A stretch of 64,000 bases of DNA from Rebecca billardiae RCC1528 (GCA_965240325.2 OZ251231.1:310001-374000), one strand, 5' to 3'; numbered from the stretch's first letter, positions 1 through 64,000 are shown. Notes: generated by a model not told the origin, from the sequence alone. Numbers and translations: made by a program.

Positions 1-929
1 CGACTGAATACCATGCCGGCCAGCTTGTGCGTAGCGCACCGGCTGGCGCGCGCGTCACCCGGCATGCCGAAGGAAGGCCGCGTGGTGCAGCCCGCGTGAT
101 CACACTTGGGGCTCACCACGTTGACCATGCCGGCCAGCTTGTGCGTAGCGCACCGGCTGGCGCGCGCGTCACCCGGCATGCCGAAGGAAGGCACCTTGGT
201 GCAGCCGGCGTGATCACACTTGGGGCTCCTCACGTCGACCATGCCAGCCAGCTTGTGCGTAGCGCACCGGCTGGCGCGCGCATCGCCCGGCATGCCGAAG
301 GAAGGCTGCGTGGTGCAGCCCTCGTGATCACACTTGGGGCTCACCACGTCGACCATGCCGGCCAGCTTGTGCGCAGCGCAAACGCTGGCGCGCCGCTCGC
401 CCGGCATGCTGAAGGAAGGCACCTTGGTGCAGCCCGCGTGATCACACTTGCGGCTCACCACGTCGACCATGCCGGCCAGCTTGTGCGTAGCGCACCGGCT
501 GGCGCGCGCGTCGCCCGGCATGCCGAAGGAAGCAGGCACCTTGGTGCAGCCGGCGTGATCACACTTGGGGCCCTTCACGTTGACCATGCCGGCCAGCTTG
601 TGCGTAGCGCACCGGCTGGCGCGCGCGTCGCCCGGCATGCCAAACGAAGGCCACTTGGTGCAGCCGGCGTGATCACACTTGCGGCTCACCACGTCGACCA
701 TGCCGGCCAGCTTGTGCGTAGCGCACCGGCTGGCGCGCGCGTCGCCCGGCATGCCGAAGGAAGGCCGCGTGGTGCAGCCCGCGTGATCACACTTGGGGCC
801 CTTCACGTTGACCATGCCGGCCAGCTTGTGCGTAGCGCACCGGCTGGCGCGCGCGTCGCCCGGCATGCCAAACGAAGGCCACTTGGTGCAGCCGGCGTGA
901 TCACACTTGCGGCTCACCATGTCGACCAT
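1..929 (-). CDS. EsV-1-7 cysteine-rich repeat protein (8 tandem C-x4-C-x16-C-x2-H-x12 units); 3' end runs off the window edge
   Basis: Reverse complement from ATG 929 reads MVDMVSRKCDHAGCTKWPSFGMPGDARASRCATHKLAG-MVNVKGPKCDHAGCTTRPSFGMPGDARASRCATHKLAG... in 38-aa units, matching the EsV-1-7 motif spacing. The frame is open to position 1 (last residues MVFS), so it has no stop in the window and is missing from the ORF track. Confidence 0.85.
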   Translation of the reverse strand, partial: MVDMVSRKCDHAGCTKWPSFGMPGDARASRCATHKLAGMVNVKGPKCDHAGCTTRPSFGMPGDARASRCATHKLAGMVDVVSRKCDHAGCTKWPSFGMPGDARASRCATHKLAGMVNVKGPKCDHAGCTKVPASFGMPGDARASRCATHKLAGMVDVVSRKCDHAGCTKVPSFSMPGERRASVCAAHKLAGMVDVVSPKCDHEGCTTQPSFGMPGDARASRCATHKLAGMVDVRSPKCDHAGCTKVPSFGMPGDARASRCATHKLAGMVNVVSPKCDHAGCTTRPSFGMPGDARASRCATHKLAGMVFS

Positions 930-985
930 GCCGGCCAGCTTGTGCGTAGCGAGCGCACAGGCTGGCGCGCGTGTCGCCCGGCAGC
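11..985. repeat. 114-bp tandem repeat (8 units plus a degenerate ninth) encoding the EsV-1-7 motifs
   Basis: The ccatgcc anchor recurs every 114 bp (minus-strand ATG at 14, 128 ... 929; one unit carries +3 bp). A two-unit 228-bp higher-order duplication is visible (cccttcacgttgacc at ~571 and ~799). Confidence 0.95.
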
Positions 986-1161
986 GTCACCCGGACGGGC
1001 GCGCGTGGTGACGAGCTGCAGAGGGCTTGCCACCAAGTGTTGCCACGCTGCCGCACACGTGCGTCCATAAGGTTTCGTCAACTTACACCAGCCGCCAGCT
1101 CTCCAGCATGGTCCTCAGCTTTCGGAGCGGAATTGCATGCCTGCCGCATCCCTGACGCACA

Positions 1162-2226
1162 ATGGCGGGCGCGAGGCGCAACGCGAACGGCGGCGGTCGC
1201 GCTGAGCGCCGCGTTCGTTTCGTACAGCTCCTTCATCCTCGTGCCGGAGCACCAGCTCCTCTTCTGCTGCAAGATCGACAAGGTCGCGAGCCAGAACTTC
1301 CTGCAGCTCTGCTTCCGCGCGGTCCGCACGCCGCACGACCCGGCGCTGCGCAAGCAGCTGTTCGTGATGCAGAACACCAACACGCTGCGCTACTTCGGGC
1401 TGGGCGTGGAAGACGCCGCGGCGCGGCTGGCCGACCCGATGTGGCACGCCGCCGTCTTCTACAGAGAGCCGCTCGAACGCTTCGCCTCGGCGTACACGTC
1501 CAAGTGCACCGCGGGCCCCGACGGCGACATGGAATGATGGATGGCGCGCGCCATTGCTCGGAGGCATTCGGCGTGTCGCGCCCCAGCTTCGACGAGGCGG
1601 CGGCAGCGCTCGGGCGAGGGCGCGTGCGCAACCGGCACTGGATGCGGCAGTCTGAGCACTGCGGCGGGCTCAACGCCACCCTCGACGCGTACAAGACGAT
1701 CGAGCGCCTCGAGCCGACGCGCGCGCGCGCAGCCGTCGAGCGTATGCTGCGCGCGGTCGGGGTGGACGTGCGCGCGCTGGCGCCCGAGCTGGATAGGCTG
1801 TTCCCCGACGAGCACGCGCGCGCGGCGGTGCTGCGGAGCGTGTTGGGCGACCGCGCCCCGCACAAGCGGCCGGCGCTGCAGCCTGCGGACGGGTGGCGGC
1901 GTGCGTGGGCGAAGCGGCGTGCGCCCGCCGCGCCGAGCGGCAGCGGCCCCAGCAGCGGCAGCAGCAGCAGCCGCAGCAGCGGCAGCAGCCCCCGGCACAA
2001 CGCACACGTGACCACCGAGCTCGAGCGGCGCTACTACGCGAGCGACGCGGCGCTCGCGAGCGTCGTGCAGTACTACGCGGTGGCGGACTACGAGCTCTTC
2101 GACATGGCGTTGCCGCCAGTGGGCGGCCGCCCGGCTGCGTGCTGTCGAGCCAGCGCTCATGGCGCGGCTGGGCGGTCTCGGGCTCTCGGCGCGACAGCTG
2201 CCGGCGCGGCGCTCGACACTGAGTGA
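1162..2226 (+). pseudogene. Frameshifted carbohydrate sulfotransferase (Sulfotransfer_2/CHST-like)
   Basis: The 5'-PSB-like LLFCCKIDKVASQNF and 3'-PB-like VFYREPLERFASAY motifs lie in the 971..1537 frame, which stops at TGA 1535-1537. The C-terminal half (NRHWMRQSEHC...YYAVADYELFDM) lies in the 1162..2226 frame. There is no GT-AG intron at the break, which looks like an ~11-bp insertion near 1529-1539. Confidence 0.7.
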
Positions 2227-2556
2227 CTGAGTCCGAGGCGCGCCGCCGTGACACGCGTCCGAACCGGACAGCGACGCCAGGCGCCAGACGTCCAGAGACC
2301 AGAGGCCAGCGGTACCGGTGCGTCGCGGGCCGTAGCCCGTACTCGTAGCCGGCGTAGGCGGTCGACGCCGAGTCCGCGCGAGTGTATCAGTGCGCGTCGT
2401 ATCGGTGACTCGATGACTGCAGATTGACTGCTACCGCTACACAGTAAAGAAATCGATTTTCGGCGTTACCGTAACCCGTCCGCACTTCCGCCCAGTGGGG
2501 ATGCGCTGGAATTTTTTTCATGCCCGGTTCGCGGCACTGTTCGCGCCGCGATACTG

Positions 2557-2740
<184 letters not shown>

Positions 2741-3180
2741 CAGCTTTGAGAGCAGCAGTATCTGAGTAGTATGAAGTATAGTATATATATAGTAGTCTAT
2801 GCGCGCTGTATTATTACTGCGTGCTGATGTAGTGCAGCGCGCCGGTGACGCCACTCGCCGCACCGCCGCGGTGTCCGTGGGCACCGCCCTGCCGCGGGGC
2901 GCGGCCTGGACCTGGTACTTGGTAGCCGCGTCGCGACTAGCTTAGGCTCGGCTGCCTGCTTAGATCGTGCCCCACCTCACGGGCACCTGCTCAAGTCGCG
3001 CTCATCAAAGTGACTCGTCATGCGGCATGGCATGCTGGCGGCCATGCTGCTGCTCGTGAGTGCGGATCGCGGTCCTACTGCGGGCGGCGCCCAGAATTCA
3101 GAAAGTGCTCGCGGCCGAGTACCAGGCCGCTACGAGGTCCCATGGCGTTCGCTGCTGGGTCTGCTTCGACGACGACGTGC

Positions 3181-6100
3181 TCATCGCCCCCGGTGCCGCG
3201 GCAGCGACGAGCCCGCGGCGGCGCCGCCTCGTCCCGCGCCCGCGTCGTCCGCGCCCGCGTCCTGCAGCAGCAGCTGGCGGACGCGGCGGAAGATCTGCGT
3301 GAGCTCCTCGTGGGCCCAGCCGCGCTGGTGCGCCAGGACGAAGGTTGGGGGCAGCTCGATCAGCCGGATGAGCGCCTCGCCCACGAGCGTGCGGTCGTTC
3401 GCGTGCCACCGCCGCACCCACGCGCTCTCCGCCGCGCGGCACCACGCGTGCAGCGGGCGCTCGCGCCGGCAGCGCCGAAGCTCCTCGTGGAAGCGCTCGT
3501 CGAGCTCGGCCGGCTCGTGCTCCTCCCCGGGTGGCCTCGTGCGGAAGGGGATCTGGGTGGGCGGCAGGTGCGGCCGGAGCACCGCGTACTCGTGCTCGCG
3601 CAGGATCTTCGCGTGCTCCTTCGGCGCGCGCGCCACGTTGAGGATCGAGATGTGGTCGAAGCACACCAGGCCCCAGCGCTCGCGCGGCGAGTACTCCGCG
3701 AGGAGGTCCCTCCAGCCACCCATCTGCGCGATGTACTCGGTCTTGGGCATGGGCGCGAGGTTGGCGTGGCAGCCCCAGCGCTCGGTGTTCTCGCGCGTGG
3801 CGGCCGGCGAGGCGAACGCCGCCTTGATGTACGGCTGGAGCCAGTGGAACATCACCTGCGGCGCGGGCATGCACCGAGGCGCGGGCGCACGCGCGCGCGT
3901 GGCGAGGCGGCGCGCGCGTGAGCGCGGCGCGCGGCCGCTCAACGGAGCTCGGCGCGCACGGGCGCGTGTGTGCCGCCTCACGCGGCGCACGCCCCGGCGC
4001 GCGGGCACCGGCGCATCTCCCCCAGCCCCTGCGCGCCGCGCGGCGCGCGCGCACCTCGCGCGTGTCGCAGAACACCGGGTACTCCGGGTTGTTCCACGTG
4101 AGGTAGTGTCCGTACGTGAAGCCGTGATAAATGTTGGGCTTGACAAAGGCCGGCCGGGAGCGTGAGGCCCGGAAGCTGGCGGCGCTGTTGGCGGCGCTCA
4201 GGTTGCCGCCCGCCGCGGGCAGGCCGGAGACGGTGCGGAGGAAGTCGACGCACCCCATCGGGAACGACGCCTCCGACAGCCCCCGGCCGCCCACGTACCG
4301 CTGCACCCGCGCCGCCCAGCGCAGGAAGCTGCCCAGCCGCGGCAGCCGGTACCGCAGGCAGAAGGGCCGTGGCGGCGCGCTCGGTGCATCCAGCGTCTGT
4401 CCCGAGCTGCTGTCCTGCCACGGGAGGTGGTGGCGCAGCGGCAGTGCGAGCAGCTCGCCGAGGCTGAGCGGGTGGTCGAGCATCTCCTCCGCGCACAGGC
4501 GCGGCACGTGGTCCGGCTTGATCTGCGCCTCGAGCTCGAGGGTGAAGTCGAGCACGCGCCGAGCGCGCCGGCGCGCGCGCTCGGCGCGCGAGAGGCCGTC
4601 GTCAGCGCCCTCGCCCGCCGCCGCCGCCGCGGTGCTCGGCGCTGCGGGCGGCGGGAAGGCGAGCACGTTAGGCAGGAAGTCGACGTTCGACTCGCTCGGC
4701 GCGCGCTGCGCCGACCCGCGCGGCGGCGGCGCGGCGGCCGGTGGCGCGGGCCACAGCACGTCGGCGCGAGGCGGCGCGTCAGTGCGCAGATGGGAGAGCT
4801 CAATCATCGCCAGGCCGACGGCGAGCGCCGCCGCGAGCGCCGCCGCCGCCGCCGCGCCGTACAGCAGGCCGGCGCCGTGGTCGGCGGCGGCGCCGGGCGT
4901 GGCGCTCGGGGCGCCGCCGCCCTCGCCGCCGAGGAGCCCACGCAGCGCCGCGGGCACGCGCACCGACGGCGCGGGCACGCGCCGCAGCACCGAGCCCAGC
5001 GCGCCGCCCGCGCGGCCGCACGCGGCACACAGCGCGCTGGCTGCGAGGTCGTGGAGCCAGAAGAGCGCCTGCGCCGCGAACGGGACGGCGAAGAGCGCGG
5101 CGTACGGCGCGCAGCGCACGCGGTCGACGGTCATCGCGACGAGCACGCCCAGCGCGGCGAGCAGGATCGGGTGCGACGCGAAGCATGGCTCGCGCGGCCC
5201 GGCGAGCGCGCCCGCGTCCGCCCCGCCCGCAGGGCGCGCGGCGTCGGCCACGCGCTGCGGCGAGCCCGCGGCCGCGGCCTTGGCGCCGCCCTTCTTCGGC
5301 GGCTTGCCCGTGGCGAGCGGCGCGTCCGTCCCCTTGGACGGCGGCTCGTCCACGCCCGCCCACGCCGCCGCGCCCCGCCTCGCGGGCGCGAGCAGCGCGC
5401 CGAGCCCTCCGAGCGCCGCGCCGCCCACGAGCGCCGCGCACGCGTACGGCCAGCCCTCCTCCCAGTGCTTCGCGTCGAGCGTCTCGTGGTCGGGGTTGGT
5501 GAGGCGGTTGTACGTGGCGTAGCGCAGGTGTATCCACAGGATGCGGATCACGCGGTAGTGGTACGGCGTCACCAGGAACGACGCCACCGTGAGCACGGCC
5601 CACGCGAGCCGGTGACCGACCGCGCGCGGCGCCTGCGGCAGCGCGAGCACGCACCCGATCGCGGCGCCGACGGCGAAGGGCGAGACGCCCGAGTGGAGCT
5701 GGCCGGAGAGCACGACGCAGCCGATCGCGAGCAGCGGCTTGCGCCCCGGCCGCCCGCCCGGCGCGAGCCACGCCTGCCAGATCGCCACGAACGCGTGGAA
5801 GCAGAGCGTCTCAGAGCGCAGCTGCAGCCGGTGCTTCGACGCGAAGAAGACGAGCGCCTGCGCGCACACGAGGCAGAGGAGCGAGCGCGAGGCGCAGGCG
5901 AGCGGCGTGGCGAGGAGGGCCGAGCGCCGCGCCTCCTCCGCCGTCCGCGCCGCGCGCCACCCGCCCGGCACGACGAGCCACGGCACGACGCCGCCGGCGC
6001 CGCCGAGCGCGACGTGCGCGTGCTCGGCGGCGAGCGTGCGCACGAGCGAGCCGACCTGCGCGAGCAGCGCGGCGACGTAGGCCACGCGCACGAGGATCAG

Positions 6101-6367
6101 CGGGCCGAAGTGCGCCGGCCCGCTGCACGTGAGCAGGTGCGCGTAGCGCAGCAGCAGCGTCGCGAGCCACTGCACGTTGAGCCACGCGCTGCCCTGCGAC
6201 GTGTAGCTCCACGCCTCGAGGTGCGGGAAGGTCCGGCTGACGCGCAGCTCCTCGCCCGCGCGGAGCTGCCAGAAGAGGTCCTGCTCCCAGATCGGGAACG
6301 TGCAGAACACGACCGCGAGGCCCACCGGCACCGTCCAAAGCGCCGCCGTGTGCCGCATCGAGCCCAT
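3181..6367 (-). CDS. Multi-pass membrane protein, bacterial-like GT-C-fold glycosyltransferase-like family; 2 exons (6367-4055, 3855-3181)
   Basis: N-terminal TM followed by QDLFWQLRAGE...PHLEAWSYT...WLNVQWL, many hydrophobic segments, and a C-terminal NIYHGFTYGHYLTW...PVFCDTRE motif. A GT-AG intron at 3856-4054 joins DTRE to VMFHWLQPY in phase 0. Confidence 0.65.
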
Positions 6368-6796
6368 GGTGATTGACGATGGCGCTCGCGTCGCGGCCCC
6401 GAACGCAAGGAGCAAGCCCGGGCGGCAAAGCCCAAACCAAGCGGCACGCTTTTTGTTTTTTTAGCTGCGCGCGTTCTCAACGTTTGACCTCCGTCAGGTG
6501 CCTGCGCTGCGCACTGGAGCACTGTTTCATCAGTTTAACTTTCATCAGTTTACTCCCTCTCTCACCTGGTTTACTATAGTGAGCAGCGAGTGGCTCGAAC
6601 GCGTCCACTCACTCTTTAGACAGTTGGCTCAAGGGCTAAAGGGCAGTCAGGCAAGCTATGAATCTTGTTGCGTCGGTATTTGTGGCGGTTAGTCATCATA
6701 GGCCGCGCGCCGTCGCCAGCGAATCTTGAGGCAGCCGTAGCGAATCCGCGCCGCTGTTGCGCGTGAGAGGCGTCGCCGCTGCGGAAGCTGAGCGTG

Positions 6797-7759
6797 ATGC
6801 AGCTCGTCCACCTGCATGCGCTGCCCAAGGGCTACTCGGTCGACATGACCAAGTCCTCCGGCTTCCGTGTCAACATGTCCTGGCGCGACGCCGCGCTCAC
6901 CGCGCTCGCGCCCGGCCACAACGAGTTTTGGAACTGCGTGACGGACGTGCTGCCCTTCTTCTTCTTCGGCGGCGCGTGCGCGGTGCTGGCGCACGCGGAT
7001 GCGTGGGCGCGCACGCCGCTGGAGCTGCAGCAGGCCATCATCGCCACCTCCGCCGGCACCTGCCTGCAGCACGTGTGCTCGCTCACCTCGCACATGTTCA
7101 CCTGCGTGTCCGCGCGGCTGTCGCACACCATCTGGTACGTCGACTACGCCGGCATCGCGCTCAACTTCGTGTGGAACGCGCCGGCGATGGCCCTCGTGTG
7201 GCGCTTCAGCACGTTCGCGCCGTACTGGCACCTCTGGCTCGGCGCGAACGTGGTGCTCACCGCGCTCACCCTGGGCGGCGCGATCGCGGGCACGGTGCTG
7301 CACAAGCCGACCAAGGCGGCGGCGCACGCGGAGACCGGGCCGGGCGAGAGCTGGGCGTCGATCTTCTTCGGGTACGGCGCGGCCTCGCTGCTGGCGATCG
7401 GCGTGCTCATCGTCCCGAACCTCGCGTTCACCACGCTCGCCGGGCTGCAGGCCGACGGCCGCGCGCTCGGCGTCGTGCTCGGGCTTCCGTTCGCCCTCGG
7501 GCTCAAGGAGGCGCACTTGCCTGAGCGACTCGTGCCCGGCTCGGGCCGCTTCGACTGCAGCTTCCTGCACTCGCACGTGCTGTGGCACCTGTGCGTGTGG
7601 GGCCTGCAGAGCTTCTACCTGCTCGCGTACATCCGCATCGTCGACGCGTACGCTGGCCACGAGCCAGCGTGGTCGAGCGGCGCTGCCAACGCGGCCGCGA
7701 CCTGCTTGGCAGCCGCTGCGCCCAATGGGACGAGCGTGTGCGGCGCGCTGCTCGGCTGA
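6797..7759 (+). CDS. PAQR / haemolysin-III (adiponectin receptor-like) 7-TM protein
   Basis: HNEFWNCVT, SHMF, VDYAGIA, HLPERLVPG..FD...HSHVLWH motifs; about seven hydrophobic segments. Confidence 0.9.
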   Translation: MQLVHLHALPKGYSVDMTKSSGFRVNMSWRDAALTALAPGHNEFWNCVTDVLPFFFFGGACAVLAHADAWARTPLELQQAIIATSAGTCLQHVCSLTSHMFTCVSARLSHTIWYVDYAGIALNFVWNAPAMALVWRFSTFAPYWHLWLGANVVLTALTLGGAIAGTVLHKPTKAAAHAETGPGESWASIFFGYGAASLLAIGVLIVPNLAFTTLAGLQADGRALGVVLGLPFALGLKEAHLPERLVPGSGRFDCSFLHSHVLWHLCVWGLQSFYLLAYIRIVDAYAGHEPAWSSGAANAAATCLAAAAPNGTSVCGALLG

Positions 7760-8095
7760 TCGTGGGCTGATCCGGCGACGGCCGGTGCCACGACGTCGAT
7801 GGCGAGTGCAGGAAGTCAGCGTCATCGGCGCGCAGCAGTGTTCGATGGCGCGGACCCGTTGTGCGGATGCCACCGACCAGCCAGGTGTGGTCTCAGGTCC
7901 GTCAGTATCTGACGAAGCTGGCATGCCGCATGGCAGAATTGGCAGATTGGCACGCAGATCAGACGCGCGATGATATATATTCTGATACTATGCGCCGCCG
8001 CTTGTGCATGATGCCACTCGGCGGCATCGTCACGTGACACGCTGCGACGGCCATGCATAGCGTATGTAAGCATCAGCAGCTACAGTTTTCAAAGT

Positions 8096-9553
8096 TCAGT
8101 GGCACGGCTGGATCACCGGCCGACCGGCCGTGGACGTGGTGCTTCTCTGGTGCGCTGTCCTCGCCATCCCTCCTGACGGGCACGCCGTGATGAACGCCTT
8201 CTTGGGGAAGCTGCCGAGCCCCGAGCAGAGCGCCTTGCATCGGCCAGGCTTGTCGATCTCGACGATCAGCACATCGCGCGCGAGCTCGCCCACCTGCTCG
8301 CCCTTGTGCAGCGCGTTTGTGTCGAAGAGAAAGCCGCCGCCGCGCGGCCCGCCGAGCCGCACCACCTCGTGCCCGGACTTTCCGGACTCGATCCACTCGT
8401 GCGCGAAGCGCGTGTCGAGCCAGGCGGAGCGCATGCTGTACCACACCGTGTTGTGCGAGCCGCGCGCGACCACCGTCGGCCGCCCGCGCGCCGGGTCGAC
8501 GTCGTGCAGGAAGATGAACAGCTTGAGCCGCCGGCCCGCGCGGTCGTGGTGCCAGTGGCTCGAGAGATAGGAGCGGCGCGCGCGGGCGCTCATGTTGTGC
8601 TCGAGGCGGAGGAGGGAGTAGCCGTACGCGCACGCGCCGCCGCGGACGCGCGGGCGCGGGGGCGTGGGGTCGAGGTACGCGCTCACCGCGCGGACCACCG
8701 CCTCGTCCGCGAGAAACGGCATGAGCAGCTCCGGCAGCTCGTCATCGCGCGCGGTGTAGACCGGGCGCCAGCCGTGCTCGGACTGCGCATTGTCTGCGCG
8801 CTTCGCGTCCAGCGCGCGCGCCCCGACTTCGGCGAGGCGGGCGATGTCGAGGCCGCGCCAGCGGGGCACGCGGACGAAGCCGTCGCGCGAGAGCCCGTCG
8901 TACAGCCTGCGCGCCTCCGCGCTCGGCCCGAGCGCCGCGTCGAGCACCGTCGGGTGCGGCATGCGGGCGGGCGTGTCCAGCCGCCACGCGGCGTCGACAA
9001 ACGGGAAGCTGGGCAGCGCGTGCACGTTCTTGTCGCGGGCGAGGAAGGTGAGGATGCGCGGCTCGCTGACAATCTGGGCCCACGGCTGCGCGTCCGCAAA
9101 GTACGCCTCGCGCACGGCGCGCAGCGGCGGCCAGCTCAGCACGGCGTCTGCGGCGGCGGTGGCGGTGCCGTTCATGTCTGCCGGCGGCGAGGCGAGGAGC
9201 GCGCTCGCGTCGACGCCGAGGTCGCCGACGGAGACGCCCGCGTCTACGGCCTGGCGGATGAGCGAGGTGGCCGTCCCGTTCGACGCGATCAGCGCGCAGA
9301 GCGCGCGCCGACGCGACGCGTACACCGCCTGCATCACCTCGCGCCCCGTCACGCCCTCGCGCACAACCCCGACCGGGCTGCCGGGCCGCTTGCGGGGGTA
9401 GAAGGCGAACGAGGTGAAGGCGGAGCTGGCGGCGGGGGAGAAAGGGACGGGGACACCCGCCACGCGCGCGTCTGGCCCGCACGCCGACGCCGAGTCCGGC
9501 ACCGACGACGGCGTCGCCACCGCGAGGATGCACGCCACCGCCAGGCCCGCCAT
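8096..9553 (-). CDS. Signal-peptide-bearing PhyH-like Fe(II)/2-oxoglutarate dioxygenase
   Basis: ATG 9553 MAGLAVACILAVA (signal-like); LSRDGFVRV; WHHD (HxD), LKLFIFLHDV, VVARGSH, FLFDTNALHKG (distal His). The part of the 8096..11662 ORF upstream of 9553 is largely antisense to MtnK. Confidence 0.8.
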   Translation of the reverse strand: MAGLAVACILAVATPSSVPDSASACGPDARVAGVPVPFSPAASSAFTSFAFYPRKRPGSPVGVVREGVTGREVMQAVYASRRRALCALIASNGTATSLIRQAVDAGVSVGDLGVDASALLASPPADMNGTATAAADAVLSWPPLRAVREAYFADAQPWAQIVSEPRILTFLARDKNVHALPSFPFVDAAWRLDTPARMPHPTVLDAALGPSAEARRLYDGLSRDGFVRVPRWRGLDIARLAEVGARALDAKRADNAQSEHGWRPVYTARDDELPELLMPFLADEAVVRAVSAYLDPTPPRPRVRGGACAYGYSLLRLEHNMSARARRSYLSSHWHHDRAGRRLKLFIFLHDVDPARGRPTVVARGSHNTVWYSMRSAWLDTRFAHEWIESGKSGHEVVRLGGPRGGGFLFDTNALHKGEQVGELARDVLIVEIDKPGRCKALCSGLGSFPKKAFITACPSGGMARTAHQRSTTSTAGRPVIQPCH

Positions 9554-9707
9554 TGTCGGGGTTGGTACGGCTCCGGCTGGGCCGATGTGCCTACCTACAC
9601 GTGCTTTTGAGCAAGCTGCGCATCCGCTCGGGAGCCGCTCGGACGGGTGCCGGCGCGAAAGGCGAGCGACCTTTTTGTTGCCCCCGCCGCGCGCGCCTGC
9701 TGCGGCG

Positions 9708-11539
9708 ATGGACTCGAGCTGGCTGCTGCGCCGGGCCGCGCAGTGCCTGGGCGTCTCGACTGAGCCCGTGGTGCTCGACGAGGCGGGGGCGGTGGAGTAT
9801 GTGAAGCGGCTCCTACCGCTGCGAGGCTCTGCACTGCGCCCCGACGACCAGCTCGTCGCCACCGAGATCCATGGCGGGTGCGGCGCTGCGCGAGCGCGGC
9901 GCGTGCGCGCTCGCGCGCGCGCACAGGCGCGCGCGGCTGAGCACCCCTGCGCGCCATGCCGACTCGCCGCGCCGCTGGTCTCCGCAGCAATCTGAACCGC
10001 TCCTTCCGCGTCGCCGCCGCCGCCGAGCCCGAGCGCTCCGTCTTCGTGAAGCACGCGCCGCCGTACGTGAAGGTGCTTGGGCCGAGCTCGCCGCTCCCGC
10101 GCTCGCGCGCGGCGCTCGAGTCGGCGGCGCTGCGCGTGTCGAACAACCTCGCGCCGCTGTACACGCCGGTGCACCTGCACTTCGACGCCGCCCGCGCCGC
10201 CCTCGTCATGGAGGACCTCAACGCGCACGAGCTGCTGCGCTCTGAGCTGCTCGCCGGCCGAGCGCACGCGTCGGACGCCGCCGCGCTCGGGCACTATCTC
10301 GGGCTGCTGCACGCGTTCACGTGGCGCGGCGCGCTGGGCGTGCGGCCCGAGGCGGTGGAGGCGTACTCGCTCACCTTCGCCAACGAGCCGCTCGTCGAGC
10401 TCACCTCGCAGTTCGTCTTCCGCCGGCCGTACGACGCGGCCGACCCGACGAATCGGATGGCGGTGCCGCCCGCGCCCGGCGCGGACGGCGGCGGCGGCGC
10501 GGGCGCGGGCGCGGAGGGCGCGCTGCTCAGCGCGGCGGCGGCTCTGCGCGCCGACGGGCGCGCGGCCGCCTCCGCGGCCGAGCTCGAGCGCGTCTTCCGC
10601 ACCTCGCGCCAGTGCCTCATCCACGGCGACCTGCACTCGGGCTCGGTGATGGTGCGGCGCTCCAGACGAACGAGTGCGGCCGAGGGCGCGGCCGTGGTCG
10701 AGCCCGGCGCGCAGTCGTACCAGACGGGGCGGCTGCGCGTGATCGACGCGGAGTTCATGATGTACGGCGCGCCCGCCTTCGACCTCGGCCTCGCCTTCGC
10801 CGCGTACGCCCTCGCGCGCGCGTGCCACGCGGCCGTGCCCGCAGGCGCGCCCGCGCGCGCCGACGCGGAGCATGCGGCGCGCCGCCTGGAGTTCGCCCTC
10901 GAGGCGCTGTGGGCGACGTACAGGCTGTACCTGGGGCGTGTGGCGGAGTCGGATGGCGCGGCGTCGACGGCGTGGGGCGACGCGCACAGGCGCTCGGAGC
11001 CGCGCGCCGCGCCGCCGAGCGCGGCCGCCGCCGGCGAGGCGGCCGCGTCTGCCGCTGCTGCGGTCGCCGCCGCACCCCTCGTTCGCGGCGCGGCGGGCGC
11101 CAGCGCGGGCGCCATCTCGGTGGCCGCCGGCGGCGGGAGCGACGCATCCCTGGCGCGAGGCAGCTCGGGGCTCAGCGCCGCCAAGGGCACCTCCAGCCGC
11201 GTGCTGCAGAGCCCGCCCATCGCCGACTCCGCGGGGCCCTCGGTGCTGGAGCTCCGCACGCTGCGCGAGGCGGCAGGGTTCATGGGCTGCGAGCTGGCGC
11301 GGCGCGTGCTGGGCGCGGCGAGCTGCCCCGAGCTGGACGCGATCGGCGGTGGCGAGGCGCGCGCGCGCGCGAGCCTCGCCGTGCTGCGCGCCGCCGAGCG
11401 CGCGCTCGAGCGCTGGCGCACCGTGCAGAGCATCGGAGAGGTGCTGCAGCTCGTGAGTACCGCCGACGTTGCGCGCGCCGCGGGCTCGGCCGGCGACGAC
11501 AGCGCCCCGCGCCGCTCCGGCTGCCTGCCGTGCGGTTGA
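9708..11539 (+). CDS. mtnK: 5-methylthioribose kinase (methionine salvage); 2 exons (9708-9877, 9988-11539)
   Basis: Splicing the GT-AG intron 9878-9987 restores EIHGGNLNRSFRV. Also VFVKHAPPYVK, LVMEDL, LIHGDLHSGSVMV, VIDAEFMMYG..AFDLG, AAGFMGCELARRVLG. Confidence 0.9.
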
Positions 11540-11870
11540 GCCATGATACCCTTGGCAAAAGTACCTGGTAACCGTGTCTGTGTCCATGACGCACGGCGCA
11601 GAGCGGAGCAGACCGGAGCCAGAGGCACGGGCCACGACGGAGCGCGTCCGAGGCTCGTTCACCTGTCAGGCCACCGCAGTCGTCATTGTCAGTCGAAGTG
11701 CTGCTGAAGCTGTCGATCACACTGTCACTGTCGATCGGTGACCAAGTTGAAAGTGGCAACTGGTGGCAACTGGCAAGTGACGCACCGGACAAGCCCCGGA
11801 TCATTCTGATTGAGAAATCGCGGTGGAGCCTTTCGCGCGCCCGCTCATCCGCCGCCGCCCTGCCGGGCCG

Positions 11871-13790
11871 ATGAGCGCGGGCGACGCGTCCCCCGCGCAC
11901 GCCGACGCGGACGCGGTCGAGCCGGACAGGCAGCCTTTTGCCGCGCACGCCGAGCGATCCGACGGCGCGCCCACGCTCGGCCTGCCCCAGCGCCGCCGCC
12001 GCCGCGGCGTCAGCCTGTGCGCGCCAATCCCGCCGCTGCTGCGGCCGCTCGCGCTCTCGCTCGTGCTCGCGCTCGTGCTGCTGCTCGCCGGCGCGGTCTC
12101 GCCCGACGGCTCGTTCGCGCGCACGGCGGTCTTCGACTGCTTCGGCGCGTGGACGTGGACCTACGTCATCTGCCTGCCCACGTTTGCGGCGCACCTCGCG
12201 CGCATACTCGTCGCCGGGCTCGCGCGGTTGCGCGTGCGCTTCTGCCCGCCGCGCGGCCTCGCGCTCGGCGAGCCCGCCGCGGCGCCGCCGCCGCGCGCGC
12301 GCGTGGCGAGCGCGGCCGAGGCGGTCGAGGGGCTCGGCGAGATGCAGCTCTTCGGCTGGCTCCCCGTCGGCGACGCACTGCTGGCGCTCCTCACGTGGAC
12401 GGTGATGGGCACGGCGAGCGCGGTCGGCTTCGGCACGCGCACGCTGCCGCGCGCCGAGCTGTCGGCGCGGCCGCTGCCGGCGGCGTCGGAGCTGGTGTTC
12501 CCCAAGGCGTTCCTCTGGGGCGCGGCGACCGCGGCGTACCAGATCGAGGGCAACCTCACCAACACGCAGTGGTACGCGTTCGAGCGCGAGTTTGTGCGGC
12601 CCGACGGCTCGGCGGCCATCGAGAACGGCGACAGGTGCGGCCTGGCGGACGACTCGTGGGAGCGGTTCGACGTGGACTTGGGGTGCATGACGGGGCTGGG
12701 GCTCAGCGCGTACCGCTTCTCCGTCGAGTGGTCCCGCGTCGAGCCCGAGCGCGGCGTCTTCGACAGCGCCGCGCTCGAGCGGTACGTCTCGTGGGCGACG
12801 CAGCTGCGAGCGGCCGGCATCGAGCCTCTCGTCACGCTGCACCACTTTACAGAGCCGCTGTGGCTGACGGCGGAGGGCGGGCTGCTCGCGCCGAGCGCGG
12901 CGGACGACTTCGCCGCGTTCGTCGAGGTGGTCGCCGCCGCGCTCGCCCCCCTCGTCGACGTGTGGGTCACGATCAACGAGCCAATGGTGGTGACCACCCT
13001 AGGCTGGGTGACGGGCGAGTTCCCGCCGGCCGGCCAGGGGGACCTTGGCGGGATGTACCGCGCGCTGATGACGATGGTGGAGATGCACCGCGCGGCGCAC
13101 GCGGTGCTGAAGCGCGTGGACACGCTCGCCGCGCCGGGCGGGCGCGGCGAGCCGTGCGAGGTCGGCATCGCCAAGAGCGCCGTCCTCTTCGAGCCCGCCT
13201 CCGCGTGGCATCCGATCGAAGCGCTCGCGGCGGGCGCGGCCGAGGGGTGGTACAACCTGTGGCCGCTGCGCCAGCTGCAGCGCGCGCGCGAGGAGGGGCG
13301 GGACGGGCGGGCGGGGCGGCTGCGCCCGCGCGGCACCGGCCTCGACTACGTCGGCATCAACCACTACTTCAACCAGCGCATCAGCCGGTGGGGCGGGTAC
13401 GGCGGCCATGTGCCCGGGTACGCCACCTCGGACATGGGCTGGTCGCTCGACCCGGCGTCGCTCTACGAGACGCTCGTGCAGTACGGCCGATGGGCGCCGG
13501 GGGTGCCGATGGTGGTGACCGAGCACGGCGTGGCGGACGACCAGGCGCCGGACACCCGGCGCGTCGACTTCCTCGCGCGCTCGCTCGACGGGCTGCGGCT
13601 GGCGGTCGTGCAGCGCGGCCTGCCCGTGCGCGGGTACATGCACTGGTCGCTGCTCGACAACTTTGAGTGGGCCAAGGGGTTTGGCATGCGCTTCGGGCTG
13701 TTCGGCGTCGACTACGAGACGTTCGAGCGCTCGTGGACGCACGGCGGGCGGCTGTACAAGGAGGTGATCGACGCGAACCGCCAGGCCTAG
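11871..13790 (+). CDS. Glycoside hydrolase family 1 beta-glucosidase with a hydrophobic N-terminal extension
   Basis: FPKAFLWGAATAAYQIEG, YRFSVEWSRVEP, VTLHHF, TINEP (acid/base), VVTEHG (nucleophile), WSLLDNFEWAKGFGMRFGL. Confidence 0.95.
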   Translation: MSAGDASPAHADADAVEPDRQPFAAHAERSDGAPTLGLPQRRRRRGVSLCAPIPPLLRPLALSLVLALVLLLAGAVSPDGSFARTAVFDCFGAWTWTYVICLPTFAAHLARILVAGLARLRVRFCPPRGLALGEPAAAPPPRARVASAAEAVEGLGEMQLFGWLPVGDALLALLTWTVMGTASAVGFGTRTLPRAELSARPLPAASELVFPKAFLWGAATAAYQIEGNLTNTQWYAFEREFVRPDGSAAIENGDRCGLADDSWERFDVDLGCMTGLGLSAYRFSVEWSRVEPERGVFDSAALERYVSWATQLRAAGIEPLVTLHHFTEPLWLTAEGGLLAPSAADDFAAFVEVVAAALAPLVDVWVTINEPMVVTTLGWVTGEFPPAGQGDLGGMYRALMTMVEMHRAAHAVLKRVDTLAAPGGRGEPCEVGIAKSAVLFEPASAWHPIEALAAGAAEGWYNLWPLRQLQRAREEGRDGRAGRLRPRGTGLDYVGINHYFNQRISRWGGYGGHVPGYATSDMGWSLDPASLYETLVQYGRWAPGVPMVVTEHGVADDQAPDTRRVDFLARSLDGLRLAVVQRGLPVRGYMHWSLLDNFEWAKGFGMRFGLFGVDYETFERSWTHGGRLYKEVIDANRQA

Positions 13791-14581
13791 CAGCGCAGCG
13801 CGGCGCGATCCTAGGTTGGCGGCCGTGTCGGACTGGCCAGCTACCTGGGCCGGCGGCCGGGCGGCGGCTCATAGGACGTATCGTCCATCGTCATCGTGGC
13901 GTCGTCGGCGCCCGCCTACAGTACGGTATCGTCCGACGACGAAGACGACGATAATGACGACGCGACGATGATGATCGACGATAATTAAGTCATTCGAGCT
14001 CTAGCCAGCCGTCGTAGCCGTAATCATGCGCAGTGTCATGCGCGGACCGATACTCATCCGCTGCCCCTCGCCACTGACTACTCTGAGTCACTGTCTCAGT
14101 CTGAGCAGTGTGAGTTGAGAGTGTCTGAGTGATAGCGTGGACTCGTCAGTGGTCACTGGTCACGACTCTCAACTCACGAGACAAGCCGGCCAGGGGCTGT
14201 TGGCCGTTTGGGCAGGCTCAGTCGCTCAGACGCGATCAGCGCCGCATGCCGGTTTGCGTGCGACCGCGCCCGATGAGGCCGGAGAGGCCCTCGGCCGCGC
14301 GCTCGGTAGGCGGCGGGCCCAATGGCCAGACCGGTGCCCCATCCGCGGCGCCCCCGCGCGGCGCAGGCGGGTCACCGGCCATCACCGGCGCGCGCGGGGA
14401 AGCTCGCGTGGTCGGACTGGGCACGCCCGAGCCGCGAGGCGCCGCGCCCTTCTTGGGCCGCCGCGGAGCTTGCCGGGTCCAAGCGCGGCTTGCCGGGTTG
14501 AAGCTTGCCGCTTCAGCCCGGCGTGCAGTGGGCCGCTCCGACCCGGCAAGCCCCGAGCCCGCTCCTGGCTGCCCGCCCAGG

Positions 14582-16579
14582 ATGCGGTGGACCGCGGCTT
14601 CGAGGCGGTGCGCGCGAGGGCGACCGCCTCGCCTCCTGCTCGTCACCCAGCTGCTCGCCGTGGCCAGCGGTGGCGCGCACTCCGCCTGGGTGTCACCGCA
14701 GGGTGGCCAGCTACGCGTGGCGGTGAGCGAGCTCTTCCGCGACATCTTCAACAACAGCCATTCGCTCACGGCGTGCAAGCCCAACACGGCCGCCGCGCCT
14801 TGGCTTGCGTGGCCCGCGTTGGCGGGGACGTGGCACTCGAACGCCCCGGCGGAGCCTGCGCGGGGCGGCCCGCGAATCAAGACGCACCTGCCCCCCCTGC
14901 GCGCGCTCAACGCCACGATCCTCGCGGCCGCGCACCTGTTCGACCCGGCGCGCCAGGTGTGCGTGGGCGACGCTGCAAACTCATTCTGCGTGCAGGGCGT
15001 GTTTCCGCCGCTGCCGTCCGACGGCTTCGCATTCGACCAGTACGCGCACGAGCACCACGTGCTCTCGCGCTGGCTGCAGCGCTCCGGCCTCATCTGCGGC
15101 GCCGGCGCGCGCAGCCTCGCCGAGCTGCGCGCGCGCGCCTCCTCCGAGCGCGCGTGGTGCGACGCGCACGTCGTGCTGGCGCCCTCGCTCGCCTTCCACC
15201 TGCAGACGATCCGCGGCCAGGACGTGTTCGGGGAGATGCGGAACTGCTTCACCCGCCGGACCGTCGCCGCGTACTGGCGCGGCATGCACGACCTGTACTA
15301 CCGCACGCCCCTCGCGCGCGGCGGCCACCGGCTGGTGGCTGTGGTCGAGCCGTACTCGTGGAACGGCCCGCCGCAGCTGCGCAACCTGCAGACGATGGCG
15401 CGGCTGCCCGATGGGATGCGCGCGCGGCTGGTGGTTGGGACGAGCATGAGCTCGATGGCGCTGCTCGACGCCGAGGACCTTGACCCGCTCGGCCGCGCCG
15501 GCTGGCGCGACGGCGCGGAGGAGGAGCTCGAGCGGCGCGAGGCGCTGCTCGCGCACGCGGACGCGCGCGGCGCCGAGCTGCTCGCCTTCTGCGGCGGCCC
15601 TCTTTTCGTCACGCTGCCGATGACGGCGGGCGTGGCGCACGCGGTGGACTGGGCGGCGCGAGCGGGCGCCGTCGAGGCGGCGCCCGCGCCCCGGCCGATC
15701 GCGCTCCTCTACGACGCCAGCGCGACGCGCATTGGCAAGGACCGCCTCGTGGGCAAGCAGTACGTGCGGCCACTGCTCGAGCGCGCGATGCGGCGCAGCG
15801 CGGCCGCCGCCAACTGCCCAGACGACGGCGGAGCGAGGGCGGGCGCGCTCGTGGCGTGCGCTCGGACGGGCGCGCGTGCGTGCTGCGCGCACCGTCGCCC
15901 GATGTATGCGGCGCTCACGCACGCCATTCTCGCAGTCGAGCCGCCAGGCGACGTGCTGGGCCGCTCGCACGCGTACGCGGCTGCGCTCGCGGGCGCGCTG
16001 CCCGTGCTGATCGAGGGCGGGCACCGCGCGTACAACGAGTCGGAGCCGACGTGGTGGGCGTGGCGTGCGGCCCGCCGGGGGCACGGTGTGCGCACGCCGC
16101 GGGCGGGCGGCCCTGCCACGCTCAGCCTCGACTACTCGCGCTTCAGCGTGCTGCTACCCGCCGCCGAGGTCGCCGCGGACGAATCGGGCGCGTGGGTGCG
16201 CGCCTTGCTCGCGCTCGCCGCGGACGCGCCGCGGCTCGCGAGCATGCGCGCCGAGCTGCAGCGCGCGGCGCCCTTCTTCGCGTACCTGCCGCACGGCTGC
16301 GCCGCCAACGATGCCACGAACAGCACCACGGGCTTCGGCCCCATCTGCGATGCCGTCTCCGCGTTCGATGCGGTCGTCGCGCGCGCGTGGGCAGCGAGCG
16401 CGCGGCTCGCCGCGCCCGGGCCAGAGAGTGATGAGATTCTTCGACCCGACGAGAGCTTCTGGAAGAGACTCAGCATCAGCGGAGCTCGTCCTCGCCGCCC
16501 GGGAGTCCTCCTCGCCCGGCAGAAGTGCGTGGACCAGCGGATGCTGTACGGCGCGCGCGCGCGGGCGACTAGGCGCTGA
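14582..16579 (+). CDS. Exostosin (GT47)-like glycosyltransferase, probably a type II membrane protein
   Basis: Hydrophobic anchor LLLVTQLLAVASG; DQYAHEH; RPIALLY; ILAVEPPGDVLGRSHAYAAALAGALPVLI and LDYSRFSVLL match the GT47 C-terminal pattern. The start codon is uncertain. Confidence 0.7.
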   Translation: MRWTAASRRCARGRPPRLLLVTQLLAVASGGAHSAWVSPQGGQLRVAVSELFRDIFNNSHSLTACKPNTAAAPWLAWPALAGTWHSNAPAEPARGGPRIKTHLPPLRALNATILAAAHLFDPARQVCVGDAANSFCVQGVFPPLPSDGFAFDQYAHEHHVLSRWLQRSGLICGAGARSLAELRARASSERAWCDAHVVLAPSLAFHLQTIRGQDVFGEMRNCFTRRTVAAYWRGMHDLYYRTPLARGGHRLVAVVEPYSWNGPPQLRNLQTMARLPDGMRARLVVGTSMSSMALLDAEDLDPLGRAGWRDGAEEELERREALLAHADARGAELLAFCGGPLFVTLPMTAGVAHAVDWAARAGAVEAAPAPRPIALLYDASATRIGKDRLVGKQYVRPLLERAMRRSAAAANCPDDGGARAGALVACARTGARACCAHRRPMYAALTHAILAVEPPGDVLGRSHAYAAALAGALPVLIEGGHRAYNESEPTWWAWRAARRGHGVRTPRAGGPATLSLDYSRFSVLLPAAEVAADESGAWVRALLALAADAPRLASMRAELQRAAPFFAYLPHGCAANDATNSTTGFGPICDAVSAFDAVVARAWAASARLAAPGPESDEILRPDESFWKRLSISGARPRRPGVLLARQKCVDQRMLYGARARATRR

Positions 16580-17217
16580 CTCGCGCGGAGCAGTGTACAG
16601 TTATTTACTATATACATGTTTTAACGTGCACACTTGGTTAAGGCGTGATTGACGCCATATCCAACACTGCACAAAGACACCGCCACAAAACAGACCGGCG
16701 CAGGCAGGCGAGGGGCGCGTTGCCGCACCTCATCGAGGCGGCCATTGCAGCAAGCGCCAGCGGCCGCCCCGCGCTCGGAGGCACGGACGCACGATCACAC
16801 GACAATTCTCTCTACTGACACTGCTATATCTATAGATGAACTCACTTTGTAGTCGCGTCAATTAATACGACTAATTCTATGATTTAAAGACACGCTTGTG
16901 ATCATCGTAGTCGTGCAATATTATAAGTCGTCGCGCCCTGCGGGTATTTTATTAGCCACGGGCGTCAATCTCGCTGTGTGCGTCTTTTGACGGGTGACAT
17001 ATCCTCATCTAAATGCGGGTACGCGTCTACCCGTCATCAAGCGCAGATGACAATCTAATACTAGTATGATAATAACTATAATCATATGAGTTCCCTGCTT
17101 CCCGAAAGGCCGAAACCCAAGGGTGGTCGCTTATCATAGAAGCCCACTGGGCGGGCGGGCAACCCCTGCCCATCGCTGGACACAGTAACCGCGTGGGGGT
17201 CCAACACCGAAGACCCG

Positions 17218-18778
17218 ATGCGGGCGGCGCTGTTGGCAATCCTCGCGGCCTCTGCCCATGCAGAGCAGCCGGCCGACGCAGCCCTGCCCCGCGCAGAGCC
17301 TCGGTGCGTGCCGCCCTTCCCTGCGCGGCCGTGCGCAATCTCTGCTGCTGCTCGCGCTCAGCGCTCGCGCTCAGCGGATCCGAGTCAGCCTTCGTGCAGC
17401 GCTGCGCTCACCAACCTCCCCTCCACCCTCGCGCGGCGCCACGCTGACTGGCATGCAGACCCGATGAGAAGGCACCGGCCGGCCGACGTTCTCTCCTCGA
17501 TGCCACTCTTCCGAGCGGGACCAACAATCCGCCATACTCGGGGACCGAGGAGAGCGATACCCTCGTCGGTGGTGACGGCGAACAAAGTCCATGTGACGGG
17601 TCTGGATGTGCGACCCCTGGCGCGTCCGCGATAAACATTCTGTACGGCCTGGGCGGGGACGACGTCCTCATGGGTGGCGACTCGGGATTGCCGGGCTGGT
17701 GGGGTATTTACGGCGCCGGTGGCTCAGTGAAGAACACCCTGCACGGCGGAGCCGGTGCCGACAAGCTGTACGGCGGAGAGCTTGCGGACGACGAAGGCAC
17801 CGTCGGCGGCGTCTTGAACCGACTGTATGGTGCGCGCACGCTCAGCCACGCTGCGTCCAACCTCCCAACCACCCTGCCCTTGAGGGCGCTGCTTGCGAGC
17901 TCGCCCATCACGCACGTGATGATAACAAGCATGATGATGCTGATGAGGTGCCCTGCTGGCTGGCTGCTACGCCCTGCCCGCACTCCCGTGACCCATAGGC
18001 GACGAGGGCGATGACATTCTCCATGAAGGCACAGCACGAGGTTCCATGACGTATCTGAACGACTACCTTACAGGTGGGCGAAGCGGGGCGGGGCTGTCCC
18101 CAGCGTTGCGTACTAGTCAACAGCGGGGATGACCCTTCTCGAGCCGCGCCACTCACTCACTCACTCACCCTTGCTTGGCTGCACCACGGGCCCTACTGGC
18201 TGCTGCGCGCAGGTGGGCCCGGCCAGGACGTGTTTTTCGCCAACAAACCGAGCGCACCTGGAACCGAGCCAAATACCCACTATACGTTTATCTACGCCGT
18301 CGACGGTGAGGTTGACAAGATCTATGCCGACGATGGCGAATACGACAGAATTGAAGCTGACCCTGGGGATCTCGTGTATGCCGGCGAGGAGGACGTGGTC
18401 ATTCGGGCGACGCCGACGCCTTCACCCACCCCCGAGCCCTCGCCGACTCCTGAGCCGTCGCCCACGCCCGAGCCGTCGCCCACGCCCGAGCCGTCGCCCA
18501 CCCCCGAGCCCTCGCCGACTCCCGAGCCGTCGCCCACGCCCGAGCCTTCACCTACGCCCGAGCCGTCGCCCACGCCCGAGCCTTCACCTACGCCCGCACC
18601 AGAGGCCACGCCCACGCCGAATCCCGGAGGCGTCACTTGCCCCACGGGTTGCGTGCTGAGCCGTCGTGGGCGGCAGCGGCGGCGGATGTTGGAGAGCAGC
18701 GCCCACTCGCTGCTCTTTGCGGCTTTTCACATCAAGCATAACAAGCATTGCCCCGCCGGTTGTGTCCCAGCCCGCTGA
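17218..18778 (+). CDS. Secreted protein with RTX/haemolysin-type Ca-binding repeats, (PTPEPS)n stalk and CPxGC-RR-CPxGC tail; 4 exons (17218-17303, 17459-17829, 17999-18073, 18213-18778)
   Basis: Signal peptide [15 protein letters not shown]; three phase-compatible GT-AG introns. The spliced product contains [49 protein letters not shown] and [10 protein letters not shown]. Confidence 0.8.
18407..18597 (+). repeat. 18-bp coding tandem repeat (PTPEPS)n, about 9 units
   Basis: cccacgcccgagccgtcg-type units. Confidence 0.9.
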
Positions 18779-19252
18779 TCACTCAGCGCGCCCTCGCGCG
18801 CCCCCGGCCGCCGCCGGGCGCGCGCTGAGACACTCCGCACCATGACCATGCGGCGCGAGCTGGCCGCTGGGCCGATGTGCTGCCTGCGTCGCCGCTGGCC
18901 AAGATGCTCATCGCCCCGGCGCGCCGGCATCACCGCATGGCGCACGTGCGCCCGGGGGCACGGCGCCCGCGGGGTGCTGCGCACGACGACTTAGACTTTA
19001 TTGGCGAGACGACGGCTGACGACGACGACGCGTGGCACCGCGAATGATCGACCGCGATCACCGCGGTGGCGAGGCGCGTCGGGCCGTGACCGCTGGCGGC
19101 GATGGTCACTATGGAGAATAATGATATGCTGATCAGGACTTCGCGCGGAGTCCGTTGAGGTCGCCGAGGACGGCGGAGGAGTCCGCACGGTCCGCGCAGG
19201 CGCTGAGCTAAGTAATAACGGATCGTGATACATTCATCAGCGCAGCGCGAAT

Positions 19253-21547
19253 TCAGCGCCGGCCATGGCCGCCGTCCCAGTGAGCATCAGCAGCATTGCT
19301 GCTGCCGACGCTGGCAGCATCGTCGTCGTCATGCTGATCGTGATCGTCCTCGCCCTCGTCCTCGGACGACCACACCGCGGTGCACGCAAACGGCGTCGCC
19401 GTGGTAGCAGTGGCCCCTCGGCTCCACGCGAGCTCTCGGCGGGTCCTCCGCGGCATCGCACCGCCTGCGCGCGCTGCTGCCGTTGCCACCGGCGCCGTCT
19501 GCGCCGCGTCGCCGTCGTGCTCTCGCGGCTGCAGCGCGCCCTCGTCCCCCTCGCCGCCGCCGCCGCCCGCGTCTGCGGCGGGCGCGCTCGGCCCATCCGG
19601 CGCTGCTGCCTGTGGCCGGCAGACCAGCCGCCCGCCGCTGCAGTGCGCGAATGATCGGCTGGGCCCGCGTGGGTGGCGCGTGGGCGAGCGGCGCTCGTGC
19701 CCCTTGCTCGACGTGAGGGCTTGGCGTGGCCGGCGAGCGGCGAGCGCGCGCACAGACGCACCGTCGCTGCCCCCACGCGCGCCCGCCCGCTCGGCAGGCG
19801 GCGCGGCGCACGCGTACGATGTGTGGGCGATGAGCCACTCGCGCGAGCACAGCTGCGCCACAGCCTGCGGCACGGTGAGCGCGGGCGCGTGCACGGCCAG
19901 CGGCGCGCACCGCCCAGCGCACGGCCCACGCCCCGCGCTGCGGCAGCGCTGCGGCAGCGCGGGCGCGCGCGCCGCGGCCGTGTGGTTGGCAGTCGGCAGT
20001 GGGCGGAGGAGGGCGCGCCGCTCGCCAGGCTCGGCACGGGCGCCGTCGCCGCGCTCGCGCTCGGCACCAGCGCCCCCGCCCCAAGCGCCGACCAAACTCG
20101 CTCGGCTGCCGCCTCCGCCGCCCCACCCGGCGCCACTCCCGGACCTGAGGGCACAGCCGGACTCGTCGAGCTCGAGCCCGCCCTGGCTGACGGCGGTGAG
20201 CGTGCGGCCCATGCCAGCGGGCAACGGCACGAACACGTCTGCGCAGTAGAGCGCCGGCGCGATGCCGCGCGCGAGGGCGCTGTGCGAGAAGCGCGCGAAC
20301 GTGAGCGAGTGCGGCAGCGCCGCCGCCGGCTCGAGCGCGCCGCCGCCCCGCGCCGCGCCGTGCGCCGCCGCCGCGCGCGCGCTGCCCGCTCTCACCGCGG
20401 CAAGCAGCCGCTCTGCCAGACCGGTCTGAAGGCCGAGCGCGTCGCCGTCGACGAGCGCGTTGGTGTTGAAGCGCAGCCCCGGGTCGATGAGGTAGGCGAG
20501 CCCGTCATCCGCGCTGATCATGTAGTCCACCGCCCACACGCCGCTCACGCCGAGCGCGCCCACCAGCGTCGCCGCCTGCTGCAGCGCGTCCGCGTGAGTC
20601 ACGCTCGTCTGAACGAGCGGCGCCGAGTGTCTGCCGCTCAGCTGCAGCACGCTGATGCGGACGAAGGAGCCGAGGACGACGCCGTCGAGCGAGACGCCGA
20701 GCACCGCGACCAGGTGGCCGCGCACGCTCCCCTGCACCATCCCCTCCGCGCCGCGCAGCTTGCCCAGCGCCGAGCGCACGCACGCCGCGCTGTCACACCG
20801 GCGCACGCCGCGCCCGCCGCCATCGACGTCCGACTTGACGTACACGGGCGCGTGGCGCGCGGCGTAGCTGGCGATGGCGTCGGGGAGGCCGGCGGGCGGC
20901 ACGTGCACGGTGAACGGCATGCGCGCGCCCGCGCGCTGCGCGAGCACCAGCGTGCCGATCTTGCGCAGCGCGCGCGTCGAGTTGGTCTCGGGGTCGACGG
21001 CGCGCGTCGGCCGCGGCAGCGAGCAGCGGAGCCGGAGCGCGGCGTCGCGCGAGGCGGCGGAGGCGGGCTCGCGCTCGAGGGCGCGCCGCGTCTGGTCGAG
21101 GAGCTGGAGCGTGCTCAGCGCCGGGCTCACCACCAGCGCCGGCTTGAACCGGCCGATCTCCTCCGCGAGAGCCTCGTGGCTCGGCTGGGCGCGGAGATAG
21201 GTCAGGTAGGAGAGCGCGCGGGCGCCGTCGCGCTCGGCGACGATGGCGCGCGGCTTGGAGCGGGCGTGCGCGGGCGAGTAGTGGGTCCTGCTGCTGCCCC
21301 ACATCACGAACCCCACCTCCCAACCCGCGCGGTGCAGCGCGCCCGCGTGCACGGTGTCCACGACGCCCGAGGCGCTCAGCGGCATCACGATCAGCAGCTT
21401 GCGGCTGCCCGCGCGCATGCGCGCGCACGCGTCGAGGTCGTCGGTGGCGCGCGCGCCGCCGAGCGCCAGGGCGACGGCGCAGACGACGGGCCCGAGCGCG
21501 GCGCCGCGCCACCGGGGCCGCTGCTCGCCAGTGCGCGCTCGAAGCAT
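19253..21547 (-). CDS. Signal-peptide-bearing ATP-grasp-fold protein with Cys-rich C-terminal domain (paralogue 1)
   Basis: Hydrophobic VVCAVALALGGARA; LHRAGWEVG; LRKIGTLVLAQRAG; PVYVKSDVDGGGRGVRRC; MVQGSVRG; GVWAVDYMI..DGLAYLIDPGLRF. Clearly homologous to 59023-60945 and 61143-63029. Confidence 0.8.
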   Translation of the reverse strand: MLRARTGEQRPRWRGAALGPVVCAVALALGGARATDDLDACARMRAGSRKLLIVMPLSASGVVDTVHAGALHRAGWEVGFVMWGSSRTHYSPAHARSKPRAIVAERDGARALSYLTYLRAQPSHEALAEEIGRFKPALVVSPALSTLQLLDQTRRALEREPASAASRDAALRLRCSLPRPTRAVDPETNSTRALRKIGTLVLAQRAGARMPFTVHVPPAGLPDAIASYAARHAPVYVKSDVDGGGRGVRRCDSAACVRSALGKLRGAEGMVQGSVRGHLVAVLGVSLDGVVLGSFVRISVLQLSGRHSAPLVQTSVTHADALQQAATLVGALGVSGVWAVDYMISADDGLAYLIDPGLRFNTNALVDGDALGLQTGLAERLLAAVRAGSARAAAAHGAARGGGALEPAAALPHSLTFARFSHSALARGIAPALYCADVFVPLPAGMGRTLTAVSQGGLELDESGCALRSGSGAGWGGGGGSRASLVGAWGGGAGAERERGDGARAEPGERRALLRPLPTANHTAAARAPALPQRCRSAGRGPCAGRCAPLAVHAPALTVPQAVAQLCSREWLIAHTSYACAAPPAERAGARGGSDGASVRALAARRPRQALTSSKGHERRSPTRHPRGPSRSFAHCSGGRLVCRPQAAAPDGPSAPAADAGGGGGEGDEGALQPREHDGDAAQTAPVATAAARAGGAMPRRTRRELAWSRGATATTATPFACTAVWSSEDEGEDDHDQHDDDDAASVGSSNAADAHWDGGHGRR

Positions 21548-21660
21548 GCCCCGCGACCGTCGTCCTGATGAGACGTCCCCCGGCCGGGCCGGGCCCCCCC
21601 GCCAGCAATGGCCGCCCTTGCGGGTCGGTTCAAGTTTGAGATGTGAGATCACTCATCAGC

Positions 21661-23043
21661 ATGAGCGCCGAGCTGCTTACGGCGGCCGAGGCGGGCGACC
21701 TCGCGCGCATCTCGTCGCTGCTGGACGCGGGCGAGGACGCGAGCGGCGAGACGGCGGAGGGGTGGACCGCGCTCATCCGCGCCACCGTGAATGGCCACGC
21801 CGCCGCCGTCTCGCTGCTGCTCGCGCGCGGCGCGCGCGTGAACCCAACGCGGCTCTGCCACACGCCACTGCGCGCGGCCGCGCTGTATGGGCGCGACGAT
21901 GTGGCGGCGCTGCTGCTCGAGGCGCGTGCCGAGCCGAATCTGCCCTCGCAGGGCTTGCGCACCCCGCTGATGGGCTGCGCCTTCGCGCGCACCGACGACG
22001 CGGAGCGCTACTCGCGCGCCGGCACGCTGGCGCTCGCGCGCCGTCTGCTGCGCGCTCGCGCGGACCCAGATGCGCAGAACGAGGCGGGCGAGACCGCGGC
22101 GCTGCTCGCGGCCGTGCGCGGGGACGAGGAGATGCTCTCGCTGCTGCTCGCCGCCGGCGCCTCAGCCGACATTGCCGACCTCGGCAATCGCACCGCGCGA
22201 GCTCTCGCGCCGGCGCCGTGCGCCGCGCACCCGCTGTGTGCGCCCGCCGCGGATGCCGGCGCTGGCGACGAGGGCGCGGTGCGCATGCGGCACGTGTACT
22301 GCGCGACGCCGCTCGGCGCGCTCGGCGTGCGCGTGTACACCCGCGAGCACCCCGCCGCCTCGCCCGCCCCCGCCGTCCTCGCCCTCCACGGCCAGCGAGA
22401 CGCAGACGCGGTGCGGTGGGAATGGCTGCCGCACGGGCGCCGCTGGCTGTGCGCCGCGCGCCGCGCCCCCGCGTGTGTGCTGCTCCCCAACCTGCACTCG
22501 AACGCGCGCAGCGCGCCGGGGCGCGTGAGGACGGAGGACGACGGCGCGTTGGACGCGGTGTGCGACGCCCTGCGCGCCGTGCTCGAGCAGCTCGTCCCGG
22601 CCGCGCCCGCGCCCAGCCTGGGCCGTGGCGGCGCCGACACAGCGGCGGTGGCAGCAGCGGACACGGCAGCAGCGGTCGTCGTCTGCGGCAAGAGCTGGGG
22701 CGGCGCGCTTGCCCTCGCCTTTGGCGCACGACACCCGGGCGCGTGCGCGCGGCTGCTCCTCGCGTGCCCCTCGCCCGAGCTCAGCTCGCTACCCGACAAG
22801 GCCGCGCACGCGCTCGGCGGCGCCCGGCGCGCGCTCCTCATCTGGGCCGACGACGACGCCACCGTCCCGGCGGCAGAGGCCGTCCCGCTCTGGCTGGCCG
22901 CACTCTCCGCGCCGGCGGCGGGCGGCGGGGCGCGCTTCGAGCTGCGCCGCACGCGCGAGGGCGGGCACTCACTCGGCATGCTGCACAGCGACGACGCCCT
23001 GCGCGCCGCCGTCGACGCGTTCGTGCTGGACGCCGACGACTGA
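21661..23043 (+). CDS. Ankyrin-repeat plus alpha/beta-hydrolase fusion protein
   Basis: About 5 ankyrin repeats (GWTALIRA, HTPLRAA, RTPLMGC, GETAALLA). Hydrolase part: VLALHG, GKSWGG nucleophile elbow, LIWADDDATVP (Asp), GGHS (His). Confidence 0.85.
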   Translation: MSAELLTAAEAGDLARISSLLDAGEDASGETAEGWTALIRATVNGHAAAVSLLLARGARVNPTRLCHTPLRAAALYGRDDVAALLLEARAEPNLPSQGLRTPLMGCAFARTDDAERYSRAGTLALARRLLRARADPDAQNEAGETAALLAAVRGDEEMLSLLLAAGASADIADLGNRTARALAPAPCAAHPLCAPAADAGAGDEGAVRMRHVYCATPLGALGVRVYTREHPAASPAPAVLALHGQRDADAVRWEWLPHGRRWLCAARRAPACVLLPNLHSNARSAPGRVRTEDDGALDAVCDALRAVLEQLVPAAPAPSLGRGGADTAAVAAADTAAAVVVCGKSWGGALALAFGARHPGACARLLLACPSPELSSLPDKAAHALGGARRALLIWADDDATVPAAEAVPLWLAALSAPAAGGGARFELRRTREGGHSLGMLHSDDALRAAVDAFVLDADD

Positions 23044-23187
23044 CGAGCCGGCGGCAGCGGTCTGCGGTGGCCGCCGGTGGGCCCGGTGGCGGCACGCACA
23101 CCGCCCACGGACACGTGTGACTGACCAAGCCGATCAGTCAGTGTATTATATAATAATAAGGACTCAGGTATAGTGATGATGACATGA

Positions 23188-23296
<109 letters not shown>

Positions 23297-23723
23297 ATAC
23301 GTACTCGTCGGTACAGACTACAGTGACTGGCTACAGTCCTGGGCCGTTGGACTGATCGTCTGCCCACGGTATACAACTCTCCGCGCAGCAAGTGACTTAT
23401 TCTTATAATAGTGAGTAGAGTAAGTAGTGGTAGCAGTATTAGTCGGAACGTCTCGTCTATAGTAGCAGTAGTACTGTCAGATAACAGACAACAGTGTTAC
23501 AGTGTGCGGGTAGTTAGCCTCCGCCGGAGTCGTGAGTCGTCGTCATCCGCGCCCGCGCCTTGGGCTTCCTGGGCCAGATGAGACGAGCACCTTCAGGCAA
23601 GCAATAGTTGAGTGCTGAGCCGTGCTGCGCGACTGCGGCGGCACCGCGTCTCGCGACGAGTCAGAAGGCGAACGGAGCGCCGCCGCCGCCTGCAGTCCGC
23701 TGCTGCCGCAGAGCGAGGGAGCC

Positions 23724-25031
23724 TCAGACCGCCGAGGCCGCGTCGTGGCGCTGCGCGTGCAGCATCGCCGTGGTGAGCTGCTCGTCGCCGCCCGCGCCGC
23801 GCGCGCTCTGGATCGTCGCGCGCGCCCATGACTTGGCCGGCGCCGGCGCCTCACGGCGCACGCGCGACGCAACGAACGCGACGGCGAGCGTGGTCGCCAT
23901 CCCAAAGGCGAAGGCGAGGGCGAGGGGGGCGACGGGCGCGCGCGCGGCGGCCGCGCCGCCCTCCGGCGCTCCTGACGCGAGGAGGGTCATCGCCGCCGCG
24001 CCCGCGGGCGGCGTGGCCGGCACCATGCCGGGCATGCCGTACCCGGGCATGCCGAAGCCGGGCATGCCGGCGGTCTCCGCCTGAGCAATCTTTTGCTGCT
24101 GGGCCACCCACGGGTTAGCGCCGGCAGCGGGCGCCGCGCCCGTAGCCGGGTCGGCGGGCGCGGTGGCCGGCATCATGCCCGGCATGCCTGGGAGGCCGGC
24201 AGGCGGCAGCGCCCCCGGGTACGTGCCGCCAGTCGCGGCCCACGGGTTGGCGGGCGGCGCCGTGCCGCCGGAGCCGTCAGCCGCGGGCGCCGGCGCCGGC
24301 ACCCCCGCTCCGGGCATGATGGGCCCAGGGTACGTACCGCCTGTTGCGGCGTAGGGCCCTCCAGCGCCCGGGTTGCCCGGCATGACCGGGCCGTAGCCGA
24401 CCGCGCCGGGCGCGGGCGCGCCGGGCCACCACGCGGGTGCCGCCACCGTGCCGTCGGCGGGGGCCTCGGTGAGCTTCTTCAGGGGCGCGTCCGTGTCTGC
24501 GAGCACGACAGTTGCCGCGGCCGCGGTCGACGCGGGAGGCGTCGCGCCGCCGGCCGCGCCCGCCGCGGGCCAGTAGGGGTTGGGGGGCACGGGGTAGGCG
24601 GCGGCGGCACTTGCGGGCGAAGCGGCGGCGGTGGTGGTGGCGAGCACGCCGCCGGTGGAGCCGCCAGCGCCCGTCGCGGGCGGCGCGGGCCAGAACTTGC
24701 CCGCCCAGTCCTGGCTAGCTGTCTTGGTCGCCGCGCCGCCGCCAGGCGCGCCCGCGTCGCCGGTGGCCGTCGAGCCGTCGGGGGCGACGCCGCCGGGCCA
24801 GTACGGGTTGGGCGGCACCGGGTACGCGCCACCGGTCGGGTCGGCTGGCGTCGGTGTCGCCGCCGACGCAGTGGTGGTGTCAGTCGGCTTCGTGCCGGGC
24901 GCGGGCCACCACGGGTTGTTGGCCATCGGGCCGGCTGGCGCCGACGCCTCGAGCTTGGGGTCGGCGGCGAGGACGCCCGCGCTCGCGCCGAAGAGCGCGA
25001 GCGCAAGGGTGGTCACTCGAGCGCCGCGCAT
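23724..25031 (-). CDS. Type I membrane, low-complexity Pro/Ala/Gly/Thr-rich protein with recurring aromatic-Pro motifs
   Basis: Signal peptide MRGARVTTLALALFGASAGVLA; repeats YPVPPNPYWP x2, WWP x2, GGTYPG x2, GMPG multiple; C-terminal TM LALAFAFGMATTLAVAFVA followed by SRVRRE. Confidence 0.75.
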   Translation of the reverse strand: MRGARVTTLALALFGASAGVLAADPKLEASAPAGPMANNPWWPAPGTKPTDTTTASAATPTPADPTGGAYPVPPNPYWPGGVAPDGSTATGDAGAPGGGAATKTASQDWAGKFWPAPPATGAGGSTGGVLATTTAAASPASAAAAYPVPPNPYWPAAGAAGGATPPASTAAAATVVLADTDAPLKKLTEAPADGTVAAPAWWPGAPAPGAVGYGPVMPGNPGAGGPYAATGGTYPGPIMPGAGVPAPAPAADGSGGTAPPANPWAATGGTYPGALPPAGLPGMPGMMPATAPADPATGAAPAAGANPWVAQQQKIAQAETAGMPGFGMPGYGMPGMVPATPPAGAAAMTLLASGAPEGGAAAARAPVAPLALAFAFGMATTLAVAFVASRVRREAPAPAKSWARATIQSARGAGGDEQLTTAMLHAQRHDAASAV

Positions 25032-25369
25032 GCTGCTGGCGCGAGTGCGGCTCCGGCCGGGAGGCGGCGTCAGTGGGAGGTGAGTCGGACGGACGCCGGA
25101 TGGAGCCACGGCCGCCGAGAGCACTTGCGTCAATGCGTCGTCGTGGCCGGAAAAGCTGTTCGCGAAACGCGCGCCCGCGCCCTGAGATGTGATTGAAAAA
25201 CGGCCTGATTCCTCGGCGCTCATTGGCTGGACGAGAGTCTGTTTTTAGGCCGGGCTGCACCCGGGTGCGCACAAAGAGTAGTCCGGCGCTGGCTGGCTCG
25301 ACTCAACAATCCGGAGCTCGTCTTTTCAAAGCACCGGGACGGACGTGCAATTGTCATCGTCGGGCCACG

Positions 25370-27109
25370 ATGCCGTCGACGCGCGCGAGCATGTCGTCGG
25401 CGCTCGCCGCGACGGCGTTGCTGCTCGCTGCGGTGCCAGCTGCCACCGTCGCGCTGCCGACAGCGCGTTCGAAGCCGCGGCTCGTCGCATCCCGCCTCGG
25501 CCTCTCGCGGGCGGCCGTGCGGGCGGACGGCTCCGCCGCCGATCCCGACGTGGCGGACGGCGCGGCCGCGCACGCGCGCGGGCAGCGCGCGCGCATCAAT
25601 CGCGACTTCACCGCGATCGCGCTCCCCTCGCTGGCCGCGCTGTCGTGCGAGAACCTCCTCTCGCTGGTGGACACCATGTGGCTCGGCCGGCTCTCCGCCG
25701 TGCAGCTCGGCGCCGCGGGCGTCGGCATCTCGGCGACCTACTCGCTCTCCAAGCTGTTCGACGAGCCGCTCGTCAAGACGTCCACGTCGCTCGTGGCGGG
25801 GAAGGAGGACGCGGAGCTGCGCGCGAGCGTGCTCTCGGCGCTCGCGCTCGCGCTCGCGCTCGGGCTGATGCAGCTCGTCGCCTTCACCGCCTTCACGCCC
25901 GCCATCGTCGGCGGGTTTGGCGTGGACGCCGCCTCGGCGATGCGCGCGCCCGCGGCGTCGTACGTGCGGCTGCGCGCGCTGGGCGCGCCGGCCGTGACGC
26001 TGCTGCTCGTGACGCAGGGCATCTTCCGCGCGCTGGGCGACACGCTCACGCCGCTGCTGTGCACGCTGCTCGGCAACCTCGTCAACTGCGCCCTCGACCC
26101 CATCTTGATCTTCGGGTGCAACCTCGGCTGCGGCGGCGCGGCCGCGGCCACCGCTGTGGCGAATTGGGTCACGGTCGTCCCGCTGCTGCTGCTGCTCGGC
26201 CGGCGGCTGGGCGTGGCGGAGCGCGCGCAGCGGCGGAGCGGCGCGCCCGCCGCGCCCGCCACCAGCCGCGCCGACCTGCTCCGCGCCGCGCGCGCCTACC
26301 TCTCAGCGGGCTCCCTGGTGTATGTCCGCACCGTCGGCAAGCTGTGGGGGTACGGCTTTGCGGCGCGCGCCGCCGCCAAGCTCGGCACGGCGCCGGCGGC
26401 TGCGTACGCGCTCACGTTCCAGCTGGGCGTGGCGACGACGCAGCTGTGCGAGGCGGTCTCGCTCGCGCTGCTCTCCCTCGTCTCGCGCGAGCTCACGCGC
26501 CTCGAGCGCGCCGTCGAGGGCGGCCTCACCGCCGCGCGCACCGCCGCGGCGCGCGCGGCCGCGCTGCGCGCTCGTTACGTGGTCACGCTCGGCTGCGTGC
26601 TCGGCGGCGGGCTGGCCGCGCTGCTCTCGGTGGCGACGTGGTGGCTGCGCGGCCGCGCGATCGGCGTGATGTGCTCCGGCGCGTCGTCGGGCGCGGTGCG
26701 CGCCCTCGCCCTCGGCGTGATGCCCGCCGTGCTCGTGACACAGGTGCTGAAGGGCCTCGCCTACCCGGCTAACGCCATCTTGATGGGCGGCCGCGATTGG
26801 CTGCTGTCCGCCGGCGCGATGTGGGCGGCGTCGGGGCTGCTCATCGGCGCGATCCGCTGGGGGATGCCGCTGCTCGCGCCCGCGGGCGCGGCGGCGGTGT
26901 GGGGGCCCGCCGGCGCCGCGCTCTCCGCCGCCGAGCAGTCCGCCGCGCTCGACGTGATCTGGCGCGCGCTCGCCCTCTGCTTTGGGGTGCAGGCGCTCAG
27001 CGCGCTCGTGCGCTACGCGAGCGGCACCGGCCCGTGGCGGCTGCTCAGCAAGTACGCGCCGCTGGGCGGCGCGCGTGATGGCGCGGCGGGCGCGGGTGAG
27101 GGCCGCTGA
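25370..27109 (+). CDS. MATE (DinF/DTX-like) transporter, possibly plastid-targeted
   Basis: IALPSLAALSCENLLSLVDTMWLGRL, YVRLRALGAP, QGIFRALGDTLTPL, NCALDPILIF; N-terminal signal-like plus Arg/Ser-rich presequence. Confidence 0.9.
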   Translation: MPSTRASMSSALAATALLLAAVPAATVALPTARSKPRLVASRLGLSRAAVRADGSAADPDVADGAAAHARGQRARINRDFTAIALPSLAALSCENLLSLVDTMWLGRLSAVQLGAAGVGISATYSLSKLFDEPLVKTSTSLVAGKEDAELRASVLSALALALALGLMQLVAFTAFTPAIVGGFGVDAASAMRAPAASYVRLRALGAPAVTLLLVTQGIFRALGDTLTPLLCTLLGNLVNCALDPILIFGCNLGCGGAAAATAVANWVTVVPLLLLLGRRLGVAERAQRRSGAPAAPATSRADLLRAARAYLSAGSLVYVRTVGKLWGYGFAARAAAKLGTAPAAAYALTFQLGVATTQLCEAVSLALLSLVSRELTRLERAVEGGLTAARTAAARAAALRARYVVTLGCVLGGGLAALLSVATWWLRGRAIGVMCSGASSGAVRALALGVMPAVLVTQVLKGLAYPANAILMGGRDWLLSAGAMWAASGLLIGAIRWGMPLLAPAGAAAVWGPAGAALSAAEQSAALDVIWRALALCFGVQALSALVRYASGTGPWRLLSKYAPLGGARDGAAGAGEGR

Positions 27110-27333
27110 GACGGCCTGGCCTGGCTGGCGCTCACGGCCGGGGCAGAGTCTCGGTGCACACGCGGCAGGCATGACAGCATGTATCATGAGGCGCTGGGCC
27201 GTCATCAGAATCAGTTGACTCTCACTCAGACTCAGATCTCGTCATTCATCGTCAGCAGTAAATCAGTGCCTTCACTCGGTCAGCTGTGTATCCATACCGT
27301 ACAGTACTATTCGTCTTAGTAAACTGTACTGTA

Positions 27334-28844
27334 CAGGTCGCTGCTTCAACTTTCGGACCCGATCGGGCCGATTGCTGCGTAATAAGCTGCGTTCACTTTT
27401 TGTGCACGATGGCGGCGGCGCCCCCGGGGGTCTGCGGCGCTCGAGATCGCGTCTGGCGGCACCCCCAGGGTGTGCCTGAGGTACAACCCAGCGGCTATGT
27501 ACCATTTAGACGACTTTGTTCCACTACCATGTGCCCCACGGACGCCACGAGGTCCACGACGGGGCCGCCGACGGCATGCTTCAACTTTCGGACCCGCGGG
27601 CTCTCAGCGCGCGCGCCGAGTCAGAGCCGCTGCCTGGTGAGCCGTGTGAGTCGGGCTAACGGCATCATGCATTCTAGACACTACATACATGCAGTAGACC
27701 ACCTCAGGAACGGACGAACATGCTCACTCAGCTTCCGCGCCAGCCCCAGGCGGCAGCTGCGGCTGCGCCGCCGCGGGCACCGTCGACCACTTTCGGACCG
27801 CATGCTCTCAGCACGCACGCGGAGTCTGCTAGCAGCTGCGGCCTGGTAGGCCATTCGAGTCGGGCTGACGGCATCATACATTCCAGACATCACGTGAGTG
27901 TAGCAGCCAACCCCAGGGGCAGGTAAGCATGCTCACTAGGCCACTGTCGATGTCAGAGTCTCCAGACCCTGCGCCGCGGGCGCCGTCCGGCGTTCGCCGT
28001 CGACGTCGACCGGGTGAACATTCGGACCGTGGGCCAGCACGCGCACGCGCTGCCTCCGCCTCCTTCTGCGCAGTTCGCGCGGCCTTCTTCTGGTTGAATT
28101 CCCGCAACGACCACGAGTCATTCTGGCCATCATTGAGCCGCACGTTGTCCGGCTTCGGCGCGGCGACCTCTACGGCGGGCACAGGAAGGATACCGAGCTG
28201 GTCGGCGAGCTCAGCCGCGTCGAACCTTACCGCCTCAGCCTAGCGCACGTCATCAAGTTCGGCCTCGTGCTGCTCACGCAGGCGCGCGAGCTTGGCGGCC
28301 TGGCGTGCCGACTACTGCTTGGCAAGCGCAACGTTGGCGCGGAAGGCTGGGGCAATCTTCCAGCGCATCCCCGCCGGCGTGGCTGTGAACACACTCAACT
28401 TCGATGATGCGAGCGCGCCAGAGGGCTCGTTGTCGTCGGCCGAGCACGCAGCCGCGCGCCCCAACACCAGCGCATGGCAGCCGCCTTCTGCGCAACTACC
28501 GCGCACTATATCTTGTAGGTCTCCGCTTTCGCCTCAAGCGAGTACGGCTTGACGCCCTTAGCCGCCTTCATCGAGGCGCTTGCGCTGGGCCCGGCCGGCG
28601 CGCACAGCGTCAGTGCGGGCGTACCGATCAGCGCAGCGCCTGAGCTGCGAGCGGCCGAGGACGATGCCAGCAGGCACCGCGACCCGACTGGTGACGTATA
28701 CTGACGGGCACGTCACCCCACGCGCCGACAGGCTGCTCAGCCCTGCCGCGGCGCGCCCGCCACGCACCCGCCGATCAGCGAGCCACTGTCGCCATCGCCC
28801 GGGTCCGAAAAACGAAGCAGTCCGAAAAACGAAGCAGCGACCTG
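27334..28844. mobile_element. Non-autonomous Tc1/mariner/pogo-like DNA transposon, 1511 bp, TA TSD
   Basis: Left end TA|CAGGTCGCTGCTTCAACTTTCGGAC; right end GTCCGAAAAACGAAGCAGCGACCTG|TA (imperfect TIR, internally duplicated on the right). Diverged internal ~100-bp repeats at ~27583 and ~27789; only stop-interrupted ORF fragments inside. Confidence 0.8.
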
Positions 28845-28873
28845 TAGTAGATTCTTAGTTACGTACGCGATCC

Positions 28874-30883
28874 ATGGGCGCGACGCGCCAGCGCGCATGC
28901 ATGCGGGCGGCGGCGGTGGCGCTCGTCGCGGCGCTGTGCGCCGCGCGCGTGGCGCCGCCGCCCCGGCCGTGCGCCGACATGGCGCGCCTTCCGCTCGCCT
29001 CGCCGCCGCCGAGCTGCGCGCTCGTGCTCTGGCGCCACCTGCCCAAGGCAGGCGGCACGTCGATGCGCGGCGCGTTCGCCCGACTGTACGCAGAGTCGGG
29101 CGGGCGCTGGCTGAGCGTGGGGCGGTGGGACCGGCTGAGCGACGCGGAGCGGGGGTGTTTGACGCCCGCGCCCAACTACCGCGTCAAGCTGCTCGCGCTC
29201 TGGGCCAACTGCACCGCATCCGTCGCGGCGGGCGCGCCAGCGCAGCCGGCTGTCCGAGGCGCGATCGAGTACCACGTCGTCAACGATGGAGGGCAGGCGT
29301 TCCCCGCGCACGCGGCGCGCGCGCGCGCGCTCGAGCGCGCGGCGCACGCCGCCGCCACCCCGCCCGGCCCCTCGCCGCGCGGCGTGCGCCTCGTCCTCGT
29401 CACCGTGCTGCGCGATCCGCTCGGCCGTGTCGCCTCGCAGTGGGAGCGGCCGACCATGGAGGCCAGGCAGCAGGTCCGGCGGATCCGGGCGGCGCTGGGG
29501 CTGCAGGACACGCCGGGCTGGATGGAGGACGAGGGCGCTCGGCGGCGCGTGGCGCGCGCATTCGCGCGCGACGCGCCCGAGCCGCAGTGCCGCGCCCTCG
29601 CTCTCGGCTACACTTCGACACGTTGGCAGAGCGCGCTGTCCGCGGCACGGGGCGTGCCGCGCGCACCGGCCGGGGTGACGGCACAGGACGAGTGGCGCGC
29701 GCTGTGGGCGGCGCAGGGCGGGGCCGGGGCGGGGCCACGCCCGATGGACAAGCGCTGGCTGGCGCAAGTGTGCGAGCCCGCGCGAGACGCGCGCGCAGAG
29801 CGCGCGCCGAGCTGGCGCGCGCCGGCGACAACTGCGGCGTCGGCTGAAGCCGAGGCGGCGGCAGCGGCGCCGAAGGGCGTGGGGCCAGGCAGCGCAGTGA
29901 GCGCAAGCGCCGACGAGCCCGACGCGGAGCTGATCCGGCTCGGCGTGCTCGAGCCCGCGGCGGCGCGCGCGGCAGCGCAGCGCTTTCCGACACGGCCGCC
30001 GCGCGCCGCCGCGCCGACGCTTGGGCTGCGCTGGCTGCTGCAGCCGTACGACGTGGTGGGCGTGACCGAGGCGCTGGAGGCGACGATGGCCGCCGTGTGC
30101 GTCGCCGCGGGCATGCACCTCTGCCCGATCCGCACCGCCATGCGCCACGCCGCAGGCAAGGGCGAGCCCGCCCACGCCTTGGCGTGGGAGGGAGCGGTGT
30201 GGCACGCCGCGCTCAACAGCACAGCCGCCGACCGCGCGCTGCACGCGCTCGCGCAGCGCATGCTCGGGCGCAGCGTGGCGGCGCTGCCGGCTGCGGTCCG
30301 CAGCGCGCTGTACGGCAAGGCCGACCACGGCCGCGACGGCCGCGACCGGGCGCGCGGTGGCGGCGCGCAGGAGGCGAGAGGCGGCGGCGGCGCCGCTCAG
30401 CGCGCGCGCGTGGCGCGCCCGATCCACATCCGGGAAGCGTCCAAGTGCATGCCGGCATTCAGGCTGGTCCTGCTCAAGACGGACATTCTGGGCGGGATCG
30501 TTGGCGCCGACCCCCCGCCGCTGTCGGCGCTGCCGCCCGATGCGCGCGGCTCGGCGAACCGCACGGCAGTGCCGCCCACGCTGCCAGACCTGAGCCTCGC
30601 ACCGCTGGTGCGAACGTGCGGGTGTTGCGTGCAGCCAGCGGGCGCGGCGCTGGGGGCGGGCGATGGCGACGACCAGGCCGCCCGCGGCGGAGGCGGCGAG
30701 CCCCCGAGATGCCTGCCTGCACTGCACATTGGCACGACGTCGCCCCGCGCCCCCCTGAGCGCAGCGCGGGCCTGCCCGATGCTGGCCGTGCCGCCGGCCC
30801 TCAACGTGACCATCCCCAGTCGGCGGAAGCCGACGAATCGCAAGGCGCGGGGAGCGCATGCCACCGCCTCGCCCACCGTGTGA
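28874..30883 (+). CDS. Membrane-anchored or secreted sulfotransferase (Sulfotransfer_2 / Gal-3-O-sulfotransferase-like)
   Basis: N-terminal hydrophobic segment; 5'-PSB LWRHLPKAGGTSMR; 3'-PB VTVLRDPLGRVASQW; YDVVGVTEAL. Confidence 0.75.
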   Translation: MGATRQRACMRAAAVALVAALCAARVAPPPRPCADMARLPLASPPPSCALVLWRHLPKAGGTSMRGAFARLYAESGGRWLSVGRWDRLSDAERGCLTPAPNYRVKLLALWANCTASVAAGAPAQPAVRGAIEYHVVNDGGQAFPAHAARARALERAAHAAATPPGPSPRGVRLVLVTVLRDPLGRVASQWERPTMEARQQVRRIRAALGLQDTPGWMEDEGARRRVARAFARDAPEPQCRALALGYTSTRWQSALSAARGVPRAPAGVTAQDEWRALWAAQGGAGAGPRPMDKRWLAQVCEPARDARAERAPSWRAPATTAASAEAEAAAAAPKGVGPGSAVSASADEPDAELIRLGVLEPAAARAAAQRFPTRPPRAAAPTLGLRWLLQPYDVVGVTEALEATMAAVCVAAGMHLCPIRTAMRHAAGKGEPAHALAWEGAVWHAALNSTAADRALHALAQRMLGRSVAALPAAVRSALYGKADHGRDGRDRARGGGAQEARGGGGAAQRARVARPIHIREASKCMPAFRLVLLKTDILGGIVGADPPPLSALPPDARGSANRTAVPPTLPDLSLAPLVRTCGCCVQPAGAALGAGDGDDQAARGGGGEPPRCLPALHIGTTSPRAPLSAARACPMLAVPPALNVTIPSRRKPTNRKARGAHATASPTV

Positions 30884-31246
30884 GAGAGGGCGAGCGCCGA
30901 CGTCGGATGGGATGGCGGCGGGCGCGGCCGTGTGCCGCCATCGCCCATCGGCAGTCTCCGCGAGGATCCCGACCGCCACCGCGCCTACTACTAGTAGGAT
31001 AATACAGTATCGGTTGCCATTCGTACAGTATGGGGGTAATGTATCGGATATACGTAATCTCGCCTGCCTGAGCTGTATCTACATGACCATGTGCGTCTCT
31101 TACAAACTGTACGGTACAGGAACCGATCGAAATCCGGGATACATACGAAACCGACGCCGAGTCGCCGACCGGCGGCGGCGGCGCCAATTTAGGACGGCAC
31201 ACCCCGGCTTGCCCAACGCCCAAGCCAACTCCCGCCTCCCGCCACG

Positions 31247-31477
31247 ATGGACAAGCCGCGAGCGCCCAGTGCCTCTGAGCTCGAGGACTACGCCAACAGC
31301 TTGAAGCACGTGGAGACCGAGGTGAAGAACCCGCTGCCCACCAAGGAGGACATCGAGGCGGAGAAGAAGGACGCGGGCTGGGCGTGGCAGTCGCCGCCGC
31401 TGTTCGAGAAGTCGATGGCGGACGGCATGCCGTGGGCACCGCAGTTCGACCTCACCGAGCCGATGGGCTTCGCCTGA
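31247..31477 (+). CDS. Beta-thymosin/WH2-like actin-binding microprotein (76 aa)
   Basis: MDKP...ELEDYANSLKHVETEVKNPLPTKEDIEAEKK aligns with thymosin beta-4 [38 protein letters not shown]; GC3-rich codons like the neighbouring genes. Confidence 0.8.
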   Translation: MDKPRAPSASELEDYANSLKHVETEVKNPLPTKEDIEAEKKDAGWAWQSPPLFEKSMADGMPWAPQFDLTEPMGFA

Positions 31478-32008
31478 TGGGTTTGCCGACCTAAACGGGA
31501 GCGCTCAGCAGCCGCGCTAACGCGAGCACGGCCATATCGTCGCTTGAGCTCGGCATTCTTGCAAGCGCGGCTGTCGCTCCGACTTGGTCTTGCTCTTGGC
31601 CCGTGAATCCCGTGATGGCATCACTGGCGGGTTACTCCGGTCCCTGCTGTCAGACAGTCCGTGAGCTGATTAGCAGGCTTCATTCGTCAGACGAATGTCG
31701 TCATCACATTATTTATATTATATTTGCATCAGTGCATGGTCACCCGTGATGATGTAGGCTTAGTACTACTGTATTCTCGAATCTCGGATTTGAGTCTGAG
31801 GGGCGGGCGGCCCCAGGGGCGGCCGGCCGCCGCAATCGCGCCCGGTCACTGGCCACGGGGCCCAGGCGCCCGACCGGGCTGACCCGGGCGGGCGCCGGGG
31901 GCCGGGGCCAGACTGAGACTCTGAGTCTGAGTCTATCGCGCGGCCCGGCCGCTTGGAAGGCTTGGGCACGGTCTGGCGCGGCGCGGCCCTAGCTGCTCGG
32001 GCTGGCAC

Positions 32009-34656
32009 TCATGTCGACGTGGTCGGGAGGCCCAGCTTGTCCGGCAGGTAGGCGCCGAGGAAGTCGTGCAGCGAGACCGTCCCCTTCAGCTCCCTGTCCA
32101 GCCGGCGGACGACCAAGCTGAACGCCGTGTCTGAGAGCCGCAGCTCGTGCTCGGCGAGCAGCTCTCGAAAGTCCGGGACGGACAGCTGCACGCCCGGACG
32201 CGCCTCGGGCCTGCGCAGCAGCGCGTCGCCGATCGTCTCGATCTCGGCGCCGGGTGCCGTGCCGCCGATCGACGCCGTGCTGCCGCCGCCGGTGCCGGCC
32301 GAGTGCATCGTGGGCGCGCGCGTGGGCACGATGCCGCCCAAAAGGTTGAAGCCAGTCGGCAGGCCGAGGCCGCCGCCGCCGAGCTTGCGGAGGCCGAACC
32401 TGCGCGCCGGCTCCGGGGGTCCGCGGCCTCCGATCGTCGTGCTCGTGTCGTCCTTGGCGAGCGGCACGGTGCCGTCGGCGTGCGGCATGCGCATGCCGCC
32501 GCGCGTCGTGCCGCGGTTGGTCTTCCCGCGCATGCCCATCAGCCGCTTGCGCACGCGCCGGCGCAGCGGCTCGGACGGCCGCACCTCGAGGGCGGCGCGG
32601 ACGTGCGCGTCGACGGCGTCGAAGGTGGAGGCGATCTGCGCGGCGTGCTCCGCGTCGCGCAGCCATTCGCGGAGAGCGGAGAGCTCGCGCCGCGCGGCGT
32701 CCGCCTCGGCCGAGCCGCCGATCCCGCCGCCGAGCCCGGGCGCCGCGCCGCCGCGCGGCCCGAGCCCGAGCCAGCTGCTCAGACCGCCGCCGGGCGCGCC
32801 GGCCGGGCCTCGCTCGAAGCCGCTCTGCGGCAGCGCCGTGTGTGCGTCCGGCGTCGCGTGCGCGCTCGCCGGGTCCGCGTGTGCGCGGATGCGGATCTGG
32901 CCCTTGGTGTGCTCCGCCGGGTCGAGCAGCAGCCCCACCCACCGCTCGGGGAAGATCCAGTCCACGTTGAGCGCGCCAAGCCGCCCCGTGCGCGCGCCGC
33001 GCACCAGGTGCAGGTGCATCACCATGGGGAAGGGCTGCAGCATGGGCAGCTGCAGCCCGTGCGCGGTGGTGGTGGCGGCGGAGAAGGCGGCGACGGTGAG
33101 GCGCTTGAAGGCGTGCACCTCGTCCTCGGGGCCCTGCTGCGCGTCCGTGCCCCTGCGCGACATGCTGCGCTCCGGCCCGCCGCCACCAAACAGCATCCCC
33201 AGCCCCGAGCCGACGAATGAGGTCAGCCGCTTGGTGACCGCGGCCGCGCCCTGGCCGACGCGCCGCCCAAACGAGGCGCTGGCGTGCGCCTTGCGCACCG
33301 TCACGAGCCGGCCGCTCGGCGCAAAGGCGGCGGTGGCGTTGGCGAGCTCGAGCTCGCGGAACTTGTACACCGTCGCGAGCGGCGGCGCGGGCGAGCCGCC
33401 CAGCGCCTCCTCCTCGCGGCCGAGCAGCGAGCGCAGCGCGTGCGGCATCCGAGGCTTGCGCACGCCGCACACGAAACAGCCCACGCTCGCGAGCGCGACG
33501 TCGGGTGCGAGCGCCTTCGGCGGCGGCAGCAGCGTGGGGTCGGCGGCCGCGGCCGCGTCCGCCGCCGCCGCGGCGGCCGGAGCGCGCACTTGCGGCGCGG
33601 CGGGCGTGATGATCGTGAGGTTCTGAATCCGCAGGATCACGCCGTCGATCGCCTGTGGTGCCGTGTGCGCGCGTGAGCGGCGTGCGCGCACGGCGCGGCG
33701 CGGGGCGCGCGGCTCAGCGCGTGTGCGCGCGAGCGTCGAGCGCTCGCGCGCGGCCCGTGGGTGGCGCGTGCGCGCCCGCGCCCACGCCCGCCCGCCCGCC
33801 CACGCCCACGCCGCCCCGCGCGCCGCGCGCGCGCGGCCCCGCAGCGGCGGCAGCAGCGGCGGCGGGGCACGCGGCGCGCGCGCGTCGGCCGTGCACCCTA
33901 GGTTTAGGGTTAGGGTGAGGGGTTTAGGGTTAGGGTTCAGGTCACGCGGGCACGCACCCGCTCGATGGGACCGTAGCCGCCGTCGTCGTCGTCGTCGTCG
34001 TGCGCGCCGGCGGCGGCGTCCTTCGTCGCGGCCTCGGCCTCGTCCTTGGTGTTCAGCACGCGCGAGAGCTCCGCCATCCGCGCGGGCGTGAGCACGTGCG
34101 CCACCGGCAGCATCGTCGCCTCGATGGCGCGCGCCTCGATCACCACAGGGGCGCCGGTCGTCAGCAGCACGGGCACGCGGATCTTGATCGAGGAGACCCA
34201 CACGTCGGACCAGGCGGAGACGCCGCCCTGCAGCGCGGCGAGCGCGTCGTTGTCCAGCCGAAGCCCGTCGCGCCCGCCGATGTCGATCCCCGAGCTCGAG
34301 ATGCGCAGCGTGCCCTTGCCGTCATAATTCTTCACCAGCACGGCGAGCAGCTTGCCGAGCGTGGCGTGGACGAGGACGTCGGAGGCCATGGAGACGGGCG
34401 CGAGCATGACCTCGTCGACGAGGTGCGACACCGCCACCCCCACGCCCTTCGCCATCGTGCGCGCCAGCCGGCCCATCGCCGCGCCGGGCCGGCTCGCCTG
34501 GATCTTGCGCCGCTGCACCATCCCGCGGTAGTGGCGCTGCACGATCAGGGCGGCCTCCGCGTCCGAGAGCGGCCGGGCCACGCGGGGCGGCTGGCCGAAG
34601 AGGGCGACCACGCCCTGCATGATCAACGAGCTGTTCCTCCTCGTCGGTCCGCCCAT
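32009..34656 (-). CDS. IQ motif + Chorein-N (BLTP3/UHRF1BP1-like) + C-terminal EF-hand-like protein; 2 exons (34656-33958, 33652-32009)
   Basis: AALIVQRHYRGMVQRR (IQ); LAVLVKNY...LRLDNDAL...VWVSSIKIRVP...PVVIE. The splice joins YGPIER|AIDGVILRIQNLTI, comparable to BLTP3 YGFAEKVVEGISVSVNSIVI. C-terminus VRRLDRELKGTVSLHDFL. Confidence 0.6.
33899..33941 (+). repeat. Interstitial telomere-like repeats (TTAGGG variants) inside an intron
   Basis: taggtttagggttagggtgaggggtttagggttagggttcagg within intron 33653-33957. Confidence 0.85.
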
Positions 34657-35277
34657 GCTTCAGCGCTCGTCTCGCGTGTAGGGGCGTCGTCGAGCCGCAG
34701 CCAGCTGCTGCTGCCGCCCCGCCGGGAAGGCCGCCTTCGAAATGCGCCCGATGAGCGCGGAGCGCCACGACGACGCGCGCGTGCGACACCCGGTCAAGGG
34801 TGTCCTCCTTGACCCGGTGCGCCCCCGCCTTTTTTTCTTTCCAAACAGCACGCGGCACGGCGGCAGCGGCACGGCGCCACACAAATGTCCCCCCCCTGCC
34901 GGTGCTGGGTCAGACGAAACCCCCTTGGTCAGACCTGGCCTGGGCAGTGGCCAGTGCTACAATCGGCAATCCGGACCAAGGGGCTTACAAAGTGGTATTT
35001 TGTAAGCCCCTTGATTCTACTGCCTGCGACTCACCAGACACCACTGTCCGATCACCGGCGAGTCCTCAGTCGTCAATGTCATCTGGAGTTCTGGACTGAT
35101 GCAGGCCGCTTGCATAGGGGATAGGGCAACATCAACTATGAACGACAGTCACCCCGTGGGCGAGCATGGCCTGCGCGGTGGGCGAGCCTGGCTAGCCAGC
35201 GGTCTACGGCGGCGCGTCCGCCGTGCCGCCAGCCCCCACGCCAGCACCCCGAGCCGCCGCGCGCGCCATCACGGCCA

Positions 35278-36000
35278 TCAGCCGAACAGCGACTTGCTCG
35301 CGATCAGCGCGTCGAAGCCGTCCGGCTGCGGCCCGCTCAGCGGCGCGTCGCCAAGGTTGACGAAAAGGCACGCGCCGCCCGCCGCCGCGCCGGCGGGGGC
35401 CTCCGCCTCGGCGGCACCGGCGGGGGCGCCGGCGGGCGCGCCCGCCGCGCCCTTCGGCGCGCTCCCGCCGATCGAGACCGCGGGGAACACCTCGCCGCGC
35501 ACGCCCTCGAGCGCGGCGAGCTGCCGGCCCGCGTGCAGCACGCGCAGCGTGACGGGAAAGTCTCCCTGGTCGAGGGCGCAGCCGACGACGTCGCCCTCGG
35601 CGAGGAGGGGCCCGCCGGACGGCGTGCCGCGCGCCGCAACGCCCAGCTCGTGCGCCCACGACGTCGCCGCCGCCTTGGGCTCGCTCGCCGGCAGCGCGAG
35701 CGGCGCGTCCGTGTTGTGCGCGCTCGTCGCCACACCAATCCGCAGCGACGCGCCGCCGTCGCCGACGCTGGCGATGGTGACCTCCCAGTACGCGCGGTCC
35801 TGGAGCACTTCGGACGCGCCGAGCGCCGAGCCCCGCCCGCTGATCGAGCGTCCGTCCGCGCCAACCTGCACCTGCGGCCCGCGCTTGCCGATGCCGACGC
35901 CGCCACGCGCCTTGGACGGGCCCGCGTCGCGCGCGCGCGTCGACGTGCCGCCGCCCGCCGGGCGGAGCCAGCCGAGGCACGGGCAGCACGCGCCGAGCAT
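35278..36000 (-). CDS. SPRYD7: SPRY domain-containing protein 7-like
   Basis: Cys-rich N-terminus MLGACCPC; GRSISGRGSALG, QDRAYWEV, EGDVVGCALD, GVRGEVFPAVSI, P.GFDALI..KSL C-terminus. Confidence 0.8.
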   Translation of the reverse strand: MLGACCPCLGWLRPAGGGTSTRARDAGPSKARGGVGIGKRGPQVQVGADGRSISGRGSALGASEVLQDRAYWEVTIASVGDGGASLRIGVATSAHNTDAPLALPASEPKAAATSWAHELGVAARGTPSGGPLLAEGDVVGCALDQGDFPVTLRVLHAGRQLAALEGVRGEVFPAVSIGGSAPKGAAGAPAGAPAGAAEAEAPAGAAAGGACLFVNLGDAPLSGPQPDGFDALIASKSLFG

Positions 36001-36353
36001 GCGTGCGGCTGAGCTGCGCGCGGGCTCGCCTCCGCGCCACGCGCCGAGGGGGGGCGGGCGAGGCTGGCGGCGCGCGCCCGAGGCTTTGGTCACCGCGGTG
36101 AGTCGCGCCGCGACGATCGAGCCTGATGATTTTCTCCGGGACGATGGCGGACCACGCCGACCGGACCACGCGAAAACACGCTTGGGCGCTCGCGAAAACG
36201 GAAGACCACTTCAAGAGCGATTCAAATTGAAACTCCGACAAACGGTCAGTTTGATGGTAGTTTGTCCCTTGTCCGCTCGCGACGCGAAAGATGAGCGGAT
36301 TGAACCAAAGAAATAAAGGGGGGTTTGAACGACGCGCGGGACCGAGCAGTGAC

Positions 36354-37046
36354 ATGACAACGATCACGCAGGCGCCGCTCCCGGCCTCCGAGGCGATGCA
36401 CGCGGCACGCCCCGGCGGCGCGGGCGCGAAGCGGCCCCGGCCGAGCGTGCGCCACTTCACCCTGCTCTTCACGAGTGACGAGCCCAAGCCCAAGGGCAAG
36501 GGCAAGCCCGCCAAGGGCAAGGCGCCGGCGAAGGCCGAGGCGCCGTGGCTGCGCGTGCGCGTGCGCGAGGACGTGCCGGTGGCGGAGCTCGTGCTCGCGG
36601 TGCTCGACGAGTGGCGGTGCGACGTGCAGCACATCTTCCGCCTGGACAAGATGCCTAGCCCGGCGCAGCAGGCCGCCCGCGAGGCCCTCGAGAAGCAGAA
36701 GCAGGAGCTGCGGCGCCGGCTGCGGCGCGGAGAGGCGGTACACGACGAGCTGAACGCGCTCACCAGGATGGAGTTCGAGGGCGAGGGCGAGGAGGAGGAG
36801 GAGGAGGGCGCGCACTTCGAGGGCGTGCCGTACTGGAACTCGCCGGACCCCATGTTCAACGGCCACGAGCCGCTCTCCCGCGCCCGGCTCGTGCCCTCGG
36901 ATCGCCTGCGGCTGCAGCACGATCGCTTCTCGCAGTACGGCGTGAGCGCGGAGGTGCTCGTCGAGGCGGTGCACGACGGGGACGCGCCGGGCGAGGCGGA
37001 GGAGCCGGTCGCCATCATCGGTAAGAGCAAGCACCGCCCGTCGTAG
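36354..37046 (+). CDS. Hypothetical protein, possibly pRiA4b ORF-3/MM3350-like fold
   Basis: GC3-rich ORF. The pattern WLRVRVREDVPVAELVLAVLDEW..D..HIFRL ... LSRARLVPSDRLRLQHD ... VLVEAV ... PVAIIG is only loosely similar to that family. The start could be 36291. Confidence 0.55.
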   Translation: MTTITQAPLPASEAMHAARPGGAGAKRPRPSVRHFTLLFTSDEPKPKGKGKPAKGKAPAKAEAPWLRVRVREDVPVAELVLAVLDEWRCDVQHIFRLDKMPSPAQQAAREALEKQKQELRRRLRRGEAVHDELNALTRMEFEGEGEEEEEEGAHFEGVPYWNSPDPMFNGHEPLSRARLVPSDRLRLQHDRFSQYGVSAEVLVEAVHDGDAPGEAEEPVAIIGKSKHRPS

Positions 37047-37244
37047 CCGCGGGCAGCCGTGGCGCGACGTGGCTCGATGACGCGGATCATCATATATATA
37101 AGTCAGGGTGGTCCGGGCGCTGCGCAGTGACTCGGACCCGGTTCAGTACCGTAACTACCCGTGACGATACCGCGTTGCTGTGACCGCCCGTTCGGGCCGT
37201 CGCTGGGCCCCGTTGCGACCGGGTCAACGGACAACATCATCAGT

Positions 37245-38962
37245 TAGGGGGGCCAAAGTGGCACTGTAGCGTTACTGACGGCCACGAGCGCGGGTCCTAG
37301 CGAGTGTTTAGAGCTGATTTCGGGCTGGATCATTTGCCCTCTGGAGGGGTCTGGGCCGGCCATGTGAAAAAATCAGGTGCACATACCCTGATTATAGGGC
37401 GTAACGGCTACCATATTACTTATTAGAATGAGCCTGAACTTATTGGAAACGGCATGTAACGGTCGTCCTATATGTGACATATAGACCATGTCGACCCGTC
37501 AGTTTGATAGAGCATCTCGGCGAGATCGTTCTGAGTCCCCAGCAGCAGCAGGTCCCAACATGCGATATAGGCGGTGTACTGGCAGGCTGTCAAATATGTA
37601 GTTTCCTGGAAGCCACTGGTCGTTACATACCCACCGTGTATATAGGCGCCATGCTGATGAATATAGTCTCGTCTGATCTCGAGCTGCGAGATACGTTTTC
37701 AGACTGTGTATACGGCCACACGTACGGCGTATTGCAGACATAGTAGACCCAAAGCACCGGCCCCACGTCCTCAGCCCGGGAGTGCTCTCGGTCATCGTCA
37801 AGGTTTAAAGTCACTCGAGCCAACCGTCACCGCTCCCTGGCCGAGACCTACGAGGCAGGTCAAATCTGTCGTCGTCGCAGTGCGGCACAGTGCCGAGCAT
37901 GCGATTCGGCAGCAAACGCCTGCTCCAGGCGGTGGCTGGCGTCTCTGCACCAAACCAGGCTGGATGGGATCGGTCCATATAGGTATGCCCTAACCTGTTC
38001 CGCGCTATTTCTGGGCTTTGGGGCGGATATTCGGCCTACAGAGGCTGATCCGGCGCTGTTCGGCGCTCCTGGCTGGCTGCGCAGAGCCCAACGGCAAGCG
38101 CCGGCGTGTGCAAGGTGTCAAGATTGAGAAGGTCTCTGACGCTCCCGCCGGTCTTGGGCGCACCAGGGTGCATGGGGGCCCATCTGCATCTGCTTCTGCA
38201 GGCATGAGCGTCACAGGGGCGCGCTTGCAGGCACGGTCGAGTGCACGTCGGACCTGTCGAACGGAGCCAACCGCTGCCTGCGAGCACGTCCGCGACGTCC
38301 TGAGAGGCGAATGGGAGGCGCCCCGACGCCATCAGCGGGCACACGTGACCCATACCCAACGTACTGACCATCGCAAGTGCCACGGCAGGTGCAAACACGG
38401 GCCCTACAAGCGGAACATGACAGTTGCGAGCTCCGCGGAGGTGTTGTGCGCGAGCTCGCGCCGGTCTGCTGACGGCGATTCCGGCGCAGTAGGGTAGGTT
38501 AGGCGAGCTTGGCATTCACAGACATACATGGACGATTGGTCCGAGCATCGATCTCATTGGTCCGAGTTGATCATGCGCCACACCGTGCGGTAGCGTAGCG
38601 GGCGTACGCAGCGCACCAATTCAAGCCGGCCGACGCGCGCCGCGCACGGCGCGAGGTGGCCAAGAAGCGGGTGGTGAGCCGCTGGTGGCGCAAAGGCACG
38701 GGTCAGTAGCGCCCACAAGCGTCACGCGCGCGCGCACCCGAGACCATATCGGCGTCTCAGAGGTCGCGAGCGCGCGGCGGTCCACTGCCTCCGGCCGCTC
38801 GTGCTCGAGCGGAACCGAGCTCTGAGCGCCCGAACGCGTCGGAGCTCGATTTTCGAGCGGGGTCCGAGAAAAAGGCTCCGCGCCACCCTAAAAGGCCGAA
38901 GGAGGAGCGAAAATGCGCCGCGGCTCTGATTTTCTTTTTAAATGAGCGGTTTGGCCCCCCTA
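37245..38962. mobile_element. Non-autonomous TIR transposon (hAT-like termini), 1718 bp
   Basis: Perfect 13-bp [16 protein letters not shown]...TTTGGCCCCCCTA, flanked by the direct repeat CATCAGT (37238-37244 and 38963-38969). Lower GC than the flanking genes; no transposase ORF. Confidence 0.85.
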
Positions 38963-39181
38963 CATCAGTCAGCAGTGCGCGCGCTGACGATCGATCGGGC
39001 TCGGCGGGCGGGCGGCGCGGGCCGGCGGCGTGAGTAGAGTCTAGAGACTACTCGTCGTCGATCATCATATCATCATTATCTGAATCATATATATATATAT
39101 ATATATATATCATATATCGTCAGCGGTATATGACTATACTGAGCAGTCAGAGCAGTAGTCCGCGCGCTATATATATTATAT

Positions 39182-40873
39182 GTGGCGTTATAGGGAATGA
39201 ACCTATAACTGAGTCAGAGTGTCTATGAGCGACGCCAAGAATCCGGCTCGCATCACGGCATTCCTGCGTTGTCCTGTGCGCACCGCCGCGCGCGGGATTC
39301 CTGGTGCGCTGCCAATCTGGCCCACAGCGGCGCACCTGCAGGACTCGGTTGGTTACCGCTCACATCGGATCGATCAGGCTTCGCTCTCGGGGGCGCCATG
39401 GGGCTGCTCACGACGAAGGCGCCGAGCTGGGCAAGGGAATCGCCTGCATCGGGCACTGCCGGGTGCACGCTCCGCTGCAGGAGGTGCACCGCAGTCGCCG
39501 CAGCCCCTCTGCTCGGTAAGGTCGCTGGCTGTCTGTGTGGCCCGGCTCCCCGCCTGATCGTTCGGCGGCGCGACGTCATCATCTGTCTTCGCCGCGTCGC
39601 CCCTCATGCAATGGTCTCTTGCTCTCGCCGCTGTCGCGTCAACCCGCACGCTTCATCGTTTGAGATACGCGCTCGCCTCGCGCCCGTGCGTCGCGCGGGT
39701 GCGGCGCACTCTGACGCGTGTCTGCTCGCCGCGCGTCGCGATCGATCGTGCGCGCGCGGCCGCGCAGTCCTCGTCTCTTCTATTTCTAAACGGGATTCAT
39801 CAACGACTACTTGGACGCCCGCTCCAACTTATAAACGGGACTCGCGGGCGCCCTCTCGACCTCGGGCAGCAGCTCAACCGCCACGCCGCTGCCAGCGCCC
39901 GCTGTCGTTCGTTGCTCAAATCCCAACATAGCTAACCTGATCGTTCCATGATTGATCATTGTGGTCTGTCTACTCCACGACGCCGCGCGCCGCGACCATC
40001 CAGCTCCAGAGTCCATTCGTACCCGACGCCTTGTACGAGCCGGGCATGGCGGAGTGGCTAGACGTGGCGTTATAGGGAACCTATAACTGAGTGTCTATGA
40101 GCGACGCCAAGAATCCGGCTCGCACGGCATTCCTGCGTTGTCCTGTGCGCACCGCCGCGCGCAGGATTCCTGGTGCGCTGCCAATCTGGCCCACAGCGGC
40201 GCATCTGCAGGACTCGGTTGGTTACCGCTCACATCGGATCGATCAGGCTTCGCTCTCGGGGGCGCCATGGGGCTGCTCACGACGAAGGCGCCGAGCTGGG
40301 CAAGGGAATCGCCTGCATCGGGCACTGCCGGGTGCACGCTCCGCTGCAGGAGGTGCACCGCAGTCGCCGCAGCCCCTCTGCTCGGTAAGGTCGCTGGCTG
40401 TCTGTGTGGCCCGGCTCCCCGCCTGATCGTTCGGCGGCGCGACGTCATCATCTGTCTTCGCCGCGTCGCCCCTCATGCAATGGTCTCTTGCTCTCGCCGC
40501 TGTCGCGTCAACCCGCACGCTTCATCGTTTGCCCGCCCGCCCACCCTCGGCCTCTGGCGGATATGGAAGCACTGCAGTGTCAGCGAGCCATCAGCCTTAA
40601 TCGACCTTGCTCAAGTGACTGACGACTCGCGGGCGCCCTCTCGACCTCGGGCAGCAGCTCAACCGCCACGCCGCTGCCAGCGCCCGCTGTCGTTCGTTGC
40701 TCAAATCCCAACATAGCTAACCTGATCGTTCCATGATTGATCATTGTGGTCTGTCTACTCCACGACGCCGCGCGCCGCGACCATCCAGCTCCAGTGAGAC
40801 TCTGGTCCAGAGTGACCAGAGTCCATTCGTACCCGACGCCTTGTACGAGCCGGGCATGGCGGAGTGGCTAGAC
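39182..40873. repeat. Head-to-tail tandem of two copies of an ~0.85-kb element (39182-40063, 40064-40873) between TA-rich flanks
   Basis: Both copies start GTGGCGTTATAGGGAA and end GGCGGAGTGGCTAGAC. They are near-identical except for unrelated middle segments (~39661-39838 vs ~40531-40622). Confidence 0.9.
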
Positions 40874-41238
40874 ATATATATATAGTCGTCGTCATCATCG
40901 GGCGGCGGGCTTCGGCCGCTTCCGGCACGCGAGTCGCGAGCTGTCGCGAGCGTCCACGACCACGCGGCGACTACGGCTCTGATGAGCCCATCGAGTGATC
41001 GGCCCGTCGTGGCGCCCCGCGGCCCGCGCGTGCCCCGCGGATGCGCGTGAGCGCGGCCGCCCTGCCGAGCTCGGCCGCGTCCCCCAGCCGGGCCATGGTG
41101 AAGAATTGAAGCTGTCAGATGTCAGTCAGATGTGAGATGAGCAGAGCGCGCGCCGCAGCGTGCGGGCGGCCGCGAGCTGCCGTGCCGCCCGCAGGCTGCA
41201 TGCAGCCCGGGCGCACGCTGCCAGCCGCCGGCCGGCGC

Positions 41239-44200
41239 TCAGCCGTGTCGGTTGAGCAGCTTGTCCTTGAGCGAGAGCGCCGAGCGCAGCACCGGCGGCG
41301 CCGGGCTGCTCGCGCGCGCGCGCAGGGGCGTGCGCGCGCGGTCGGCGCAAGGGCGTGAGGTCGGCCGCTGAGCGCGCGCGCGCGCGCTCGGCGGCTGGCG
41401 CCGGGCGGACGGCGCGCGGCGAAGCGTCCGCCGCGCGGCGGCGGGCGTGGCGCGTGCCGCGCGCACCTGCAGAGCAGCTTGTCGTCAAAGACGGCGACGG
41501 CGATGGCGAACGCCTGCAGCGCCGAGTACGGCCGCTTGTAGTCCACGTTGAAGCGGTGCGTGCCCACCTTGCCTGCGCGCCGCGCGGACGGCGCGCGGCC
41601 GCGGTGTCGAGCGCCGCCGCTCAGCTGCCGCCGCGCGCGCGCGCCCGCAGGGCGAGGGCAGGGCGGCGCGGGGCGGGCGTGGCGCGCGCCGAGCGCGCAC
41701 CCAGCTGGAACTTGATGTCGTGCTGGTCGCGCGAGTCCACCAGTTGGATGTTTTTCACCGACGGCTCGGTCGCGCGCCCGTTGTACTCTGTGCACGGCCG
41801 CACGGCCGCGCCGCGCGCGTCGGGGGCGGCCGGCCAGCCGCGAGCGAGCGAGCGCGCGCGGCTGAGCGGCGCGGCGCGCGCGGCCAAGGCGGGCGGGGTG
41901 GCGGCGCCGGCGCGGCGCGGCGTCCGCGCGCGCGCTCGGCCGGGCTCGCACCGAGCGTGTACGACTGCAGCCGCTCCGACCACGTGGGCGCCTTGTTGGC
42001 CATCATCACCAGCCCGCCGTACCGCTGCGTCTTGAGGCGCTCCACCAGCGTCTCCTCCTGCGCGCGGCCAGAAGGGAGGGGGCGCGCGCGGAGGCACGCA
42101 CACACACGCATAGACGCACACACACACACGCACACACACGCACACGCACACACACACGCACACGCACGCGCACACACACACGCGCGCGCACACACACGCA
42201 CACACACGCACACGCACACATACACACACGCACACGCACACACGCACGCGCACGCACACACGCACACACACGCACACGCACACGCACACGCACGCACACA
42301 CGCACACACACGCGCGCACACACACACGCACGCGCACACGCGCGCGCGCGGAGGGGGCGCGCGCGCGGTGGCACGCCGGGCGGCGGTGTGTGAGCGGGCG
42401 GCCGCGCGCGCGCGTGCTGCTGCTGCCCCGCGCGCCACCGCGCACAACACGCGTGCGCGCGCGCCGCGTGGCGCACGCACCTTGGTGGTCGGGCGCAGCA
42501 GCGCGCGCCCGCCCTCGTCCGTCTCCTGCGGCAGCCCGGCAGTTAGCTGCACAGGCCCGCCTGAGCCGAGGATGCTCTGCTCGAACGAGATGGCGAGCAG
42601 CTCGGCCCTCAGCTCGGTGGAGACGGGCCCGCCGACGGTGGAGGCGGTGTCGTCGTCGTCGTCGTCGAAGCCGGCGGTGGACGGCCGGGAGAGCCGGCCG
42701 GTGCGCGTGCCGCCCGCCGCCTGCGCGCGCGTGCATGCGCGCGCGGGCGCGCCGCGCGCTCGGCCCAGCGCGCGCGGCGCCCTGCGTGCTCGGCGCGAGC
42801 GCGCGTGCGCGCAGGTGCGCGGTGCGGCGCGCTCTCGGCTTTCGCGCGCGCGCCGCACCCTGTCGGCCTTCCTGGGCGAGAGCCCCGGCGTGTACAGCAC
42901 CCAGTGCAGCCCGCCCATGTCCTGCGCGGCCAGCTTGCCCAGATAGCCGCGGCCGGAGGGCTCGAACGCGTTGGCCGCCTCGCTGCGCACGCAGGGCGGA
43001 CGGGGGCGCGCGCACGAGGGGCGCGGAGGCGTGAGCGGGCGGTGTGCGCGGTGTGGGCTGTGTGTGTGTGCGTGCGCGCGCGTGTGTGTGTGAGCGTGCG
43101 CTGTGTGTGCGTGCGTGTGCGTGTGTGTGTGCGCGCGGTGTGTGTGTGCGTGCGTGTGCGTGTGCGCGTGTGTGCGTGTGTGTGCGTGTGTGTGCGTGTG
43201 TGCGGTGCTGTGCGCCGCACCGCTCCGTCGAGAAGCGGTAGAGCGTGTTGCGCGCGCCGCGGCTCTTCTTGGCGCTCATGCAGTACAGCGCGTGGTACGG
43301 CGGCAGCTCCAGGTACAGGTCGTACCGGACTGCCCCGGACTTTTCCTTCTCGCGCAGCACGTAGCACTGGACCATCGCGTGCCGGCCTGCCGGGTTAGGG
43401 TTAGGGTTAGGGTGAGGGTGAGGGTGAGGGTTAGGGCGGGCACGGGGCGTGGGCGCGCGGTGGCGGTGCGCGGCACACGCGCGCCGCGCAGCGGCAGCAG
43501 CCGCCGCCGCCGCCGCCGCAGCAGCACGGCGCGGCGGCGCGCCGAGCTCGCGCCACCCCGCCCGCGCCGTCCGCGATCGCGCGCACGCGCACACCCGCTG
43601 GCTCCGTCAGAATTTTGCCCAGCCCGGCCCACATGTGCGCAGGCCCGAAGGGCGAGAGGGGCTCGGGGACATCTGCGAGGGTGAGGCGACCGCCGGGCCC
43701 GGAGCCCTTCATGCCGTGCTGCGCGGCCACCTGCGACGCGAGCGCGGGCTGCGCCTCGTCGAGCACGAGCCGCGCGCGGCAGTCGTTCGGCAGCGGCGGC
43801 TGGTGGTTGCCGCCGCCGTCGTCGCCCGAGTCGCCGCCCTGCGGCACCGCCGGCAGCTCGTCGGATTGGAACGCCTCGGCCATCTCCGAGGTCGACGCGT
43901 AGTAGCCCGCCTGCGTGTAGTAGTCGAAGGCGGCGCGCTTGCGGCCGTGCGCGTCCTTCGTCGTGTCCGCCGCCACGCCGGGCGTCCAGTACGACTTGTC
44001 CCACTGCGCACCGCGCGCGCGCACGAGCGCACGCGCGCACGCGCGCACGCGCGCACGCGCGCAGGCACAGTCACGCCGCGCGGGCGCGCGCGTCAGCGCC
44101 GCGCGCCGCCCGCGCGCACGGCCGCCGCCACCGCGCACCGCGCGCAACGCACCTGCCCGCGGTGCCTGTAGTACAGCTGGCGGTGGTACTCGTCGAGCGG

Positions 44201-47200
44201 GTGCTCGCGCAGCGTCTGCTGCGTGACCTCGTTGTAGTAGTACAGGTGGCCGCGCCGGTCGAGCGCCTCCGCCCACGGCTCTGGCACCTGCGCAAAGAGC
44301 GCCTGCTCGGCTATCCAGAGCAGCCCGGCGTCGACCGGGTCGTCGGGGTCCATGCCCAGGTAGCTGCATGGGGGGAGGGGCGCAGGCGGGGGGTCGGGGC
44401 GTGGGTGTGAGGGTTGGGGGCAGCACGCACACGCACACGCACGCGCACACGCACACGCACACACACACGCACACGCACACACACGCGCACACGCACGCGC
44501 ACGCGCACACGCACGCGCACGCGCACGCGCACGCGCACACGCACGCGCACGCGCACGCGCACGCGCACGCGCACACGCACACGCACACGCACACGCACAC
44601 GCACACGCACACGCACACGCACACGCACACGCACACGCGCACGCGCACGCACACGCACACGCACACGCACACGCGCACGCGCACGCACACGCACGCACAC
44701 GCACACACGCACACGCACACACACGCGCACACGCACGCGCACGCGGACACGCACGCGCGCGCACGCGCCATCGGCACCCGCGCCGCGCGCACGGCGCGGT
44801 GCGGCCAGCCATGCAGCCACGCAGCGCGCACGCGCGCACAGCCGCGCCCCCGCTCGGCCCGCGCCCACGCCTCGCGCGACGCACCGAGCATAGTCAAGCA
44901 CGCCCTTGTCATATGACTCTGCGCCTGCGAGCGCCTTGCCACCGCCGCCGCCCTCCGAGACCAGCCCCGCGGCGGGCGCGACCATCGCCGCGCTCGAGAG
45001 GTTGACCCCGTCGCCCGCCGCGCCGTCCTCGTCGTCCGCCACGTCCGCGTCGTTCTCGCCGATCACGTGCGCGGGCCGCGGCGCCTGCGACGCACGCCCC
45101 GCGGGCTTAAGCCTTCGCTGCGCGCCCGCCAGCCCCTCGAGCGCCGTGGAGCCGCCGGTGGCGCCCGGGTTTCGAAGCTGGTCGAGCTCAAGGGCCTTGG
45201 CCTGCGGGGTGCGCGCGCCGGCGGGAGGGTTGGCGGCGGGCGAGCGCGCGTCGGCGCGGCGTCGCGCTGTGTGGCGCGCGGTGTGGCGGTGCGGTGCGGC
45301 GGTGCGGTGCGCGCGCCCTGCGCCGCACGCGCACGCGCACGCACACGCGCACGCACACGCACACGCACACGCACACACACACGCACACACGCACACACAC
45401 ACGCACACGCACACGCACACGCACCTGCTGCAGGCGGATGCGCTCCTGCTCCTCCTCGTCGTACCCGCCCGCGGCGAGCGAGAGCTCGGCGGGGCCCTCC
45501 TCCTCCTCCTCCGCCGCGCGCGCCGCCGCCTCCGCCGCCGCCTTTGCCGCGGCGGCCGCGGCCGCCTCGGAGCGCGCCGCCTCCCTCGCAGCCTCTAGCT
45601 CGGCGACGCGACGCCGCTTGGCGCGCACGGCGAGCATGCGCCGCGCGGCCGCCTGCACCGCCATCGCGTACGCGAGCGTCTTGCGCCGCCGCGCCTCGCG
45701 CAGCTTGGCGAACGCGCCGTGCCGGAAGAACGCCTTGGACGTGCCCAGCACGTAGTGCTCGCCTTTTTTCAAGCCGCCCTTGATGAAGATGGCCTCGCAC
45801 GCGACGCGCGCGGCGCTGTCGGACGAGAGCGGCGGGAGCACCTTCGGGTGGAGCAGCATGCCGAACTGCGGCGCGAGCTCGGCGCAGAGGAAGCGCTCGG
45901 GGTAGCCCTGCGCGCGCAAGGGCGGGCGCAGGGGCGCGCGAGCGTGTCAGCGCGCGCGCGCGCGCGCGGCGGCGCGCCGCGCGCCGCGCGCCGCGCTCCG
46001 CGCGCGCCGCGCGCGCCGGCGCACCGCGCGCGTGATGGTGATGGCCTCGAGCACGCCGCACGACGCGAGCTGCTCCTTGACGTACGACTTCTCGTAGTCG
46101 TTCGGCCGCATGTGCGCGTTCGGCTTGATGCACCGCACGAACGTCACCTTGCTCGTGCAGAGCGTGCGCACCAGCACCTCCAGCTGCTGGTAGAACTTGG
46201 AGAGGACACCTCGGAAGCCCTTCCCGCCGCCTCCCGCCGTGCCGTGCTGCAGCAGCGTCGCGACGAGCGGCTTGGTGGAGGCGTTCACCGCGACGGAGAG
46301 GTCCTCGTTCAGCGGGTCCTTGTTCTTGAGCAGAAAGCCGCTCACCGAGTACGTCACCTCGCCGGCGTAGTGCTTGAGCGTGAAGCTGCGCGCCGCGGCC
46401 GCGCCGCCTCCCTGTGATCCCTTCTGCCCATCGCGCACGCGGCCGAGCGCGGCGCTGCCGCGTAGCTTCTCGGCGACCTCGTCGGCGAACGTGGCGTCCG
46501 TCGCCTTGGACATCGAGCACGTGTCCTGCGCTCGGGCCGACCAAGCAGCGGGCGGCGTGCGCACGGTGCGCGCGCATGCGCGCGTGCGCGCGCGAGTGCG
46601 CGCGCGAGCGTGCGTGCGCGCGCGAGCGTGCGTGCGTGCGTGCGTGCGCGTGAGTGCGCGCGCGTGAGTGCGCGCGCGCGCGAGAGAGAGGGAGGGAGAG
46701 CGAAGCCGCGCGGCCGGCGGCTCACGGGCGGGCGGCGCCCCCCGCCCCCCGCCCCGCGCGCGCGCCGCCGGCTCGCACCTGCAGCAGCCACACCAGCCCC
46801 TTCGGCCGCCCCTCGATCGCCGCCACCACCTCCGCGTTGTCGGTGTACGGCAGCTCGGCGGGCACCTCGATGCCCTCGCGCTTGAAGTCGTCGAGCGCCG
46901 CCTTGAAGACGATCGCGTTGAACAGGCCCTGCAGCTTCTCGTTGGCGTAGTTGATGCAGAGCTGCTCGAGCGAGTTGACGCCAAAGTTCTCGAAGCCTGC
47001 GGGACGCGCCGCGCCGCGCGCGCACGAGCTCGTCGGCGCGGCACGCGAACCGCACCGCGCCGCACCGCGCGCCGCGGCACCGCGCGGGCGCCGGCGCTGC
47101 GCCGCGCCGCGCGCCGGCACGCGCGCTGCTCGTCGGTCGGTGGCGCGCACCGAAGATGTCGAGCACGCCGAAGAAGGCGTGCGACTTGCCCACGCGCTCG

Positions 47201-49655
47201 GCGCCCTGGCTCCCGGACGTCAGCGAGCCGCGGCGCGACAGCGACGAGCCGCCGCCGCCCCCCGCCTTCTTGGCACTCCCGGGCGCGTCCGCGCCTCCGT
47301 GCGCGCCGTGCGCGCCGAGCGAGCCGTTCAGCTTGCGGACGAGGGCGTCGAAGAGGGCGGCGTACAGCGCCTGGCGGCGGGGGCGCACGGGGCGGGGAGC
47401 GATCGCGCGCGCACGCGCGGCGGGGGCAGAAGGGTGTGAGCAGAGGGGCAGCGCGCCGCCAGGGCGTGGGCGGAGCACCGGAGCAGCAACCAGGAGCACC
47501 CCCGGGCGCGACGCTCTGGCAAAGGCAGGAGCGCCCCCGGGCGCGACGCTCCGGCGAAGGCAGGCACAGCCACGGCCTCGGCGCAGCGTGCACGCACACA
47601 GCACAGAGCACAGAGCATACACACCGCACAGCGCACGCACAGCACACACGCGCACACCGCACACACCGGACACACCAGACGCAGCACACGCGGCGCAGCA
47701 CGGCAGCGCCGCACGCAACACACACACACACCAACACAACACAACACACCACGGCAGCGCCGCACGCAACACACACACACACCAACACAACACAACACAC
47801 CACGGCAGCGCCGCACGCAACACACACACACACACCAACACAACACACCACGGCAGCGCCGCACGCAACACACACACACACCAACACAACACAACACACC
47901 ACCGCAGCGCCGCACGCAACACACACACACACCAACACAACACAACACACCACCGCAGCGCGCCGCGCCGTGCGCACCTTGGCCAGAGCGTCGCGCGCCG
48001 ACACGGCCTCGTCGATGGAGTGGCGCTTGGTGATCCACTCGGCGCCCGCGCGCAGCCGCTTGGTCGTCATCCCCTCCTCCAGCTCCGCCTCGTCGCACCC
48101 CAGCGCCTTCGCCGCCGCCGAGAGCGCCGCCTTTGAGTGCGCGTCCGCCAGCGCCGCGCCGGGCCCGTCGCCGTGGTCGGCGTCTGATGAGCCGGCGCCG
48201 CCCGCCGGCTTCGCCTCGCCAAAGGCGACGTTGCCGAGGAGCAGCGTCGCGCCGAGGAGCTCGAGGACCTGCGGGCGGCGCGCGCGCACAAGGCTCAGCC
48301 GCGCGCGCCGCGGCGCACCAGCACACCACCGCGCGGCGCCGCCGCCCGGCCGCGCGGCGCGGCGCGCCACGCCGCGGCGCGCGCGCGCGCGCGCGGCCGC
48401 GGTGCGAGGCCGCGGTGCGCGGTGCGCGCACCAGCTGCACGTCCTCGTCGCCGAGGCCGACGGCCTTGAGCGCGTCGACGGTGCGCGCGTGCGCCTTCTT
48501 GTCGTCCACGCCCTCGATCTCGTACGTGCCGCTCGCCTGCGCGCAGCAGCGCCGCAGCAGCGGCACGCGGGGCGCGGCGGCGGGCGGGCGCGCGCGCGCG
48601 CGCGAGCCGGGGAGGGGCGCGCACATGGGGGCGCGCGAGCGCGGCGCGACGCGTGAGCGCGCCGTGCGCCGCCGAGGCGCGGCGGGGCGGCCCGCCGCCG
48701 CCCCGCGTCGGCACGCCGCCCCGACCCACGCCCTTCCGACGCCCCGCCGCGCCGCGCGCGCCTTCAGAAACTCGTACGCACTCGGCGCGTGTCCAGGCGG
48801 CATGGCTTCCTTGCCGAGCGCGCCGCCAGCCAGGAGCTGGTAGTAGACGTGGAAGTTGCGCTCGCCGGGCGCGGGCGCGACGACGCGCGACTTCTCGAGG
48901 AGGTACGTGTCGACGGAGCAGCCGGTGATCGCGCCCGAGCCCGCGCACGACAGGCGGACGAACTTGCCGAAGCTGCGCCCGCGGCGGCGCGGCGGCGGCG
49001 CGGCGGCGGCGCGCGGCGGCGGCGCTCGGCTCAGCCGCGTGTGTCGCGCGGCGGCGCGCGACGCGCTCGCACGCGCACACGCGCGGCCCGCGCGCCGCCG
49101 CGGCCCGCCCGCCCGCCCTCGCCGCCCGCCCCACGCCGCCGCCGCGCGCGCGCACCGCGACGAGTTGTCGTTCCGGTTCGTGCGGCAGTTGCCCAAAGCC
49201 TCGAGGATCGGGTTGGTCGCTAGGAGCTTCGCCTCGAGCGCGGCGCCGACCGACGGGCCGGAGGGCGGCACGCCGCCGTTGGCGGCGGCGATCGCGGCGG
49301 AGGAGGCCCATGAGACGAGGCGGATGATGTGCTTCGTCGTCTCCGTCTTCCCCGCGCCGGACTCACCGGACACGACCACGCTCTGGTTCATGCGCTCGTC
49401 GACCATTTCCGTGAACGCCTCGTGCGCGATGCGGTACACGTGTGGAGGGAGGTCGGCGCGCGAGGCGGCCTGGCGGTACGAGGTGGCGTGGGCCTCGCCG
49501 TAGATGGGCAGCTCCTTCAGCGGGTTGATCGCCACGAGGATCGGGCCGATGTACGTGTAGCACGCGTCGGCGGCGTAGCGCTCACCCAGCACCTTGAGCA
49601 GCGAGCTCTCGTCGAGCCGGTCGACGGCGGTGAGGTCGTGGACGGCGGCGGCCAT
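41239..49655 (-). CDS. Myosin motor-IQ-CEP164-type WW-Tubby fusion protein, 18 exons, ~1453 aa
   Basis: Exons: 49655-49156, 48972-48762, 48536-48432, 48268-47978, 47370-47151, 46996-46779, 46525-46025, 45907-45425, 45201-44885, 44363-44153, 44003-43595, 43386-43221, 42982-42859, 42720-42481, 42057-41952, 41787-41701, 41572-41467, 41305-41239 (4362 nt, all phases compatible). Motifs: [46 protein letters not shown]; [14 protein letters not shown]; VLDYARYLGMDP..LLWIA..VPEPW..YYYN..EHP; Tubby [64 protein letters not shown]. Confidence 0.88.
43395..43436 (+). repeat. Seven TTAGGG/TGAGGG telomere-type hexamers next to an intron 3' splice site
   Basis: (ttaggg)3(tgaggg)3(ttaggg); the minus-strand acceptor AG is at 43388-43387. 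Confidence 0.9.
44423..44765. repeat. Intronic (GCACAC/GCACGC)n microsatellite; similar tracts at ~42095-42345, ~43055-43203 and ~45325-45423
   Basis: Purine-pyrimidine alternating repeats, all inside predicted introns of the myosin-Tubby gene. Confidence 0.9.
47701..47960. repeat. Intronic ~51-bp minisatellite, 5 units
   Basis: Unit cggcagcgccgcacgcaacacacacacaccaacacaacacaacacacca starts at 47701, 47752, 47803, 47851 and 47902. Confidence 0.9.
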
Positions 49656-49997
49656 GGCGGGCGCGTGCGGGGGCGGGGGAGAGGGGTGCTGCGGCCTGCG
49701 GCGCCGCGCCGGGCTCCTCCTCCACGCACCGCGCGCCCCACGCGCACGTCAGCGGCGGCGGCGAGAGAGGCCGCGCGATGCGCTCAGCGCCAAAGGATGG
49801 CAGACACCCTTGCTGTGCCTGCGCGCATCAACGCTCGCAAGTGCCATCAAACAATCAAACGCGCTCGCAGGGAAATCAGGGGAAATGTCTTGGACAGTGG
49901 CGCTCACGCGCTAAGTACCGTTGGGCGCCCCGGACTGCCTGCCACCTGGGCCCTGGCAGGCAGTCCGGGGCGCCCGACCTGCGAGGCACGCGGGCCA

Positions 49998-51185
49998 ATG
50001 GCGACGCCGCCGCCGACGACGCTGTGGCTGCGGCACGAGACGAAGGCGCGGGAGACGCGCACGCCGCTCACGCCCGAGGCGGTCGCCGCCCTCGCCGCCT
50101 CCGCCAAGTACAAGCTCGTCGTCGAGCGCTCGCCCACGCGCGTGCACGCGGACGCCGAGTACGGCGCGATCGGCGGCGTCGAGCTCGTTGAGTCGGGCGC
50201 GTGGCGGCAGCTGCCGGCGCGCGCCGACGTGCTGATCGTCGGGCTCAAGGAGCTGGGCACGCACGCCGAGCACGCTGACGGCTCCATCCCCATCGCGCAC
50301 GACCACGTCCTCTTCGCGCACGTGTTCAAGGGGCAGCGCGGCGCCGAGGCGGTGCTGGGCGCGTGGGCGGCCGCGCGCGCCGCCGCCGCCGCCGCCGAGC
50401 CGCCACGCCCGCCGCCGACGCTGTACGACCTGGAGTACCTCGACGACCCGGACGGGCGCAACGTGGGCGCGCGCATGTCGCCCTTCGCCGGCTTCGCCGG
50501 CGCGGCGCACGGGCTGCGCGCGTGGCTGCACCGCGCGGCGCACGGCGACGCCGCGCCGGCGCCTCCCGTCGAGGCGGCGCCGTCCAAGGGAGCGCTGGTG
50601 GCGGAGGTGCGCCGCATGCTCGGCGGCGCGCCCGCGCCGCCGCGCGTCCTCGTGATCGGCGCGCTGGGCGGCTGCGGCCGCGGCGCGCTCGAGCTCCTCG
50701 CCGCCGCCGGCCTCGGCGCCGAGCACGCGGTGGGCTGGGACCTGGCGGAGACGCAGGCCCACGGCGGCGGCCCGTTCCCCGAGGCGGTGACCGACTTCGA
50801 CGTGCTCGTCAACTGCGTGTACCTGCGCGGGCCGACGCCGCCGTTCGTCACGGACGCGCTGCTCGACGCGCCGCCCTCGGGCGCGCCGCGCCGCCTCTCG
50901 CTCATCGTCGACGTCTCCTGCGACCCGGACTCGCCGCACAACCCGCTGCCGGTGTACACAGAGGCCACCTCGTGGGACGCGCCGACCGTGCGCGTGCGCG
51001 AGCAGCCGCCGCTGCACGTGCTCGCCATCGACAACCTGCCGTCGAGCGTGCCGCGCGAGGCGTCCGCCGCGTTCGCCGACGCGCTCGCGCCCGCGCTGCT
51101 GCGCGAGTTCCCCGCGGGCGCCGGCTGGGCGAAGGCGCGCAGCGCGTTTGAGGCCGCGCTCGCGGCCGCGCCGCCCGGCGTCTGA
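49998..51185 (+). CDS. LYS1: Saccharopine dehydrogenase (NAD+, L-lysine-forming)
   Basis: LWLRHETK..E.RTPLTP, VERSPTR, GLKEL, FAHVFKGQ, LYDLEYL, AGFAGAA, VIGALGGCGRGA, WDLAET..GGPF, NCVYL, VDVSCD..PHNPLPVY, IDNLPS..PREAS. Confidence 0.92.
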   Translation: MATPPPTTLWLRHETKARETRTPLTPEAVAALAASAKYKLVVERSPTRVHADAEYGAIGGVELVESGAWRQLPARADVLIVGLKELGTHAEHADGSIPIAHDHVLFAHVFKGQRGAEAVLGAWAAARAAAAAAEPPRPPPTLYDLEYLDDPDGRNVGARMSPFAGFAGAAHGLRAWLHRAAHGDAAPAPPVEAAPSKGALVAEVRRMLGGAPAPPRVLVIGALGGCGRGALELLAAAGLGAEHAVGWDLAETQAHGGGPFPEAVTDFDVLVNCVYLRGPTPPFVTDALLDAPPSGAPRRLSLIVDVSCDPDSPHNPLPVYTEATSWDAPTVRVREQPPLHVLAIDNLPSSVPREASAAFADALAPALLREFPAGAGWAKARSAFEAALAAAPPGV

Positions 51186-51550
51186 GCCAACGCCTCCCGA
51201 CGAATCACCGCGCTGACGGCGTCGTCGTCGTGACGACTCGACGAGTCGTCGTCACGCTCACGTCCTTACTCCTCGACTCCCGGTCCGGTAGCTGCTACGA
51301 CTCTTCGGATACGAGCAGAGTGGTCCGCGTGAATCCGTGACTGCAGGCTTCAGCATGATTACAGTCGGGCGGTCTGCTCATGAGTGATCATGACCGTGAT
51401 GACGGCGCCTACGACGACTATATTGTCTATATCATTGATATGAGTAATTGACTCGACTGACTCGTCGTCGTCAGAATAACGGTCGACACTGTGACTGATG
51501 CTGGTGGTCACTGTGACTGAATGAGCGAGTCGTATAGTAGTACCTGTGTC

Positions 51551-53241
51551 GACAGGTTGCACGGAAAAATGACCGCCCGCGACTGACAGATGTTACATTC
51601 CCAGTGGACGCGACCTGTCCACCCGTCTTTCGGTACATGGCGCCGTCGCCGTGCGCTCGGAAGCGGCGCGCGCTCTCGCGCGCTGCACGATGCCCGCTGT
51701 TGCGGGTGCAGCGCGCCACTCCGCGCCTCGATCGGCCTCTTCCTGCTTGAGTAGCATGTACCGAAAGTCACCCACCCTTGAGCTCCAATCGCGACATCGC
51801 GCAGCCGCGCGGCACGTTCACGTGGCATCTGAGTCGCAGAGGGCAGCAGAGCAGGCCGTCTCAGCCTGGAAGAGTTCCAGGCCCGGTGTGAAGAGTGGTA
51901 GCAATGCAAGGTGGATACGTGCCATGCACGTCGCAGTCTGGCCGCACACGACGTTCGCAGCCTACGACTCGCGCGTGCGTGCTTGCGCTCGGCCACGTCC
52001 ATGCATCAGCTGTGCATGCATTGGATGGAGCGCGCGCGCGACTGGTCTTGCACATCACGTTGCGCAGCAACAGTCGCGGGAGGAGACACGCGACACTCAT
52101 AGAATGCGAGAACCTTGCAATGTTCATCCAGCGCGTGTTGGTGAGGGTCGAAAAGCTGGCGGCGGCTACCTCTCAATCGCTCGGTTGCACTTGATGGTGC
52201 ATGCGCGCCGGCCGGAGCGCTGAAGTGTCAGAGTCGTGGCATGCTCGAGGCTCTTGGATGAGGAGACGGCCGCTACGCAGTCCGTCTATGTCGTCAGCAT
52301 GAAGAACGGCATCCACGCACGACGCCTCTCGAACGCACACGTGCTTCCGCGCTGTGACACGCATCGACAAGAACTGCTCGGCAGGCTGACGAGGCACCAC
52401 GCCTCACTCACGCCCAAGAACAGCAGGGCGAGTGCTAAGGAGCGGGCGAAGGAAGCTGTCACTCGCTGCGGCAAGGACGCTCTTACTGTACGAATGGTCA
52501 GTGAGCCCTACATAGCCTTCTTTGTCTCGCGTGAGCGCAGCACCAAGGGTGAGGTGCGAGGTGTTGCGCAGACGGTCGCACAGGCTCACGTAGACAGCTC
52601 GATGGTGATCATCGAAAGCTTCTATCGAGTGTTCAGATGCAGAGCGCGTGCGTACACCGAGCAGGAGCTGACGACCTACATGCTATCATGCCACGCGTGG
52701 ATCTCCCCGCCGGCCCACAAGTCGCTGACGACTTACTGTCGAACTCGAATGCTCGCGCGCGGCACTGCTGGCGAAGGCTGCACTCGTCGACGAGCTCGGT
52801 CCGATCATGACGGTTTGCCATACTGCGCGTGGTGACGGGCGTTGGCGGGCTCGAGGCGGATGGCGCGGGCGGTGTGAAGCAGATAGAGCCGGGCGTGTGC
52901 GCTCGCTCCGAGACGCGTCGAAGGGAGGACTGTCTCCAGCTGCCTGATGATCCTGGTCGAGAGGGTGATGCTGCTGTGGCTTTGCCGTCTCATCACGCGA
53001 CGTGTGCTGGGATGATGACAGTCACTGCCGACGGCGAGGGTGTCCCGGCTGTGCTAGCTCAAGGGATGTAGCGCACGCGGACAAGTCCTGACGACACGCG
53101 CATTCAGCTAGTCATCATGCGGGGCTGCATCGACACGCGAGGCGCGCGCCACCCACGAGCGGCGAGTGGGCGGGCGCCATCCTTCAGAGGCGCCGTCTCT
53201 GAGAAATGTAACACCAAGGACAGTTTCCTGTGCAACCTGTC
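51551..53241. mobile_element. Degenerate TIR DNA transposon, 1691 bp, 4-bp TSD (TGTC)
   Basis: Left TGTC|GACAGGTTGCACGGAAA...TGTTACATT; right AATGTAACA...TTTCCTGTGCAACCTGTC|TGTC. Lower GC than the flanking genes, with fragmented ORFs such as 52236-52835. Confidence 0.75.
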
Positions 53242-53652
53242 TGTCTGTGCCCACTGAGCCACGCGTACGTACGGTGCAGACGGCTGCAGTGCAGTCTGCA
53301 GCAGGCGTCGTAGTAGTCGTCACGTCTCACGACGTCGTAGTCGTATTGAATTAGTATTGTCATATTGATGACATTACAGACATGCATTACTCATTAGGAC
53401 CACGCGGCCCGGCAGACCGTCGCCGCGGGAAGAATGCGAGTCTGCTGCAACCGAGTTGGCACATCGTCGGACGACTCGGAGCCGCAGACTGCGACAGTCC
53501 GAGTCCGACGATGCCAAGTTGCAGCCAAGGGCAAGGCGCCGGCGCTCGACGACTTTCAGCGGTACGACTACGAGCTCGCAGCAGCAGTTGCTCGCGCCGC
53601 GGGCCGCGCGCGTGCCCCCGCGACCCGTCGTCACGGCCATGGGCCGCGTGGC

Positions 53653-55212
53653 CTACGCGACGTCGCCGTCGATGTACGTGTCATAATAGTCCGCTTGCGG
53701 GAGCGTGATCCCGGCGGCCTTCACAGCCGCCGCCGCCTCGCGCGCCGTCGGCTCGTCCGCGGACGCTGCGAGCGCGCGCAGCGCGTTGAGCGAATACTTT
53801 GGGATCATCCCCTCAGAGGGTCCCTCCGACGCTAGGGCGACGAGCGGTCGGACGGCGCCGGCGGCTGCGAGCGCGGGCGCGTGCGCGCCGCGCCCGGCCA
53901 TCGCCAGCTTGGCGAGCGCGTACGCCGTGTACACGCGGTACGCGCCCGGCGGCGCCCACTCGCCCTCGGCCGTGCGCACGTGCGGCCCGCCGTTCGCGCT
54001 GAGCGTACGCAGCAGCGCGGCCGCGAGGCCGGCCGCGGCGAGCGCGGCGCCGAGAGGGCCGTCGCCGTCGTCGCGCACGAGCTCGCCGAGCTGGCGCACG
54101 AGGAGCTGCGCCGCGCTGTGCTGCGCCCCGCCGAACGGGTCGGCCGGGTCGATCTTTGGGGGCAGCGGCGCGCGGCGCAGCCGCTTGAGCAGGGCCGCCG
54201 CGACCGCGCGCGCGCGCGCGCCGCTCGGGTCGGAGCCGGCGAGACGGATGAGCAGCGCTCTCACGGCCTCGCTGTCCGCCTCCGGGGTGCCGAGCGCGGC
54301 GGCCAGGTTGGCGATGGCGGAGGGCGTGCGCGCGACCGCGTCCGCGCCGTCGGCGCCCGCCTCGACGAACGCGCGCAGCACCGCCGCGCAGTCCATCCGC
54401 GAGCCCACCAGCCTCGCAGCCAGCCGCAGTCCGCCCGCGCGCTCCACGGCGGCGCGCGCGCTCGCGCCATCCCAGCCCGGAGCGTCGGGCGAGGCCGCGG
54501 TGCTCAGGTGCGCGAGGATGAGCCCGGCGTTGAGCGGCGCCTGCGCCGCGTAGTACTCCGCGCCCTTGGGCGCAGAGCTCCGCCACGTCTCGAGCAGCGC
54601 GCCCAGCAGCGGCTCGCGCGCGCCGAGCGCGGCGCGCACGGCCGGCGCCGCGCGCGCCATCGGCTCCAGAGCTGCGAGCGTCGTGTGCCGTGCGCTCGGC
54701 GGCGCGCGCGGGGCGACGAGCACGTCGGCGAGCGGGGAGGCGAGCGCGTCCGCCACGGGCGCGATGCGTTCGGCCGCCACCTGCATCGCCACGAACACCG
54801 CCGCGGCGAAGACGAAGGCGTCAACCGCCTCCCACTGCTGCGAGCCGAGCGCCTCGGACAGCCGCTGGCCGACCGACGCGAGCACGCGCGCCGTGCGGTA
54901 CGCGCGCACGACGTCGAAGGCGGCCGCGCTCTGGTAGCCCGCCGCCAGAGCCTTCGCGGCCTCGGCCGCGGGCGCGTCGTCGCCCTCGCGCAGCACGCGC
55001 GCGAGCGCCTCGACGCCGCCCGCGCGCACGAGCGCCGGCGTCGGCTCCAGGTCGGAGCGCACGAGCTGGGTGAGCGCGGCGGCCGCCGCGAGCTGGGCGT
55101 CGGACGTCGCCGCCGCGTTCAGCTCGTGGACGAGCTGGGCTGTCTTCGCGTCGAACTCGGAGCGCGCATCTCCCGACGAGCCGCCGCACAGCTGCGCGAT
55201 GCGCGACAGCAT
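53653..55212 (-). CDS. Armadillo-repeat protein
   Basis: Repeated LVRAGGVEALARVL, VERAGGLRLAARLV, LAAAGAVRPLVALA helical units; ATG at 55212. Confidence 0.75.
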   Translation of the reverse strand: MLSRIAQLCGGSSGDARSEFDAKTAQLVHELNAAATSDAQLAAAAALTQLVRSDLEPTPALVRAGGVEALARVLREGDDAPAAEAAKALAAGYQSAAAFDVVRAYRTARVLASVGQRLSEALGSQQWEAVDAFVFAAAVFVAMQVAAERIAPVADALASPLADVLVAPRAPPSARHTTLAALEPMARAAPAVRAALGAREPLLGALLETWRSSAPKGAEYYAAQAPLNAGLILAHLSTAASPDAPGWDGASARAAVERAGGLRLAARLVGSRMDCAAVLRAFVEAGADGADAVARTPSAIANLAAALGTPEADSEAVRALLIRLAGSDPSGARARAVAAALLKRLRRAPLPPKIDPADPFGGAQHSAAQLLVRQLGELVRDDGDGPLGAALAAAGLAAALLRTLSANGGPHVRTAEGEWAPPGAYRVYTAYALAKLAMAGRGAHAPALAAAGAVRPLVALASEGPSEGMIPKYSLNALRALAASADEPTAREAAAAVKAAGITLPQADYYDTYIDGDVA

Positions 55213-55403
55213 CGTGTCGATGAGCGCGCCGCCAGGCCGCCCGCGCCTCCGCTTGTGCTGCGCGTTGATGTAGTCGGATGTAGTCTCAAGATTCGCGCGA
55301 GCAGAATGATGTCGAGCAGATTTCAGATTCTCGGCGGACCGACTCCCGAGGGAGGGCACGGACCGGCCCCGTGCTCACCGACTTCCAATTCGGACAAACG
55401 GCC

Positions 55404-57641
55404 ATGGCGGGTGCCACAACCGCGGATGGCGACGAGGAGAATGAGCACGCGAATGGGGCGAGCGCGCGGCTGGTGGCGCGGTCTGCGCCGCGCCCGACGC
55501 CGCCGGCGTCGGTGATTGCGCCGGCTCACTTCTATGGCGCCAGCGCGGCGGCGTCGCTCACGCTTGGCGTCAGCCGCGCCGCGACGCAGAGCGCGCGCGC
55601 GGCGGCGGTCGAGGCGGCCGCCACGCGCAAGCGCGCGCGGCACGAGGCCCTGGCGCAGTGGCGGTGCTTCGCCGGGCAGGACGCGGCGCTTGCATTCGCC
55701 CGCCACGAGCCTGCCCAGCGCGTCTGGGCGCGCGAGCTCTCATCCAGCGGCGCGCGCCACTTCCTCGTCGCGAGCGCCGGCGCGTTCTGGCGCGCGTACC
55801 GCTGCATGCGGCCGGACGAGCGGCGGCACTACGAGGTCATCACGCCGGACACGCCGTGCCGCGTGTACTTCGACCTGGAGTTCGACCGCGCCGCGAACCC
55901 GCCAAGCGGCGCCGCGCCCGGCGGCGCCAGCTCCGCCGGCTCGGCGCGCTGGCCGTGCGACGAGGCGCGGATGCGCGCTTTCTGGGCGCTCCTCGGCGAG
56001 CACGCGCGCGCCACGCTGGGGCCTGGGGTGTTCGTCGACGGCTGCGCGTCCGTCGAGCTCGACTCGTCCACGCCGCGTAAGTTCTCGCGCCACGTGATCG
56101 TCACGCTCCGCGCAGTGCCGCAGGCTGGCGCGGTCGCGGGGGCCGACGCGCGCATCGAGGCGGGCGCCGGGGCTGAGGAGGAGGAGGAGGAGGACGCGTG
56201 GGGCATGCTGAGCGCGGGGCCCGAGGTGCTCTTCGAGGACAACGCGCACGCCGGCCGCTGGGTGGGCTCGTGGCTCGCGTGGCTCGAGGCGCTGGCGGCC
56301 GGCGCCGCGTGCGCGCGCGGGTGCGCGTGCGGCGCGCTCGGCGCTGGCGACACGTGTGCGGAGCGGCGGCGGCTGCGCTCGCTCGCGGCGCTGCTCGCCG
56401 TGCGCCCCCCGAGTGCGCCCGCCGAGTGCCCCTCGCCGCCGCCCGCGTGCTGGCTCGTCGACCCGGCCGTCTACTCGCGCCACCGCTGCCTCCGCCTGTT
56501 CAAATCGGCCAAGTTTGGCAAGGGCGGCGCGCAGCTGCTGCCGGCACACTTGAGCGAGGGGCAGCTGTGGCGCATGCCGCACGCGGCGGAGGCGGCGCTG
56601 TTCGAGCGGGCGCTGGTGTGCCCGCACGCGCGGCTCGAGTGGGCCGCCGCAGCGCCGGCGGGGCCGCCGCCGGGGCCGCTGCCGGGGCCGGCTCCGGCGG
56701 TGGGGCCGGCTCAGCCCGCGCCTGTGGCGCCGTTTCCGCTGCCGGCTGCGGCCGCGAGCGCGGTGGCACTCGCGGAGGGCGGCGCCAGCGGCGGCGACGA
56801 CGACGGCTCGGAGGTGGCACTCGTGGGGGCGGACCCCGGCGTGGGCGTGCGCGCGTACACCCGCCGCCTCGCCGCGCCGCGCGCCGAGCTCGCATATCTC
56901 GTGCTGCGCGTGCCGCCCGCGCCTGGCTGCCGCGCGGGCGCGGACGCAGCGCGCGATCGCGCGCCGCTGCCCGCGGCCGACGGCGCCGCGGGCCTGGCGG
57001 CGGCCCCGCCGCGGTTGGTACCTCCGTCGCTGGCCGACGAGCGCGGCGACGCCGTGCTCGAGGCCGTCCGCTGCTGGGCGGCGCGCGCGTGGGCCGCCAA
57101 GTCGTGCGCGCCGTGCACGCTCGCGCCGCCGCGGCTCGTGGCGGGCGCGCGTGCGGAGGCACGAGGCGCGGTCTGCGGCGCAGGCGGCGCGGCGCGGCGC
57201 GGCGGCGTGCGGCTGGTGATGGGCGTGGAGGGCTCGCGTTGGTGCGGCCGCATCGGCCGGCACCACCGCTCGAACGGCGTGTACCTCACCCTCGCACTTG
57301 AGCCGCGCACACCGGCGGCGGCGGCGGCGGAGGCGGAGGCCGCGGCCGGCGCTGCGGGATGCTCACGCGCAGAGCAGGACGCGGCTGCAGCAGCGCCGGC
57401 CGTCGGGCGGGCACTGGTGCCGCTGCCTGCACGCGCAACGCTCTCCCAGCGCTGCCACGACCCCGAGTGCCGAGCGGCGGGGTACCGCGGCGACGAGCTG
57501 CCGCTCCCGCCCGCGCTCACGCATGCGCTGTGGGAGGCCCTCGCCCTGCCGCCGGCGCCTGCGCTGATGTGTCAGGGGCCCGGCCCGCCAGGGGCAGGAG
57601 TCACTGCCGCGCACGGCCCACAGCCCGCACTCCATAACTAG
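55404..57641 (+). CDS. PRIMPOL: DNA primase/polymerase PrimPol (AEP domain + UL52-type Zn finger)
   Basis: HYEVI..PCRVYFDLEF (motif A), KFSRH (motif B), VDPAVYSRHRCLRL (motif C), RWCGRIGRHHRSN...QRCHDPEC (Zn finger). Confidence 0.93.
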   Translation: MAGATTADGDEENEHANGASARLVARSAPRPTPPASVIAPAHFYGASAAASLTLGVSRAATQSARAAAVEAAATRKRARHEALAQWRCFAGQDAALAFARHEPAQRVWARELSSSGARHFLVASAGAFWRAYRCMRPDERRHYEVITPDTPCRVYFDLEFDRAANPPSGAAPGGASSAGSARWPCDEARMRAFWALLGEHARATLGPGVFVDGCASVELDSSTPRKFSRHVIVTLRAVPQAGAVAGADARIEAGAGAEEEEEEDAWGMLSAGPEVLFEDNAHAGRWVGSWLAWLEALAAGAACARGCACGALGAGDTCAERRRLRSLAALLAVRPPSAPAECPSPPPACWLVDPAVYSRHRCLRLFKSAKFGKGGAQLLPAHLSEGQLWRMPHAAEAALFERALVCPHARLEWAAAAPAGPPPGPLPGPAPAVGPAQPAPVAPFPLPAAAASAVALAEGGASGGDDDGSEVALVGADPGVGVRAYTRRLAAPRAELAYLVLRVPPAPGCRAGADAARDRAPLPAADGAAGLAAAPPRLVPPSLADERGDAVLEAVRCWAARAWAAKSCAPCTLAPPRLVAGARAEARGAVCGAGGAARRGGVRLVMGVEGSRWCGRIGRHHRSNGVYLTLALEPRTPAAAAAEAEAAAGAAGCSRAEQDAAAAAPAVGRALVPLPARATLSQRCHDPECRAAGYRGDELPLPPALTHALWEALALPPAPALMCQGPGPPGAGVTAAHGPQPALHN

Positions 57642-57831
57642 GGCATAGCCCTAGTCTTATACGTACGATAGTTATATGTCTACTGTCTAGAGAGTGATGA
57701 CGGCCACTGTCCGAGTGCCACCGATGAGGCGCTCGGCTGTACCGGCTCGTCACGCTCGGCATGGACATGCCACAATCACATTGACATGGTCACTGTCCAT
57801 CATGGTGTCCCCGTCCAGAGCCTGAGTACAT

Positions 57832-58538
57832 GTGGCTGAGTCAGTTTAAATTCCCCTTCGGCGAAGGGAAACTTTTTCCGCGCAAAGCCCGGTCAAAGAA
57901 AGTCGAAACCCGCTGACTCACCCGCAAGCTCAGAGTGGGCCGCCCGTGCGGTTGCCAGCATGCCTGCGGTCGGCCGTCCTGGGCGAGCCGCGGTGATCGG
58001 AGCCAACTGGATGGGCTCGGTCGCAGCCGATGAGTCAGCAGGGAGGTGATCGTAGCGAGCAGCACCGCCGACATGCGGCATGTTCAAGGACGAGGTGCTG
58101 AGTCATGCAGCAGCTCGGCTCGCGGCACGGAGCGGCTCACGTCGGATGGCGGCATGGAGTGATGCCGGCCTCGACAAGCGCCAGACACGCTGCCTACAGG
58201 CCTGACAGGATGCACTGAGCAAGCTGCGCCAGTGGGTGCGGCAGCGACATGCGTCTCTAGCTGCGCCGTGACCTCTTGACGCGCTGGCCGCCGCCCGGCG
58301 CCCAGCGCGCGCGCTGCCGTGCGGCGCGCGGCTCAGGCTGGCAGCAGTCTCAGATCCAATCTGACTCACACTTCTCAGAAATTCAAAAAAATGGATTTTC
58401 TCGCCCAATTTTGGTCCTTCGTCGACGTTCTTGGGCTCTACGTGCTCCTCTCGACGAGGCGCTTCGGGTAGGCTAGCTAACTCGGATCGCGACCCCTGGG
58501 CCTGCACTAAAAAGGGGATTTTAAACTGACTCAGCCAC
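57832..58538. mobile_element. MITE-like TIR element, 707 bp, 4-bp TSD (ACAT)
   Basis: Left ACAT|GTGGCTGAGTCAGTTTAAATTCCCCTT; right AAGGGGATTTTAAACTGACTCAGCCAC|ACAT (27-bp TIR, 1 mismatch). Confidence 0.85.
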
Positions 58539-59022
58539 ACATCGTCATATTGTGCGTCTGAGGTCATGGGTTCAAAACCAGTTTCCAGGTCTCTCTTCGG
58601 AGAGCGTGCGATGAAGGATGGCGCGGCAACCTGCCACCGTGAGCCTTACGCACGTTAAAACAAATAAACTGTATAGTGTATGCCGCCAAGTCTGGCATCT
58701 GGACCAGGTGCCGAGTTGCCTCCCAGGCTCAGATGTGAATTGTGATGCTGATGTGCCGTATTTGCGCGGGGGTGGGTGGCGTTCCGAGGGCGGTGACATA
58801 CTGTATGCGTCCCCTGGATCAGTGTGCCATGCGGCCCTATGATACTCTATGACTATGTCGTGCCACATGTGGCTGCTCACCAGCGTGCTCACCAACGAGG
58901 CCTGCCCGGCTGCCCCGGCCCGCGGCGAGTGTATTATTGTCGCTCCAGAAGGCCCTGGTAGCAAAGGAATGTCCTGTACTCCTCGACGATTGAGATTTCA
59001 CATCGTCGACTTGCAGGGAGGC

Positions 59023-60945
59023 ATGGCAGGGTTCGTCGTTCGTCGTCGTCGGCGGCGGCGCTCCTGGCGCCACCACTGCCTGCTCGCGGCCCTCCTCCTC
59101 CTCGGCGCGGCGCACGGCGGTGCCAGCGGAGGCGCACGCGCGCTGTCGTCCTTACCGGCGCCCGGCAGCACCGCGCCCGAGCGCGGCGCCGACCCGTGCC
59201 ACGCCGCGCGGCTGGGCGGGGGCTCGCGCGTGCTCGTGGTTGCCCTGACGTCGACGTCGAACGGGCCGGGCCTACTGCCGCAGTACGCGACCGACCTGCA
59301 CGGCGCGGGATGGGAGGTGGGCGTGCTGATCTCTCGGCACCAGGCGAGCCGGCACAGCCCCTGGAACGGCCTGTGGAACACCTCGTCGTCGACTAACCCG
59401 ATCCGGTACGCTCGCACGCCACGGGACGGTCTCCCGGAAGCAAGCGCGCTCGAGGCGGCCATCGTGGAGTGGGCGCCGGCCATCGTGCTGGCGGACTACC
59501 GCACGTCGACGCTGCTGATGATCCGGGTAGTCAGTAGGCTCGAGGCCCTGAGCACGCGCACGCAGGCGCAGGAGCGCGCGCTCGCCACGCTTGTCTGCTC
59601 GCTCCCGCGCGCACGCGAGCACTGGGCGCGGCACACAGACAAGCTGCGCACACTCAAGCTGGCGGCGAAGCTCCGGCTACCGTTGGCGTGGCAGACGACG
59701 CTCAAGCCATCGTCCGTGGCCCGCGTGGGCACGGCCGAGCTCGAGCAGCTCGCGCAGCGCCTGCCGCTCGTCGCCAAGACCACTGCCGACAGCGCCGGCA
59801 GGGGCGTGCACATCTGCCGCACGGCACCGCAGCTGCGCGAGGCGCTGCGGCGTGCAGCCAAGGGCAGGACGAGCCTGCTGCTGGAGGCGTGGGTGCAGGG
59901 CGTGTCGGTGGAGTGGGTGGGCGCGGCGGTCGACGGCGAGGTGGTCGCTGGCTTCGGCTACGTCCCTCTCGCGTACGCAGGCGAGACGGGCGCGGGCCTG
60001 ATGTCGCGCACGGCCAACCTGCCCGAGGCGGCGCGCGTGTTTAGCGCGCTGGTGCGCGCGCTCGGCTTCACCGGCGTCGCGCAGCTCGACTTTCGGATCG
60101 AGCATGGCTCGGGGCGCACGCTGCTCATCGACCCGAACATGCGCTTATCCCCGGCTATCGGCCTCCCTGGCGCGGTGCTGGGCCTGCCCACGGGGCCCCT
60201 CGAGGCGCTGCGCGCGCGCGTGCAACAGGGCGCGCCACCCCCGGGCCGCACGGCGCGCACTTCGGCGGGGACTCCAGTGGTGCCCCCGCTGGTGCACGCG
60301 GTCAACGCCTATTCAATCTACTCGTTCTCAACGGAGCAGCGGCTGTGGCCGCTCGCGTACTGCGCCGACGTGTGGACGCAGACGCCGTGGCCGATGGTGT
60401 GGCGCGGCGCCGTCGCGCCCCAGCTCGCCGCAGACGGTGCCGCGTGCACACTCCGGTACTCGGCCGACCCGCCGACGGCTGTGCTGCGGCAGCGCTGCCC
60501 GGCCGGCGGTCCCGCGGACGGCTCGTGTCGCGGGCGCTGCGAGCCGCTCGCGCCCGCCGTGCCCGGGGTGCTCCCAGCCGACTGCACGCGCCTCGCTCAA
60601 GCTTGGTGTGAGCAGATCTTCGACTGGGTGCGAGCGCACTCGTCGTGCGCGCCCGCTGGCTCGGTCGCGCACCTGCGGCGCAATCTCGAGCTCGCGTCAG
60701 GAGAGCCCGTGCTGCTGTGCGGCGGGCCGGCGGCCGAGGCGGCCGAGGCCGGCGCGGGTGGTGCGGTGGCTACTGGCCGCCACGCGGATGCCGACGCCGG
60801 ACTGCTGCGCCAGCACATCAGCACCGCCAGCACTTTGTCGGATGCTGACCTGCTGATGGCGGGCGACTACGCGCCGCGGCGGCAGTGGCAGCGGTATTGG
60901 AATCTGTCAGAGGCGACGTACCACAGTAGTGGGAGTCGACGCTGA
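59023..60945 (+). CDS. Signal-peptide-bearing ATP-grasp-fold protein with Cys-rich C-terminal domain (paralogue 2)
   Basis: Basic N-region + LLAALLLLGAAHG; HTDKLRTLKLAAKL; LPLVAKTTADSAGRGVHIC; LLEAWVQG; GFTGVAQLDFRI...LIDPNMRL. Confidence 0.85.
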   Translation: MAGFVVRRRRRRRSWRHHCLLAALLLLGAAHGGASGGARALSSLPAPGSTAPERGADPCHAARLGGGSRVLVVALTSTSNGPGLLPQYATDLHGAGWEVGVLISRHQASRHSPWNGLWNTSSSTNPIRYARTPRDGLPEASALEAAIVEWAPAIVLADYRTSTLLMIRVVSRLEALSTRTQAQERALATLVCSLPRAREHWARHTDKLRTLKLAAKLRLPLAWQTTLKPSSVARVGTAELEQLAQRLPLVAKTTADSAGRGVHICRTAPQLREALRRAAKGRTSLLLEAWVQGVSVEWVGAAVDGEVVAGFGYVPLAYAGETGAGLMSRTANLPEAARVFSALVRALGFTGVAQLDFRIEHGSGRTLLIDPNMRLSPAIGLPGAVLGLPTGPLEALRARVQQGAPPPGRTARTSAGTPVVPPLVHAVNAYSIYSFSTEQRLWPLAYCADVWTQTPWPMVWRGAVAPQLAADGAACTLRYSADPPTAVLRQRCPAGGPADGSCRGRCEPLAPAVPGVLPADCTRLAQAWCEQIFDWVRAHSSCAPAGSVAHLRRNLELASGEPVLLCGGPAAEAAEAGAGGAVATGRHADADAGLLRQHISTASTLSDADLLMAGDYAPRRQWQRYWNLSEATYHSSGSRR

Positions 60946-61142
60946 TATGTAGTATGTACGACGACATGCAGCCTGCTGAGATATCAATCGGCGGCGTCGG
61001 AGAGTAGTGGCATCCGCGTCGTAACTTGATGTGTCTTGACTGTCTTTAGTCATTGACGAATGATTGATGATGCTGCCGATGACAGTGCCCACCGGCCGCA
61101 CGCGGCAGCAGCGCGGCGAGCACGCGACTACGAGCGCAGGCA

Positions 61143-63029
61143 TCACACGCGTCGACTACTACTGTACACCGGTGTCGCCTCCGACAGATTCCAATACCGA
61201 CGCCACTGCCGGCGACCGGCGCCCGCCATCACCTCGGTGCTGACAGTGTGCGAGCGCAGCCCGTGGGCACCCGCGTAGTGACTGCCATCAGTGCCCAACT
61301 CCGCACCGCCGGTGCCGGCCTCGGCCGTCTCAGCCGTCGGCCCGCCGCACAGCAGCACGGGCTCGCCTGACGCGAGCTCGAGATTGCGCCGCAGGTGCGC
61401 GATCGAGCCAGCGGGCGCGCACGACGAGTGCGCTCGCACCCAGTCGAAGATCTGCTCACACCAAGCTTGAGCGAGGCGCGTGCAGTCGGCTGGGAGCACC
61501 CCGGGCACGGCGGGCGCGAGCGGCTCGCAGCGCCCGCGACACGAGCCGTCCGCGGGACCGCCAGCCGGGCAGCGCTGCCGCAGCACAGCCGTCGGCGGGT
61601 CGGCCGAGTACCGGAGTGTGCACGCGGCACCGTCTGCGGCGAGCTGGGGCGCGACGGCGCCGCGCCACACCATCGGCCACGGCGTCTGCGTCCACACGTC
61701 GGCGCAGTACGCGAGCGGCCACAGCCGCTGCTCCGTTGAGAACGAGTAGACTGGATAGAAGTTGACCGCGTGCACCAGCGGGGGCACCACTGGAGTCCCC
61801 GCCGAAGTGCGCGCCGTGCGGCCCGGGGGTGGCGCGCCCTGTTGCACGCGCGCACGCAGCGCCTCGAGGGGCCCCGTGGGCAGGCCCAGCACCGCGCCAG
61901 GGAGGCCGATGAGCGGGGACAGGCGCATGTTCGGGTCGATGAGCAGCGTGCGCCCCGTGCTCCACTCGATCCGAAAGTCGAGCTGCGCGACGCCGGTGAA
62001 GCCGAGCGCGCGCACCAGCGCGCTAAACACGCGCGCCGCCTCGGGCAGGTTGGCCGTGCGCGACATCAGGCCCGCACCCGTCTCGCCTGCGTACGCGAGA
62101 GGGACGTAGCCGAAGCCAGCGACCACCTCGCCGTCGACCGCCGCGCCCACCCACTCCACCGACACACCCTGCACCCACGCCTCCAGCAGCAGGCTCGTCC
62201 GGCCCTTGGCTGCACGCCGCAGCGCCTCGCGCAGCTGCGGTGCCGTGCGGCAAATGCGCACGCCCCTGCCGGCGCTGTCGAGCGAGGTCTTGGCGACGAG
62301 CGGCAGGCGCTGCGCGAGCTGCTCGAGCTCGGCCGTGCCCACGCGGGCCACGGACGATGGCTTGAGCGTCGTCTGCCACGCCAACGGCAGCCCGAGCTTC
62401 GCCGCCAGCTGGAGTGTGCGCAGCTTGTCCGTGTGCCGCCCCCAGTGCTCGCGTACGCGCGGGAGCGAGCAGACAAGCGTGGCGAGCGCGCGCTCCTGCG
62501 CCTGCGTGCGCGTGCTCAGGGCCTCGAGCCGTTTGGCCACTTGGACCATCAGCAGCGTCGACGTGCGGTAGTCCGCCAGCACGATGGCCGGGGCCCACTC
62601 CACGATGGCCGCCTCGAGCGCGCTCGCTTCCGGGAGACCGTCCCGTGGCGTGCGAGCGTACCGGATCGGGTTAGTCGACGACGAGGTGTTCCACAGGCCG
62701 TTCCTGGGGCCGTGCCGGCTCGCCTGGTGCCGAGAGATCAGCACGCCCACCTCCCATCCCGCGCCGTGCAGGTCGGTCGCGTACTGCGGCAGTAGGCCCG
62801 GCCCGTTCGACGTGGACGCCAGGGCAACCACGAGCACGCGCGAGCCCCCGCCCAGCCGCGCGGCGTGGCACGCGTCGGCGCCGCCCTGGGGCGCGGTGCT
62901 GCCGGGCGCCGATGAGGACGACAGCGTGCGTGCGCCTCCGCTGGCACCGCCGTGCGCCGCGCCGAGGAGGAGGAGGGCCGCGAGCACCAGGCGGCGACTC
63001 CTGATGCATCGGCAGTGAGGACTCATCAT
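61143..63029 (-). CDS. Signal-peptide-bearing ATP-grasp-fold protein (paralogue 3, inverted duplicate of paralogue 2)
   Basis: Near-identical to 59023-60945 over most of its length; convergent orientation; intact ORF. Confidence 0.85.
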   Translation of the reverse strand: MMSPHCRCIRSRRLVLAALLLLGAAHGGASGGARTLSSSSAPGSTAPQGGADACHAARLGGGSRVLVVALASTSNGPGLLPQYATDLHGAGWEVGVLISRHQASRHGPRNGLWNTSSSTNPIRYARTPRDGLPEASALEAAIVEWAPAIVLADYRTSTLLMVQVAKRLEALSTRTQAQERALATLVCSLPRVREHWGRHTDKLRTLQLAAKLGLPLAWQTTLKPSSVARVGTAELEQLAQRLPLVAKTSLDSAGRGVRICRTAPQLREALRRAAKGRTSLLLEAWVQGVSVEWVGAAVDGEVVAGFGYVPLAYAGETGAGLMSRTANLPEAARVFSALVRALGFTGVAQLDFRIEWSTGRTLLIDPNMRLSPLIGLPGAVLGLPTGPLEALRARVQQGAPPPGRTARTSAGTPVVPPLVHAVNFYPVYSFSTEQRLWPLAYCADVWTQTPWPMVWRGAVAPQLAADGAACTLRYSADPPTAVLRQRCPAGGPADGSCRGRCEPLAPAVPGVLPADCTRLAQAWCEQIFDWVRAHSSCAPAGSIAHLRRNLELASGEPVLLCGGPTAETAEAGTGGAELGTDGSHYAGAHGLRSHTVSTEVMAGAGRRQWRRYWNLSEATPVYSSSRRV

Positions 63030-63126
63030 TGTCGGCCGCCACGAACTCACGAAGCGATTGGAGATTCATCAAGCGAAAGTGGATGACGAACGATTCATCA
63101 GTGGCCGGCGCCGGAACAAGCCTTTA

Positions 63127-63731
63127 TGGAGCGCTCGTTGGAACTTGACACCGGTTTGGCGCCCGCGCGGCGAGGGCGACGACGGGCGTACACGGGGCCC
63201 GCGGCGGCGGGAAGCGCGCGGGCGCGGCCGAGAACGGCACGGTCCGGACGCCTCTCGCCAGCCGCGGACGCGCACCGCGCCTCCTCCTCGCACGCTGCTA
63301 ACTTGATCCGGGTTGAACGGCGGTTTTGCTGCCGACCAGCTCAAGTTCCACGGCTGGTCAAGGTTCGGCTTGCGACCTCGCCGCTGGTGCTTGCAAGAAG
63401 GTACACAAGTTGGTCGAACTCCCACGCACCCGCTCTGCGCTCGTCGACGCCCTCTGAAGGTGACTCGGGGTGCATGCGGGGCAGTGGAATGCAGTGGTTC
63501 GGCGTTGCCTCTCAGTCGTCCAGCGCGTAGGCCATGTAGCGCGGGTGTGGTGCGCGCATGGCCCGGTAATTCGGTCGCGGCATGTCTGTGTGGGCTGCCC
63601 AAGGCCTGCCGTACCGCAAAGCGAGCGCTCAGGAGCGTGTGCCGACCGTGCCAGCCCCGCCGAGATGGGGCACTTCGCTGGGAAATGCGGTGTCAAGTTC
63701 CACCCCCGCTCAAGTTCCAACGAGCGCTCCA
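63127..63731. mobile_element. MITE, 605 bp, 22-bp perfect TIR, TA TSD
   Basis: TA|TGGAGCGCTCGTTGGAACTTGA ... TCAAGTTCCAACGAGCGCTCCA|TA; extra internal TCAAGTTCCA copies at ~63341 and ~63693. Confidence 0.85.
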
Positions 63732-64000
63732 TACGCCCGACCGGGTGGTCACTCCCACTGGCGCCTTCGCGCGCTCATGGCGTCCGTGCGCGCGTGTGGG
63801 CTCTCAGGAGGGCGCACGGCTCAGTGTGGCGAGCGGAACGGTCGGTATGGTCAGTACAGTATGGGTGACGAGGTCGACGATGGGCCGGATGGGCTGCCAT
63901 CTGAGGACGAAGTCGGCCCGCTGGAGCTCGACGATCTGGCCGACGGTCGTGATTCCCTTGATCAGATGGCGACAACCGCGCGGACGACGAGACAGTTCAG

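Follow-up and report, generated by a model that had tools for sequence, protein, structure and literature searches.

Haptophyte ATP-grasp proteins with signal-peptide-like N-termini and a cysteine-rich extension: candidate ligases of the secretory pathway

Three paralogous genes and their family

The window, that is, the whole stretch of 64,000 nucleotides of Rebecca billardiae RCC1528 DNA that was analysed, carries three paralogous open reading frames, A, B and C, at the positions reported in the initial annotation. Gene A (19253-21547, minus strand) encodes 764 amino acids and is a divergent member that contains low-complexity inserts and ends in an acidic tail. Gene B (59023-60945, plus strand) encodes 640 amino acids counted from the Met at 59023, its frame being open upstream to 58849, and gene C (61143-63029, minus strand) encodes 628 amino acids and has been the source sequence of the AF2 structure model. 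The proteins of B and C are 92% identical, and their genes form a convergent inverted repeat with a spacer of 534 nt, the left arm of 1,686 nt (59081-60766) being 97% complementary to the right arm (61301-62986), with no strand assigned to either. Gene A is ∼30-35% identical to B and C at the protein level, a similarity far above chance (phmmer, C against A: 1e-29); it matches the family profile at 3.5e-158 and clusters with paralogue L023 in the tree.

The three genes had initially been described as a family of three, of which the paralogy has been retained and the size has been revised, as a genome-wide profile search has found 21 loci in the 72-Mb genome. Each protein follows a four-part build of a predicted cleavable-type signal peptide, an ATP-grasp body, a Cys-rich extension of ∼100-120 amino acids and a variable tail. 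Named homologues have been found in haptophytes only (Diacronema lutheri, Pavlovales sp. CCMP2436, Scyphosphaera apsteinii), and members diverge down to about 20-30% identity. Judged from these sequences, A, B and C are members of a lineage-specific ATP-grasp enzyme family, and this family, which combines an ATP-grasp body with predicted export signals and a Cys-rich addition, is apparently restricted to haptophytes. In paralogue L013, a GT-AG intron lies between D-P-N-M and the following Arg, which is restored by splicing; together with the dN/dS of 0.45-0.71 among recent copies, this has been counted as support for real eukaryotic genes, although these ratios indicate only weak constraint on the recent copies. 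One copy, L008, is frameshifted.

ATP-grasp body and ligand-binding residues

None of the three proteins has reached a Pfam cut-off (best 12-16 bits against cut-offs of 20-27, with no match at all for A) or an NCBIfam cut-off (10-19 bits against cut-offs above 140), and the homology therefore rests on profile and structure comparisons. Against PDB sequences, the family profile has matched D-Ala-D-Ala ligase (Ddl) with an E-value of 7e-12, and also biotin carboxylases, RimK and PurK. The AF2 model of C (pLDDT 76, pTM 0.80) has a pLDDT mostly between 85 and 96 along the ATP-grasp body (61647-62852, minus strand, residues 60-461), which in hhalign spans an entire protein of a prokaryote-like sister family. 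Foldseek comparison with the PDB has returned ATP-grasp enzymes at E-values of about 1e-12, the ESM Atlas has yielded bacterial ATP-grasp_3/CPSase_L_D2 proteins with a TM-score of 0.76-0.82 by target, and VIA has given Z-scores of 16-19 across model residues 12-518, which comprise the three-domain ATP-grasp fold, the best being 19.1 (2pn1), 18.0 (PurK) and 16.9 (PylC). The ATP-grasp assignment of the initial annotation is thus upheld by profile, model and structure matches alike, and the family is almost certainly one of ATP-grasp enzymes.

The sister proteins are uncharacterised, ∼400 residues long and matched by Pfam CPSase_L_D2/ATP-grasp_3; their nearest NCBIfam model, PRK06849 'hypothetical protein', lies far under its cut-off. 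We call the group prokaryote-like, as only those members with an operon-like context or an origin in an NCBI assembly are clearly prokaryotic. The alignment of the two families by hhalign has reached a probability of 100 and an E-value of 2.5e-45 over 365 columns (template columns 4-391 of 403), and the two families have in common the pre-ATP-grasp motif AGF/W-E-V, the motifs R/C-S-L-G/P and x-N-x-R, the two Lys, the Gly loop and a C-terminal DV-PW. The sister proteins combine E-x-N-P-R-P, a C-terminal HDVPWDDP and a length of about 400 residues without a signal peptide, a set that the haptophyte proteins do not show; the latter have instead gained a signal-peptide-like N-terminus, ten Cys and an extension of ∼100 residues. 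In the tree, the two groups are split by a branch with an SH-aLRT of 100.

All sequence motifs noted initially (GWEVG, two lysines, a D-x-x-G-R-G-V loop, DPNMR/DPGLR and the tail pattern) have been recovered. In A, B and C, the two lysines correspond to DK/RK and to the strand Lys in VAKT/YVKS; within the family, two Lys (model positions 155 and 200) do not vary, D-x-x-G-x-G-V is found in 90-97% of members, and the catalytic residues are kept in 94-100%. The strand Lys and the Gly-rich loop align with Ddl, and the sister-family profile matches these two as well as the other Lys. In gene C, the ATP-binding elements (62286-62429, minus strand) comprise the Lys of DKLRT (residues 201-205), the strand Lys of VAKT (245-248) and the loop D-S-A-G-R-G-V (251-257), while the metal-binding elements (61923-61982, minus strand) comprise the Asp in LDFRI (350-354) and D-P-N-M-R (365-369). 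The D-P-N-M-R of gene B (60130-60144, plus strand, residues 370-374) places its Asp on the Glu of E-x-N in both Ddl and the sister profile, just as the D-P-N of the family aligns on the E-V-N of Ddl. Of the predicted Mg ligands, the Asp of DFRI and the Asn are kept in B and C, and the usual Glu is replaced by Asp in every family member. As the Pro of D-P-N is variable, the family signature is D-x-N-x-R, compared with E-x-N-x-R in 97% of the sister sequences. The Asp of the atypical D-P-N/G motif singled out in the initial annotation is present in the three genes and yet not peculiar to them, the Asp-for-Glu exchange being a signature of the lineage. Gene A, with D-P-G-L-R (20471-20485, minus strand, residues 355-359), carries Gly where the Mg-binding Asn would be expected and is the sole sequence lacking Asn at this column among the 31 family sequences aligned; the loss of this predicted ligand suggests that its product is probably impaired or non-catalytic.

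Predicted entry into the secretory pathway

The N-termini have been assessed by hydropathy and charge criteria only, by which a strongly hydrophobic 9-residue core, lying 0-23 residues past a Met, is seen in 24 of 30 members, in a pattern of a basic n-region, a hydrophobic core of 9-14 residues and then small residues. In gene A, the core (21452-21505, minus strand, residues 15-32) follows a basic n-region and is separated by 8 residues from the first conserved Cys (residue 41); in gene B (59077-59112, plus strand, residues 19-30), it follows an Arg-rich n-region, and in gene C it occupies residues 14-25 (62955-62990, minus strand). By their predicted extent, these cores are too short to anchor the proteins in a membrane. 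The gap between core and first conserved Cys is only 5-13 residues in many members. A C-terminal membrane span has been predicted for paralogue L016/P0003, which together with its signal peptide would give a type I topology.

The tail of A, B and C follows the pattern YCADV ... QRC ... C-x-GRC-x-PL ... W-x3-H ... C. It spans residues 441-563 in C (61341-61709, minus strand) and 446-568 in B (60358-60726, plus strand), whereas in A (19634-20248, minus strand, from YCADV through the last conserved Cys) it includes a Gly-rich insert of ∼60 residues. Ten conserved Cys are specific to the family, with a frequency of 26-30 out of 30 members, against 0-2% among 102 sister proteins; the extension of C carries eight of them, and the remaining two, residues 54 and 187 in C, are far from the tail. 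Of the whole extension, only the DV-x-VP-x-PW motif (HDVPWDDP in the sister proteins) has a counterpart there by hhalign. The Cys pattern could reflect zinc binding as an alternative to disulfides.

Taken together, these features suggest that a cytosol-type ATP-grasp enzyme has probably been relocated into the secretory pathway, a location that we regard as likely. A signal peptide or anchor and a Cys-rich tail had both been noted initially; a signal-peptide-like N-terminus is conserved across species, and alignment has shown the ten conserved Cys to be foreign to the sister proteins. The accompanying claim of novelty is supported in that full-text literature searches have turned up no paper on a secretory-pathway enzyme of the ATP-grasp type. 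No ER/Golgi retention signal has been found in the family proteins, so that they may be merely secreted, into surroundings poor in ATP.

Candidate role and comparison with known systems

The initial interpretation as lumenal ATP-dependent ligases that may decorate algal glycans or secreted proteins is supported in part. On balance, the best overall explanation, which we regard as somewhat more likely than not, is that the family comprises secretory ATP-grasp ligases, acting likeliest on the carboxyls of acidic glycans. The proteins would enter the ER and become disulfide-bonded, their ten Cys forming five bonds, and would act as soluble lumenal ER/Golgi enzymes, with one paralogue being a type I membrane-anchored form. 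Using lumenal ATP, they would convert a carboxylate to an acyl-phosphate and then couple this to an amine or a hydroxyl group. The substrates would be the carboxyls of acidic glycans (uronic acids), Golgi-made for scales or the cell covering, and the paralogues may differ from one another in acceptor or nucleophile. The glycan substrate itself is a tentative proposal by analogy: uronic-acid glycans appear the likeliest because the sister proteins are often encoded within Wzx/Wzy/glycosyltransferase loci. Such polysaccharide loci make up four of the seven informative sister-gene contexts, in which the genes P0030, P0029, P0039 and P0042 adjoin genes for Wzx, Wzy, GT2/GT4, Wza and Wzc. A full-text literature search for an amino-acid-amidated haptophyte glycan has found none.

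With place and chemistry unchanged, the substrates may instead be secreted or scale-associated proteins or peptides, to which amino acids would be attached at Glu/Asp side chains or C-termini, or in which intramolecular cross-links would be formed as by RiPP ATP-grasp enzymes. Proteins or peptides are indeed the substrates of many ATP-grasp enzymes; the structural matches include RimK, LysX/ArgX and a RiPP ligase, large lineage-specific paralogue sets would suit diversified protein targets, and three of the seven sister contexts lie outside glycan loci. We nevertheless consider protein substrates unlikely, as no precursor-peptide or carrier-protein partner has been seen, the best structural matches are not RimK or RiPP ligases but enzymes of small-molecule type (2pn1, PurK, PylC), and the majority of the sister contexts are the polysaccharide loci. 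The closest solved folds, namely 2pn1 (CPS-like), PurK, PylC, L-amino-acid ligases and DcsG, would be in line with lumenal or vacuolar ligases whose exported products are dipeptides, conjugates of amino acids with organic acids, or comparable metabolites. This we judge improbable, since an extension predicted to be rich in disulfides and a paralogue anchored in the membrane are more typical of Golgi enzymes acting on macromolecules and since the known eukaryotic ligases of this fold that act on metabolites work in the cytosol.

The location has been weighed separately. Haptophyte plastid proteins likewise begin with a signal peptide, and the N-terminus could accordingly be the leading segment of a two-part presequence for the plastid or periplastid space, or else an artefact of start codons that are predicted from sequence. 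In that case the proteins would lie in a reducing compartment with zinc bound by their Cys cluster, whose motif C-x(3-10)-C-x3-C ... H-x2-C does look like a zinc site. The B-type copies also have a transit-peptide-like, Ser/Thr/Ala/Pro-rich linker of 28 residues past the core. In A, L011, L016, L018, P0012, P0014 and P0015, by contrast, the fold's first conserved residue follows the core after a stretch of just 5-13 residues, often acidic, that is too short to accommodate a transit peptide. The hydrophobic N-terminus has moreover been seen again in independent species and is retained in a complete transcript ORF from MMETSP, two of the ten conserved Cys are distant from the tail, and one paralogue joins its signal peptide to a C-terminal membrane span; we judge a non-secretory location improbable. 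That the whole family consists of pseudoenzymes, dead binding proteins keeping the fold alone, is very improbable despite the Gly of gene A, the weak constraint on recent copies and the frameshifted one, as all canonical ATP/Mg ligands and the Arg of D-x-N-x-R are present in both B and C and in 29 of the 31 aligned sequences, which is unexpected for a dead family so diverged; for gene A alone, this reading is a serious possibility that falls somewhat short of an even chance.

Among known systems, the chemistry proposed for the secretory ligases is that of the TupA-like glucuronate amidoligase, the C-terminal ATP-grasp domain of Cj1438, which amidates the C6 carboxylate of glucuronate in the Campylobacter jejuni capsule (PMC11800379). 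Cj1438 belongs to another ATP-grasp subfamily, resides in the cytoplasm as a fusion with a glycosyltransferase and lacks the Cys-rich extension; the TupA-like Pfam model has given no match for A, B or C at E-values up to 1. The three-domain fold is common to 2pn1, PurK and PylC over 286-355 aligned residues, at 12-13% identity, but these proteins have neither signal peptide nor Cys-rich extension, and their substrates are unrelated. Ddl, the top sequence match among solved structures, has its ligand-binding motifs in the same order, whereas its N-terminal domain and C-terminal part differ and it is cytosolic; identity with D-Ala-D-Ala ligase has been rejected (TIGR01205/PRK01372, 17-19 bits against cut-offs of 243-246). 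The inositol-trisphosphate 5/6-kinase ITPK1, a cytosolic kinase and not a ligase, is a much weaker structural match (VIA Z 12.0-12.3). The metal site of the human enzyme is Asp-x-Asn and not Glu-x-Asn (Asp281, Asp295, Asn297), which by analogy suggests that the D-x-N of the haptophyte family is compatible with catalysis.

ATP-grasp genes in the window

The window has a G+C content of ~70-77% and corresponds to G000:C14:310001-374000 in a 72 Mb assembly of 41 contigs. The three ORFs which the initial annotation had named are present in it, i.e., gene A at 19253-21547 (minus strand, 764 aa counted from the first Met), gene B at 59023-60945 (plus strand, 640 aa, in a frame that is open back to 58849) and gene C at 61143-63029 (minus strand, 628 aa), and inspection of the sequence has recovered every motif listed for them. 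B and C, with 92% identity between their proteins, form a tail-to-tail inverted repeat (59081-60766 and 61301-62986), in which arms of 1,686 nt and 97% identity enclose a spacer of 534 nt. Gene A shares ~30-35% protein identity with both and is found with C by phmmer at 1e-29. A reading of its Gly-rich insert as an intron has been rejected, as splicing of the obvious GT...AG pair would destroy a conserved Cys motif, and the insert has provisionally been treated as coding. Among the neighboring ORFs, a 466-aa frame at 21643-23043 (plus strand), divergent from gene A with ~95 bp between the start codons, encodes ankyrin repeats (Ank_2, 2e-20) and weakly matches an alpha/beta-hydrolase; it is followed by a frame with a MatE transporter domain at 25193-27109 (plus strand, E 3e-14). 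Just upstream of gene B, a 756-aa ORF (55371-57641, plus strand) weakly matches the Herpes_UL52/UL70 primase zinc motif in Pfam (E 5.8e-5, 23 bits) and could encode the primase of a virus-like or mobile element.

The ATP-grasp fold had been assigned from motifs, and library scans are insufficient by themselves to make this call: in Pfam, B and C have yielded below-threshold matches of 12-16 bits (PF02222, PF07478, RimK, CPSase_L_D2) and gene A none, and the NCBIfam Ddl models have reached ~19 bits against cut-offs near 245. The assignment has been settled by a family profile built from 16 paralogues (alignment A2) and by structure matches of a model. In a search of all PDB sequences, D-Ala-D-Ala ligases are the best match of the profile (7e-12), ahead of biotin carboxylases, RimK, PurK and cyanophycin synthetase. 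Its alignment to Ddl covers the strand Lys and the Gly-rich loop as well as the metal site, where the D-P-N of the family stands opposite the E-V-N of Ddl. Residues 48-628 of C have been modeled with AlphaFold2 from the same alignment (pLDDT 76, pTM 0.80, the ATP-grasp body mostly >85), and Foldseek has matched the model to ATP-grasp enzymes only in the PDB (E ~1e-12). VIA Z values of 19.1 (2pn1, a CPS-like ATP-grasp protein), 18.0 (PurK) and 16.9 (PylC) have been obtained over 286-355 aligned residues, and the ESM Atlas has returned bacterial ATP-grasp_3/CPSase_L_D2 proteins at TM 0.76-0.82 by target. Both Lys, the D-x-x-G-x-G-V loop, the Asp of D-F-R-I and the metal-site motif D-x-N-x-R are invariant or nearly so in the family.

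Gains over the sister family and predicted compartment

An exhaustive HMM search over 1.84 billion cluster representatives has returned 32 matches below 1e-30, ~25 of which also span the Cys-rich part, and a second tier (E 1e-30 to 1e-21) of ~400-aa proteins that lack a hydrophobic leader, the chain opening directly with the first beta-strand. The genes of this sister family, where readable, lie on operon-like prokaryotic contigs, and its proteins have been called prokaryotic by length, missing leader and the contexts read rather than individually. The sister family has no NCBIfam name, with every score far under cut-off, and some of its members, 718-808 aa in length, consist of two ATP-grasp bodies fused in tandem (P0025, P0026 and P0037). 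A profile-profile comparison has aligned family and sister group over 365 columns (probability 100, E 2.5e-45), such that the entire sister protein (columns 4-391 of 403) corresponds to residues 60-461 of C. Therefore, four features are gains of the haptophyte proteins. The first is a leader in which a basic n-region precedes a hydrophobic core of 9-14 aa, and the second a set of ten conserved Cys (C positions 54, 187, 442, 470, 487, 497, 501, 524, 537 and 561), each present in 26-30 of 30 members versus 0-2% of 102 sister proteins; an eleventh at position 260 is common to both groups. The third is a ~100-aa extension downstream of the shared DV-x-VP-x-PW motif, with the pattern C ... C ... 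C-x(3-10)-C-x3-C-P-L ... C ... W-x3-H-x2-C ... [FL]-C. No recognizable relative of this extension has been found, the best score of 0.80 in an ESM Atlas feature search being at noise level, and AlphaFold2 models it poorly in isolation (pLDDT 58, pTM 0.33), whereas within the full-length C model it reaches pLDDT ~65-88. The fourth is the replacement of Glu by Asp in E-x-N-x-R, as Asp occurs in 31 of 31 family sequences and Glu in 97% of the sister group. The D-P-N/G motif, described as atypical for the three window copies, is thus a lineage signature, and what remains peculiar is the D-P-G-L-R of gene A, a further departure seen only there, in which the Mg-binding Asn is absent. Gene A is accordingly a candidate pseudoenzyme on the basis of this motif; its paralogue L023 retains the Asn.

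Regarding the compartment, a strongly hydrophobic core lies 0-23 residues past a Met in 24 of 30 members, and the leader is retained in P0151, a complete MMETSP transcript ORF. As these cores fall short of the length needed to score as a membrane span, they fit cleavable signal peptides. In gene A, in three paralogues (L011, L016, L018) and in three database proteins (P0012, P0014, P0015), the stretch from the core to the first conserved Cys is only 5-13 residues long and often acidic, too short to hold a plastid transit peptide; in the B-type copies, a 28-aa Ser/Thr/Pro-rich linker follows the core and is readable in more than one way. Among the paralogues, a strong C-terminal membrane span is unique to L016 (P0003; L016:894-2897, plus strand, G000:C26), where a short tail follows it; this is the layout of a type I membrane protein and would place the enzyme in the lumen. 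The tail carries Y-N-Y-L, which fits the Y-x-x-hydrophobic sorting-motif pattern. A KDEL-type retention signal is absent from the family. The ten conserved Cys are even in number and missing in the cytosolic-type relatives, as would suit disulfide bonding, although the cluster could bind zinc instead.

Expansion and taxonomic range

The three genes had been described as a family of three; their kinship holds, and the number has risen to 21, since the same 21 loci emerge whether the genome is searched in six frames with C or with the family profile. These sort into four kinds, namely a young B-type group, several older groups, the pair of A and L023, and three copies (L013, L014, L015) with a common break at profile position 320/321. 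At L013, a canonical GT-AG intron (L013:1376-1509, minus strand, G000:C5) separates the Met codon of D-P-N-M-R from the Arg codon, and its splicing restores the invariant Arg; the database protein of this locus, P0001, reads through it. The B-type copies are 77-92% identical, spread over four contigs, and show dN/dS values of 0.45-0.71 over the core, a level of weak purifying selection that is to be expected in copies of recent origin. Their DNA similarity (85-92%; 59048-60930 and 61093-63046 of the window versus the paralogue loci L005-L008) ends within ~50 bp of the CDS, and the dispersed copies have no introns. The unit of duplication is essentially the CDS, which would fit retroposition or element capture; as regards capture by a mobile element, a quick scan around B/C, L005, L006 and L007 for shared hairpins or terminal repeats has found none. 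One B-type copy of ~82% identity, L008 (G000:C1:2160473-2162189), is split across two overlapping frames, owing either to an assembly error or to a frameshift in what is then a pseudogene. All B-type copies retain two N-x-S/T sequons of B and C (W-N-T-S at aa ~115, W-N-L-S at aa ~610), the latter within a C-terminal tail that otherwise diverges fast.

All named members of the family are haptophyte proteins, from Diacronema lutheri (KAG8457241.1 and KAG8457323.1, labeled 'ATP-grasp domain-containing protein' in UniRef), Pavlovales sp. CCMP2436 (KAJ1639522.1, KAJ1639396.1) and Scyphosphaera apsteinii (MMETSP1333). As the remaining matches are nameless metagenome or read-assembly proteins, a restriction to haptophytes is likely but not proven. 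A word-index protein search has retrieved the same-species paralogue P0001 alone with C and the query itself alone with the Scyphosphaera protein, and a single-protein scan of viral contigs, sensitive to close relatives only, has found no relative. In a maximum-likelihood tree, one branch (SH-aLRT 100) separates 31 family from 70 sister sequences; B and C fall within a species-specific expansion, and A pairs with L023 and more loosely with a Pavlovales CCMP2436-type protein.

Possible substrates and significance

From the ATP-grasp superfamily, we infer that ATP would activate a carboxylate to an acyl-phosphate, which would then be attacked by an amine, hydroxyl or thiol. Ten genomic contexts of sister genes have been read, and four of the seven informative ones are surface-polysaccharide loci: P0030 lies between genes for glycosyltransferases, Wzy, Wzx, Wza and Wzc, P0029 adjoins GT2/GT4, methyltransferase and Wzx genes, P0039 adjoins a Wzx gene and a second ATP-grasp gene, and P0042 overlaps a gene for Wzy that precedes one for GT4. 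Because of this genomic company, the one line of evidence on substrate, and of the precedent of Cj1438, our preferred though tentative reading is a Golgi-lumenal ligase that decorates acidic glycans. The other three informative contexts lie outside polysaccharide loci. Proteins or peptides as substrates seem unlikely, and small molecules more improbable still.

ATP-grasp ligases are known as cytosolic enzymes, and we know of no ATP-dependent carboxylate ligation in the lumen of the ER or Golgi. In haptophytes, Golgi-derived vesicles are the site where acidic polysaccharides are built into organic scales and coccoliths, and the carboxylate charge of these polysaccharides controls calcium binding. 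Extending the preferred reading of a glycan-decorating ligase, an ancestor of the haptophytes would have acquired the gene from a bacterial exopolysaccharide locus, and the ligase would then have gained a signal peptide and a disulfide-rich module. The refitted enzyme would amidate or esterify uronic-acid carboxylates of Golgi-made scale or coccolith polysaccharides and thereby tune their charge and calcium binding. As a whole, this scenario is rather doubtful; if true, it would represent a previously undescribed eukaryotic glycan modification and the first case of an ATP-grasp ligase family at work in the secretory pathway of eukaryotes. A 21-gene, putatively lumenal ligase family derived from bacterial polysaccharide-locus enzymes would be a concrete, testable candidate for a modifier of haptophyte polymers or nearby proteins, and would illustrate neatly how a cytosolic enzyme of prokaryotic type can be adapted to the oxidizing secretory pathway by the gain of a signal peptide, ten Cys and a new C-terminal module. 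With inactive or mislocalized proteins, the finding would shrink to an expanded orphan ATP-grasp family.

The initial annotation had not known such chemistry to be described for the eukaryotic secretory pathway, and full-text searches have likewise returned no paper in which an ATP-grasp enzyme carries a signal peptide, resides in the lumen of the Golgi or ER, or figures in haptophytes or coccolith biology. Already known are the fold, the chemistry and the ATP-grasp label on the Diacronema homologues, which stems from automatic annotation; new are the predicted compartment, the Cys-rich module and the lineage-specific expansion. A characterized precedent for ATP-grasp chemistry on a glycan is Cj1438, whose C-terminal ATP-grasp domain amidates capsule glucuronate (PMC11800379), although it belongs to another subfamily.
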